Shown: one piece after another, positions 1 through 64,000 of the stretch | Position numbering within the stretch: position 1 is the stretch's first letter | How the letters are laid out: the number at the start of each line of letters is the position of its first letter | From: Felis catus | Lineage: Eukaryota | NCBI RefSeq assembly: GCF_018350175.1 | Contig: NC_058377.1 | Location: 61,876,001 to 61,940,000, forward strand | Direction of reading: 5' to 3' | Length of the DNA: 64,000 bases | Program-made: the position numbers and the translations under genes | The notes under the pieces: model-generated | Database searches by the model: none | What the model was told of the DNA's origin: nothing | The model's input: only the letters and a program-made list of their open reading frames with translations

Positions 1-563
1 GCTGTACTGTCCGTGGACGCTGGTTTTGTCTCCTGGGTTAGATTGTGACTAATACATACATTTCAGTACTGAATACTGCATTCTGAGCCCAGGCCAGGAT
101 GTGGAGACGCTGTGCTGCTCTGGAACACTGGGATCCTTCTCTGGGAGGACTTGTGTTATATTTGGAAATACAAGTGAATCCCTTGCCATCAATGTGAAAG
201 GACCCTTATAAGAAAGTAAGGCATAGGGTGGGAGTACTGAAGCACATATTATACAAATAATCAGAAACAAACTGAACAGAACAGACACTAAAACTTCACA
301 GATGCTTAAACAAGAAACACATTCACAATATCTTCATCAAATAGAGCAGGGATCATGAGTTCATTCATTCAGCAAATGCTTATTGTGTACCTACTGGTAT
401 GCTACAATATTTCAAATAATGTAAAAAAGTAAATTAATTAATTAATTAATAAAGTAGGCACAATTGTGAACAAACTAGTTAAGGATCATAATGCTGGTGT
501 TTCTCTTTTAGTGGTGATGACAGACAGCAAAGAGTAATAAGATAATTTCAGAGCATGCAAAGT

Positions 564-747
564 GAGAGAGAGAGAGTATGCGCATGCGCACAGGTGAGGG
601 ATAGACAGAGGGAGAGAGAGAATCCCAAGCAGGCTCCGTTCTGTCAGCATGGAGCCTGATGTGGGGCTCAATCTTATTACCCGTGAGATTATGACCTAAG
701 CTGAAACACAGTCAGCCACTCAACTGACTGAGCCACACAGGTGCCCC
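564..747 (-). mobile_element. CAN-SINE lacking its A-tail (unit A only)
   Basis: SINE head rc(ggggcacctgtgtggctcag) at 728-747 and the CT-rich segment. The tail side abuts a deletion junction at ~564. Confidence 0.85.
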
Positions 748-759
748 ACAGGCTATTTT

Positions 760-1095
760 AAATAATGCAGATAAGGTAGGAATGCATGTAGCTTTAAAAA
801 TGAGTGTTTGGGTTTGTTTTGTTTTGTTTTTCGTAAACAGTAGTGGAATTACTGGATCATATGGTATTTCTATTTTAGATTTTTGGAAGAATTTCATGCT
901 GTTTTCCACAGTGGCTGTACTGATTTGTATTTCCACCTACAGTGCACAAGGCTTCCTTTCTCTCCACATCATTACCAATACTTTCTATTTCTTGACGTTT
1001 TAATTCTAGGCATCTGGTAGGTGTAAAGTGATATTTTCCTGTGGTTTTGATTTGCAATAACCTAATGATTAGTGATGTTGGACAAATGTGATGTG
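760..1095 (-). mobile_element. Old L1 fragment (ORF2 3' region), ortholog of part of the 15.0-15.9 kb L1
   Basis: gctgttttccacagtggctgtac...gatattttcctgtggttttgatttgca matches the L1 antisense consensus. Confidence 0.75.
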
Positions 1096-2022
1096 TTTCA
1101 TTGCCACATTGAGTTCATAACTTAATGACATAGGGATTGTTTGTTATTTTAATATGCTGAGGGTATTTTGGTAATCTTTTATATATCAATTGACACTGAT
1201 ATGGATGCAGAATTCCTATTCCAGACTATGAAAGATGTATTCAAGTATAGGTATAGACTAAACACATAACAGTGGTCTTCGGCTAATTGATTTATTGTTT
1301 CGCATTTTATTGAACAAATATTATTGATCCCCCAAGATATAGTAGAGGGAAATGACAACCAGACTCCTTCCTTCTTCATAGACCCTAAAGAGAGTTTTGT
1401 GGTGACAGCCTGACAAAATTGTGAGTAAATCCCCTCATTGACAATACCAGAAACATTCCAGGTATAATAAAGGAAAAGGAAGTAATTGGCAAAAATCCAC
1501 TTAGCCAGAGCAAGGTTTGAAATCTTTGGGTGAAAGATTCCAAATCCTGTGTACTATTCTGAAAACAGCTGGTTTCACTGCCTATATTATATTTCATCTC
1601 AGAAAATACTGCTCAATTTCTGAGTTTTAAAGAAAATTTGAAAATGAGTAAATGATGATAAATGGATATGATATCAACTGAGACTACATGTGACAACTGC
1701 TAATTTATGGAAACATCTATAGCTATGTCATGAATAGAGTTCCTCCGTGGGCACACTCCAACCCAAAAGCACTGCCAACTTGCTATAACACAGAGAGCCA
1801 TGCCAGACCCTATAAGACATGCTTTCTGTGATTATGAAGTTGACAATAATGTTATTCATTCATTCTAATGGACAACCAAGACCCAAACACTGGTCTATGT
1901 ACTGGGGATAAAGCAATGATTACAGCTAGGAATGCAAATATGTTTAGGTTGTAAACATTTCAGCAGTATCTGATGATCTACTGAAGAAATGAAAAGAACC
2001 TAGGGTTCTTATGAAAAAGGTC

Positions 2023-2210
2023 GGGGCGCCTGGGTGGCGCAGTCGGTTAAGCGTCCGACATCAGCCAGGTCACGATCTCGTGGTCTGTGAGTTCGAGCCC
2101 CGCGTTGGGCTCTGGGCCGATGGCTCAGAGCCTGGAGCCTGTTTCCGATTCTGTGTCTCCCTCTCTCTCTGCCCCTCCCCCGTTCATGCTCTGTCTCTCT
2201 CTGTCCCAAA

Positions 2211-2268
<58 letters not shown>
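2023..2268 (+). mobile_element. Young felid SINE (SINEC_Fc type) with (GAAA)15 tail; unit A only
   Basis: Head ggggcgcctgggtggcgcagtcgg. TSD gaaaaaggtc at 2013-22 and 2269-78; empty site at 16713-22. Confidence 0.95.
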
Positions 2269-2270
<2 letters not shown>

Positions 2271-2272
2271 AA
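2213..2272 (+). repeat. (GAAA)15 microsatellite
   Basis: Perfect tetranucleotide run forming the SINE tail. Confidence 0.97.
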
Positions 2273-2831
2273 AAGGTCAATGCATTAGGAAAAGAATCAC
2301 AGAGCAGCTAAGCTTATAAGGAATCTTGGCGCTGTGGGATTCAGCAGGAAGGGTTTAGATGGTAGATTTCCGTGCAGAGGAAATGATGTGGCCACAATGA
2401 CAGAAGCACAAAGCACGAAAGAGAGTAGTTAGTGATTCACAATCTGCAGCAGGGTGCAGTAACAACTTTGTCTGAAAAATGTCATAAGTCTAGGAGTAGG
2501 CAGAGATGGTGGGAAAGAGGAACAACTAGGCATTGGCCACACTCAGCTGCAATCCTTGCAGGGGGAGGGTTGTGATAAAGAAAATAGGCATCTCCCAAAT
2601 TGCATAAATACAGCTCAGAAAATAGCCCTTTGAGGAAAGAAACTTCAATCTGCCAGGAGTTTGAGATTGTACACTTACAAGGAGCAGAAATTTAAAATGA
2701 TTTCTCCATATCTCAAAATGGCTAATACATGAGCACAGTGGGTTCTATATCCTAAATGAAAGCGCATGGGGAAATTTTGAATTAATTATCAGGGAACCAG
2801 TTAGCCACATTTCAAACTCCTTCTCAGAATT

Positions 2832-3028
2832 CAGTGGTTCTCCACTGGGGTAATTTATTCCCTCAGGGGCATCATACCTCAGTGTGAGGTATCATACCCT
2901 CAGGGGTGAAGCAGCTGCTGTGTGAAGATCAGGGATGCCACTAAATATGCCACAATGCAGAGGACATCACACTGAAACAAACAGTCATCCAGCTCAAGAT
3001 GGTAATATGGGTGAGATGAAAAATCCTG
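2832..3028 (+). mobile_element. MER20-like hAT DNA element (unit B copy 17275-17489)
   Basis: cagtggttctc...cagggatgccactaaatatgccacaatgcagaggaca...aaaaatcctg matches the recalled MER20 consensus. Confidence 0.7.
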
Positions 3029-4289
3029 CCCTAATTAAAGTGCTAAAAAACAGTTGTGAATTAGAGCTTTTGAATAATGACTGCTGAAGAGATCTGGTGG
3101 GAATTAATGAGTCTTCAGCCCCACGCCACACCCAAGGGAAAGGGATAGGGAAGTACATCCCATTTGAACTTGGGTCAATACAGAGATACCTCAAGGATTC
3201 TACTCAGGAGACATATGTTCCCCCAAAAGTTGGAGAAAGAAAAACATGGCCGACTGGTTCCTGACTCATGCCTCTACATCTACTCTTTTACATCCTTACA
3301 GTTTGCATGACAGACTAATGATGTTCTGAGGAGACTATTTGTTGCAGTACGGGCAGGTTGACCATTTCCTGGATGAGCTGTGTGCTAGAGAGAGCTGTCA
3401 GGGCGTTGCCTTAGCTCCAGTCCACCAGAGCATAGGGCTCTACAGGGGTGATGAGTATTTGGAGGAAGACACAAGCAGTCATACAGAGTAAAGAGACATT
3501 AATTTAAACCAAGTGAAGAAGAAGTAAACTATGGAAAGAGGTTCCACGATAATCTATGAAACACAATGAAAGGGTCAGGTCTAAACATTTCACACACCTA
3601 CTAAACATGACAGCAGCTAAATGAAACACGCATGAATAATGAACCATCCACTTTCCCTTCTCTCTCCTTTCAGAAGAACAAGTCAAAAACCATGGTCAGC
3701 GAGTGAGGGATGGGAGAACAGAAATGGGGTGACTCCGAACCCTGGAAAGTTTGACTATTATGTGAGCCTGGGCATTGTCAATACACACAGGGCTCACCAG
3801 AGGCTGTGTTATCATCTGCAGGGGACCAGAAATCTTAGGAAACTCAGTTTTCATGCAGGGTGGAGGAAAGAACTAGCCTAATTCAATGCAACTAAAGGGG
3901 TCTGAGAAGCAAAATTGGTTATGTTCTGCTCATACATTACTTGTTGGGCTTGGTCAACATTACAAAATCCTGGGATCCCTTAGAAGACAATGAACTCCCC
4001 TCTACCACACCTGCCCATCCTTCACAGATAGTGTCTTGCCCTGGGTAGAGAATTGGACTGGCTCAATAATTGCTGAGTTCTTTTTCAGATACAGGAGCCC
4101 ATGCTTTATTCTCACTGGTCTTTAAGGCTCTCCAGAGACTAAATTCTTTCCGATGCATGTTCAGACACAAAGCCAGCCTCACTTGCTCTCTCCAGAGGCT
4201 TAGAATTAGATAAAAAAGAGCAGGCATGAATTCACTCTAGCAGATACAGAGGAGTGTGTGTGTTGTTCCCCTGGTGACGTTCCTCTGTT

Positions 4290-4304
4290 TGGCTTCTGGT
4301 GAGT
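4290..4304 (+). other. Candidate donor of a 5' non-coding exon of OR51I2-A (copy B GT at 18760)
   Basis: CTG|gtgagt consensus donor, GT at 4299, about 2.8 kb upstream of the CDS and present in both copies. Confidence 0.35.
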
Positions 4305-4449
4305 TCTGCAACCCAATAGTGGGTAGCTAGCTGACTCTTCTGAGGTTTCTTCTAAGAAAGGGTGAAACTGGGTAAGGGGTGGGGAGATAAAGAAGAATAG
4401 AGTGCAGGAAGCTACCAGAATGGAGCTTTTTATTAGAGTGAGCAGAGCA

Positions 4450-4610
4450 GGGGTCCCTGGGTGGCTCAGTTAAGTGCCTGGCTTCAGCTCAAGTCATGAT
4501 CTCACGGCTTGCGAGTTCATGCCCCAAATCAGGCTCTGCACTGACATCTCAGAGCCTGGGGCCTCATTCGGATTCTGTCTCCCTGTCTCTCTGCCCCCAC
4601 TTGTGCTCTC

Positions 4611-4646
<36 letters not shown>

Positions 4647-4674
4647 GAATAAATAATAAACATTAAAAAAAAAC
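4450..4674 (+). mobile_element. CAN-SINE shared by both units (unit A copy)
   Basis: Head, CT run and A-tail present. TSD ttagagtgagcagagca / ttagaatgagcagatca. Confidence 0.92.
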
Positions 4675-5567
4675 TTAGAATGAGCAGATCAGATGCAAAG
4701 TCCGTAGACTTGGGGTTCCCGTTCTGGCTTTGCCACTAACTTGTTAACTCTGGGTCATGCACTGTTTCTCCAGAGAGCTCACGTTGCAGATTCAGTGAAC
4801 TTGGGATCCATGTTCCTATGATTCATTAACATTATAGCAGTTCAGGGTGGAGAATAGGATCAGGGCACAGGCAAATTTCAGAAATCCAGGAAGCAAGGTG
4901 ATCACAAATTACAACACGGATCAAACCCACTGCTGAGCGTGCAGATGTTCAACGTTTGTACTTGTCATATGAATTCTGAGTCAAAGTCTGTAAAAGTCAC
5001 CTGGGAGATTAAAAGTGTAGACAAATCAGCTAGTTCTAAATTTTACAGTGGTTTGGCATAGCCAAGCATGTCTAATCTTTTTCTATTCCTGCTGGTGATC
5101 AGCAGAGCCTCTCTGTTCACTCCCAACTCCTTCTCAGCCTGTCTTTGCCTTCTTGAAGCTCTGTAGCAAACCTTCACAGGCATTCTCTCTTTGACTAGAA
5201 AGTAAAAAGTAAAAGGACTTCAGAGCCATAAAGGATAATATGTGGGAGAACAGTGATAAAGGGGAGGAGACTCGATCTAGACAGAGAACTTGAGCTTCCC
5301 AAGCCCACACGGCCAGGACAAGCCCCATCCAGGGGAAATGCCAGGGCTCCTCACCCCCTCCAGGGCCTGTTCCCCTAAACCACTCTGGCCCCTCTGTGGC
5401 TTCAGAGAAAGGAAAGTTCAGAGCCAGGACAAGGGAACTGGAGTCCCGCGTTGGAGACAAGAACTTCTGCATCTTCTTGGCCACGTGAATCTGCTTTTAG
5501 CCCTTCTCTTTGTTCGATAGTGTCTGAAATCTCCATGCAGAAATGTAAGCTCTGTTTTCCTTCTCAG

Positions 5568-5834
5568 CATCTTCTCCAACACCTCAATGGGTCTCAAAGA
5601 CTGAACTAGACATTAGAGAGTCTTACAGATCCTTACTCAAATGAGGCGTTATCACCTGCTTCCATGGTCTAAGAGGCAGGCTCACTTGGGGGAGCCTCCA
5701 CCTCTGTCATAGATTCACTGGTGACATAGATATAAGTTCCTGGCAGGGTATCTGGCACGTAATGTGCTCAGCAAGGATTGGTTTTCTCTCACTGATTTCT
5801 TTTCTTCACATGCACCCAGACCCCCCCCCACAAG
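5568..5834 (+). other. Candidate internal 5' UTR exon of OR51I2-A (copy B 20045-20312)
   Basis: Strong acceptor ctctgttttccttctcag|c and donor AAG|gtgagc, both conserved in copy B. Confidence 0.35.
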
Positions 5835-7040
5835 GTGAGCCACTACTGGAAATGATAAAGGGTGTGCTCCTGGGGTGTCCGGTAGCCTTTTTCCCACAAA
5901 TGCTACAATTCAGATCCCCACACGCACGATGGCTTTCGCCCTGTCCTGCACAGAATCCTGCTCACTGAAGCCTGTTTTCTTCTGCCTTCTCTTTCTGTTC
6001 CTTTCACTTTTGCTCACTCCTCTTTTTTTTTTTTACCCCAAATTTCTTCAAGGAGGGTTGTATGAAAAATGGTAATTGTAGTCAGGTGGGAGAAAAAAGA
6101 AGTGAATGGGGTGGTTCATTCATAGATCTGAAGCGTCACGTGTCTGGAGTAAGATAGGTGTGCACAGACTCGTCTCTAGGACGCGAAGGGATCCAATCAG
6201 TCACACAGAGAAGTGGCCACTGACTTCTTGAGAATCACAAGGCAATCTGAGCCATATACTACTCCCAAAATTCCAGGAATATTCTGAGTGGTAATGTGGC
6301 ATAGTCCTCATTGGAGCATTTCTGTGGCCTTCAGATACTTGGGTCTCCAAGCTCCTCCACCCTAATCAGCCAGGAATCTAAGATGCTGTGACCTTGCTTT
6401 GTTAGGTTTGGCAGAGGAAAGAGGAAGGGAAAATATTTCTGGAGTTCTTCTCCCAAAGATGGGTGCCTGAACCTGAAACAGTTTTGTCAGACAAGAAGCC
6501 TTTTGGCTGTCACTGTCTTCATCCATCATTAGGGAATGAACATGACAGGGTTTCCAAAATATCAGAATGACAGGAGAATTCAATATGTAAACACTCTCAC
6601 AAAGAAATCATTGTGGCTTAACCTGTAGAACGAGGTCAGTCATGTGTCATTATACAAAAGCTGAGCAATGCAGTACATGAGGCTTTCTATGTGGTGAGGG
6701 GTTAATAGCGTGAGTTATTGATAACTCAAACTGCCAGTGTCCTTTATAATAACTACCCATGAATTGCACTTAACATATTTCTAGTCAAAGTTAAAGTTGC
6801 TTCAGGGACACCTTAAAATGGTAGATAATATTGCTTAATATAACATGACTCAAATGTTTACTTTGTACCTAGTTGATATTTGTGAAGCTTTACCAATGTC
6901 TTCCTTCATTTATAAAACAGAAGGTTACTAGCCACGCCTATAGCCTGATGATCCTACAATATGAAGAAAAGAAGAATGCCTGCGTTTTCCCCTAACCAAT
7001 GATTTCAGGAAGGCATCAGTTTCCACCTGTGTAGACTTTA

Positions 7041-7081
7041 CCCCTGTGTGTCTTACTCCCTGGCTTCTTGCCCTCTAGTAG
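7041..7081 (+). other. Splice acceptor of the OR51I2-A coding exon (tandem TAGTAG)
   Basis: Pyrimidine tract tcttactccctggcttcttgccctc followed by TAG/TAG (AG at 7077-78 and 7080-81), 62-65 nt before the ATG. Identical in copy B (AG at 22431-32 and 22434-35). Confidence 0.6.
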
Positions 7082-7142
7082 GGGCAACTCTCAGAAGTCC
7101 CCAAGTTCCAATCCTGAAAAGTGCCCTGGCCTCCCCCCGACC

Positions 7143-8081
7143 ATGGGACTGTTCAATGTCACTCATCCTGCTTCCTTCCTCCTGACCGGCATCCCTGGTC
7201 TGGAGAGCTCTCACGCCTGGCTAGCAGGGCCCCTCTGTGTCATGTATGCTGTGGCCCTCGGAGGCAACACTGTGATCCTGCAGGCCGTGCGAGTGGAGCC
7301 CAGCCTCCATGAGCCCATGTACTACTTCCTGTCCATGCTGTCCTTCAGTGACGTGGCCATGTCCATGGCCACACTGCCCACCGTGCTCAGAACCTTCTGC
7401 CTCAATGCCCGCAACATTGCCTTCGATGCCTGCCTGATTCAGATGTTTCTCATTCATTCCTTCTCCATGATGGAGTCGGGCATTCTGCTGGCCATGAGCT
7501 TTGATCGCTATGTGGCCATTTGTGATCCCTTGCGTTATGCTGCCGTGCTCACCAATGAAGTCATTGCCAGAATAGGCATAGCTGTGGCTGCTCGGAGCTT
7601 CATCATCCTCCTTCCCCTTCTCTTCCTCTTCAAGAGGCTGCCTATCTGCAGATCCAATGTTCTTTCCCACTCCTACTGCCTTCACCCAGACATGATGAAG
7701 CTGGCCTGTGCTGATATCACTATCAACAGCATCTATGGATTCTTTGTTCTTGTATCTACCTTTGGCATGGACATGTTTCTTATCTTCCTCTCCTATGTGC
7801 TCATTCTGCACTCGGTCATGGCCATCGCTTCCCGAGAGGAACGCCTGAAAGTTCTCAACACATGCGTGTCACATATCTTGGCTGTGCTTGTGTTTTACGT
7901 ACCGATGATTGGGGTCTCCACAGTGCACCGCTTTGGGAAGCATGCCCCGCGCTATGTACATGTCCTCATGTCCAATGTTTACCTCTTTGTACCTCCTGTG
8001 CTCAACCCTCTCATTTACAGCGCCAAGACAAAGGAGATCCGCCGAACCATTGTCCGTATGTTTCGGCACATGAAAACATGA
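7143..8081 (+). CDS. OR51I2: Class I olfactory receptor, OR51I2 copy A (312 aa, intact)
   Basis: ATG at 7143 (accATGg), TGA ends at 8081. OR motifs LHEPMYYFLS, MSFDRYVAICDPLRY, HSYCLHPD, KVLNTCVSH, PPVLNPLIYS; N-glycan site NVT. The N-terminus MGLFNVTHPA matches my recollection of human OR51I2. The ORF-track start at 7068 is a TTG in the intron pyrimidine tract. Confidence 0.95.
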   Translation: MGLFNVTHPASFLLTGIPGLESSHAWLAGPLCVMYAVALGGNTVILQAVRVEPSLHEPMYYFLSMLSFSDVAMSMATLPTVLRTFCLNARNIAFDACLIQMFLIHSFSMMESGILLAMSFDRYVAICDPLRYAAVLTNEVIARIGIAVAARSFIILLPLLFLFKRLPICRSNVLSHSYCLHPDMMKLACADITINSIYGFFVLVSTFGMDMFLIFLSYVLILHSVMAIASREERLKVLNTCVSHILAVLVFYVPMIGVSTVHRFGKHAPRYVHVLMSNVYLFVPPVLNPLIYSAKTKEIRRTIVRMFRHMKT

Positions 8082-8143
8082 CTTTCATGCTTGCCTTTAA
8101 TATCTGATGTTGACTGTAGCCATAAGTCTTCATCTGTGGTGTC

Positions 8144-8186
8144 ATTGTCATCATCATCATCACCATTGCCATCATCATCATCTTCA
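8144..8186 (+). repeat. Imperfect (CAT)n in the OR51I2-A 3' UTR
   Basis: gtcattgtcatcatcatcatcaccattgccatcatcatcatc; shorter in copy B. Confidence 0.8.
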
Positions 8187-10191
8187 TATCACGAACAATG
8201 AGACAGATTGTGTGGTGGGGGAAAAGTAAAAGATCAGGACAGGGAGCTACACAATTTGTACATAAAACATATGAAAGTATATTCACAATATACTCAATGG
8301 CATTCACAGAAAAGTGAAAATCAGGGACACTTGAATGATATGACACAACTTGAAAGGAAGATCCATCTAAACTATTCATTTCCCACACAAAAAAATGTCT
8401 CATTGATGTAGTGATAATTAATACATTAAGACTTTAAAAATGCCAGTATCTGTTAGAAATTACTAATGTTCATTAATTCATGTTACCTTCCCAACAATCT
8501 CATGAGGTGTAAAGAATTAAGTTTGTTTTTCAGAGTAACACAGGTGATAGGTGTCCCAGATGAGACTCAGTCCTTGTCTGTCTCCACTCTGAGTATTCTA
8601 ACCCCTACCAATACTGTCTCTCTGTTGAGTTAGTCTGACTGCTAACATTACCACTGTTGTCCTTCCCTTCACCTCCACTGTTTCAAATTCACCAAGTGAA
8701 ATTTGATGAACGGTCAGAACCTGCCATAAGATATATGAATAAATGGGACTCAGGGGAACTGCTCAAAGCTGAGTCTAGAAGAAACTCCATATCTTCTCTG
8801 TGTCCTTCATCTGCTCACCAATCTGTCCTCCCACAGGGAAAACAATATTCAATATCTGAGCCATAGATCCTTGTACTTTTGGACATTGGACTAAGTAAGT
8901 GCATGATTTCTCTTCATTTTCTTTCCTGAGATTGTAATTGTTTCCCACACTATGAGCTAAGACATGTCAAAAATATGCCTTTCTATGATTTCTAGCTACC
9001 AGGGCTTAGGAAAGGCAGAATAGAGAATTTATGGTTTAGATCTTATAAAATAATTATTTTCAACCTTCTATTAAAATGGTTTTCTTCACACTCTTTCCTT
9101 GATAGCAGGGAATCTCCTTGGCCATACTTGATTGCTCTCAGATGATGTATGTGCTTACATCTAGACTAAATTAAAGGAGGTGCCCTGTGGAGACTGACCT
9201 ACTCACCAAAAATATTGGGTTAGAGACCTCAGCGCAGCTGAGCATAAAGTTATCCAGAGTTTTCTCTCTGTGAAGCTCTCCTGAAGGAATATGAAGGAGA
9301 TGTATCAGGTGCCAGAGGGAGGGACCCATTTCTGAATGGAAACATTTTAAGTATTTGGGATCCCGGTTTCCATATATGCCCATAAGTGAAATACAGGACT
9401 CCTAATGTAAGTGCTCTTATCCACTAAATAAGCTAATTTACAAGCGTGACTGACCACCAATGCTCAGCATGTTTTCAAATGGAAAATAATGAGTCAGACT
9501 GTGGTCTTCAGTCAGTTTAAATAGTGACCTTATTGATTCTTGCAAAAAGCTCTATATTGCCAAATAAAATAATAATAGTAACAATTTGTAATGCCCTGAG
9601 CGCAGTGTTGAGAGAATTTACAAATAAAAAACAAGACTTGGGGAAATTGCCATTGATTCCCATCCTGGAGAGAGAGGGGAAGACAGTCCCTATGACCACA
9701 GACCTGACATTGACAGCCCAGGGTATAAAGGAGAAAGGACAGGGAGCACTGGAATAGGAGTCTCCTCTAAGCGCTGCTGGCTCCTCTCCACTTAATTTCC
9801 TCCCTTCTTTCTCCATCATCAATTAGAAAAGCGGCTTGTCTGAGGGGATAGAGAAAAGGTACTTTTAGGTTTCTCTTCCTCGTATGAGGCAGGTGCCATA
9901 ACATAGAGGCACTCCTGAGTCTTTTATCCTGAGAAGGCCAAAAACAAGCCCAATTTTCTGCTTTACATAGAAACTCTCTTTGCCTCTTTCTTCATAACAA
10001 GCTTTTTTTTTTAACTCAACATTTTTCCCTATTGAAATGGGGAAATACCTGGATTTTGGCCAAGTAATAAGGAACAGAGAGCATTTTATATTTATTTTGG
10101 TTTAGGCCCTTAAAGTCCACCTCAAAAATTAAGTCACCTTAGAAATAAACACTAATCATGGTTCAGCTAAGTTTGGGTGGGGACAATATTG

Positions 10192-10194
<3 letters not shown>

Positions 10195-10230
<36 letters not shown>
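10195..10230 (+). repeat. (TG)18 microsatellite, unit A only
   Basis: Direct read. Confidence 0.97.
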
Positions 10231-10234
<4 letters not shown>

Positions 10235-10263
10235 GCGGGCTAATCTCTGAGTAGCAAAGGTCA

Positions 10264-10616
10264 TGCCGATCAGGGAAAGGGTTAGCAGTAAGCAGGGGTA
10301 GATATGGGACCCTCAGGGAGGCTGACTGTAGCAGTGGCAGGGTTTGGGGGCAAAAAAGGATCAACGCATTCCAGACCTGCCTATGTTAGGCACCATGGAT
10401 GGACTCTCACAAACGGTTCTTGATAAGGTCCAATAAAGAGTCAGGGATAAAAATCCCTGGTGACAGCCCAGTCAGGACCCCTCTCACTCTTGAGAACTTT
10501 GTTACTTTCACTCAATAAACTACCGCTTTGCTCAGTCGTGGCTGTCCGGGAGATTCATTCCTGGACTCAGTGAGACAAGGACCCTAGTGTCTCCCACCTT
10601 GTGGTATAAATTGGCA
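10264..10616 (+). mobile_element. Solo LTR-like element (ERV1-like), unit A only
   Basis: TGCCGA...TTGGCA inverted ends, AATAAA at ~10431 and ~10514, absent from unit B. No TSD found. Confidence 0.6.
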
Positions 10617-10668
10617 TTGCCTGTCAGCGGCTCATATCTCATCCTCCAGGGCCTGTGTGGGGTAGGTC

Positions 10669-11304
10669 AGATGAGGAGAACAAAGGCAAGAGAAATGTAG
10701 CTGAAATTAAACCTCTTTACAGCTTGCAGCCCACTGATATGTACCTGAAACATGCAGACCATGACCTTCCTCAAGGAACTCATGGCTGCCTGAGTGCCTT
10801 AATGTTTATGTTTTATTAAAGACTGAAGGTAACATTATCCTTTTTGTAAATATTTATTTATTTTGGGGAAGAACACAAGGAGGGGAGGGGCAGAGAGAGA
10901 GGGGGACAGAGAATCCAAAGCAGGCTTTGTGCTGACAGCAGGGAGCCCGATGCGGAGCTTGAACTCATGAACCGCAAGATCATGACCTGAGCCGAAGTCA
11001 GATGTTCAACTGACTGAGACACCCAGGTGCCCCTAAAGGTAACCATATCTAAACAGCATCTAGCCCTGCAAGGTCCTCAAAGTCTTGCTTTAAAATTCTG
11101 TAGAAACTTACTTTATCTCTATCCACCCTCCTTCCACCAACTTAGAAGTAGACAATCAGTCACTCCTCACATTCCCAGTGCAGCTGTTTCTGCTCACAGG
11201 TCCTGTCCCCATGCTTTAATAAAAATCACCTTTTTGCACCCAAAATGTCTCAAGAATCCTTTCTTGGCCATTAACTCTCAAGCACAAACCTTCAAATCCT
11301 ATCA
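10669..11304 (+). mobile_element. Solo ERV1-type LTR with nested SINE, unit A only
   Basis: Ends (a)GATGAGG...CCTATCA; 4-bp TSD GGTC; AATAAA at ~11218. Unit B has a single GGTC empty site at ~26098. Confidence 0.75.
10841..11033 (-). mobile_element. CAN-SINE nested in the LTR
   Basis: TSD aaggtaacattatcc / aaggtaaccatatct. Confidence 0.9.
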
Positions 11305-12110
11305 GGTCAATGAAAACACAGAATAAATTAGAACGAGATTTATGATAGGATAGGATTCCTGACCCCCATGCCTCATAGTAAGACTCACAGTAAACTCAAT
11401 ATAACTAGAATGTGATGCAGAATTGAGAAAACACACCTCCACGTTGTGTGGCCTTCCATGCAATTAATTTCTGTGTGAGCCCAGGAAGTGGGAGAACCTT
11501 CAGAAATGAGAGCAGGGTAGCAAAGGGCTATGACCAGGCCCCTGGGCATGGCTGACCATCAGCCCCACTTTCTCAGTCCCACTGAGGTTCACCCAACCTC
11601 CAGGAAGCCATCTCCACACTTGATCAGTTCTGCTAGGATGGGACAGCTTTGCTGCTGCCGTTGTGATTCAGCAGGATGAGAAGCGCTCTTCCCCAGAATC
11701 AGGGGTACAGACGATCTTTCTTCTGGGTTACGGTTCTCCCCAGCAAGGGCATTGCCTCGTCAGGAGAATATCCGACCCTCTTTTGTCAGCTGCACATATT
11801 TTCCCACCGTGCTGATGCAGGGTGGACTCAGGACCCTGCACCACTCTGTTTCATGTTCAGGAAAGAGGGGATCCATGTGTTGGTGGCTGTGCACTGAGCA
11901 CAGGAATGCCCTCCAGACAGCTCAGTGGGGTGTGTGCCCTGAAGAGGGCTCAAGTTTCATAGAAACAACAAACAGGTCATGAAGTCAGCAGTCACTTTGT
12001 GAATTACTATCTTCCCAACTTCAAACAAGTAATTGGGTCCCTGCTGAGCAATTACCCCATGCAGGGGAAGAGGAGGACCTCTTATCAAGCAGCACCTGAA
12101 CACGAATGTC

Positions 12111-12530
12111 TGTTGGGAAGGTCATGGAGAAGTCGTGACTGCTGGTTGACCCAAGAGCTGGACCCCAGCAGTGGGGGCTCCTCACCCCTGACCCTGTCCT
12201 TGGAATGTGCATAATCTGTCTTCCTTCTTGCTGAAACAGCCCCAAGGACATGACCTTGAGATAAGTCATGTCTTGCTGAGACCAGGAGGAGGGTATACAA
12301 CGGAGCCCAGTTATGTCCTCTATATAAACCGAGTTCTGGTGCCCGGTGCAGACATCTACTAGCTTGCCACCACCCAAGACAAACCTCCTATCTTTGTTCC
12401 CTTGCTCAGGAGTTCTGCTACCTACCATCTGGGGTGGCCTGCCTCTTTCCTGATCTCTCCTTGCCCTCCAATTAAGGCAGTTGGCTTCAGATGACACCTG
12501 GGACACTTCCCAGGAGCTTGAGAAGCAACA
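12111..12530 (+). mobile_element. Carnivore ERV1-type solo LTR (unit A); boundaries uncertain by ~30 bp
   Basis: Internal blocks cagccccaagga, gagcccagtta..cctctatataaac, gccacc..ccaagacaa and ctaccatctggggtggcctgcctctttc are typical of carnivore ERV1 LTRs; TATA-like motif at ~12321. Confidence 0.7.
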
Positions 12531-12599
12531 GCTCAGGTGTAGGGAGCACTGGCAGGCAGGAGTCACATCACTCTCACTGTACTCTCCCGCCTGAAGCAG

Positions 12600-12810
12600 A
12601 GTTGCTGGCCTGGGTCTGCATCTCCGCCCGGGCTCCAGCTTGTGCTGGGCAGGATCACTTTGCTGCAGCTCTGGTAACACTACCTTTGACTCCCCCACCC
12701 AGAGGTGGCGATGGCTTCCTACTGTTGCAAATCTCTAGGTTGTATTCCCTTCTGCTGGTCAGTTTCTCAGCTCTTGAAACCTGTATAAACAATTCTCAGG
12801 ATTCAGCTCA
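12600..12810 (+). mobile_element. Old ERVL LTR fragment (LTR16/LTR33-like)
   Basis: ggtaacact...agaggtggcgatggcttcctactgttgcaaatctct...ttctcagctctt..acctgtataaacaattc resembles the 3' part of LTR16/33. Confidence 0.45.
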
Positions 12811-14199
12811 TTGTGTTTTGTTTTGGGTTTTTTGTGTTTTTTTTGTACTGGTTATTATGTTACTTTCCCTCTGTCTCGATCTCACCCTTTAAGCTATTCT
12901 TTGTGATTATGAGGCTGGGCCTCTGTAAATGGCATTTCTCCTTCTCCAACCCGTTCCCCAAATCTGTAAATGAGGGTGAGAGGGGCTGCGGTAGGAAGGA
13001 ATGCCAGTGGCATTATTGGTTCTATTTTACAACTTTCCACGTTGCCAGAACCAGTCTTACCAAGACCTATAAAAGACCTCGGAACAAGCCTGAGAGACCC
13101 CCGGCCAACCTCACCCCCATCTCAAAAGAGTGAGCCTCAGGCACACGGCCTTCTTTGAACTTTTGACACTCCAGAACCACCTAAACAGCACCCACTCTTC
13201 AAAATCTGAGTTTCAGCTCTGAGGGGCTCCTCCTCCAATCTCGTCAGATTTAATACTGCTATCCCCTCCTTCTGTTACCCAGACCCAGAGTTAGAAGTGA
13301 CTTCTGGAATTGACACCTTCACATTCCCTTTTGGTCTCCTTGGTCCTCTAATACTTGGCCAACAATGTTTTACATTATTTTTTTCTCATTCTAAGGAACT
13401 GATGTAGTTATATTCTGACTGTACTATCTCTGGACCCTGGCTTTTGTCTCCTGGGTTAGAGTATGACTAATACATACAAATTCAGTACTGAATACTGCAT
13501 TCTGAGACCCAGGCTAGGGTGTGGAGACACAGTGATGATCAGGAGCACTGGGATCCTTCTCTGGGAGGATTTGTGGTATATTTGGAAATACAAGTGAATC
13601 CATTATTGATGTCTGCATGGAAAGATTATTATCAAGAAAGTAAGGCATACTGTGGGAATAACAGATGTTATATTACACAAATAGAAACACTTGAACAAAA
13701 TAGAAACTAAAATTTCACAGATGTTTATTCAAGAAACACATTCACAATATTTTCATCAAATAGAGCAAGGATCATGAGTTCATCCATTCAACAAATGCTT
13801 ATGAAGCATCTACCAGGAATCCTACATTATTTCAAATAAGGTGGACACAACTGTGAACAAAGTAATCAAGGTTCATTCTGATCATGCCTGTGTTTCACTA
13901 TAGATGACAGGCAACAAACAAGTAATAAGAAAACTTCAAAGCATGAAAGTGGGATGAAGAAAACAAAGTCCAAACTAGGAAGGTACGATTGATATGCTCA
14001 GGCTTGCCACAATGCTTCACACAGTGGCGGGCACTTCATAAAAGCTTCACAGGTATTGATTGAGTAAACAGAGGAAGTTTCAGGAAAATCAGGCATTGTC
14101 AGATTGGCAGTTTGTTTCACTATTTTTTGTTGTCCTTTACAATGGGAACAACTGATGTGGTTACAAGGAGGTAAGGGGAAGCTTTAGCATAGGGTTTGC

Positions 14200-14445
14200 T
14201 CATGTCAAGAAGAAGGAACTGCTTCTGTCACAGCTGTTGCTGAGGAAGAAAGTCAAGATGGAGAAGTAGGAGACAATATGGAGGGAAAAGGGGAGCAGCA
14301 GACAGGTCGGGAGGAGATGAAAAGGTGAGACATCAAGGAGAAGCATGGAAAGGTCTGGAAGAAAGAAGAGTATAAGCAAGAGGAAGGAGAGTAACAGGAA
14401 GAGGAGAAGGAGATTGAGGGGCAAAAAGAGAAAACTCAAGAGGAG
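14200..14445 (+). repeat. Purine-rich (GA) low-complexity tract
   Basis: Strong A/G bias with degenerate gaggaagg units. Confidence 0.7.
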
Positions 14446-14789
14446 GTGAGTAGCAGTGTGATCACCAAGTGCTGTATAGCCACTTAATCCATGGAACTTT
14501 CCTCCTTTCTTTTCCTCTCAGCTTTCAGGGATCATACTTTCTTTAAATTCCTGGAAATTACTCTGATAATCAGCAATCAATCCATGCTTCAACCTTTATT
14601 CCTCCACCAGCCCCAAAGTTCCCCTGCTACAGGTGTCCATGCCCCTGGGCACTATCCTCCCATTGCAGGAGCGAGGGGTCAGTGATGCTTCTACATAATT
14701 GAATGAGGAGTAAATGACCACGTGTAAGGCAAAGATTAAATTGAAAACAGTAGAAAATAAAAGAAAGAAAGCAGTGTGGCATTGTACTG

Positions 14790-15025
14790 ACTGATGTTCA
14801 AATCATTCATTCTGGAGAAATCTATGTGGTGAACATTCCTATGGACAGGGCTGTCCAGCCAGGAACTCAAAGAAACCTCCTGCCAACAGCCACGCGAGCT
14901 TGATAGTGCATCTTCTAAACCTAATCAAGTCCTCAGAGACCACAGCCCCAGCAGGGCCAAATGCATTCTCATGAGAGAATTTCAGCCTGACCACTCAATC
15001 AGGCAACCCCTAGATCCCTGGAGCT
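14790..15025 (+). mobile_element. MLT1-family (MaLR) LTR fragment
   Basis: cctgccaacagccacgcgagcttg...gaccacagcccca...ctcatgagaga...cctagatccctg. Confidence 0.55.
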
Positions 15026-15044
15026 TGATGAATATGACAGAGTT

Positions 15045-15920
15045 CATTTTTTATTTGAATATAGCTAACACACAATATTGCATTGGCTTCAGGTGTACGA
15101 CATAGGGATTCAACAAATCTATATGTTATGCTATGCTCACCATAAATAGAGCTCCCATATTTCACCATACAATGCTATTACAACATAATTGACTATATTC
15201 CCTATGCTGTGCCTTTTATTTGCATGACATAAATAAGTGGAAACCTGTATCTCTCACTCCCTTTCACCTATTTTTGCCTTTCCTTTAGTGCCTCACCTCT
15301 GTCAACTTTCAGATTTTTCTCTGTGTTTATGGGTCTGTTTCTGCTCTTGTTTCTTTTTTTTTCATTGCACATATAAGGATCATATGGGATTTGTCTTTCT
15401 CTGTCTGATTTATTTCACTTAGCATAATATGCTTTGAGTCCATCCATGTTGTTGTAAATGGCAAGGTCTCCTTTTTTTTTGCGGCTGAGTAACATTCCAT
15501 TGTATGTGTATACCACATCTTCTTCATCTACTCGATTATAATGGATATTTGGATTGCTTCCATATCTTGGCTGTTGAAAATACTGCTGCAATAAACATAT
15601 GGTTGCATATATCTTTAAGAATTAGTGTTTTCAGGTTTTCTGGGGTGGGTAAATACTCAGTAGTGGGATTACAGGATCATATGGGATTTCTATTTTAAAT
15701 ATTGGAGGAATCTTCATGCTGTTTTCCACAGTGGCTGTACCAATATGCTTTCCCACAAACAGTGCACAAAGGTTCCTTTTTCTCCAAGTCCTTTCAACAC
15801 TTGCTATTTCTTTACTAAGTAGTTCTAGCCACTCTGACTGGTGGGAGGTGATACCTCCTTGTGCTTTTTATTTGCATTTACCAGATGATGAGTGATATTG
15901 AGCATCTTTTGATGTGTCTG
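15045..15920 (-). mobile_element. Old carnivore/laurasiatherian L1 3' end (L1_Carn/L1MA9-like)
   Basis: T-rich end at ~15045, typical 3' UTR, and the antisense ORF2 C-terminus (track ORF MKKMWYTHTMECYSA). Confidence 0.85.
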
Positions 15921-18910
15921 AAAGCTTTAATCAAGTCTAGGCACAGCCTATACACATAACAATGGTGTTTGATTAATTCACTTATTCATTCACTTTTATT
16001 CAACAGATATTATTAGGCCTCCAGGATATATTAGGCGTAGGTGAGGGAAGCCAGACCTCTTCCATCTTCACAGTTCCCAAAGTAGGTTTTGTAACCATAG
16101 CCTTAGGAAATTGTGAATATATCCCTGATTGACAATACCAGCAACATTCCAGGTAAAATAAAGGAGGAAGTATTGGGGAAGAATTGACTGAGGCCAAAAT
16201 TATGTTCAAATTCATTGGGTGACATTTTCTAAATAGCATGTAATATTCTGAAAATGGCTGGTTGTACTGCTCATATTATTTCTCATCTCATAAAATATTT
16301 GTCAACTTCTAAGTTTTAAAGAAACTTTGAAAATCAGTGGATGGCAATATATGTAAATGATACGGTCATAGCTTATAGGTGATAGCTGCCATTTTACAGA
16401 AACATCTCTAGCTATGTCATGAATAGAGTTCCTCCAGGGGCACACGCCAACCCAAAAGCAGCTGCCAATTTCCTGTATCACACAGAGCCGTGCCAGACTC
16501 TGTAAGACATGGTTTCTGTGATTATGAAGTTGACAATAATGTTACTCAATTCATTCATTCTAAAGGACAACCAAGACCCAGACTCTGGGCTATGTACTGG
16601 GGATAAAGCAATGAATATGACTGGTAGTCCAATTATATTTAATGTTGGACACATTTCAGCAGTACCTGAAAAACACTCCAATGAAGAAATGAAAAGAACC
16701 TAGGGTTCTAATGAAAAAGGTCAATATATTAGGAAAAGAATCACAGAGCAGCTAAAGCTTATAAGGAATCTTGGAGCTGTGGGATTCAGCAGGAAAGGTT
16801 TAGGTGATAGAATTCCATGCAGAGGAAATGATGTGAACACAATGAGGAAGCACAAAGCATGAAAGAGAGTAGTTAGTAACTCGGAATCTGCAACAGCTTC
16901 AGTAAGACGTCTTTTTCAAGAATGTCATAAGTCTAGGATTAGGCAGAGATGGTGGGAAAGAGGAACAACTAGGCATTGGCCACACTCAGCTGCAATCCTT
17001 GCGGAGGGGGGGTTGTGATAAAGAAAATAGGCATCTCCCAAATTGCACAAATACAGCTCAGAAAATAGCCCTTTGAGGAAACAAACTCCAATCTGCCAGG
17101 AGTTTGAAACTGTACACTTACATGGAGCAGAAATGTAAAATGAATTCCCCATATGTCAAAATGGCTAATACATGAGCACAGTGGGTTCTATATCCTAAAT
17201 GAAAGCGCATGGGGAAATTTTGAATTAATTATCAGGGAACCAGTTAGCCACATTTCAAACTCCTTCTCAGAATTCAGTGGTTCTCCACTGGGGTAACTTA
17301 TTCCCCCAGTAATTTATTACACTGAGGTAACTTATTACTTCAGTGTGAGGTATCATACCCTCAGGGGTGAAGCAGCTGCTGTGTGAAGATCAGGGATGCC
17401 ACTAAATATGCCACAATGCAGAGGACATCACACTGAAACAAACGGTCATCCAGCTCAAGATGGTAATATGGGTGAGATGAAAAATCCTGCCCTAATTAAA
17501 GTGCTAAAAAACAGTTGTGAATTAGAGCATTTGAATAATGACTGCTGAAGAGATCTGGTGGGAATTAATGAGTCTTCAGCCCCACGCCACACCCAAGGGA
17601 AAGGGATAGGGAAGTACATCCCATTTGAACTTGGGTCAATACAGAGATACCTCAAGGATTCTACTCAGGAGACATATGTTCCCCCAAAAGTTGGAGAAAG
17701 AAAAACATGGCCGACTGGTTCCTGACTCATGCCTCTACATCTACTCTTCTACATCCTTACAGTTTGCATGACAGACTAATGATGTTCTGAGGAGACTATT
17801 TGTTGCAGTAGGGGCAGGTTGACCATTTCCTGGATGAGCTGTGTGCTAGAGAGAGCTGTCAGGGCGTTGTCTTAGCTCCAGTCCACCAGAGCATAGGGCT
17901 CTACAGGGGTGATGAGTATTTGGAGGAAGACACAAGCAGTCATACAGAGTAAAGAGACATTAATTTAAACCAAGTGAAGAAGAAGTAAACTAGGGAAAGA
18001 GGTTCCACGATAATCTATGAAACACAATGAAAGGGTCAGGTCTAAACATTTCACACACCTACTAAACATGACAGCAGCTAAATGAAACATGCATGAATAA
18101 TGAACCATCCACTTTCCCTTCTCTCTCCTTTCAGAAGAACAAGTCAAAAACCATGGTCAGCGAGTGAGGGATGGGAGAACAGAAATGGGGTGACTCCGAA
18201 CCCTGGAAAGTTCGACTATTATGTGAGCCTGGGCATTGTCAATACACACAGGGCTCACCAGAGGCTGTGTTATCATCTGCAGGGGACCAGAAATCTTAGG
18301 AAACTCAGTTTTCATGCACAGTGGAAGAAAGAACTAGCCTGATTCAATGCAACTAAAGGGGTCTGAGAAGCAAAATTGGTTATGTTCTGCTCATACATTA
18401 CTTGTTGGGCTTGGTCAACATTACAAAATCCTGGGATCCCTTAGAAGACAATGAACTCCCCTCTACCACACCTGCCCATCCTTCACAGACAGTGTCTTGC
18501 CCTGGGTAGAGAATTGGACTGGCTGAATAATTGCTGAGTTCTTTTTCAGATACAGGAGCCCATGCTTTATTCTCACTGGTCTTTAAGGCTCTCCAGAGAC
18601 TAAATTCTTTCCGATGCATGTTCAGACACAAAGCCAGCCTCACTTGCTCTCTCCAGAGGCTTAGAATTAGATAAAAAAGAGCAGGCATGAATTCACTCTA
18701 GCAGATACAGAGGAGTGTGTGTGTTGTTCCCCTGGTGACGTTCCTCTGTTTGGCTTCTGGTGAGTTCTGCAACCCAGTAGTGGGTAGCTAGCTGACTCTT
18801 CTGAGGTTTCTTCTAAGAAAGGGTGAAACTGGGTAAGGGGTGGGGAGATAAAGAAGAATAGAGTGCAGGAAGCTACCAGAATGGAGCTTTTTATTAGAGT
18901 GAGCAGAGCA

Positions 18911-19069
18911 GGGGTCCCTGGGTGGCTCAGTCAGTTAAGTGCCTGACTCCAGCTCAAGTCACGATCTCACAGTTTGCGAGTCCAAGCCCCAAATCGGGCT
19001 CTGCACTGACATCTCAGAGCCTGGGGCCTCATTCGGATTCTGTCTCCCTGTCTCTCTGCCCCCTCTTGA

Positions 19070-19107
<38 letters not shown>

Positions 19108-19135
19108 GAATAAATAATAAACATTAAAAAAAAAC
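18911..19135 (+). mobile_element. CAN-SINE shared by both units (unit B copy)
   Basis: Same site and same two TSD variants as the 4450 copy. Confidence 0.92.
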
Positions 19136-21399
19136 TTAGAATGAGCAGATCAGATGCAAAGTCCCTGGACTTGGGGGTCCTATTCCGGCTTTGCCACTAA
19201 CTTGTTAACTCTGGGTCATGCACTGTTTCTCCAGAGAGCTCACGTTGCAGATTCAGTGAACTTGGGATCCATGTTCCTATGATTCATTAACATTATAGCA
19301 GTTCAGGGTGAAGAATAGGATCAGGGCACAGGCAAATTTCAGAAATCCAGGAAGCAAGGTGATCACAAATTACAACACGGATCAAACCCACTGCTGAGCG
19401 TGCAGATGTTCAACATTTGTACTTGTCATATGAATTCTGAGACAAAGTCTGTAAAAGTCACCTGGGAGATTAAAAGTGTAGTCAAATCAGCTAGTTCTAA
19501 ATTTTACAGCGGTTTGGCATAGCCAAGCATGTCTAATCTTTTTCTATTCCTGCCCTTGATTCCAAATGCTGGTCATCAGCAGAGCCTCTCTGTTCACCCC
19601 CAACTCCTTCTCAGCCTGTCTTTGCCTTCTTGAAGCTCTGTAGCAAACCTTCACAGGCATTCTCTCTTTGACTAGAAAGTAAAAAGTAAAAGGACTTCAG
19701 AGCCATAAAGGATAATATGTGGGAGAAGAGTGATAAAGGGGAGGAGACTCGATCTAGACAGAGAACTTGAACTTCCCAAGCCCACACGGCCAGGACAAGC
19801 CCCATCCAGGGGAAATGCCAGGGCTCCTCACCCCCTCCAGAGCCTGTTCCCCTAAACCACTCTGGCCCCTCTGTGGCTTCAGAGAAAGGAAAGTTCAGAG
19901 CCAGGACAAGGGAACTGGAGTCCCGCATTGGAGACAAGAACTTCTGCATCTTGTTGGCCACGTGAATCTGCCTTTAGCCTTCCTCTTTGTTCGATAGTGT
20001 CTGAAATCTCCATGCAGAAATGTGAGCTCTGTTTTCCTTCTCAGCATCTTCTCCAACACCTCAATGGGTCTCAAAGACTGAACTGGACATTATAGAGTCT
20101 TACAGATCTTTACTCAGATGAGGTGTTATCACCTGTTTCCATGGTCTAAGAGGCAGGCTCACTTGGGGTAGCCTCCACCTCTGTCATAGATTCACTGGTG
20201 ACATAGATATAAGTTCCTGGCAGGGTATCTGGCACGTAATGTGCTCAGCAAGGATTGGTTTTCTCTCACTGATTTCTTTTCTTCACATGCACCCAGACCC
20301 CCCCCACACAAGGTGAGCCACTACTGGGAATGATAAAGGATGTGCTCCTGGGGTGTCCGGCAGCCTTTTTCCCACAAATGCTTCAACTCAGATCCCTACA
20401 CGCACGATGGCTTTTGCCCTGTCCTGCACAGAATCCTGCTGTCTGAAGCCTGTTTTCTTCTTTTTCTTCTCCCTTCTCTTTCTGTTCCTTTCACCTTTGC
20501 TCACTTCTCTTCTGTTTTTTTTTTTCCTTCCATGAGTTTTTTATGATAATTGCAGTCAGGTGGGGGAAAATAGAGATGAATGGGGTTGTTCAGTCCTGGA
20601 TCCCAAGCATCACGTGTCTGGAGAGAGGCAGGTATGCACAGACTGATTCTAGGACCAGAAAGGATGTAATCAGTAACACAGAGAATGGCCGCATACTTCC
20701 TGGGAACCATAAGATGATCCAAATTATAAATTTTCCCATAAACTCTGTAATATTCGCCTTGTAATAATGCTGAATTAAGGGTCATCCAAGAATTTCTATG
20801 GCCTTTGTATACCTGGGGCTCTCAGGTCCTTTTTCTTCCATCCTGATCAGCAAGGATTCTGAGATTGTGCTGTGACCATGCTTTGTTAGGTTTGAGAGAG
20901 GAAGGGGAAACAAAATATTTACGGAGTTTTCTCCTATAGGAGGGTGCCTTAGCCTGATACTGTTTTGCCAGATGAAAAGTCTTCCAGCCCTCTCTGTCTT
21001 CATCCATCATGAGGGGCTGGAGGTGAAAGAATTCCCAGAACATCAGAATGCTGGAGGTTACAAAATGTAATCACTCTCACAGAGAAATGGCGGTGGGTTA
21101 GCCTCTGGGATTGGAGTCAGGAACACATGTCATGGTAGAATAGCTGAGTAATAGTACATGAGGGTGCGTCTATGTTGTGAGGGGTTAATAATGTGGGCAC
21201 AGGAGTCTACACACATGTAAGTGACATGCTGTTGATGGTCGAACTCTGCATGTACATTGTGTGTTGTGTGCATACAAAATCTGCATATATGTCCGTGTGG
21301 ACTGAGTGTATGAGCACCACAGGGCACATGCATGTTCAAGAGTGTGAATGTCAAGAATAAGAGTTGAATATATCTGTGCAATAAAAGTAAGTGTGTGAG

Positions 21400-21546
21400 G
21401 GGCTCCTGGGTGGCTCAGTCAGTTAAGTTTCTGACTTCGGCTCAGGTCATGATCTCCTGGTTCATGAGTTCAAGTCCCGCGTTGGCCTCTGTGCTGACTC
21501 CTTCAGATTCTGTGTCTCCCTCTCTCTCTCTTCCCATCCCCAGATA

Positions 21547-21598
<52 letters not shown>

Positions 21599-21634
21599 TA
21601 AAAAATAAGTACTCATTTAAAAAATTAAAAAAGA
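21400..21634 (+). mobile_element. CAN-SINE, unit B only
   Basis: TSD aagtgtgtgag at 21389-99 and 21635-45. Confidence 0.9.
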
Positions 21635-22496
21635 AAGTGTGTGAGAGACAGCAGTGCAAGTGCAAGGTGCTCTTTCTAAGAGCAGGAATGGGATCCTGGT
21701 GAGGCTGTTGTGAAGGTACATGTCTCTGAGATAAAGGATATTTTGAAAGTATATATGACTATGTAAGGGGGTGAAAGCCTGGTGTTTGGTGCAATGCCCT
21801 TCCACAAGCTGAATGGTAGCATAACTATAGAATATTTAAGAGAGAAGTAATAATGTTTCCAAAACGAGGAACACCTTTGTGCATTTCCACAACGTTTTCT
21901 TGTTCTTTTTGTTTTGTTCTTTTGGAGCACTTCTGCCAATAAAAGGCTGGTGTCCAGAGGTGGTCAATTTTCTCCATAGCCCATGGACCCTTCCCCTCTC
22001 TCACATAGCACATCATCATTCAAACTAGCTCTCAGAAATGCTGTGATTAGTCGAAGACACCTCTGGTTAACCATTTTCAGGAAAATGTTTAATACTTCCA
22101 AGAGCTATTGTAACTCTAATTCCTGGTTGTCTTTACAATGACAACCTATGGATTATACTTCACATATTTGCATTCAATGATGCTCTTAAAACTAATTGAA
22201 ATATAGAAAATTTTCTTTGTACCTAAGTAATATTTTTGAAGCATTCTCAATGTCTTAATTTTCTTCATAAAATAGAGGAAAATTAGCCCTTCCTGGGGCC
22301 TGCTGACCATAAAATGAAGAAAGAAAGTTTGCCTACATTTACTTCTAACCAGTGATTTCAGGAAGGCATCAGTTTCCAACTGTGTAGACTTCACCCCCTG
22401 TGTGTCTTACTCCCTGGCTTCTTGCCCTCTAGTAGGGGCAACTCTCAGAAGTCCCCAAGTTCCAATCCTGAAAAGTGCCCTGGCCTCCCCCCGACC

Positions 22497-23435
22497 ATGG
22501 GACTGTTCAATGTCACTCATCCTGCTTCCTTCCTCCTGACCGGCATCCCTGGTCTGGAGAGCTCTCACGCCTGGCTAGCAGGGCCCCTCTGTGTCATGTA
22601 TGCTGTGGCCCTCGGAGGCAACACTGTGATCCTGCAGGCCGTGCGAGTGGAGCCCAGCCTCCATGAGCCCATGTACTACTTCCTGTCCATGCTGTCCTTC
22701 AGTGACGTGGCCATGTCCATGGCCACACTGCCCACCGTGCTCAGAACCTTCTGCCTCAATGCCCGCAACATTGCCTTCGATGCCTGCCTGATTCAGATGT
22801 TTCTCATTCATTCCTTCTCCATGATGGAGTCGGGCATTCTGCTGGCCATGAGCTTTGATCGCTATGTGGCCATTTGTGATCCCTTGCACTATGCCGCCTT
22901 GCTCACCAATGAAGTCATTGCCGGAATAGGCATAGCTGTGGCTGCTCGGAGCTTCATCACCCTCTTTCCCCTTCTCTTCCTCTTCAAGAGGCTGCCTATC
23001 TGCAGATCCAATGTTCTTTCCCACTCCTACTGCCTTCACCCAGACATGATGAAGCTGGCCTGTGCTGATATCACTATCAACAGCATCTATGGACTCTTTG
23101 TTCTTGTATCCACCTTTGGCATGGACGTGTTTCTTATCTTCCTCTCCTATGTGCTCATTCTGCACTCGGTCATGGCCATCGCTTCCCGAGAGGAACGCCT
23201 GAAAGTTCTCAACACATGCATGTCACATATCTTGGCTGTACTTGTGTTTTACGTACCGATGATTGGGGTCTCCACAGTGCACCGCTTTGGGAAGCATGCC
23301 CCACGCTATGTACACGTCCTCATGTCCAATGTTTATCTCTTTGTACCTCCTGTGCTCAACCCTCTCATTTACAGCGCCAAGACAAAGGAGATCCGCCGAG
23401 CCATTGTCCGTATGTTTCGGTGCATGAAAACATGA
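22497..23435 (+). CDS. OR51I2: Class I olfactory receptor, OR51I2 copy B (312 aa, intact)
   Basis: ATG at 22497. Same motifs as copy A; 18 nucleotide and 10 amino-acid differences from copy A. Confidence 0.95.
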   Translation: MGLFNVTHPASFLLTGIPGLESSHAWLAGPLCVMYAVALGGNTVILQAVRVEPSLHEPMYYFLSMLSFSDVAMSMATLPTVLRTFCLNARNIAFDACLIQMFLIHSFSMMESGILLAMSFDRYVAICDPLHYAALLTNEVIAGIGIAVAARSFITLFPLLFLFKRLPICRSNVLSHSYCLHPDMMKLACADITINSIYGLFVLVSTFGMDVFLIFLSYVLILHSVMAIASREERLKVLNTCMSHILAVLVFYVPMIGVSTVHRFGKHAPRYVHVLMSNVYLFVPPVLNPLIYSAKTKEIRRAIVRMFRCMKT

Positions 23436-24616
23436 CTTTCATGCTTGCCTTTAATATCTGATGTTGACTGTAGCCATAAGTCTTCATCTGTAGTGTTATT
23501 GTCATCATCACCGTCATCATCTTCAATCACAAATAATAAAATAGATGTGTGTGGTGTGGGAAAAGTAAAAGATCAGAAAGTGGAGATAACACAAAAGAAA
23601 TGGTAGTACAATCAGCAAACCTCAGTGGCATTCATAGAGAGGTGAATGTTGGTGATTAGATAACATTTTCCTGAGGAAGATTGATGTAAGCTAGGAATCA
23701 TTTTTTATAACAGAGCTATTACCAATATTATAATAACTAATAAATTGAGTGTCATCACTAAAAGTGTCTGGTTCTATAAGAAATTGATGTGATTTAATGC
23801 ATTTAACCTTCATCACAATCTCATGAGGTGTAGAGAATTAAGTCAGTTTTTCAGAATAATATAGATGATAGGTGATTCAGATGAGACTCAGTTCTTGTAT
23901 ATCTCCACTCTGAGTGTCTAACCCCAACAAGGACCACCCTCTGTCGAGTTGGCCTCACTATTAACATTACCACTGTTATCCTTCCCTTCACCATCACTGT
24001 CACCTTGAACACTCATGAGTGCTTCAAAACACTCAAAGCACAAAGTGAAATTTGATGTATTGTCAGAACTTGCTATACGATGTATGACCCCAGAAAACTG
24101 AAAGAGGCTGACATCTAGAAGAAACTCCAGATTCTTCTCTGCTTCCTTCATCTGCTCACTAAACCATCCTCTCACAGGGAGGTTCAATATCTGAACCATA
24201 GACCTTTTTTCTTTTTGACATTGTACTAATAAAATGATTTTTCTTTGTCTTCCTTTCTTGGGATTTTAATTTTCTTCTACATAATGATGTGGTAACAGAT
24301 GTCAAAAATCATGTCTTTCTAGGATTTCTAGCTAAAAAGCCCTGGGAGAGGCAATAGAGAATTTATGACTTAGACACTAGAAAATAATTATTTTGCACAT
24401 TCCATTAGATCGGCTTTCCTGCATTCTCTTTCCTTGATACCAGGGAGGTAGGACACAATAAGAAATTCCTTGGCAGAATTAGAGTACTCTCAGATGAGGT
24501 TTGGGCTTACATCTAGACTAAGTTAAAGGAGATGCCCTATTGAGATCGACCTACACACAAGGGAAACTGGGCCAGATACCCCAGCACAGCTGAGCATAAA
24601 GTTATCTAGAGTTTTC

Positions 24617-24724
24617 TTTTTTTTAATATGAAATTTATTGTCAAATTGGTTTCCATACAACACCCAGTGCTCATCCCAACAGGCGCCCTTCTCAATACCC
24701 ATCACCCACCCTCCCCTCCCTCCC
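24617..24724 (-). mobile_element. 108-bp L1_Fc 3' stub, unit B only
   Basis: tttttttt-aatatgaaatttattgtcaaattggtttccatacaacacccagtgctcatccc..., the same 3' end as the L1s at 29.4 and 38.0 kb. Confidence 0.9.
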
Positions 24725-24933
24725 TAAGGGAATATGAAAGTGAAGTATCAGGTGCCAGAGGGAAGGAACTATTTCTGAATGGAAATGATATAAGCATTTG
24801 GGATTCTGGTTCCATAAGTGAAATAAGAGAATCATAATGTCAGTGCCCTTGTAACATCACTCAGCATGAGTTCAAATGGGAAATAATGAGTGAGACTATG
24901 GTTTTCAGTCAGTTTAAGTAATATATATATACA

Positions 24934-25045
24934 TTTTTCTTAAGTAGGCTCCACACCCCATGGAGGGCTTGAACTCATGACCCTGAGATCAAGACCTGAG
25001 CTGAGAACAAAAGTCAGATGCTTAGCTGAGCCACCCAGGCACCCC
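24934..25045 (-). mobile_element. Short CAN-SINE, unit B only
   Basis: SINE head and B-box region, no CT tract. Confidence 0.75.
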
Positions 25046-25682
25046 AATAATGACCTTTTTGATTCATACAAGAAGCACTGCATCAGTTAATAATAAGAGT
25101 AGTAATTTATTATGCCTTAAGAGTCAGATTAAATTATTATATAGGTGCAAAGGCAAGGGTTGGGGACCCTTCTATATATGAAAATGAGGAAAACGTTCTC
25201 TGATTCCAATCCCAGGGAGAAGAAGCAGACGACCTTTTCACTACAGGCCTAACATTGACAGCCAAGGGTAGAAAGAAGAAAGGACAAGGAGCACTGGAAT
25301 AGGAGCCTCCTATACGTGCCGCTGGCTCCTCTCCACTTTATTTCCTCCCTTCTTTCTTCATTTTCAGTTACCAATGTGGCTTGTTTACAGGGGATAAGGA
25401 AGAAACATTCCTATGTCTCTCCTCCTCTTATGAAGTACTTCGGAAGAACTTAGGGCCACTATTGTGTCTTCTGTCCCCAGAAGGTGGAGATTAAGCCCTG
25501 CTTTTTGCTAAAATGGAAACTTTCTCTTGTCTTTCTTTATTTAACAAGCTTTTCTTTAAACTCAACCTTTTTCCCTATTGACATGGGAAAATACCTGGAT
25601 TTGGCCAACTAAAAAGAGAAAAGAATATTTTACACTTCTTTTATTATATACCCCTTAGTTCTGCCTTAGAAAATTAGGCCAC

Positions 25683-25932
25683 GGGGCGCCTGGATGGCTC
25701 AGTAGGTTAAGCGTCTGACTTCGGCTCAGGTGTCGTGACCTCGCAGTCCATGGATTCGAGCCTCGCCTCGGGCTCTGTGCTGGCAGCTTGAAGCCTGGAG
25801 CCTGCTTCGATTCTGTGTCTCCCTCTCTTTCTGCTCCTCCCCCATTCACACTCTGTCTCTATCTTTCTCAAAAATGAATAAACATGAAAAAAGAAAACAA
25901 GTGTGAGTTAAAAAAAAAAAGAAAAAGAAAAA
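25683..25932 (+). mobile_element. Felid CAN-SINE, unit B only
   Basis: TSD agaaaattaggccac / agaaaattaggttac. Confidence 0.92.
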
Positions 25933-26900
25933 AGAAAATTAGGTTACCTAAGAAAACTACATACTGAACTTGGCTCAGCTAAGTTTGCAGGGGAACAATA
26001 CTGAGGTTTGTAGGGGAAAATGTCTGAGTAATAAAGGTCATGCTTTTGCATTGCCTGTCAGGGGTGCATAGTTCATCCTCCAGGGCCTGCATTGGGCGGG
26101 TCAATAAAGAGATGGAACTAGAACAAGACTTACAGTAGGGTAGGATTCCTGACCCCCGTGCCTCATAGTAAGACTCACAGTAAAATCGATACAACTAGAA
26201 TGTGATGCAGAATTGAGAAAACACACCTCCACGTTGTGTGGCCTTCCATGCAATTAATTTCTGTGTGAGCCCAGGAAGTGGGAGAACCTTCAGAAATGAG
26301 AGCAGGGTAGCAAAGGGCTATGACCAGGCCCCTGGGCATGGCTGACCATCAGCCCCACTTTCTCAGTCCCACTGAGGTTCACCCAACCTCCAGGAAGCCA
26401 TCTCCACACTTGATCAGTTCTGCTAGGATGGGACAGCTTTGCTGCTGCTGTTGTGATTCAGCAGGATGAGTAGCGCTCTTCCCCAGAATCAGGGGTACAG
26501 ACGATCTTTCTTCTGGGTTACGGTTCTCCCCAGCAAGGGCATTGCCTCGTCAGGAGAATATCCGACCCTCTTTTGTCAGCTGCACATATTTTCCCACCGT
26601 GCTGATGCAGGGTGGACTCAGGACCCTGCACCACTCTGTTTCATGTTCAGGAAAGAGGGGATCCATGTGTTGGTGGCTGTGCACTGAGCACAGGAATGCC
26701 CTCCAGACAGCTCAGTGGGGTGTGTGCCCTGAAGAGGGCTCAAGTTTCATAGAAACAACAAACAGGTCATGAAGTCAGCAGTCACTTTGTGAATTACTAT
26801 CTTCCCAACTTCAAACAAGTAATTGGGTCCCTGCTGAGCAATTACCCCGTGCAGGGGAAGAGGAGGACCTCTTATCAAGCAGCACCTGAACACGAATGTC

Positions 26901-27590
26901 TGTTGGGAAGGTCATGGAGAAGTCGTGACTGCTGGTTGACCCAAGAGCTGGACCCCAGCAGTGGGGGCTCCTCACCCCTGATGCTGTCCTTGGAATGTGC
27001 ATAGAGTTTGTCTTCCCTCTCCCTAACGCAGCCCCAAGGAAATGACCTTGAGATAGTCATGTCTTGTTGAAACCTTCTATAAAATATACATGACTGAGCC
27101 CAGGTAAAACCTCCATAGAAACTTAAATTTTTTTTCTTAATGTTTATTTAGTTTTGAGAGAAAGAGAGACAGACACAGAGAGAGCACAAGTGGAGGAGGG
27201 GCAGAGAGAGAGGGAGACACAGAATCCACAAAATCCAAAGCAGGCTCCAGGCTCTGAGCTGTCAGCACAGAGCCCAACACAGGGTTTGAACCCACGAACT
27301 GCGAAATCATGACCTGAGCTGAAGTCAGATGCTTAACTGACTGAGCCACCCAGGCGACCCCCTCTATATAAACTTTTAAGATTCTGGCAGCAGGTGTGAA
27401 GATGTACTGGCCTTGGGTCATCCAGGACAAACCTAGTATGTAAGTTTCCTTGTTAAATCTGCCACCTACAGATCTGGGGCGGCCTGCATCTTTCTCCGGG
27501 TTCTTCCTGTCCTCAGAATATGGGGGTCAGTTTCAAATAATACTTGGGAACCTCTAGAGGATCTTTCAAGCCAAAGTCAGAGGCCAACAG
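26901..27590 (+). mobile_element. Carnivore ERV1-type solo LTR (unit B) interrupted by a SINE
   Basis: First 103 bp are near-identical to the 12111 LTR; the remainder is a much more diverged match. Confidence 0.7.
27128..27361 (-). mobile_element. CAN-SINE nested in the unit B LTR
   Basis: TSD cctccatagaaactt / cctctatataaactt. Confidence 0.9.
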
Positions 27591-29443
27591 CTTGTTCAAT
27601 GGATTTGTCAGATTAGGTGTAGGTGTATGTGGTTTGTATTCATATTTCTCATATGAAGTGTTTTTATTCCTTTTTCTTTTCTGCTATTACCCGTGGAAAA
27701 CTTCTTTATCAAATATATGTAAGAAAATAAATAGAGGAGATACTTTATCTGTTAAATGATTATTTGATTTAGTCTGTTTTGTACATGTGTCCCTCAGGAG
27801 TCAGCTGACACCACCTAAACGTTGGCTATTTCGTTGAACTTTGCATAAGCCCCCAACATTCTTCACAAAGAAAGTATAGCCCCCAGCCAAAACTTATGAT
27901 ACATTTCTGGAGTCATGCATCACTCATCCAAAGCATGGATGTGTGGCAAGCTTTATGAAAAATTTAGATTATAAACAGATCTCAATTAATAGAAATGCAA
28001 CAGACAAAGCTGGTTATTGGACAATCTTGATCTTACAACATTTACGGCCAGTAATGGTGTTAATAAAAAAATTTTTTTCTCAATCTCCATTTTTCCTAGC
28101 ACAGATATTAGTCACTATCCTTTATTCAATCCTGAGTCTAAAAAAAGCACTTTTTTTTTAGTGGAGTGGATATAATTCTGGTGACACACTATTTTCCTTA
28201 CAATCTTTACTTCTGGTTTGCTTAAAAGAAACACAGCTCATTCCTTTATCCCTCCAAAAGTATTTATTGTGACTTACAACATGGGAGGCACCATATTCGT
28301 TTTAAGGGCTCCGTGATTATGAAATTTAGTCATTAGGGTCTGTGAGAGAAAACTGCCTGAAGGGAGATGGTAGGGTTATGAAAAAGTCTCGCAAGATGTG
28401 TTTACTAACTATTCCTTTTAAATACCCCCTTGCATAGCTAGGCCACATTGGGAATGACTGCAGTGTGACAGAGAACGTGAAACTGTAGTTAACGTTTATG
28501 AGAACTGTGCAGAGCAGCATGAAGCCTGGGAACCACAAGGCTATTTTTTAGGGCAAATATCCCATATTACAACCTGGGAGTAAGAAGCTTCCTGAATGGC
28601 TGTCTGTATTCTTACCCCAGAAGACAGTCTGTAAGCAACAGTGGCTCCGAGTCAACTTTAAATACTAGTCTTGGTGGTCAAGCATATTGTCCCTGACTGA
28701 GACAAAATCCTCTGTGAATATTAAACAGCTTAGAAGAGACAGAGTGTTAAGTGGCTTTTCTGTATTGGACATTTGACATGACATTGTATAAACTAAATCT
28801 ACGGTGGATTTTAACACAAAATTCTGGAGTCAGCAATTTCATAAACAAATCTTACATGAAATGTAGAAGCAAGTAAAATAAATCTGAAACTCAAAGAAAT
28901 TCCTGCGAAACATATATCCAAAACTTCATACGCCTGGGTTACAAACACTGGAATGGAAATAGCTCTCATTTCATTTATTCAGCAAGGATGGAGATTAATG
29001 ATTACATTCTATTACCATCCAACATTTAGCATCCAAATATGTGCAAGAACGTTTTTACAAATAATGTAGAAAAACAAGTTTACAGTTATTAGGGAGAAAG
29101 AAAGTTAAAAGACACATCTTAGGTATAAATTGGACAATTAATTGTACATGAGTTTTAAATCAATCCTGGTTTATTTTCAATACACTTTCTTAACTGTGTT
29201 AGCCTTCAAACCACACGAAATATTATAAACAGGTTTATAAATGTATCATTTATTTAGATATCAGATTAAATACTAACCTTACCAGTTTGAACACATGCAA
29301 TTTATGTCCAAAAGAAAAGTTTTCTTTTAACATACTGTTAATTAGTAACTTGATCAATATTTTTTAGGCAGCAGTAAAACATATACATACATACATGAAT
29401 AAATGTAAAGGATTTTTTCTATATTAATGAATTAAGAACTTTT

Positions 29444-30001
29444 TTTTTGTCTTTTAGTGAATATATTTTTTTTATTTTTAATTTTTTTTTATATATGAAA
29501 TTTATTGATAAATTGGTTTCCATACCACACCCAGTGCTCATCCCAAAAGGTGCCCTCCTCAATACCCATCACCCACCCTCTCCTCCCTCCCACCCCCCAT
29601 CAACCTTCAGTTTGTTCTCAGTTTTTAACAGTCTCTTATGCTTTGGCTCTCTCCCACTCTAACCTCTTTTTTTTTTTTCCTTCCCCTCCCCCATGGGTTC
29701 CTGTTAAGTTTCTCAGGATCCACATAAGAGTGAAACCATATGGTATCTGTCTTTCTCTGTATGGCTTATTTCACGTAGCATCACACTCTCCAGTTCCATC
29801 CACGTTGCTACAAAAGGCCATATTTCATTTTTTTTCTCATTGCCACGTAATATTCCATTGTGTATATAAATCACAATTTCTTTATCCACTCATCAGTTGA
29901 TGGACATTTAGGCTCTTTCCATAATTTGGCTATTGTTGAGAGTGCTGCTATGAACATTGGGGTACAAGTGGCCCTATGCATCAGTACTCCTGTAAATCTT
30001 G
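29444..30001 (-). mobile_element. 5'-truncated L1_Fc (~560 bp)
   Basis: L1_Fc 3' UTR. Perfect 16-bp TSD tgaattaagaactttt at 29428-43 and 30002-17. Confidence 0.95.
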
Positions 30002-30081
30002 TGAATTAAGAACTTTTAATTTTCTGCCTCCTCAGTATATTTTTCTTTAATTCACAGTCAGTATGCATAGGTCATATTTAC

Positions 30082-30140
30082 TGTGTGTGTGTGGGTGTGT
30101 GTGCGTGTGTGTGCGTGTGCGTGTGCGTGTGCGTGTGTGT
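30082..30140 (+). repeat. Compound (TG)/(TGCGTG)n microsatellite
   Basis: Direct read. Confidence 0.93.
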
Positions 30141-32711
30141 ACACCCCAGTGGTCCTTGTCCAACTAAGGATTGGCAGGTGAACAGTTCTAGAACAATGAA
30201 AGGGATTTCTCACTTTTTTGTGCAGTGATCCCTTACTTATTCAATGCTTAGCCCAGCACATTTATATTCAACTGGTGAGACACACACAAGAAAACATTCC
30301 TAGTGTCACATGCTCTTTGTTATCAGGAAGCAGTGCTTATCACTGCCCCCTCCCCAGTGCTCAGCACAGGTTAGTCATTCCATGCATGTTTGCTAAAGGA
30401 ATAAATAAGGCATCACTGAACAAAATGATGACAGAAATACTTTGTGTTACACCTAGCACTCACTCTGCCCCTTATTCTGTGACTTTTCAATTCTGTGGTT
30501 GGAGAACCTATGAAATACTGAAGTCAGCCACATGGTTTCTGATGTTCAGTTATAGATACCAAAGCATTAGGATATAAAAATAGTTTTAAAAGAAGAGGAA
30601 AGATTCCCATTGCAATTGTAAGCATGACTTTAAGGGCCGTGGGTTAATCTTTCTCCTTCCTTTCTTTTTCGCTCATATCTGTGTGGAGAGTTAGTTTATA
30701 TCCGACTTTTGGACCCATACATAGAGAAGGATGGTTTTCCAGGTGACTGGGAGGGGATGGCCAGTAGCTTTTCCAGCTTTGTGGCTCTCGGGCGCCGTCT
30801 ATTGTGCAAACAGCGCAAAGGAACACCGATTTTTGAGGCCACTTGTGTGTCTCAGAGCTAAGACTGTTTCCAGAAGATGTCTAGCTCCCTCCCTCTGTTC
30901 CAGCCCTAGAGCTCTCCAAACCTTCCTTCTAAGGGGTACACGCAGTTGAGAATTTTATTCTGTACTGTGGCGCTATCTTGCACCTGCTTCCTCTATAGCC
31001 TGCACCTGTCATCAGTACAGTCTTCCTTACTCAGTGATCTTTATCTGTTTATCTCTGGTTTCCTTAAGGCTGAGGTTAAAACCTCCTGGAAAAGCTTATT
31101 TGTTGAACATTTCTGAGATTATCAAATGCTTAGGAGCACCACAGCATTGCTTGATCCTCTCAGGTGCATGAGGACTTGGACCTTGTAAGGCTTATTCCCA
31201 GTTTCACCAGTCAATCTCAAGGTCACCCGCCCAGATTTCTGTTTAGGTTACCATCCTCTCCTGTTGGGGGTGAATGTTTGTGATGGGGGGGGGCATTTCT
31301 TGTTGGAATAAGTTTGGTTATTACCCTTCAATCCACTGCTCCCTACCAAATACTTTCTAACTTTGTGCTTTGGCTATAACTATCTTGTTCGAAGGTACTT
31401 GTCATTTCTCTGTCGTCTAATACTGTCGAAGATGTTATCTCTATATTTTTATTCTGTTTCATTTTTTGTAATGGATGGTGAATTTTGCATTCAGGTGGTG
31501 TTCAGAGAAGATTCAGATATATATTGTTGCTATGTTTAGGGCAATGTCATGTCACTCAGTCCTTATGGCTTTATTTTTTAAAAGTTATTTGATGATGATT
31601 TGAGAAAACAAATATGGAAACGGACGTTTCTTTAAAAAGTGTTAAGTTTCTGCCTCAGTGTCTGCCTCCTCCAGTCATCCAACAGAGCTGACATATGCCA
31701 TAGCCTGCCCTCTGTCCAGTGAAAGCTGCCGTGCTTGTGTTTACTTCTGTCAAGTGTTCACGTGCCCTATGTGGGTTGTGCTCTATGTGTTTTGCGTGAA
31801 TTTTCAGATGATTACTCTCTCCTCCTGGCTGTTACTCTACAGGGATTATGCTCTCTGAATGTCCTGATATTCTTCAGCTTCTCTACTTTACTCTACAGCT
31901 CTACTCTCGCATGTGCTGAAGTCTCTGGGCTGGGGTGCTCACTAAAGCCATGAAAGTCCATATTCCAGCAAATTGTGGGCCCAACTGCTGTTGCCTCTGA
32001 AGCAGACTCGCCCCACCATCAATCACTGGTATCTGTTAACCTTCCATTTAGAGTGCTAACCAGCTCTCTAGAAGAAAGTTAGTCATCCCCCAAGTCAAGT
32101 CCAAGGAATAGAAATATATGATTTTTTCCACAAATTTTTTCTCCTTGTTTTAACTTGTAAAGTTCAGGTGTAAACATTTGTATTGCATAGTCAGAATGTC
32201 AAGCATATAGGTTCCATTTTATAAGACTCATAAATAGTCTTATTTATTTCAAAAGTCAAAAGTTGGTCACAGTTATTGTGTGTCTTTAATTTTTAAAGTT
32301 TAAAGGTACTCAAAGTATTATTCCTTTAAAATGTATTAGGTGATACCTTTGATCTCAAGTAACAATCTTCAGTTATAGCATGGTTTACATAGGTGTTTGT
32401 CTGTTTTGAGATTTACTTGAAAGCATAGATGTAACTAGTTCATTGGGACAAATAAAAGAGTGTAATTGAAGACCCTCTTCCTTGTTAGATCTGAGAGAAG
32501 TCATCTGTGGCAACTTGTGACATAGTTAATTACAGCGTAAGGCAGTCCGATGTATTGAGTTAATGGGTTATACCCAGGCTGTCCCATACAACTAATAGCA
32601 GATACCGAGCAGAGGTACATTTACAGGAGGAGATTGAAACGCTCCAGGGCCAAAATCAGCAAGAACAACAAACTCCTAGGGTACTTAGGTTCCTGGAAGA
32701 TCTCTCCCTGA

Positions 32712-33656
32712 TCAAAGCGTAGGCTTAAAAAACATTTTGTGTAGCCTCTTACGAATTTCTTTAGTCTTAATGGAATAGATAATTGGGTTGAGCATTGGAG
32801 GCACAAAGAGATATACCAGGGACATTAACTTGTGCACATACTCAGGGGCATGCTTCCCAAATCGATGAACCATGGACACACTAACCATGGGTACATAGAA
32901 GATGAGCACAGCACAAATGTGTGACACACATGTATTGAGTGTCTTAAGCCTCTCCTCCTGGGAGGCAATGGCCAGTACAGAGCGCAGTATGAGCACATAG
33001 GAGAGGAGGATGAGCACTGAGTCTACACCAAAGGCGGAGATAACAATGAACAAGCCATACATGCTATTGATGGTGGTATCTCCACAGGGCAGGCGGATCA
33101 GGTCTGGGTGCAAACAGTAGGAATGGGTTAACACATTGGCCTTACAGAAAGGCAGCCTCTTCAGAAGGAATGGCAATGGAAAGACCATGCAGAAGCTGCG
33201 GATGATGATGGATATGCCCATGTGAGCCACACGGATATCAGTGAGCACTGAAGAATAACGCAAGGGGTTACAGATGGCCACATAGCGATCAAAACTCATG
33301 GCCAGCAGGATCCCAGATTCTGTCCAGGAGAAAAGGTGGATGAAGAACATCTGGGTCAAGCAGGCGTCGAAGGCAGTCTCCGGGGCATGAAAGCACAAGG
33401 CAGCCAGTACGGTGGGCAATGTAGAAAAGGACACGCCCAGGTCATTGACAGACAACAGAGACAGGAAGTAGTACATAGGCTGGTGCAAGCTCTGCTCCTC
33501 CTTTATGATGAAGAGAATTAGGATGTTACCCAGGATGGAGACAGCATAAAGCAGCAAGAGGAGGGCCGCTAACCAGTGCTGTAGGCCCTCCATCTCTGGG
33601 AAGCCTGTTAGTGTGAAGCTGGTGGTGCTAGAGGTATTAGTCCCAAAACTTCCCAT
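32712..33656 (-). CDS. Class I olfactory receptor, OR51 family (314 aa, MGSFGTNTSS...)
   Basis: ATG at 33656. Motifs LHQPMYYFLS, MSFDRYVAICNPLRY, HSYCLHPD, KTLNTCVSH, PPMLNPIIYS; N-glycan NTS. Position just beyond OR51I2 suggests the OR51A10/Olfr642-like group, but this is tentative. The track start at 33734 is GTG. Confidence 0.93.
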   Translation of the reverse strand: MGSFGTNTSSTTSFTLTGFPEMEGLQHWLAALLLLLYAVSILGNILILFIIKEEQSLHQPMYYFLSLLSVNDLGVSFSTLPTVLAALCFHAPETAFDACLTQMFFIHLFSWTESGILLAMSFDRYVAICNPLRYSSVLTDIRVAHMGISIIIRSFCMVFPLPFLLKRLPFCKANVLTHSYCLHPDLIRLPCGDTTINSMYGLFIVISAFGVDSVLILLSYVLILRSVLAIASQEERLKTLNTCVSHICAVLIFYVPMVSVSMVHRFGKHAPEYVHKLMSLVYLFVPPMLNPIIYSIKTKEIRKRLHKMFFKPTL

Positions 33657-34317
33657 GAGGATCCCTGAGTGGCTTTTGGGGAAAGAGAACCAGAGCAAAG
33701 TGAGGTCAGAAAGTGGAAGATCAGGAGTGGTCACTGTCCTCAGGATGGAAGGGGCAATGATACTTAGAGTCCATGACAGTTAGATCATGAAAGGGTCAGG
33801 AAGGAACAGGTAAGAGGTTGTTAGTTATATTTCGCAACTTCTATAGTCTTACCATATCCACAGATGGGTCATGGGCTCCAAATCCGTCTCCACAGATACC
33901 CTTTGACTCTTTTTTGAGGGTCAGATATTATCCCTTGTTCTTGTTGTCTCTGTGTGTTCTTTACAGAAAGAATCAAATCTTTTTCCATTAGTGGAAAGTG
34001 ATTTTACCCTTTATTCCTACCAGTTCTTAGCTACCACCTTCTTCAAGAAGTGAGGTACGGGATATCTTCCTTAACCCTCCTGGCTTACTGATTCATTCAT
34101 TCTTGTGAACGGGATGACATCTCCATCTATACTCTGCACTGTTTCTCCTCTCTTACCTGCACTCAGCCATCACTCCAGCTCTTTCCTCATCCTCTCTTTG
34201 TTGCTTGAGCCCCTCACTTATTTGTCAAGGGTCCAGAATCTCTGATTCCTCCACAGCTGCTTGCTTTAGATTGTCCTCTCCTGCATGTTCACATTTTTTC
34301 TTCTCTGTTTAGATGAA

Positions 34318-34485
34318 GCATTCTCAAACTGTACTGCATGTTAGATTCATGTGAGGAGGTTTAAAAAGCTCCTTTGTCTGGGTCACACTCTTATCAATTA
34401 AATCAGAATCTCTGTCAGTGGGTCTCAAAAATATTTTTTTTATTTCCCAGGTAAATGTGATAGGCAGCCAAGTGTGAAAATCAGG
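34318..34485. mobile_element. MER5-like DNA element
   Basis: ttctcaaact...attaaatcagaatctctg...ttcccaggt...gcagccaagtgtgaaaatcagg. Confidence 0.55.
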
Positions 34486-34739
34486 GGCTTAGATCACTCC
34501 CATAAGCTTCAGCTATGTCCTACCTTACACCAACTTCTTTGTTGAGGAACAATTTCATGATCTACTGTCATGAGAAATAAACAAACAATAATCTTCTATA
34601 ACCATTCACTTCTTTTTTCTCATTCATAATTAAAATTTTCAAAATTATTTTCTATTTATAATGTGCTTCTTTGTCTCTTCTCTGTACATCAATGATCCCA
34701 AATTTATGTAGCTCAGATTTCTCTTCTAGTTGTAGACAC

Positions 34740-35490
34740 AAACATTCAATTCCCTGTTGGACCATCAATTGTAAGAGCTTATCTGCATCTCAAACATAAC
34801 ATCCAAAGTTGAACTTGTTGTTAATCACCGTATTTGATCCTCTCCAATATTTATCATCTCATGAAAGCCCATCTCCATCTACCAATGTACTCAAGCCAGA
34901 AAAACCTAGGAGGCATCTCTCACCCTTTCCCATACCAAGATCTAATTAACCTATTACCATCTTTCCAGACTATAACACTGGCTTCTCTCCTTCATCGCAC
35001 TTCCAACTATCATCCATCCATCTCCCTCAGCATCTGCAACCAGGATGCCTGTAGAACCTTCCTTAATGATTACCCAGCTTCGTGTCATGCCCCTCTCCCA
35101 TCCATTCTCCACAACAGAACCAAATTATTTCTTTATAAGTAAAATGGTGTTACACTTCCACTGAAAATCTTCCAATGGGTTCCTTTACCTTTAGAAATAA
35201 GAATTCATGCATCCTTACTTTGAAGCATCATCAGCACTACCTGGAAAGGTGTTACCTTCCAGTTATTCAAATCACTCATTACTTCTCTGTTCATGGTTGT
35301 GTGCCACTGTTACACAATCCCATACATATTTTTCTTCATGACTCATCACACTTTAGAATCATAGAATTATTATATATCTGTTTGGATATTGGATTAGTAT
35401 CTTTCTCCGCCCATAAATTGTAAGTTCCCATAATTGTCTGGTTTACTTCTCATCTTATTCTCAGTGCCTAGCTGAGTCACTGGCATAGAG
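34740..35490 (+). mobile_element. L2 fragment
   Basis: catctcaaacataacatccaaa...actcaagccagaaaaacctaggaggcatc...ccattctccaca...cagtgcctagc...tggcatagag. Confidence 0.7.
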
Positions 35491-36247
35491 CCCTGGACTA
35501 GGACTCAAAGATGACCAATTCTAGTTCTAATCAGTAAGTATCGATTAAGTAGATAAATACATTATGTGAGGAAGAAGCTATACATTCTCAAGTGTAAAAT
35601 GAATTTGATAAACTAAATAACTCATCTGACATCTAACAACTAAGTTTTTATCTCAGCTTTGCCATATGGCAGCTGTGCATTTAGTTTACGTCTTCACATC
35701 TTATTTTTACATCTATAGTATAGAAAAAAATAACAGAATAAAACATTTAAAATTCGTATTCAGGACACTGGTGCAAGTTATGCACTGAATAAATGGCAAC
35801 CACAGAGCAGGAATAAAAACGGTTATTCAGGGGGTGGGATCCCCTGGTCCTCTTTCCACACTGTCTGCCCACTTTCAAGATCCCAAAATCTTTGTCTCAG
35901 CCTTTATCCACCACCCAGTGAGAATACTGGAGTATGAGTTAATTACATTGTAACATCTGCACTAAATAAAAAGCTTCGGAGGCCGCCTGGCTGGGTCTAT
36001 ACGTGCTTGGAGGTGTAGAGTAAATCTGTAAGAATGAGGCCAGGACACTGGGATTTCAGGCATCAAGAGCTGCAGATGGGAAGTGTGGGTTAGGGGAAGA
36101 GGAATGTAGGCAAAATCTCTAAATTTAGATCACAGACAGCCTCTCCGTCTTCTTCAACTATTTGTACCCTGATTGCCTTAGGATTTCGAAGCTCATAATG
36201 AGGTTCTTACAGACCTTTGAGTGGGAAGAGTTGAGGTCCCGACTTAC

Positions 36248-36390
36248 CTCCCTAGGGCAGCTGTGCTGGAAGGGAGGAGAGTGGTGGGTGAAGTATTTAC
36301 CAGGGTGCATACTGGGCACGCAACCTCCCCGCCTTGATCTCTATAAAGCTGTCTCTTAAGAGCCCCTTGGGCCCAGTTAGCCCTGGGGCT
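36248..36390 (-). promoter_or_regulatory. Candidate promoter / 5' non-coding exon of the 33.6 kb OR
   Basis: Perfect donor GAG|gtaagt (exon ends at 36248). Three O/E(EBF)-like CCCNNGGG sites at 36250-57, 36364-71 and 36381-88; TAATGA near 36196. Similar sequence upstream of the 48.1 kb OR at ~49864-49895. Confidence 0.5.
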
Positions 36391-36710
36391 CAAGGGGGCT
36401 GGGGCAGCAGGCACTGCACAAAATCTTAAGTGGTTGGCTCCCCTGTGCTCTGGAATCTCTCTTCTTTAGAGGCTTCAAAGAAATTAAGAATTCTAACTGT
36501 GTTGCTCTTTATTATATATAAGAGGAAGTGAAGCCCAGAAGGAACCATTCAGGAAGCCAACAAAGAGTTGAATTCAACCCCAGACCCTCTGACTCTCACC
36601 AATTCCCAAATTAGAGCTTTTTGCACTAAGTATCCTACAACATAAATAGATTTCAAAAAACAAAATAGCATAACCACTAAAAGCCTAATAATTTACAGTC
36701 AGCAAATAGA

Positions 36711-36800
36711 GGGGTACCCGGCTGCCTCAGTGGGTTGAGCTTGTGACTCTGAATCTCAGGGTTGTGAGTTCAAGCCCCACATTGGACATAGAGCCTTCTT
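36711..36800 (+). mobile_element. Short old CAN-SINE
   Basis: tRNA-like head with A/B boxes; TSD ag(c/a)aaatagag. Confidence 0.65.
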
Positions 36801-36812
36801 ATAGTCAGAAAA

Positions 36813-36918
36813 TAGAGTGACCATCCTGGTTTGCCTGGAACTATACTGGTTTTAGCACAGAAAATCCTGCACGGAGGGAAGCCCCTCAGTCCTGTGAACT
36901 GGGGCAGTTTGTCACCCA
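36813..36918. mobile_element. MER94-like hAT-Blackjack MITE
   Basis: Terminal inverted repeats tagagtgacca / ttgtcaccca and internal ggttttagcacagaaaatcctgca. Confidence 0.65.
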
Positions 36919-37555
36919 ACATCCAGCTCTAGATTCAAAACCAACTTCTTAAACATCCTTAAAAACATTTAATTGGCTCAAGTTCCTAATTCCTCATTTG
37001 TAAAATTACAGTACAGATTCTTATAAATCCATTTGACTATGAAACTTAATATCACATGCTAAGTGCTTCTGACACAAGAACTACTGAATAGAAAAATTTG
37101 AAAGAATTTGATAACCAGTGGGCTCTGGGGGCCCTGGGGGCTGTGAGGACAGGCAGATTCCCAAGACACTAAGGAGAGTCTTTTGGTCATCTCATATCGC
37201 ACCCAAACGTCTGTAATGAAGAAATTGAGGCTCTAAGGAGGAAGAGACTTGCTGACAGAGAAATTGGCATAGAGACAGGACGTGAACAGAATTGTCCTGA
37301 TCCAGACTCCAATTCTATCCCCACTGCCCATGCTGTCTCTTATTACCAGGGTTAGGAGAGGAAGAAAAGAATAACTGGTATGTTTTGACCTTTTACCAAG
37401 TATCTGGGACCATGATAAATTGCTTGATATAGATTAGCTTATTTAATCCTCAGAGAAAACATGATGAATGCATTTTATTATGACTAAAATCAGTACTGGA
37501 TTTCTCAGTAGGCAGACTACACCTACAGAGTTACAGCAATGGGGAAGTAAAGCAC

Positions 37556-37558
<3 letters not shown>

Positions 37559-37603
<45 letters not shown>
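37559..37603. repeat. (AT)22 microsatellite
   Basis: Direct read. Confidence 0.95.
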
Positions 37604-37606
<3 letters not shown>

Positions 37607-37757
37607 CACTATATTTTAAATAAAACATTATATTAATATTATATATTAAAATGCATAAATATATTTTAAATAATAAATAAATATATAGGCATTTGTATAT
37701 ATAAAACCATTTATGGCTCCAGTGGAGATCCAGAAAATGAGATTAAATGTCTAATTC

Positions 37758-37966
37758 TTTTTTTAAATTTTATTTATTATTTTGAGAGAGAGAGAGAGGG
37801 AGAAAGCAGGGGAAGGGCAGAGAGAAAGCAAGAGAGAGAATCCCATGCAGGCTCTGCGCTGCCAGCACATAGCCCAATGTGGGCTGGATCTCATGAAGTG
37901 TGAGATCATGACCTGAGCCAAAGCCAAGAGTCAGACACTTAACTGACTGAGCTATCCAGGTGCCCC
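37758..37966 (-). mobile_element. CAN-SINE (with a 64-bp 5' extension inside the TSD; see findings)
   Basis: Full SINE body. TSD-like taaatgtcta(a/t)ttc at 37744-57 and 38031-44. Confidence 0.9.
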
Positions 37967-38044
37967 AGGCTAGTCTCTTTCTAATTTTCCCTTACTCCAA
38001 GGTATAAAATTTTGGAGTCCAGGAGACCCCTAAATGTCTATTTC

Positions 38045-41000
38045 TTTTTTTTAATATGAAATTTATTGTCAAATTGGTTTCCATACAACAGCCAGTGCTC
38101 ATCTCAACAGGTGCCCTCCTCAGTGCCCCTCACCCACCCTCTCCTCCCGCCCACCCCCCATCAACCCTCAGTTTGTTCTCAGTTTTTAACAGTCTCTTAT
38201 GGTTTGGCTCCCTCCCTCTCTAACCTTTTTTTTTCCTCCCCCTCCCCCAGGGTCTTCTGTTAAGTTTCTCAGGATCCACATAAGAGTGAAAACATACGGT
38301 ATCTGTCTTTTTCTGTATAATTTATTTCACTTAGCATAACACTCTCCAGTTCCATCCACATTGCTACAAAAGGCCGTATTTCATTCTTTCTCATTGCTAA
38401 GTAGTATTCCATTGTGTATATAAACCACAATTTCTTTATCCATTCATCAGTTGATGGAAATTTAGTCTCTTCCATAATTTGGCTATTGTTGAAAGTGCTG
38501 CTATAAACATTGGGGTACAAGTGCCCCTCTTCATCAGCACTCCTGTATCCCTTGGGTAAATTCCTAGCAGTGCTATTGCTGGGTCATAGGGTAGATGTAC
38601 TTTTAATTTTTTCAGGAAACTCCACACTGTTTTCCAGAGTGGCTGCACCAGTGTGCATTCCCATCAAGAGTGCAAGAGGGTTCCTGTTTCTCCACATCCT
38701 CTCCAGCATCCATAGTCTCCTGATTTGTTCATTTAGCCACTCTGACTGNNNNNNNNNNNNNNNNNNNNNNNNNNNNNNNNNNNNNNNNNNNNNNNNNNNN
38801 NNNNNNNNNNNNNNNNNNNNNNNNNNNNNNNNNNNNNNNNNNNNNNNNNNNNNNNNNNNNNNNNNNNNNNNNNNNNNNNNNNNTCTTCCCTGGATTATTT
38901 GTTTTTTGGGTGTGGAGTTTGGTGAGTTCTTTGTAGATTTTGGATACTGGCCCTTTGTCTGATATGTCGTTTGCAAATATCTTTTCCCATTCTGTCGGTT
39001 GCCTTTTAGTTTTGTTGATTGTTTCCTTTGCTGTGCAGAAGCTTTTTACCTTCATGAAGTCCCAATAGTTCATTTTTGCTTTTAATTCCCTTGCCTTTGG
39101 GGATGTGTCAAGTAAGAAATTGCTGCGGCTGAGGTCAGAGAGGTCTTTTCCTGCTTTCTCCTCTAGGGTTTTGATGGTTTCCTGTCTCACATTCAGGTCC
39201 TTTATCCATTTTGAGTTTATTTTTGTGAATGGTGTGAGAAAGTGGTCTGGTTTCATCCTTGTGCATGTTGCTGTCCAGTTCTCCCAGCACCATTTGTTAA
39301 AGACACTGTCTTTTTTCCATTGGACATTCTTTCCTGCTTTGTTAAAGATTAGTTGGCCATACGTTCGTGGGTCCAATTCTGGAGTCTCTATTCTGTTCCA
39401 TTGGTCTATGTGTCTGTTTTTGTGCCAATACCATGCTGTCTTGATGATTACAGCTTTGTAGTAGAGGCTAAAGTCTGGGATTGTGATACCTCCCATTTTG
39501 GTCTTCTTCTTCAATTTACTTTGGTTATTTGGGGTCTTTTGTGGTTCCATACAAATCTTAGGATTGCTTGCTCTACCTTCAANNNNNNNNNNNNNNNNNN
39601 NNNNNNNNNNNNNNNNNNNNNNNNNNNNNNNNNNNNNNNNNNNNNNNNNNNNNNNNNNNNNNNNNNNNNNNNNNNNNNNNNNNNNNNNNNNNNNNNNNNN
39701 NNNNNNNNNNNNNNNNNNNNNNNNNTCATAAGCTTTGTATAGTTTTCAGCATACAGATCTTTTACATCTTTGGTTAGGTTGATTCCTAGGTATTTTATGA
39801 TTCTTGGTGCAATTGTGAGTGGGATCAGTTTCTTTATGTGTCTTTCTGTTGCTTCATTATTAATGTATAAGAATGCAACTGATTTCTGTACATTATTTTT
39901 GTATACTGTGACTTTGCTGAATTCATGTATCAGTTCTAGGAGACTTTTGGTGGAGTCTGTCGTGTTTTCCATGTATAGTATCATGTCATCTGCAAAAAGT
40001 GAAAGCTTGAGTTCATCTTTCCCAATTTTGATGCCTTTGATTTCCTTTTGTTGTCTGATTGCTGGTACTAGAACTTCCAACACTATGTTAAACAACAGTA
40101 GTGAGAGTGGACATCCCTGTTGTGTTCCTGATGTCAGGGGGAAGGCTCTCAGTTTTTCCCCATTGAGGATGATATTAGCTGTGGGCTTTTCATAAATGGC
40201 TTCTATGGTGTTTAAGTATGTTCCTTATTTCCCAACTTTCTTGAGGGTTTTTATTAAGAAAGGAGGTTGAATTTTGTCAAATGCTTTTTCTGCATCGATT
40301 GACAGGATCATATGNNNNNNNNNNNNNNNNNNNNNNNNNNNNNNNNNNNNNNNNNNNNNNNNNNNNNNNNNNNNNNNNNNNNNNNNNNNNNNNNNNNNNN
40401 NNNNNNNNNNNNNNNNNNNNNNNNNNNNNNNNNNNNNNNNNNNNNNNNNNNNNNNNNNNNNNNNNNNNNNNNNNNNNNNNNNNNNNNNNNNNNNNNNNNN
40501 NNNNNNNNNNNNNNNNNNNNNNNNNNNNNTGTTTGGGAATCAAAGTAATGCTGGCTTCATAGAATGAGTATGGAAGTTTTCCTTCCCTTTCTATTTTTTG
40601 GAACAGCTTGAGAAGGATAGGTATTATCTCTGCTTTACATGTCTGGTAGAATTCCCCAGGGAAGCCGTCTGGTCCAGGACTCTTATTTGTTGGGAGAGTT
40701 TTGATAACTGATTCAATGTTTTCACTGATTATGGGTCTGTTCAAGTTTTCTGTTTCTTCCTGTTTGAGTTTGGGAAGTGTGTGGGTGCTTAGGAATTTGT
40801 CCCATTTCTTCCAGGTTGTCCAGTTTGTTGGCATATAATGTTTCATGGTATTCCCTGATAATTGCTTGTATTTCTGAGGGATTGGTTGTAATAATTCAAT
40901 TTTCATTCATGATTTTTATCTATTTGGGTCATCTCCCTTTTTTTTTTTTTCAGAAGCCTGGCTAGAGGTTTATCAATTTTGTGTACTTTTTCAAAAAACC

Positions 41001-41155
41001 AACTCTTGGTTTCACTGATCTGCTCTATAGTTTTTTTTTTTTAGATTCTATATTGTTTATTTCTGCTCTGACCTTTATTATTTCTCTTCTTCTGCTGGGT
41101 TTAGGGTGTCTTTGCTATTCTGCTTCTAGTTTCTTTAAGTGTGCTGTTAGATTTT
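38045..41155 (-). mobile_element. 5'-truncated, inactive L1_Fc (~3.1 kb including 493 N in three gaps)
   Basis: 3' UTR plus ORF2 pieces, including the RT motif [11 protein letters not shown]. +1 frameshift near 40801; TSD gtctattt at 38036-43 and 41157-64. Confidence 0.95.
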
Positions 41156-41483
41156 AGTCTATTTTTCTTTTTTTTCCCTCTTGTTTTAACATTGGGGAGC
41201 TCTACCTCGTTCCTGTTCCATTTCCCAATTTTTTTTAACTTTAGAGAAAGTAATCTCCATTGTATAAGAATTCTAAATTAGCTTTAAGATCATGTTGTTG
41301 TATTCCCCCAAATATTCATAATTAAGTACATTGAATAGGGAAGAAATGACACCTTCAGTATTTGTTTAATCTTTCCACCTAGACACTTTTGTCCCCATCC
41401 ATTCAAGTTTATTTCTAAACCTATTGATCATACTTGAACTTTTTTTCCATAAAACACCTCATTAAAATATTACTGAGGAATTG

Positions 41484-41697
41484 TTTTTTTCTCTCCTTCT
41501 CTCTCTTTTCTTTTTTGAGAGAGAGAGTGTGAGTGGAGAGAAGGCCAGAGGGAGACAGAGACTCTCAAGCAGACTCCATGCTCAATGTAGAACCCAACTT
41601 GGGGCTGGATCCCAGCCTGGTTCCATGGATCATGGATCATGACCTGAGCTGAAATCAAGAGTCAGTTACTCAATGGATTGAGCTATCCAGGCACACC
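41484..41697 (-). mobile_element. CAN-SINE
   Basis: TSD ctgaggaat(tg/ca)ttttt. Confidence 0.85.
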
Positions 41698-41809
41698 CTG
41701 AGGAATCATTTTTTTTAAGTTTGAGAGTTGAATTAAATATTTGTTGTTTTTGGAAATTTCTGGTTTTGTTATATTATGTCATATTTGGAAAATTTTCTCA
41801 ATTTTTAGT

Positions 41810-42170
41810 AATTTTTCTTTTTCTTTATTTTTTATTTACTTTTTAAATTTTAATTTATTTTTAAATTTACACCCAAGTTAGTTAGCATATAATGCAACAA
41901 TGATTTCAAGAGTAGATTCCTTAATGCCCCTGACCCATTTAGCCCATCTCCCCTCTCACAACCCCTCCGTAACCCTCTGTTTGTTTTCCATATTTAAGAG
42001 TCTCTTATGTTTTGTCACCTTCCCTGTTTTTATATTATTTTTGCTTCCCCTCCCTTATGTTCATCTGTTTTGTATCTTAAAGTCCTCGTATGAGTGAAGT
42101 CATATGATATTTGTCTTTCTCTGACTGACTAATTTTGCTTGGCATAATACCCTTTAGTTCTATCCACGTA
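41810..42170 (-). mobile_element. Older felid/carnivore L1 3' fragment
   Basis: aatttacacccaagttagttagcatata...gagtgaagtcatatgatatttgtctttctctgactgact. Confidence 0.8.
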
Positions 42171-42479
42171 TTTTTAAATCTTTGTGTTTTCTTGAACCAC
42201 AAATTACATCACTTGGAAATAATTATAATATGGTTGTATTCATTCATTTATCCAATTCATAAGTATTTACTGAAATCTGTATAATCTGCGCAAGGTTAAG
42301 GTTATAATTTGGTTACTATAAATGTTAGAATTTTCCTTATTGAGTATTTTAATATATGCCAAGCAGTGTGTGAACCATTTTGCAAATTATCTGTAAACTT
42401 TATAAAAAAATATAATCTGGTTATTTTGCATCAATTTACAGTTGAGTAAATTGAGGCTCAGAGAGGTTGGGATTTTTCT

Positions 42480-42681
42480 TTCCTTTTTTTAAAAAAATGC
42501 TTATTTTTGGGAAAGACAGAGAGGGGTAGGGCATGGGAGAAGCAGAGAGAGGGAGACACAGAATCTGAAGCAGGCTCCAGGCTCTGAACTGTCATCATGG
42601 ATCCAACATGGGGCTTAAACCCACAAACTGTGAGATCATGACCTCAGCCAAAGTTTAACCCACTGAGCCACCAGGTGTCCC
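42480..42681 (-). mobile_element. CAN-SINE inserted in a MIR fragment
   Basis: TSD aggttg(g/a)gatttttct; MIR core tttacagttgagtaaattgaggctcagagagg to the left. Confidence 0.88.
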
Positions 42682-43099
42682 AGGTTGAGATTTTTCTAAA
42701 GCCATGATTTTCTGTGCACAAAGTTCATACCCTTTCTAATATTAAACAATTAATTCTTTCAAAACGCTTATGATTCAAGTAGGAAGCTATAAACAGAGTA
42801 GTACAGAGTGCTATCCAGCTGCTGCAGTGTAATTCCACACAAATAGATTTGAAGCATAAAAAGAATAAAATATCTGTTTTAACGCTATTGGAGGTGAAGG
42901 GACCAGACAGAGGGCAGGTAGTAAAGGAATTCTTTAAAATGTTGCACAGAGTAGATAATTTAAAACATGAACCAATGTTTAGCCCATGATATCGGTCTAA
43001 TAAATATTTTTGATGAATAATTAGGATGATATACATTTTCCATGCAGATAAAGATGGACAAGATACCCCAAGTAAAGTCAGAGCAAGGATATAGATATA

Positions 43100-43430
43100 A
43101 AGCAGCTTGTTGGTTCAGGAATCACATGTAGTTCCATATGGCTAAGGCAAAATACAAGATAGAGTGGTACTATGATTAAGAGACGTGTTACAGCTTTTGG
43201 ACTTTATCCATAGACAGTAAGAGACATTTAAATCTCTTGAAAGAGACATTGAAAGTATTTTATAATCAGATGGAGCCTTTGGGAAGATCATTCTGGTTGT
43301 GGTGTAGTAAAAGGAGAGAAAAGATCAGTAAATGATGAGATCATTTTGGAAGATATTGCCAAGTTGAAGTAAGGGATGATAATGAAGGCCCCAAATAAGG
43401 TAGCAACAGTGGTGAGGTAGAGGCAAAGTT
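43100..43430 (-). mobile_element. L2 fragment
   Basis: ttttggactttatcc...ggaagatcattctggttg...gggatgataatgaaggcc. Confidence 0.5.
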
Positions 43431-43569
43431 GGGAAAAATCAAAATCTGGAATTTTCAGGATTTAGTATAGAGTTAAAGATACAGGTTAAATTAAAATAAT
43501 CGTTTCTATCTCAAGTCTCACAACATTGAAAAAAGATTCCTCAAAAAAATGGTAAGTGATAGCCAAATA

Positions 43570-43571
<2 letters not shown>

Positions 43572-43601
<30 letters not shown>
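43572..43601 (+). repeat. (TG)15 microsatellite
   Basis: Direct read. Confidence 0.95.
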
Positions 43602-43605
<4 letters not shown>

Positions 43606-44004
43606 ATACAGTATAAAAAATATATATAGAAAAATTTTAAATATTTAACCAGAAAGTATATGATATAACACATTAATAAAATATGCATAAAGTTTTCATT
43701 AGTACTTTCTGGAAAGTACTATCGCTTATATAGTTTTTTCATAATTTCACTCATCAGCATGATGAATTATATTGATGAATTTCTGAAAAATGAGTTATGC
43801 TTTGAAATCTAGAATATATGTTGATTATTCTTTGTCTATATTATTAATTGTATACACAACTTTGAGTATTTACACATATGTTCCCATTAGTGTGTTTTGT
43901 CTACAGGATTGTTTGCCGATATAAATTTTTTCTGTATTGTTTATCAAGATTATATTTGCTCTTTTGAATAGCTTTCCAGTTTTATTTATGACTTAAGATG
44001 TATC

Positions 44005-44225
44005 GGGGTGCCTGGGTGGCTCAGTCAGTTAAGTGGCTGACTTCGGCTCAGGTCATGATCTCGCGGTCTGTGGGTTCGAGCCCGCGTCCGGCTTTGTGCT
44101 GATAGCGCGGAGCCTGGAGCCTGCTTCTGTTTCTGTGTCTCCCTCTCTCTCTGCCCCTCCCCCATTCGTGCTCTGTCTCTCTCCACCTTTCAAAAATGAA
44201 TAAATGTTAAAAAATTTTTTTAAAA
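44005..44225 (+). mobile_element. Felid CAN-SINE
   Basis: TSD aagatgtat at 43995-44003 and 44226-34. Confidence 0.92.
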
Positions 44226-44241
44226 AAGATGTATAAAAAGA

Positions 44242-44437
44242 GGGCGCCTGGGTAGCTTACTCAGTTCAGCATATGACTTCGGCCCTAGTCATGATCTCAC
44301 AGTTCATGAGTTTGAGTCCCACATCAGGTGAGATCGAGCCCCCTTTGGGTGAGACCTGCTTCTCTCTCTCTCTCTCCCCCCTCTCTCTGCCACTCACTCA
44401 CTTGTGCCCTTTAAATAAATAAATAAATATTAAAGAA
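44242..44437 (+). mobile_element. Older CAN-SINE (different subfamily)
   Basis: TSD aagatgtataaaaaga / aagatccattaaaaga (13/16). Confidence 0.85.
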
Positions 44438-44635
44438 AAGATCCATTAAAAGAATAATCTGTTTCTTGAAATGTGGGGAGAAAAGCAAAGAAAAAGATCT
44501 TGTTCTATATACAACTGTAATATGTTGTAATATGTACAAATACATATTATAATATGTTGGAGATGATGTGAGTATAATTGTTAAGTTGTAATTTCTTGCT
44601 TAAGTATGAGTTAATTCTTCATGCATTTACATTTT

Positions 44636-44842
44636 TTTAAGTTTATTTATTTATTTTGAGAGAGAGGGCATGCACACATGAGTTAGAGAAGGGCAGAGAG
44701 AGAGAGGGAGAGAGAGAATCCCAAGCAGGCTCCATGTTCAGTATGGAGCCTGACAGGGGACTCGATCTCACAACAGTGAGATCATGACTTGAGCCCAAAT
44801 CAAGAGTCCGTCACTCAACTGACTGAGCCACCCAGGCTCACC
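44636..44842 (-). mobile_element. CAN-SINE
   Basis: TSD catg(c/t)atttacatttt. Confidence 0.9.
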
Positions 44843-45182
44843 CATGTATTTACATTTTGTTATTTTCCCTCGAATACCAATTTATTCCAGACTTTAGATT
44901 ACTTATAGAACATGCTGTCATTTTAAAAATATCTCTAATCTAGTATTATATATGATTCCTGAGTGTATTTTCCATTTGATTAAGTTTTTAGAGGTTGGTC
45001 TACTTTGAGAGCTTAAAAGATTGGTTATTGGATTATTTTCAAGCTTTCCCATTCATATCGTTCCATCATTTAAACAATTTTTAATGATTTTAAGTAGTAT
45101 TTTATTCTTTTATAATGTCTTAAATTGACTGCTTAATTTTTTAACATTCTCTTTTTGTCATAAAAAATACCACCAACTTTCT

Positions 45183-45396
45183 TTTTAAGTTTATTTCTTT
45201 ATTTATGAGAGACAGACCTAACCTGAGCAGGAGGGGTAGAGAAAGGGAGAGGGAGAGGAAGAGAAAGTATCCCAAGCAGGCTCTGCACTGTCAGCACACA
45301 GCACGATGCTGGACTCGATCTCACAAACTATGATATCATGATCTGAGCTGAAATGAAGAGTAGGACACTTAATTGGCTGAACCACCCAGGTGCCCA
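45183..45396 (-). mobile_element. CAN-SINE
   Basis: TSD ccaccaacttt at 45170-80 and 45397-407. Confidence 0.88.
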
Positions 45397-45761
45397 CCAC
45401 CAACTTTTTATAAGACTATGAATTTAGGCAGAATATATCATTGCATACATGTTGTATGTTTTGTTATGTAGTGTTTCCACTTTGATTCTTTCTTTATAAT
45501 TTGCTAATATATGCATTTATGTTGTTCATTAAAATATATATACATACATATATGTGAACATATACAATTTATGTTATACACCTTACCGAATTTTATTATT
45601 ATTGAAACCTAGATCACACTACAATTTATATTGTAATTGCATTTATTTCCTCTTTTAAAGCTAGGTAGATAGTGTGTATTATATGAAATAAATTCTGACA
45701 TGCATAGCTATAGCTAATATATATATTTCATTTGAACTAATACTCTTTTTCATAATCTTAA

Positions 45762-46805
45762 TTTTTTTTAGTTAAACACTTAACATGAGATCTCCTCTCT
45801 TAACAAAATTTTAAGTGCCATTGTATTATTGTTGACTATGTAAAATTCTGCACAGATTTCTACAGCTTATTCATCTTGCTTAACTACAACTTTATGCCCA
45901 TCAATNNNNNNNNNNNNNNNNNNNNNNNNNNNNNNNNNNNNNNNNNNNNNNNNNNNNNNNNNNNNNNNNNNNNNNNNNNNNNNNNNNNNNNNNNNNNNNN
46001 NNNNNNNNNNNNNNNNNNNNNNNNNNNNNNNNNNNNNNNNNNNNNNNNNNNNNNNNNNNNNNNNNNNNNNNNNNNNNNNNNNNNNNNNNNNNNNNNNNNN
46101 NNNNNNNNNNNNNNNNNNNNNNNNNNNNNNNNNNNNNNNNNNNNNNNNNNNNNNNNNNNNNNNNNNNNNNNNNNNNNNNNNNNNNNNNNNNNNNNNNNNN
46201 NNNNNNNNNNNNNNNNNNNNNNNNNNNNNNNNNNNNNNNNNNNNNNNNNNNNNNNNNNNNNNNNNNNNNNNNNNNNNNNNNNNNNNNNNNNNNNNNNNNN
46301 NNNNNNNNNNNNNNNNNNNNNNNNNNNNNNNNNNNNNNNNNNNNNNNNNNNNNNNNNNNNNNNNNNNNNNNNNNNNNNNNNNNNNNNNNNNNNNNNNNNN
46401 NNNNNNNNNNNNNNNNNNNNNNNNNNNNNNNNNNNNNNNNNNNNNNNNNNNNNNNNNNNNNNNNNNNNNNNNNNNNNNNNNNNNNNNNNNNACTGATAAT
46501 CTAATTTTAAGATGGTATAAAGAGTAGAATAAGCATTTATCCAGAAAAGACCTACAAACAGTCAACAGAACATACAATGGCATAATGGCATAACATCACT
46601 CATCATTAGGGAAATCCAGATTGAAATTACAATGAGATATCATCTCCTATCTTCCAAGATGGCTATTACTAAAAAAACAAAAGACAACAAGTATTGACAA
46701 GGATATAAGGAAATATGGACCCATGCACACTATTGGGAATGTAAAATAGATCCACTATAGAAAACAGTATGGAGATTCCTCAAAAAAATTAAGAGTAGAG
46801 CTACC
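45762..46805. mobile_element. Old L1 with opposite-orientation halves across a 586-N gap
   Basis: Antisense L1 3' end at 45762-45905; sense ORF2 C-terminal segment at 46492-46805. Confidence 0.7.
45906..46491. other. Assembly gap (586 N); other gaps at 38749-38883, 39583-39725 and 40315-40529
   Basis: N runs, all inside L1 elements. Confidence 0.99.
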
Positions 46806-47212
46806 TTTGGCAAATCTTGGGAAATGGCTTTCTTTACCCATTATGAAAGTGTTTCCATGGTACTAAGCAATTTCCTTTGTGATGATTCGCTTTCAACAAA
46901 AACATATTGTGATAAAATGAGGGACTGATTATAAGGATGTATATTTTTGGATTAAAAAAGAGGAAAATTGAGCAAGTTTTTTTTTTTGTTTTGTTTTTAC
47001 TAAATTCTGACCAGTTTATCTTGGCAAAACCTGTTGGTTTAAGTCTTAACTATTGTCAGGTAGTCATCAAACATCTGGTGGCAGAAATCCTAATATTGGT
47101 TAATGACTAAAAAGAAATGTAAAAAGCCTTGTCAAAGTAGTTTTTAAAAACTCAAATTTGTGGTCTAACAATAAATAGCCTCTCAGTCTTGAAATTTCAA
47201 CATGTCTCCTAC

Positions 47213-48157
47213 TTAAAACTTTGTTCCCAGTAGTATTTTGCAAAGCCTCCGACGAATCTCTTTGGTTTTGATGGAATAAATAATGGGGTTGAGCATAGGA
47301 GGCACAAAGAGATAGATCAGGGACATGAGTGTATGTACATACTGTGGGGCATGCCTCCCATAGCGAGCAACCATGGACACACCAACCATGGGCACATAGA
47401 ACATGAGCACAGCACACAAGTGAGACACACATGTATTCAGTGTCTTAAGTCTTTCCTCCCAGGATGCAATGACAAGTACAGAGCGCAGTATGAGCACGTA
47501 AGAAAGAAGAATGAGTGCAGAATCCAGACCAAAGTTACAGATGACAATGAATTGACCATAAATATTATTGATGGTGATGTCACCACAGGGCAAGCGGATC
47601 AGATCTGGATGCAGGCAGTAAGCATGGGAGAGTACATTGGCCTTGCAGAAGGGCAACCTCTTCAGAAGGAAAGGCAGTGGGAAAACCACACAGAAACTGC
47701 GGATGATAACAGCCATGCCCATACACACCACACAGGCACCAGTAAGAACTGTGGCATAACGCAGTGGGTTACAGATGGCCACATAGCGGTCAAAGCTCAT
47801 AACCAACAGAATCCCCGACTCTATGAAGGAGAAGAGGTGGATAAAGAACATTTGAGCCATGCAAGAATCAAAGCTGATCTTCTGTAAGTGGAAGCAAAAT
47901 GTGGCCAACACCGTGGGCAGTGTGGAAAAGGACACACCTAGGTCATTAACTGATAGCAGGGACAAGAAATAGTACATAGGCTGATGCAAACTCTGTTCCT
48001 CCTTGATAATGAAAAGGATAAGGGCATTTCCCACAATGGAGACAGTGTAGAGGGTACCAAGGAGCAGAAACACATAGTGTTGGGAGGTCCCCAGCCCTGA
48101 GAACCCTGTCAGGGTAAAGGGAGGCAACTCTGAGCTGTTTTGGGGGTTACCTCCCAT
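47213..48157 (-). CDS. Class I olfactory receptor, OR51 family (314 aa, MGGNPQNSSE...)
   Basis: Uninterrupted ORF with LHQPMYYFLS, MSFDRYVAICNPLRY, HAYCLHPD, KTLNTCVSH, PPMLNPIIYS; N-glycan NSS. Close paralog of the 33.6 kb gene. Confidence 0.92.
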   Translation of the reverse strand: MGGNPQNSSELPPFTLTGFSGLGTSQHYVFLLLGTLYTVSIVGNALILFIIKEEQSLHQPMYYFLSLLSVNDLGVSFSTLPTVLATFCFHLQKISFDSCMAQMFFIHLFSFIESGILLVMSFDRYVAICNPLRYATVLTGACVVCMGMAVIIRSFCVVFPLPFLLKRLPFCKANVLSHAYCLHPDLIRLPCGDITINNIYGQFIVICNFGLDSALILLSYVLILRSVLVIASWEERLKTLNTCVSHLCAVLMFYVPMVGVSMVARYGRHAPQYVHTLMSLIYLFVPPMLNPIIYSIKTKEIRRRLCKILLGTKF

Positions 48158-48185
48158 ATTGGCATTACTGCTTAGACTCTAGGAC

Positions 48186-48210
48186 CACTGTCCTGTAAAG
48201 AAGATAAACA
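48186..48210 (-). other. Splice acceptor of the 48.1 kb OR coding exon
   Basis: Minus strand gtttatcttctttacag|gacagtgg; exon starts at 48192, 35 nt before the ATG. Confidence 0.6.
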
Positions 48211-49863
48211 TACAGTTTAAATCATGACCTAGACCTAATATCCTAAGACTCTTATATATCATCCAGCCCTTTATTTGTAGCATTAATCAATCTTGCTCCC
48301 CAAATCATTCATCCTTCTCTCTTATTGTCAACACTATCTCTGGAATTATCTGAGTATTCTCTTTTATACAGCTAGCGAAACAGGTCACATTGCCTTCCTT
48401 TACACCTGTGCCTAACACCACAATGCTTCTTCTCACATTCAAAGCTATGAACTCTTTTCATCAATCTCTGGGCATCTTTTTCCTCAAGACCTAAAATCAA
48501 ACTGTCTTTATCGCTACTTCCTTGACTATCCCACCTTCTTCCTGAACGTTTCGCTTAGTCATTGAACCATAAACTTTTCCTCTTTCCACTCTCTCATGCT
48601 ACTGAACCTTTGTTACCTTATTATGATTCTCCAGCTTCCTCACTCCTGTATAGCCTGTCAGTTCTTCTATCCATCCATCCATCCATCCTGATAAAATATA
48701 AATGGGTAGAAAGAGGTGGTCAGTACTAAATCAGTAGTTCTGGTTTCAATCCTCAAAATTTCCTTCCTTGTACCTCAGGATACCCACATTGATCTCTTTG
48801 TTGCTATCCAAACATGAACTGCAGGTCCTCAGCTCCCTGAAGCAGCCCTGAATGTGATAACATAGCCATTAGATCCATCTTCTAGGGTCCAGGACCAGTG
48901 ATGCCTTCTGCCATGGCCAGCAGAGGTAACTTGTCTTCCTGCTACCACCTTCATAGCTATAGGTTTGTGTCTCCTTTCATGCCCACTTCTCTGCCAGTCC
49001 TGCATTATAGCTTTGTGAATCCTGTCTTCCCTCCTGACTCAGTTCCAAGAACTCAGCCGTGACTCTCGCTCACTGTTGAGCCCCTTCTGTGCTTAGTGCA
49101 AGGTCTTGCACAGGAGATGTACTCACTAAGTCACTGATCCCTCCTGGGCTTTTGTTCTCTTTGTTGTAAACTGGAGATTTTAAGAAACCGAGCTAACAGG
49201 GTTGTCGAGATCCAAAAGTGGACAGTTGTGAAAACTTTAAGGACTTTGCAACTTGGGTTCTATAGCCTTCTGTCCGCCCTCACCTCCAGCTGCTCATCTG
49301 CCTTTGCCAAACCTCCATCTGACTCAGGACTCCTCTATCCTCTCTTCTCAGGATGCATTTCCCCCTGCATTCCATATTCTTAGTACCACTTTGTCTTCTC
49401 TACCTGAAAACTCCTCCTAAACATTTTTATTTGTCTCTGCATGAAATGTGCAGACACCCTTGATTTTAGTTTCTTAACACTAAGTAAGGTCCTGCCAAGT
49501 GGTATCCAAAGCAGTCAGTGTCTTCTTATATATGCGCCTCATACCAGCTATTCTAAGAAAAGTGAGGGGTGATTGTTCACACCAAAGCATCTATGTCCAA
49601 GTTTAGCCTGTTGGGGTATCCCTGCTGAGACAGTCATGTCTGAAACAGAAAGCATGGCAGGATTTTAGAGAACAAGAGCTACAGATAGAAAATACAGAGG
49701 TGGGAAGGTGGTAAAGGTGAAAGTGTACAGGAAATCAAACAACCCGACTCAAATTATGGAGAGCCTTTCCTCCTTCTGACTGTCATACTATAGCACTCAG
49801 GATTTCTAAGTTAGGGGAAGAGTGCCTTAAGGCTTGAGATTTTGTGCATCTGACACTCCAGTT

Positions 49864-50015
49864 TACCTACCTGAGAGAGCTGTGCACGTGGAAGGTGCAG
49901 AGGAAGGAAAAGCAGTAGTGGGGGCCCTGAATGCCTTACTCCAAACCCCAAACGGTTACTTGTGCCAACTCTCTGGTCTGACAATATAAGGTTGCATTCA
50001 GGAAGTCCCTTGAGC
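49864..50015 (-). promoter_or_regulatory. Candidate promoter / 5' non-coding exon of the 48.1 kb OR
   Basis: Overlapping donors CAG|gtaggt (49871) and TAG|gtaaac (49867). Aligns with the 36243-36275 block; O/E-like TCCCTTGAG near 50006. Confidence 0.42.
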
Positions 50016-50719
50016 TTATATCTGCTCAGGTACTCATGGACTGCTGGGAACATGGAACATCTACACATCTATTTTACAGCCAAAGAAATTGGGTTTAGCA
50101 AGAACCCCTCAGATACCTAATGTTTGCCTGCAACTCACCAGGCTGAAAAATGTAGTATCTTTTCAAAACTCCCACTCATATGTAAGTCAAACCAAAGGAT
50201 TCAGTGTCTCACCTAATGCACTCCTAGACCTTGCAGTCACACTGATTGCCATGCAAAAAGGTCAGGAAATTACCCAAGCCCTGATCAATACTCATGGGTT
50301 TATCAGTATCCTGTGTCTACTGGCCCTTTGTTATAAGTCTCTTCAAATTTTCCCATATGGAAAGAAAAAAAATACTGTATTTTCATTTACAACAAGGTAA
50401 CAATTTTTACCCTAAAGTTCTATGGTATAAGGTGTATGTTAACAAAAGTAACTATAAATGGAGTCCCTCATTCAATAGTAGACATGATTTTAGTCTTCAG
50501 AAATGTGTAGATGAATAAGCATAACATTTCATAGTCTAGTTGGGGAGAATCCTAAGGAAACACCTCTTCTATATTTCAGTGAATTCAATGATAAAAGATA
50601 CAAGGCGGAGTTTAGGAAAGAATAAAGGAGGGGAATTGACAATATTCTAGGGCAGCCAGAGAAGATTTTCAGGTGTATCTCTTGCTTTTCAAATTATGAG
50701 CAAACATTATTTAAGTGAA

Positions 50720-51323
50720 TATGGTAAGCAGAATGCCCCCCACAAATATGTCCAAGTTTGGTACCTATGAGTAGGTACATTTCATGGCAAAAAAGGACTT
50801 TGGAGATATAATTAAGATTATGGACCTTAAGGATTTGGTGTGGGGGGGTGACTTAAGTATACCAAACTGATTCACATGAGTCCTTAGAAACAAAGAACTT
50901 TCTCAGGCTGGAATCAGAAAAATGTGGCAGAAAAAGTCAGAGAGATTCAAAGCATGAGAGGCACTTGGTCCACAATTACTGGAGGGAGTTGAATGAATAG
51001 CATGAGAGTAGTGTAGACAGCCTTTAGGAGCAAATGCCATCCCCTGGCTGGTAGCCAGCAAGGAAATTGAAACTTTAGTTCTACATTTACGAGGAACGGA
51101 ATTCAACCAACAACTTACATGAGCTTCAAAGCAGCTTCTTCTCCAGAGCCTTCAGTAAGGAACTCAGCCTTGCCATCACTGTGATTACCTTGAGAGATCC
51201 TAAACATTAAGGGTTTCTGGACTTCTGACCTACAGAATCTATGAGATAAGATTTTTTTTTTTTATTTTTTTAAGCTGCTAAGGTTGTGATAATTTCTGCC
51301 AGCAGCCAGAGAAAACTAACACA
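50720..51323 (+). mobile_element. MLT1D/E-like MaLR solo LTR
   Basis: tatggtaagcagaat...gaaaactaacaca; TSD gtga(a/g). Confidence 0.85.
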
Positions 51324-51600
51324 GTGAGTCTCAGGCAGAAGGGAGAAGATGAGGAAAGAACAAAAGAAGGGTCATTTCTGGCAGATGAGAAAACACAAAC
51401 ACAGGTATGAAGTCTTGAAAAGCAACACTGGAGAGGAGAATGGGAGACAGAAAGGAAGGGTTTAAGAGGCTTAAAAAATAAGTTGGAAATGAGTGAGAAA
51501 TTAATTCATCAAAGCCAGACAATATATCATCTCAATTGAGAGTCCAAGAAATTTGGAGAAGAGTGGTGTCTATGCCATTGCTCTACACAGGAGAAAGAAA

Positions 51601-51981
51601 TGTTAAAAAACAAGATACTGTGCCCAACATCGAGTCACTTGTGTAAGCCCCACACCACCAAATAGAGACTTAGTTATAGATTGTCTATTCCAGGAATGGA
51701 ATCTTAAACCAGTCCATCAGGAACTCCCTGACTGGCACTTGGGAAGCAATCTGCCTGATGGACTTCAGTCATTCCCCTCAAGGAAAGTCAACTTTCAATA
51801 ACCAAACCACTTTATTGCGTAGTATAACTTCCTTGTTCCCTCTCCTTTCTGCCTATACAAGTCTTTATTTTGTACAGCTCCTCAGAGCCCCTTTCTATTT
51901 GCTAGATTGGATGCTGCCTGATTTAAATTGATTTTTGCTCAAATGAAGTCTTAAAATTGTTGTTCGGTTTATCTTTTAACA
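51601..51981 (+). mobile_element. MER34-family ERV1 solo LTR
   Basis: TGTTAAAAAAC...tttatcttttAACA with inverted ends; TSD gaa(a/g). Confidence 0.75.
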
Positions 51982-52544
51982 GAAGATAAGTACAAACTTA
52001 GTGATAGGACGTTGAGCGTTCCTGTCTAATCCCACCAACATTCTTCTGAAATAAGAGTAAGATCATCAGCTGGGAGTAAGAGGTTGGGGGCAACAGATGT
52101 GAGCAATTTATGAAGAGAGAAAGTATGAGATAGGAAACATGGAAGCGTGTATGACCAATAGTGAGTCTTATTACAGTTTGGGCTAATTCATGAAGCCATT
52201 GAGTATATCATTGCTTCTAATCTGTCCAACCTCTTCATCACACTACTCTTCTAGTAAATGCTTTTTAATCTTCTTGGTAAGTTCTCCTTGAAGCTCTCTG
52301 TTCTCTTGCTTTGGTCTATATCAGTTGCTTCTCAGGTCTCTCATGCAAATAGCAGCAAGGAATCTGTCCTCCTATTCTCCTGGGGTTGGAATTCCATTTC
52401 CTGGATCATGTATCTTCCTCTTTTGTCAGCATCCATATTTGTTTGCTGGAGGTCTTTCTTCTTTACACTTTAAGGACAACATTTTTTATTAAATTGCATA
52501 CCGCTTTTTCATTTCTATGCAACCCTGTTTTTCTCTCCTTTCCC

Positions 52545-53633
52545 TGTTTGTAGAAAAACTTTCCTGTGCCATCCATGGTGCTAAGTACCCTAAATGTTTG
52601 ATAGCAATCCCACTGCATGTATGTGTGAGAGTGGAGGGTTTCCCTCAACATCCAAGCAATTCTCTGATATCAGCTTGGTGTCCTATATTTCAACTCGATT
52701 CTGACAACTGTCTACCCAGCCTCAAATCCCACAGGTTTAAATCTCAGTCCCACAAGTCTGCCCTTTGCTTCAGATGCCGTTAGCAAGCCAAGGTTGTTAC
52801 CTGTGCTTCTGATTGACTGGCAACAGATTGGAGTTCCCATGACCTGCTCCTTGGACTTCAGATACCAGTCATAAGTCCAGATTGTTACTTGTACTTCTGA
52901 GAAATTGGCTACAAATCAGAAGTCCTCATGACCTGCTCCTTGGGTTCTTAATTTGTTGGAGCATCTCGCAGAACTCAGGAAACCCCATTTTCTCACTAGA
53001 TTACTGGCTTAGATAGTGATGTTAAAACAATCACTATCTAGATGAAGAGATACATAGAGCAAGGTCTTAAACAAGGGATCTTCTATTCTCATGAAGTTTG
53101 GAACCTGGCATGGTAACATATAGAAATGTTCTTTCACCTAATCTGGAAGATCTCCAAGACTCCTCTTTTGGGGATTTTGTGAAGGCTTCATTACATAGGC
53201 ATGATTGATTAAATTATTGGCCATTGGTGATCAATTCAGCTTCCATCCTCCTCCCCTCCTCAGAAATTGCAGGGTGAGACAGAAATTTCCACCTCTCTAT
53301 TTTTGGTTGTTTCCCCTGGCAACCAGCTCTTATCCTTACATGCCTTCCCCAAGTCACCTCATTAACACAAGCACAGTTGTTGGTGGAAAGAAGCTTGTTA
53401 TTAATAAGACATCCATTTCACTTTTATGGCTCTGAAGTGTTTTCAGGAACTGAGGACAAGAGACCAAATGCTATAAAAAAAGATGTTCCCATTGCTCTTA
53501 TCCTTTAAGAAATTCCAAGCGTTTGGGGAGCTGTGAGCCAAGAGCTGTGGATAAAGACAATATATATGAGAAGTCTATATTTGGCCATCTGAATGAGCAA
53601 ATATGTATTTCTTCTAAATCACAATATTGCACA
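52545..53633. mobile_element. MER21-like LTR (~1.1 kb)
   Basis: caagcaattctctg...tctgacaactgtctacc...ggcttcattacataggcatgattgattaaa...aggaactgaggacaagagaccaaat...cacaatattgcaca. Confidence 0.7.
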
Positions 53634-55169
53634 CCCTCACAAAATTCATATCTTATTTTGGGACACATAACTATAAAATAATATGCAAGTCATGATCCTC
53701 TTGACCTTCCTGGGTAGAAACATAGTCACCTATTTTTCAAGGGGATAATTATGGACATTTCTTCATCTAGGAAACAGAAAATAGCAAGCAGATAAGACTA
53801 TATATGACTGGGGTTTTTTCATTGCTCTGAAATCATTGAGTCAGATCTGATCTTTATTTTTCTATATCCACCCTAGATGTGTTACAAGTAGGGGGATAAG
53901 AGGGATTTCCTTTCTATATGTTTGTGAGGGTCCACACTGGAAGCCCTTTATGAGATGGAGGTATAGCAACATATATCCTCAGATAGCGGTGTGAGGTGTG
54001 CTGAGTAGAACCTAAGGGAGGTAGGCACAGAAACAGACTCTTGGCCCCCAAAAGAAGCTTCAAAATTGTGTAGAAGGGACCCAGATTCCATACAGTGATA
54101 CTTCCTATGCCCTCTACTCCAATGTGTGCATCCAGAAGGTTCTCATTGAACAAACACCAACATGGAGAATGCCTTAACCTTCTGTTCCATGAAATAGATA
54201 TATTGGCATTTGCTTCCAACAATTCAAGCAGACACACAGACTTGGTTGGTCCTTGGAGGTACTTCCAGCTCATAACAAGTGGGTGAACTTGGTTTTGCTT
54301 GAAGAGACCGCGTACAATTCATGTCACAAGAAGAGACTAAAGAAGCCAAGAGCTCAGATAAGATGTATCTGATGACCTGGATACCCAGAGCCCTGTGAGC
54401 ATGTTGGAGTAATCACAGTTCTCTTCAGTAAGTCAGGTCACAGTCTGACACTTACCTCTATATTGGCAAGTTACAGATCCAGGCAGAGTCATAAATGTTC
54501 TATCTAATGGACTGAACAGAAGAAGACTTAAACAGCAAATATCTGCTGAATTTCTTTTAGACTACGCCGATTTTTAAGGCCAAGAGAAAAGTACTGAGTG
54601 TTTTTATTTATAGAATGTGATGTGGAAAATAGCCCAGAGGCTCCCAGAAAGGTTTTCACAGGTATGGAAATGAGCCAAATAGTTGCTTCAAAATCCGTCA
54701 GATTTAAAGGAGCAAGCAAAAGTACTGTCACCGAAAGCATATATTGTCCACTTATTAAGGCAATAACCTTATTATAAGTCATATTTGTGACAGAGCCAAG
54801 ATCATTAAACAGCAATATTGTTTCAAAAAATATTTCTTTATGTACCTGCTAAAGGCCAGGCATAGTGCTGCCACTGTACTGAAATTGCTATGGGTATACT
54901 TTATATAGCATATAAGTTCTGAGCAATATAAATATGCAAGGTACATTTGCAGCAGGTTTGAAGGTTGCAAGTACAATTTATTTTTTATTTCCTCTGGCCA
55001 GATCCATAATGCATATGGTATTTAGACTATGAACAATGTAAGTCTTCATATAGAATTGTTCTTTAATAAAATTATGATCTATGTTAGAGTAAAATATTTT
55101 ATGAATATGGTAATTCATTGAAGTATAAAGAGATGGTTGGTAGGTAAATATACGGAAAGATAATCACTT

Positions 55170-55390
55170 ATTAATTCATTTCTTTACTTATTTGAACATG
55201 TCTGGTATATTTCAGGCCCTCTGTTAGAGACTGAATAGTATAAACATACATAAGACACAGTCCTTGTGCATGAGTTGTTTACAGTCTGGTGGAGGAGACA
55301 AACTACCCAAACTAATGAATATGATTAAAGTAAATTCCAAGGACAGTGGGGATGGAAAGCAGGTATAGAACAGTGCTACTTAGGGTTCAA
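55170..55390 (-). mobile_element. L2 3' end
   Basis: attcattt...tttgaac...gacacagtccttg...tttacagtctggtggaggagacaaa. Confidence 0.55.
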
Positions 55391-55658
55391 GAAAGTCTTA
55401 GACAAAATATTTATTCAGACTCTGGTTTATACCCATGATGTTTTGAAGCTAAACCCTGAATTTTGCATTTATTCTTGCTAAATAAAAATAATATAAGCAA
55501 ATAAAATATGTGTATTATCATATAATTTTTAAAGCAGTTTATTTTATTCACTCTTCAAAACAAACATATGAAGTAGATAAATCAGAGATTAGTGTCTCAT
55601 TTTACAGATGAGGAAATTAAGACTGAGAAGTTCAGCCCACTTCCTCAAGAAGTCACCT

Positions 55659-55800
55659 CTTTGGATGGGTTAAGTAACCTTATTGTGCTGATGTTTTCAC
55701 AATATATACATGCAGTAAATCATCATATTGTACATCTTGAACTTATACAACATCGATTTCAGTTATATCTCAATAAAGCTGGAAAAAATAAAGATAAAAA
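55659..55800 (+). mobile_element. Short old L1 3' tail inserted in a MIR
   Basis: ...tatatctcaataaagctggaaaaaa; TSD aaga(a/t)gtcacct. Confidence 0.75.
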
Positions 55801-56290
55801 AAGATGTCACCTGTGATTTACATTTCTCTCCATAATAATGGGGGACAGAGAGAGAGGAAATGCTTCTTGATATGAGATTCTGATCTTAAAAAATGTATTA
55901 TTAGTCCATATGTTTATTCATTAATTTATTCACTTATGCTTTTCTTCTATTGTTCATCCATTATTATGTATTAATCTATTTTTTTCACTTACTCTTTCAT
56001 TATTGCTGTAGCATCATCAGACATTATCTGAATGGAGGGACTATAATAAGTCTGATGGGGCTGGACAGAGTGGTTGAAAAAGTTGCTGTTTTAGGGAGCT
56101 CAGATTCCATAAGGGGAAAGCAGATAGATATGAAAGAGTGAGGGAAAGGTCATAGGAGAGAAGCAAAGGGCTGTTGAATTCAATGGAGGTTGGCAGAGCC
56201 AAGTGCTTGCATATTTCAGCACCTCCCATGTGAAAAGAATATACCAGGAATCCTTAAGTCTAATTCTGACTATTTAAATATTGTAGCTGT

Positions 56291-56757
56291 TGGATTAGTC
56301 AGGGCTCTCCAGAGGAACAGTACCAATAAGATGTGCATATAAAGAGATTTATTGTATTTACTATAAGGAATTGGCTGTCACGATTACAGAGATGCAGAAG
56401 TCTAGACCTAGGAGAATTGTTGGTATAGTTCCAGTCCAGATATGAAAACCTGAGAACCAGGAAAACCAATGGTATAAGTCCAAGCCTAAGACCAAAGGCA
56501 AGAAAAGACTAACCTCCCTGCTTTGAGACAATCAGACAGAGATGTCTTTCTTTTATTCTTGGACTTTTACTTTATTCAGTCATTCAGTGGATTGGATGAG
56601 GCCCACCTACACTGGGGAAGGCAATATGCGTTACACAGTTTATCAATTCAAATCTCAACCAGAAACACCCTCACAGATACACACATAAATAATGTTTAAC
56701 CAAATATCTAGACTCCTTGTGGCCCAGTCAAGTTCACATGTAATATTAACCATCACA
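56291..56757 (-). mobile_element. MLT2-family ERVL solo LTR
   Basis: attagtcagggctctccagag...aaggaattggct...ggcccagtcaagttcacatgtaatattaaccatcaca. Confidence 0.8.
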
Positions 56758-57255
56758 ACTTGACTTTTCAAACGGCATGATGGGAAGAGCTCTGTCTCCT
56801 GGAAACCTCAGAAACTAATCACCCAAGCTAAGCTTGCATACTGGTAAAGATGTGATACCTAGCCCGTAATTAGTCCCTCTTTGCCCTTGTCTTTTTCAGA
56901 ATTGTGCAGGCCCATAACCAGAAGTCCTAAACATGTCACCAGTATCTTAAAAATAGTTCCCTGCTTCTCCAGAAAATAATCTCCCCCTGTAGTGATAGTT
57001 GACATTCTTTGGGTTATTCTTGAAAAGAGACCATTTTTGTGTTTCTAAAGGACATTGAATTTTTGATTTATGGATAAGACCCAAGATGGTTCTGGCAGGT
57101 GTTGGCGCAATACACCAGACTAAATGATTGTGCATTGATCTTATACCTCAAAGTGTAACACTAACATTCTTTGGATTGATCCTCTCTTCCAATGGTGTCT
57201 GGATGGTTATACCTCCAAGACAAAATCCTTCACAGTTTTTGGCTCTACCAAAGAC

Positions 57256-58203
57256 TCAGGACTTAACCCTAAAGAGCATCTTGAGGAGCCTGCGACGTAT
57301 CTCCTTTGTCTTAATGGAGTAGATGATAGGATTGAGCATGGGAGGCACAAAGAGGTAGAGAATAGACATGAGGATATAGACAGCATGGGGCAGGCCAGCA
57401 TCAAAACGATGCACAATGGACACACTTACCATGGGCACATAGAAGATGAGCACAGCTAGGATGTGGGACACACATGTGTTCAGTGTCTTGATGCGCTTTT
57501 CTCCGGAGGCAATGGCAAGCACTGATCGCAAGATTAGTACATAGGAGAGGAGAATGAGTGCAGAGTCCAGGCCAAAGGTGAATAGCACAATGGACAGCCC
57601 ATAGTGGCTATTGAGGGAGACATCAGTACATGCCAGCTTAATCATATCCACATGAAGGCAGTAGGCATGGGAGAGGATGTTCTGGGAGTGGCAGAAGGGG
57701 AGTCTGTGCAGCAGCAGTGGGAAGACAAGGATAAGGGCAAAGCTTCGGAGGACAGCACACAGTCCCATTGCCACAATGCGGGCATTAGTGAGCACTGCAG
57801 CATAGCGCAGTGGGTGGCAGATGGCAACATAGCGATCAAAGCTCATAGCCAGAAGGATGCCAGACTCTGTCCAAGAGAAGAGGTGGATGAAAAACATTTG
57901 GGCCAAGCAGGCATTAAAGGCAATCACCCTGGCATGGAAACAGAGGGCAGCCAGCACGGTCGGCAATGTGGAAAAGGACACTCCCAAGTCATTGACTGAA
58001 AGTAGAGATAAAAAGTAGTACATGGGCTGGTGCAAGCTCTGCTCCTCCTTAACAATGAGGAGGATCAGGGTGTTTCCCACAATGGAGATGGTGTAGAGCA
58101 GCAGAAGAGGGAAGGATAGCCAGGATTCCATGGTTTCCATTCCTGGGAAGCCCGTCAAGATAAAGGTGGGAGCATCAGAGGCATTGATTTTGAAGTTACC
58201 CAT
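57256..58203 (-). CDS. Class I olfactory receptor, OR51 family (315 aa, MGNFKINASD...)
   Basis: ATG at 58203. Motifs LHQPMYYFLS, MSFDRYVAICHPLRY, HAYCLH, KTLNTCVSH, PPMLNPIIYS; N-glycan NAS. The track start at 58284 is a TTG inside the acceptor pyrimidine tract. Confidence 0.93.
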   Translation of the reverse strand: MGNFKINASDAPTFILTGFPGMETMESWLSFPLLLLYTISIVGNTLILLIVKEEQSLHQPMYYFLSLLSVNDLGVSFSTLPTVLAALCFHARVIAFNACLAQMFFIHLFSWTESGILLAMSFDRYVAICHPLRYAAVLTNARIVAMGLCAVLRSFALILVFPLLLHRLPFCHSQNILSHAYCLHVDMIKLACTDVSLNSHYGLSIVLFTFGLDSALILLSYVLILRSVLAIASGEKRIKTLNTCVSHILAVLIFYVPMVSVSIVHRFDAGLPHAVYILMSILYLFVPPMLNPIIYSIKTKEIRRRLLKMLFRVKS

Positions 58204-58261
58204 GAGAAGCTGGCTACATGTGTTATCAGCCAGCACAACTGTGTCTAAGACTACTATTGTT

Positions 58262-58290
58262 CCTAGGGAGGAAAAACAACACAAAAGTTT
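58262..58290 (-). other. Splice acceptor of the 58.2 kb OR coding exon
   Basis: Minus strand ttttgtgttgtttttcctccctag|gaac; exon starts at 58262. Confidence 0.65.
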
Positions 58291-58337
58291 ATAAACTGTG
58301 ATTGTACATAGATTTTATTCCTAAAATACACTGGTAT

Positions 58338-58539
58338 TGGGGCGCCTGGGTGGCTCAGTCAGTTAAGCGTCCAACTCTTGATTTCAGCTCAGGTCATGAT
58401 CTCATAGTTCATCAGATCGAGCCCCATATCAGGCTCTATGCTGACAGAATGAAGCCTGCTTTGGATTTTCTCTCTCCCTCTCTCTATCCCTCACCCATGT
58501 GCATGCATGCATTCTCTCTCTCAAAATAAATAAATAAAA
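58338..58539 (+). mobile_element. CAN-SINE in the intron of the 58.2 kb OR, ~75 bp upstream of its acceptor
   Basis: Full head, CT run and aataaa tail. Confidence 0.9.
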
Positions 58540-59253
58540 GGATGGATTGGGAGGATGAGGAGGAGGTCATGAAATACTAGCCATCAACAGAAAGACTTCT
58601 TTCTTAGACATCTTTCAGAAAGACTAGATTAAGACTCTTCTTCAGGGTGGTTGACTAGCTCATTAAGTGTCATTGGCAACCCTCTGGACACCTTCAATGT
58701 GGCCATCATAACAGCTGTCCTTCAAATGCCTCAACTTTCATAACCATGATCTTAGCTAACCCCCAAAGGTGTTCACACTTACATCCAGTCTGACAGATGA
58801 GGGACCAAGTGTTCAAGAAAGGAAAGAGAATTAGTCCAGATTTTCTTGGGAGGCAGTTACATGGCTAGAACTAAAATTCACTAATCCAATTTCTACCTGA
58901 GGAACTTATGTGGTCTACAGTCCCACATTTAATACTGGAAGAGTCCATTCAGGACCCCTGGAAAATCAAATATCTCAAGAGGCATTGGAGAATACTAGTT
59001 AAGAATATGGTGCCAGAACATCCTGGGTTTGAGTCCAGTGACATTAGGTAAATTTCTTAAACTCTCTTCTCCTGTGTCTTTACTTTTAAGACAGGAATAA
59101 AAGAAAATTGCCCTATGGATATGGATACATGCATATGTAAGACAGAAAGAGAGAGACAGAGGAAGAGAGAGAGAGAACTTGGACTTGAAATAGGTCCTGC
59201 CCACAGTAAGCATTACATAAGTACTACTATTATTGTTATTATTTAAAAGTTGT

Positions 59254-59480
59254 GGGGCGCCTGGGTGGCGCAGTCGGTTAAGCGTCCGACTTCAGCCAGG
59301 TCACGATCTCGCGGTCCGTGAGTTCGAGCCCCGCGTCGGGCTCTGGGCTGATGGCTCGGAGCCTGGAGCCTGTTTCCGATTCTGTGTCTCCCTCTCTCTC
59401 TGCCCCTCCCCCATTCATGCTCTGTCTCTCTCTGTCCCAAAAATAAATAAAAACGTTGAAAAAAAAATTAAAAAAAAAAA
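59254..59480 (+). mobile_element. Very young SINEC_Fc-type SINE
   Basis: CpGs retained; perfect TSD taaaagttgt at 59244-53 and 59481-90. Confidence 0.96.
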
Positions 59481-60035
59481 TAAAAGTTGTTATTTTAATA
59501 GCATGTTTAGATGGAAAATAAATTGCACATTGTGCTTTCCAAAAACACAAAAGTCATTGAATGTGTTTATATTAAACTTAAATTTGTATTTTTAAATCAC
59601 TTGTTATCACATAATAGATCATGGTACAGACAAGCAGAAGTAAATTGCTAAAGGTTGAAAATTAAGCAAAAAAAAATTATAACACTGAAAACATTCTATC
59701 CATTACCTTATTTTTTCCTATGAGTTGTTAAGGAATAGCATTCTTTCATTTCCATAACAGACCATTGTGTTTCATTTCAGAGCCGGTCAAAGTTCAATAG
59801 GGAGTAGAAAATGCGAAACACTGTCTGACATCAGCCCAAGTGAGGTTGTGAGGAGAGGTGATAAAGGAGCATTAATTTTACATCTTCCCTTTTGGTCTCC
59901 TGCATTGTGGAATTTCAAAAAAAAACATTTAGGGAGGGAGTTACATTTAAGAATATTTCGTAATATTCTAAAGTATGTCCAGAGAACCTTGCATACCCTG
60001 TAATAAGTGGCTTTACCTGCTGTTTTTGGAATTTA

Positions 60036-60251
60036 TTTTTTCTAATTAAAAAAATTAATGTTTATTTCTGAGAGAGAGACTGAGTGTGGTTGGGGGAGAG
60101 GCAGTGAAAGAGGGAGACACAGAATCCAAAGCGGGCTCCAAGCTCTGAGCTGTCAGCACAGAACCCAATGCGGGGCTCAAACCCATGAACTATGAGATCA
60201 TGACCTGAGCCAAAATTGGCCGCTTAACCAACTGAGCCACCCAGGCACCCC
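60036..60251 (-). mobile_element. CAN-SINE
   Basis: TSD tg(t/g)ttttggaattta. Confidence 0.9.
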
Positions 60252-61376
60252 TGGTTTTGGAATTTAGGTGTTAGATGCCTTCTACTTCTCATAGATGGTT
60301 CCTAACCCTTGAGTGGAATTATTCACCATTGAGTAATTTATTATTTATGTAAACTTTGGGCGGAAATTTGCTTTAGCCCTGCCATGGTGCACATATTATA
60401 TCAATGAACAATCAAATTATAAATCAGAGAGAAATTCCCTGCTAGATGGATAAGGGTCTGAGACAAAGCTTCAGAGAACTACTGCTGAGGACGGGGATTC
60501 TGAGCAGCAGCACTGGACTTGAAGAGGGAGGAGGATGGAGCAGATAAGCCCTGGGAAACCTGTACAGTGCAATGAGCTCCCATTAGTACCACACAAAGAA
60601 ACTGACTGAGGATTCTAGAGGAGATAGTCTTAAGGAGATGCATGGGTCACTCTCTTCTTGAGCACTCACCCCTGGATTTCATCCCATCATGCCACATGTT
60701 CCACTATAAGGAAGTCTAAATTGTCCCAAGTGAAAGACTACTCCTGGAGAGGGTCAGTTTTAGTACCTCCTCCCTGTCCTAATTAGAGATGATAGAGTTC
60801 AGCTGAATGTTCTATTCTGTTCTTTATTTTCTCAGTGTTCAGGCAAAGCAAAAAGTGGGGCAGAAGATGAAGACAGAAATGATAACTTGACAAAGAGAGA
60901 AGAACTGAAGGACAGGAAAGAGACAGAAAGGAGGGGATAAAAAATACAAAGGAAATAATATGGAAATGGGAGAGTCAAGTGAAGGAAAGAGGGTGCCAAA
61001 CATAGGGAGACAGTGACTAGAACATTAAAGATGGAGAGGAAGAAAGAAGACAAATAAGGCCAAGAACACCTCTTAAGAACACTGAGAACATTACAAGGTG
61101 ATGCCTCAGCAGCTCCATGAGGGTGGGCTGGGTTTTCCCCAAGCTAGGCCAAGGATGTAGAAGGCCCTAGCCACACCACATTTCACGGGAGCTGCCTGCC
61201 AGGCTCTGGGAAGTGGAGGGGCTATGGGAAGCCATTCATATCCCCCAGTCAAACCCAGCTGGGAATAGATTCCTCACAGGGGATCCCAGCGGACTCTGCT
61301 TGCTGTCTATTCCATGGATGATCCAGACCTGTTTGTGAAGATCAAGGCTCTCAGACTCTTCTCCTAGCTGAGCAGG

Positions 61377-61390
61377 GCTTACCTGCCCCC
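61377..61390 (-). other. Possible 5' non-coding exon donor for the 58.2 kb OR
   Basis: CAG|gtaagc on the minus strand, about 3.2 kb upstream of the ATG; motif only. Confidence 0.25.
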
Positions 61391-62294
61391 ACACCATGTC
61401 TTCATGGCTCCTGAGATCCTCTTAAAGATGAGTTTTAAGGCACCTCTGGCATATGAGGAGTGTGAATACCAGGGGACCCAGTGATTGCAAACAGTAAGCT
61501 AAGAATATAACTCATTCTTCCTTATCTTCAGCTCCAGAATTTCTTTTCCCCACACCATGTCCCTACCCTAAGGCTCTCTTCTTAGGGAACTTTCGGAAAC
61601 CAGAATGTAAGGTTGGCTTGGGTCATCGGTGACAGAAAAACAATAATCATCAAGGATACTGGGTGTTTACAATGTCCCTAAACTCCTTCAAGAGCTCTAT
61701 GAGCATTGTCTCTTTCTATCGTAGCAACCACATTTAGATGGAAATGTTCACTTCTCATTTTACAGATGAGAAACATGATGCCAAGGGGGTTAAATTAAGT
61801 CCAAAATTATATCACTGAGTGGCAGAGCTACATCCATAGACTATTCATTTATTCACTTAACATTTTCAGAAAACCTAAAAAAATTTATCCAGCAATGACC
61901 CTGAAACATGCATCATATGCCTGCTAATCACTATCATCTTTATCTTTTTCCCCATTTATCCTATCTTTCATATTTGATTGTCTTTCTTGCCTTTGTCTTT
62001 CTTTGCCTTTATTCAAACTCCCTCAAAAATAACTAGAGAAAACAAGAGAGGAAAAAAGGATAAAAGAAACAAAAATTATTCTCTCTCATCCTATGACTGT
62101 AAATGTCTGGCTTTCCCATAAGACCACTAGCTAATATCTGGGAGACAAGCCTGACTCCTTCCTCAGTAACCCCCAACCAAACCCAGGGCTTGTATTTGCT
62201 ATATGAATGACATCACATCTATGGTATCACATATACAGCGAGTCCCAGGCAGTTGAACCTTTAAGTTTCAAAGATTACTTGATTCTCTGATTTC

Positions 62295-63955
62295 TTTTTT
62301 AAAATTTTGCTATTAATATATAATTCACATCTTATAAAATTCAGTTTTTAAGTATAGAAATCAGTGATCTTTAGTGTATCTGCAAAGTTGTGCAGTCATC
62401 ACCAACATCAAATCACAGAATGTTTTCATCACTCTGAAAAGAAACTTCCTGGCCTTTAGCAGTCACTCCCCATTCTCATCTACCCTAGCCCCTGACAACA
62501 ACTAATCCATTTTCTGCTGCTTTGGACTTGACCATTTCTGAACATTTTATCTAAATATAATCAAATGTGCTGCTTTTCATGTCTGGCTTCTTTCATTTAG
62601 CATGTTTTCAAGGTTCATTATATATCAGTACTTAATGTCTGATAAAATTTCCATTGTATAAAATATACCACATTTTATTTGTGTAATAGTCACATGATGG
62701 GTATTTGGATTGTTCTCATTTTGAGGCTGCAAATAATACTTCTTTGAATATTAATGTATAAGCTTTATTATAGACATATATCTTTGGTTCTTTGGAGCAT
62801 GTAGCCAAGAATAAAATTGCTGAGTCACTTGGTAACTCTATGTTCACCTGTCTGAAGAAAAGCCAAAAGGTTTTCCAAAGTTGCTTCACCAATTTACATT
62901 TCATCAGCAATGTTTGAGGATTCCAGTTTCTCCACATCTTTGCCAACTTTGTTATTTTCTGTTTTGTTTTGTTTTGTTTTCCTAATAGGAATGCAATGGT
63001 ATCTCATAGCAGTCTTGATTTGCATTTCCCAAATGGCCGATGAAGCTCAACTTCATACCATGTGCTTATTGGTGTGCTTACCATGTGCTATTTGTATGTC
63101 TGTTTTTGAAGAAATGTCTACTCAAATCATTTGCTTATTTTTAAACTAGTTTATTTGACTTTTTGTTGTTGAGTTGTAAGAGATCTTTATGTATTTTGGA
63201 TATGAAACTATTGTTAGATATATGATTTGCAAATATTTTTTTCCACTTTCTTCGCAGTGTCCTTAAAAGCACAAAAGGTTTGTTTTTTGTTAAGTCCAAT
63301 TTATCTATTTTTTCTCTGGTTTCTTGTCCTTGTCATGTTATACCAAAACAACCATTGTCTAATACATCTGAGTTTTCTTCTAAAGGTATTATAGTTTTAT
63401 AATTTCTCAGCTTTTTGGCTAAGATCAAGTGTAAAGGTGTTAAGAGTTTTACACCTTACATGTAGACCTTTTATCTATTTGAATCAATTTTTTTACATGT
63501 TTATTTATTTTGAAGAAGAGAGTATGAGTGGAGGAGGGGCAGAGAGAGAGAAAGAGAGAGAATCCCAAGTAGGCTCCATGCTCAGCACAGAGCCTGACAC
63601 GGGGCTCAATCTCACAACTGTGAGATCATGACCGAAGCCAAAATCAAGAGTCAGGTACTCAACTGACTGAGCAGCCCAGGTGCCCCAGAGTTAATTTTTT
63701 AAAATTTTGAGTTAATTTTTGTATATAAGTTGAGAGAAGGATCCAACTTCAGTCTTTCTCATGTAGATATTCAATTATCCCACCAACATTTGTTGAAAAA
63801 AATTATTATTTACCCATTAAACAGTCTGAGTATCATTGTTGAAAATTCATTGACCATAGATGTATGGGTTTACCTCTGAACTGTCAGTTTTCTTCCATTA
63901 GCCTGTATGTTTACCCCTTACATTGGTATCATACTGTCTCAAATAATCTAGATTT
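62295..63955 (-). mobile_element. Ancient L1M (L1MB-like) 3' region
   Basis: ataattcacatc...agttgtgcagtcatcacc...tagcagtcactccccattc...ccacattttatt...gtggtatctc-like segment and ORF2 antisense remnants. Confidence 0.8.
63486..63687 (-). mobile_element. CAN-SINE nested in the L1M
   Basis: Head rc(ggggcacctgggctgctcag) at the right end. Confidence 0.88.
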
Positions 63956-64000
63956 GCAAAAGAGAGAACAGACAGCATGGAAATCTGAGATACTGTTTCC

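Follow-up and report, generated by a model that had tools for sequence, protein, structure and literature searches.

Probable conversion islands and a recurrent two-residue difference in an old tandem pair of OR51I2 odorant receptor genes of the domestic cat

Converted tandem pairs in other systems

Patchy conversion tracts between tandem paralogs, like those described here for the cat odorant receptor (OR) gene OR51I2, occur in the primate 17p13.3 OR cluster and in the gamma-globins HBG1/HBG2, where the duplicates are younger than the cat pair. We know of no residue pair that recurs across orders in either of these systems. In the available passages of the report on Leptodactylus ATP1A1 (bioRxiv 10.1101/2020.08.04.234435), a tandem pair is likewise homogenized by conversion while a few copy-specific residues are kept across species. 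In those duplicates, however, the residues number 12, their function has been tested, and selection has been modeled, whereas OR51I2 has two to four such residues, with a putative role, and the position is not conserved in cow. The primate red/green opsins, in the part of PMC3924837 consulted, are also an old tandem pair of sensory receptors with converted noncoding DNA and distinct tuning sites. The opsins have a broad "peak of divergence"; OR51I2 has isolated residues and no synonymous peak, and much of its noncoding DNA escaped conversion, although the neighboring OR51Q1 pair does have a peak. Excerpts of a report on "partitioned gene conversion" in avian gamma-c odorant receptors (bioRxiv 10.1101/2025.11.14.688425) describe similar mosaics of homogenized and diverse sequence with variable pocket regions, but in a large class II bird family rather than in a two-copy class I mammalian pair with kilobase-scale noncoding islands and a mapped junction. 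Gene conversion is a known process and the OR51I2 pair is a new case of it; the interesting part is the pocket-adjacent split between the twins.

An old duplication with near-identical islands

We analyzed a 64,000-nucleotide stretch of the Felis catus genome (NC_058377.1, positions 61,876,001 to 61,940,000), here called the window. It contains two intact, single-exon open reading frames of 312 codons on the plus strand, copy A (7143 to 8081) and copy B (22497 to 23435), each encoding a seven-transmembrane protein. The top match was a tiger OR51I2-like protein (99%), and identity to human OR51I2 was 89%. Together with the minus-strand neighbor OR51I1, some 20.7 kb upstream, the reading frames and best matches identify the predicted genes as the class I odorant receptor OR51I2. 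The first 32 kb yielded no exon that would account for the 308-amino-acid Panthera isoform.

Self-BLAST and anchored alignments placed the two genes in collinear, head-to-tail plus-strand units, as expected from a preliminary description that had proposed an old duplication. The tandem layout in that description stood, and its starting point did not: unit A (1 to 12530) truly begins about 1,603 bases upstream of the window rather than at its first base, and it meets unit B (12531 to 27589) at 12530/12531, with a 3-bp microhomology (GCT) at the junction. Positions 1 to 27620 contain no N. Unit A is closed by an old 420-bp solo long terminal repeat (LTR; 12111 to 12530, plus strand), immediately 3' of which unit B starts; the counterpart closing unit B (26901 to 27589) is split by a short interspersed element (SINE). 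Beyond the third island described below, the LTR copies differ at 88 of 311 sites, a divergence close to that between unrelated genomic copies (68 to 74% identity). Duplication by LTR-LTR recombination was ruled out, as no LTR is present upstream of unit A (score of 27 versus a shuffled maximum of 31).

The flanks were strongly diverged between the units, as previously described. Pooled over 11 blocks, 982 of 4,330 aligned sites differ (22.7%; Kimura two-parameter [K2P] distance of 0.27); blocks of intermediate divergence (2 to 422, 1701 to 2022, and 2266 to 2479) were excluded and are reported separately. The flanks also carry many private insertions, including a short, old-type CanSINE found only in unit B (24946 to 25049, minus strand) and tentatively assigned to subfamily I. 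The neutral distance between cat and dog is about 0.2, and on this scale the duplication would date back to the separation of cat and dog or earlier, a dating that leans on that approximate distance and on the tentative SINE subfamily.

Against this background, three tracts are near identical beyond chance. Island 1 (2480 to 6019 in A and 16921 to 20505 in B) is upstream noncoding DNA of putative function, is 97% identical between the copies, and holds the sole shared CanSINE seen (4449 to 4680 in A and 18910 to 19140 in B, plus strand). Aligned over 2480 to 6090 versus 16923 to 20564, close to the originally proposed extent, it shows 99 substitutions in 3,594 columns (97.2% identity) and nine indel events; the proposed start is right, and the end really lies near 6019. 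Island 2 (6991 to 8135 and 22344 to 23489) consists of the coding sequence (CDS) with about 150 bp upstream and 55 bp downstream and differs in 22 of 1,145 columns (98.1% identity). Island 3 (11351 to 12213 and 26141 to 27003) is unique noncoding DNA that extends about 100 bp into the LTR, and here the earlier count was reproduced exactly, with 9 differences in 863 ungapped positions. All six tract copies are on the plus strand. Identity switches abruptly at the edges, again as first reported: differences per 100 columns on the left and right sides change from 19 to 4 at 2478 and from 6 to 22 at 6019 for island 1, from 32 to 3 at 6992 and from 3 to 15 at 8137 for island 2, and from 31 to 4 at 11351 and from 2 to 23 at 12214 for island 3. 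The longest identical run spans 494 columns, compared to a maximum of 173 in 1,000 permutations.

The islands are themselves layered, with divergence ranging from about 0.4% to 3.7%. A 492-bp stretch of island 2 (7041 to 7532) has no differences from copy B, and the core of island 3 (11403 to 12191) has 3 in 789 positions, significantly unlike island 1 (P = 5e-6), within which differences are overdispersed (P = 3e-5). An older stratum at 1710 to 2477 on the plus strand, with 64 differences at 523 sites (12%) from 16399 to 16920, is likely an eroded earlier conversion tract. In all, at least four levels of divergence can be told apart between the units. Genome-wide, tracts 1 and 3 are each present in just two places; being two-copy unique DNA, they are not repeats, and an origin as young transposons was rejected.

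Could the duplication instead be young, with purifying selection holding the islands and the flanks evolving fast? Island 2 does span the CDS, and the GC content of the islands (45 to 52%) exceeds that of most flanks (31 to 44%; upstream blocks and the LTR end reach 45 to 51%). Flank divergence and private old repeats already contradict this reading, however, and old private SINEs are impossible in a young duplicate. Homogenization has also reached synonymous sites as well as a SINE and the end of an LTR, and purifying selection would not hold the latter two at 91 to 99% identity. We therefore regard a young duplication as scarcely credible. That the islands are a chimera, created when two old paralogs were misassembled or cross-polished, is very improbable as well. 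The flank orthology and the evidence for islands 1 and 3 come from one assembly, but the contig measures 115 Mb, the stretch lacks N, separately annotated felid assemblies yield twin proteins 5 to 7 residues apart, and the 130 substitutions in the islands are layered and enriched in CpG changes. CpG transitions make up 14 of 31 differences in islands 2 and 3 versus 77 of 690 in three flank blocks (P = 4e-6), the pattern expected of real young mutations.

Repeated interlocus gene conversion of an old OR51I2 duplication fits best, given that tracts 1 and 3 are two-copy DNA and that at least four strata exist, and we consider it very likely. The strata, the unique tract DNA, the old flanks, and the grouping of twin proteins by family (see below) all agree with the original proposal on this point. 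Nonallelic conversion would copy the three islands from one unit into the other, repeatedly; stretches that remain similar may keep pairing and converting, while those broken by insertions or indels would escape. Regarding a GC-biased signature, the unpolarized GC content at third codon positions is higher in the converted pairs (0.66 to 0.69) than in the others of nine local ORs (0.56 to 0.65). Rfam returned no family within 1 to 28000, and a motif scan found no CTCF-like motif and a single strict O/E-like motif, outside the islands.

Twins in other mammals and residues 155 and 200

OR51I2 twins are present among public proteins of lion, tiger, snow leopard, leopard, jaguar, Canada lynx, ferret, European mink, zebu, and yak; neither these paired copies nor the residue split described here figured in the preliminary description. 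A cluster look-up added Geoffroy's cat as the sole further carnivore, and scans of metagenomes returned no mammalian OR51I2 locus. Between families, informative sites overwhelmingly group the twins by species: 19 species-grouping, 2 type-grouping, and 0 crossed sites for cat versus ferret and again for cat versus European mink, 23, 2, and 0 for cat versus zebu and for cat versus yak, and 25, 2, and 0 for ferret versus zebu. The type-grouping sites are the same in all five comparisons, residues 155 and 200 (I+F versus T+L). Within Felidae, cat against lion, lynx, or tiger gives no species-grouping and four to six copy-grouping amino acid sites. The predicted clustering of paralogs within lineages thus holds for proteins between families and fails between felid species, which group by copy. 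A quick CDS tree (with SH-aLRT support only) unites felid A and B copies (SH-aLRT of 97) as sister to hyenas and places their split inside Felidae, bearing out the warning that such a tree would date the duplication too young. T302, which hyenas, dog, and ferret lack, is present in five of five felid A proteins and five of eight B-type proteins, a distribution that fits copying from A to B once the felids had radiated.

Whether the twins share one origin is less clear-cut. We think it rather likely that the duplication is common to cat and mustelids. Alternatively, feliforms, arctoids, and ruminants may each have duplicated the gene on their own, with conversion homogenizing every pair and T155I and L200F arising in parallel in one of its members, a possibility to which we give roughly one chance in three. 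Cow keeps its T155/L200 copy next to OR51I1 and its I155/F200 copy distal, 10 kb apart, whereas the cat order is opposite and the spacing is 15.4 kb; the reversal counts against simple orthology of the types. A fused Iberian lynx model has the A-then-B order of the cat. Dog has a single listed copy, a pseudogene, and two hyenas showed one protein each. Tenrecs, sloths, and marsupials have separate OR51I2 duplications of their own, and published tables (PMC7160942) list the gene as single-copy in mouse (as previously stated), rat, chimpanzee, and orangutan. T155I and L200F are single C-to-T transitions, and both are seen again in elephant, rhino, armadillo, sloth, and horse OR51I2C; elephants are of the IF type. 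Against independent origins stand the cat flank distance of 0.27 and the private old-type SINE, which point to an origin no later than the separation of cat and dog, as well as the phase of 155 and 200 in three lineages with no crossed site. Selection would still be implied if the duplications were independent.

Codon 155 (7605 to 7607 in A and 22959 to 22961 in B, plus strand) encodes Ile in copy A and Thr in copy B and aligns one residue before F155 (4.57) of OR51E2; codon 200 (7740 to 7742 and 23094 to 23096, plus strand) encodes Phe and Leu, respectively, and aligns one residue after G198 (5.39). Both residues thus align beside, not on, OR51E2 pocket positions. Copy A additionally carries R143 and L157, and T155/L200, the type of copy B, is also what single-copy primates and rodents carry. 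Among 181 OR51I2-like proteins, we counted 108 TL, 31 IF, 23 TM, 9 TF, 6 IL, 3 SL, and 1 ML types.

Conversion could be real and the two residues neutral, that is, tolerant sites that toggle and match by chance or through leftover unconverted patches, which we judge somewhat unlikely. Ninety-one sites have a minor residue at a frequency of at least 10% among 162 proteins (a count inflated by kinship among the sequences), neither residue contacts propionate directly in OR51E2, and the mixed types TF and IL exist. Yet IF (31) outnumbers TF and IL combined (9 plus 6; counts that are not independent), and the copy-specific residues 143, 155, 157, and 200 are retained in Panthera, Lynx, and Felis, whereas in cat the 492 bp upstream are identical between the copies. 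The neutral reading also leaves the OR51Q1 peak, centered near a pocket histidine (see below), to be accounted for. The felid-wide L160 and the feliform A149 lie within 15 to 18 bp of codon 155 in both copies, so retention of an ancient difference at 155 requires tract ends very near that codon. No synonymous divergence peak surrounds codons 155 to 200 of the cat genes, with zero synonymous differences between codons 134 and 204, and the multicopy OR51I2 sets of tenrec and sloth lack the 155/200 split.

We lean slightly toward selection keeping 155 and 200 distinct between the twins. Conversions that erase the difference would be removed, or the difference would reevolve after each sweep; the twins would then detect different odorants, and the predicted pocket-adjacent location hints at such tuning. 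We consider the full reading probable: an old tandem duplication with repeatedly converted islands in which 155 and 200 are probably held apart by selection.

The OR51Q1 pair and the counting of receptor births

The neighboring OR51Q1 pair, upstream, shows a similar but cleaner pattern with a divergence peak at transmembrane segment 3 (TM3) that surrounds the pocket histidine. In the core DNA, 7 of 14 differences fall within 30 nucleotides (0 of 100,000 permutations). Cat compared with two bears gives 13 to 15 species-grouping sites versus 5 copy-grouping sites, the latter in TM3 and in the protein termini, which group by copy. The OR51Q1 twins have apparently been present since early placentals. 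Tentatively, old OR51 pairs (OR51I2 and OR51Q1) may have been kept near identical by conversion over tens of millions of years, with selection preserving or re-creating a pocket switch of two to three residues.

Counts of odorant receptor births that compare gene trees with species trees would place such pairs among the young duplications; the word "conversion" was absent from the searched passages of three such studies (PMC4158756, PMC13696124, and bioRxiv 10.64898/2026.08.03.742608). If our reading is true, reconciled-tree counts misread old OR51 pairs as lineage-specific births. If the differences are kept by selection, residues 155 and 200 of OR51I2 and 103, 106, and 108 of OR51Q1 are ready, minimal candidates for the sites that tune orphan class I receptors to their ligands, and conversion would reveal which residues tune a class I receptor.

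Probable conversion islands in an old OR51I2 duplication

The window (NC_058377.1, 61876001-61940000) belongs to the class I OR cluster of the domestic cat, because the public proteins matched by its upstream neighbors are OR51I1, OR51Q1, and OR51Q1-like of Felis catus. Two head-to-tail units, A (ending at 12530) and B (12531-27589), each carry one OR51I2 gene with an intact ORF of 312 amino acids (copy A, 7143-8081; copy B, 22497-23435). The closest other OR of the cat genome is 72% identical to these twins. Three more intact OR51-family genes lie on the minus strand (32712-33656, 47213-48157, and 57256-58203), with mutual CDS identities of 73 to 79% and no signs of conversion seen.

The preliminary description had proposed three near-identical islands in this pair, left by repeated conversion of an old duplication, and our data bear this out. 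The units differ at 99/3594 sites in island 1 (aligned over 2480-6090 versus 16923-20564, with the true end of the island near 6019), 22/1145 in island 2 (6991-8135 versus 22344-23489), and 9/863 in island 3 (11351-12213 versus 26141-27003), compared with 982/4330 in the pooled flanks, the aligned sequence outside the islands (K2P distance, 0.27). Four-state segmentation of the divergence gave blocks near 0.4 to 0.9%, 3.5%, 12%, and 21 to 27%; there were therefore multiple conversion events, differing in age. Used as genome queries, 2480-4400, 4700-6050, and 11351-12213 returned two copies only, besides short matches to old repeats. The feature is real and is best explained by gene conversion of an old duplication. 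By position, several of the island edges fall close to private insertions or to simple repeats (an A-only SINE at 2022, a B-only insert before 22134, a CAT repeat around 8140, and pieces of an A-only LTR before 11326). On its left side, island 2 starts where both copies have a branch-point-like CTAAC (6992-6996 and 22345-22349), a putative splice element.

The process itself is already well known, with paralog conversion described in opsins (PMC3924837), in frog ATP1A1 with copy-specific residues (bioRxiv 10.1101/2020.08.04.234435), and in bird gamma-c ORs (bioRxiv 10.1101/2025.11.14.688425); the OR51I2 locus is a new case. Among the papers listed for OR51I2, judged by titles and abstract openings, none deals with its evolution, and the literature listed on OR conversion, concerted evolution, and felid OR genomics, mostly at listing level, includes nothing on this locus.

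Age of the duplication

Unit homology starts 1603 bases upstream of the window, where the sequence aligns with 12531 onward; at the junction, GCT is the sole sequence shared with this upstream start as well as with the downstream end. Unit A ends in an old 420-bp solo LTR (12111-12530) with a counterpart at the end of unit B (26901-27589, end approximate); an LTR sought upstream of unit A was not found. How widely this LTR is distributed among species would set a limit on when the duplication arose. Outside island 3, the two LTR copies differ at 88/311 sites, similar to unrelated family members. Given a neutral distance of about 0.2 between cat and dog, the flank K of 0.27 puts the duplication at the cat-dog split or before.

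Among the CanSINEs seen in the units, only one is common to A and B, inside island 1. A short element private to B (24946-25049) has extra bases at the place of the subfamily I motif (a degenerate match, by eye), a subfamily dated to 45 to 60 Mya (PMC4084570). The shared SINE lacks these bases, resembles the younger subfamily II, and may have been carried between units by conversion; its age is not sharp, as its best other matches reach only 83 to 86%. Young L1 3' fragments (29483-29994 versus 38045-38547, about 90% alike, plus 24617-24724) are ordinary repeats.

OR51I2 twins and residues 155 and 200

Among the protein matches listed (15 members per protein cluster, of 22 to 195), the species with a pair of OR51I2 records are lion, tiger, snow leopard, leopard, jaguar, Canada lynx, ferret, European mink, zebu, and yak. 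A quick ML tree built from 67 proteins unites the felid A and B copies in one clade (SH-aLRT, 97) beside hyenas, and mustelid and ruminant copies each stay in their own group. Between families, 19 to 26 informative sites group twins by species, 2 by type (I155/F200 or T155/L200), and none is crossed; lynx versus zebu or yak gives 3 type-grouping sites. Sites 155 and 200 are among the type-grouping sites in every comparison. Inside Felidae there are no species-grouping sites, and copy A is marked by 143, 155, 157, and 200, with 143 back-changed in the tiger/snow leopard record. T302, present in 5/8 felid B-type proteins, suggests later A-to-B copying in felids.

Mixed A/B types and a fused 464-amino-acid model occur among P0063 (jaguarundi), P0070 (Iberian lynx), P0081, P0083, and P0010, being either natural recombinants or assembly or annotation artifacts. 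Panthera isoform X2 (P0062, P0066, and P0071) is a RefSeq 308-amino-acid spliced form with a different C terminus; no matching exon was found in the first 32 kb of the cat window. The combination T155/F200 is seen in dog, raccoon dog, and sea otter.

Alignment to PDB 8F76 puts residue 155 (4.56) beside F155 (4.57) and residue 200 (5.40) beside G198 (5.39) of OR51E2, two residues that contact propionate in that receptor. Position 4.57 of OR51E2 tunes chain length (bioRxiv 10.1101/2022.12.20.520951), and N155 (4x56) of the class II receptor OR1A1 influences odorant potency (bioRxiv 10.1101/2023.11.16.567230).

Several observations speak against a simple ancient orthology of the twins, and the ruminant duplication may well be separate, with parallel changes at 155 and 200. 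In the tables of PMC7160942, the cow order is OR51I1, OR51I2BP (T155/L200, annotated as a pseudogene), and OR51I2 (I155/F200), the two OR51I2 copies being 10 kb apart, which reverses the type order of cat; dog has one OR51I2 pseudogene, and the second horse copy lies 163 kb off with I155/L200. The split is missing from the tenrec and sloth sets, and elephants have I/F. A shared and a separate duplication alike imply that one copy has repeatedly been pushed to I155/F200, but neutral toggling may also yield this pattern, and cat has no peak of silent divergence around 155/200.

The OR51Q1 pair

A tandem OR51Q1 pair (L004 positions 1642-2589 and 8700-9653; NC_058377.1, 61837642-61845653) lies about 31 to 38 kb upstream of the window, with 97.5% identity over 905 bp and flanks that do not align. 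Its conversion is confined to the CDS core, and the termini are copy specific. Half of the core DNA differences in cat (7/14) fall inside the 30 nt that surround His107, which corresponds to pocket residue 3.33, and this TM3 peak (103/106/108) is common to many placentals. Dog has the same pair at similar spacing, its termini and TM3 motifs corresponding in order to the cat copies (by eye). Between cat and two bears, 13 to 15 sites group by species and 5 by copy (7, 106, 108, 306, and 314). Among 120 OR51Q1 proteins, L106/G108 is present in 64 and I106/T108 in 44; tenrec, elephant, mole, bears, and cats each have the two kinds. Exceptions are Geoffroy's cat and two spotted-hyena records, homogenized through TM3, and the mole and tenrec pairs, which differ at 35 to 40 core residues. 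Judged from proteins only, the recurrent pocket-adjacent split in OR51I2, echoed by OR51Q1, would raise this case above routine conversion.
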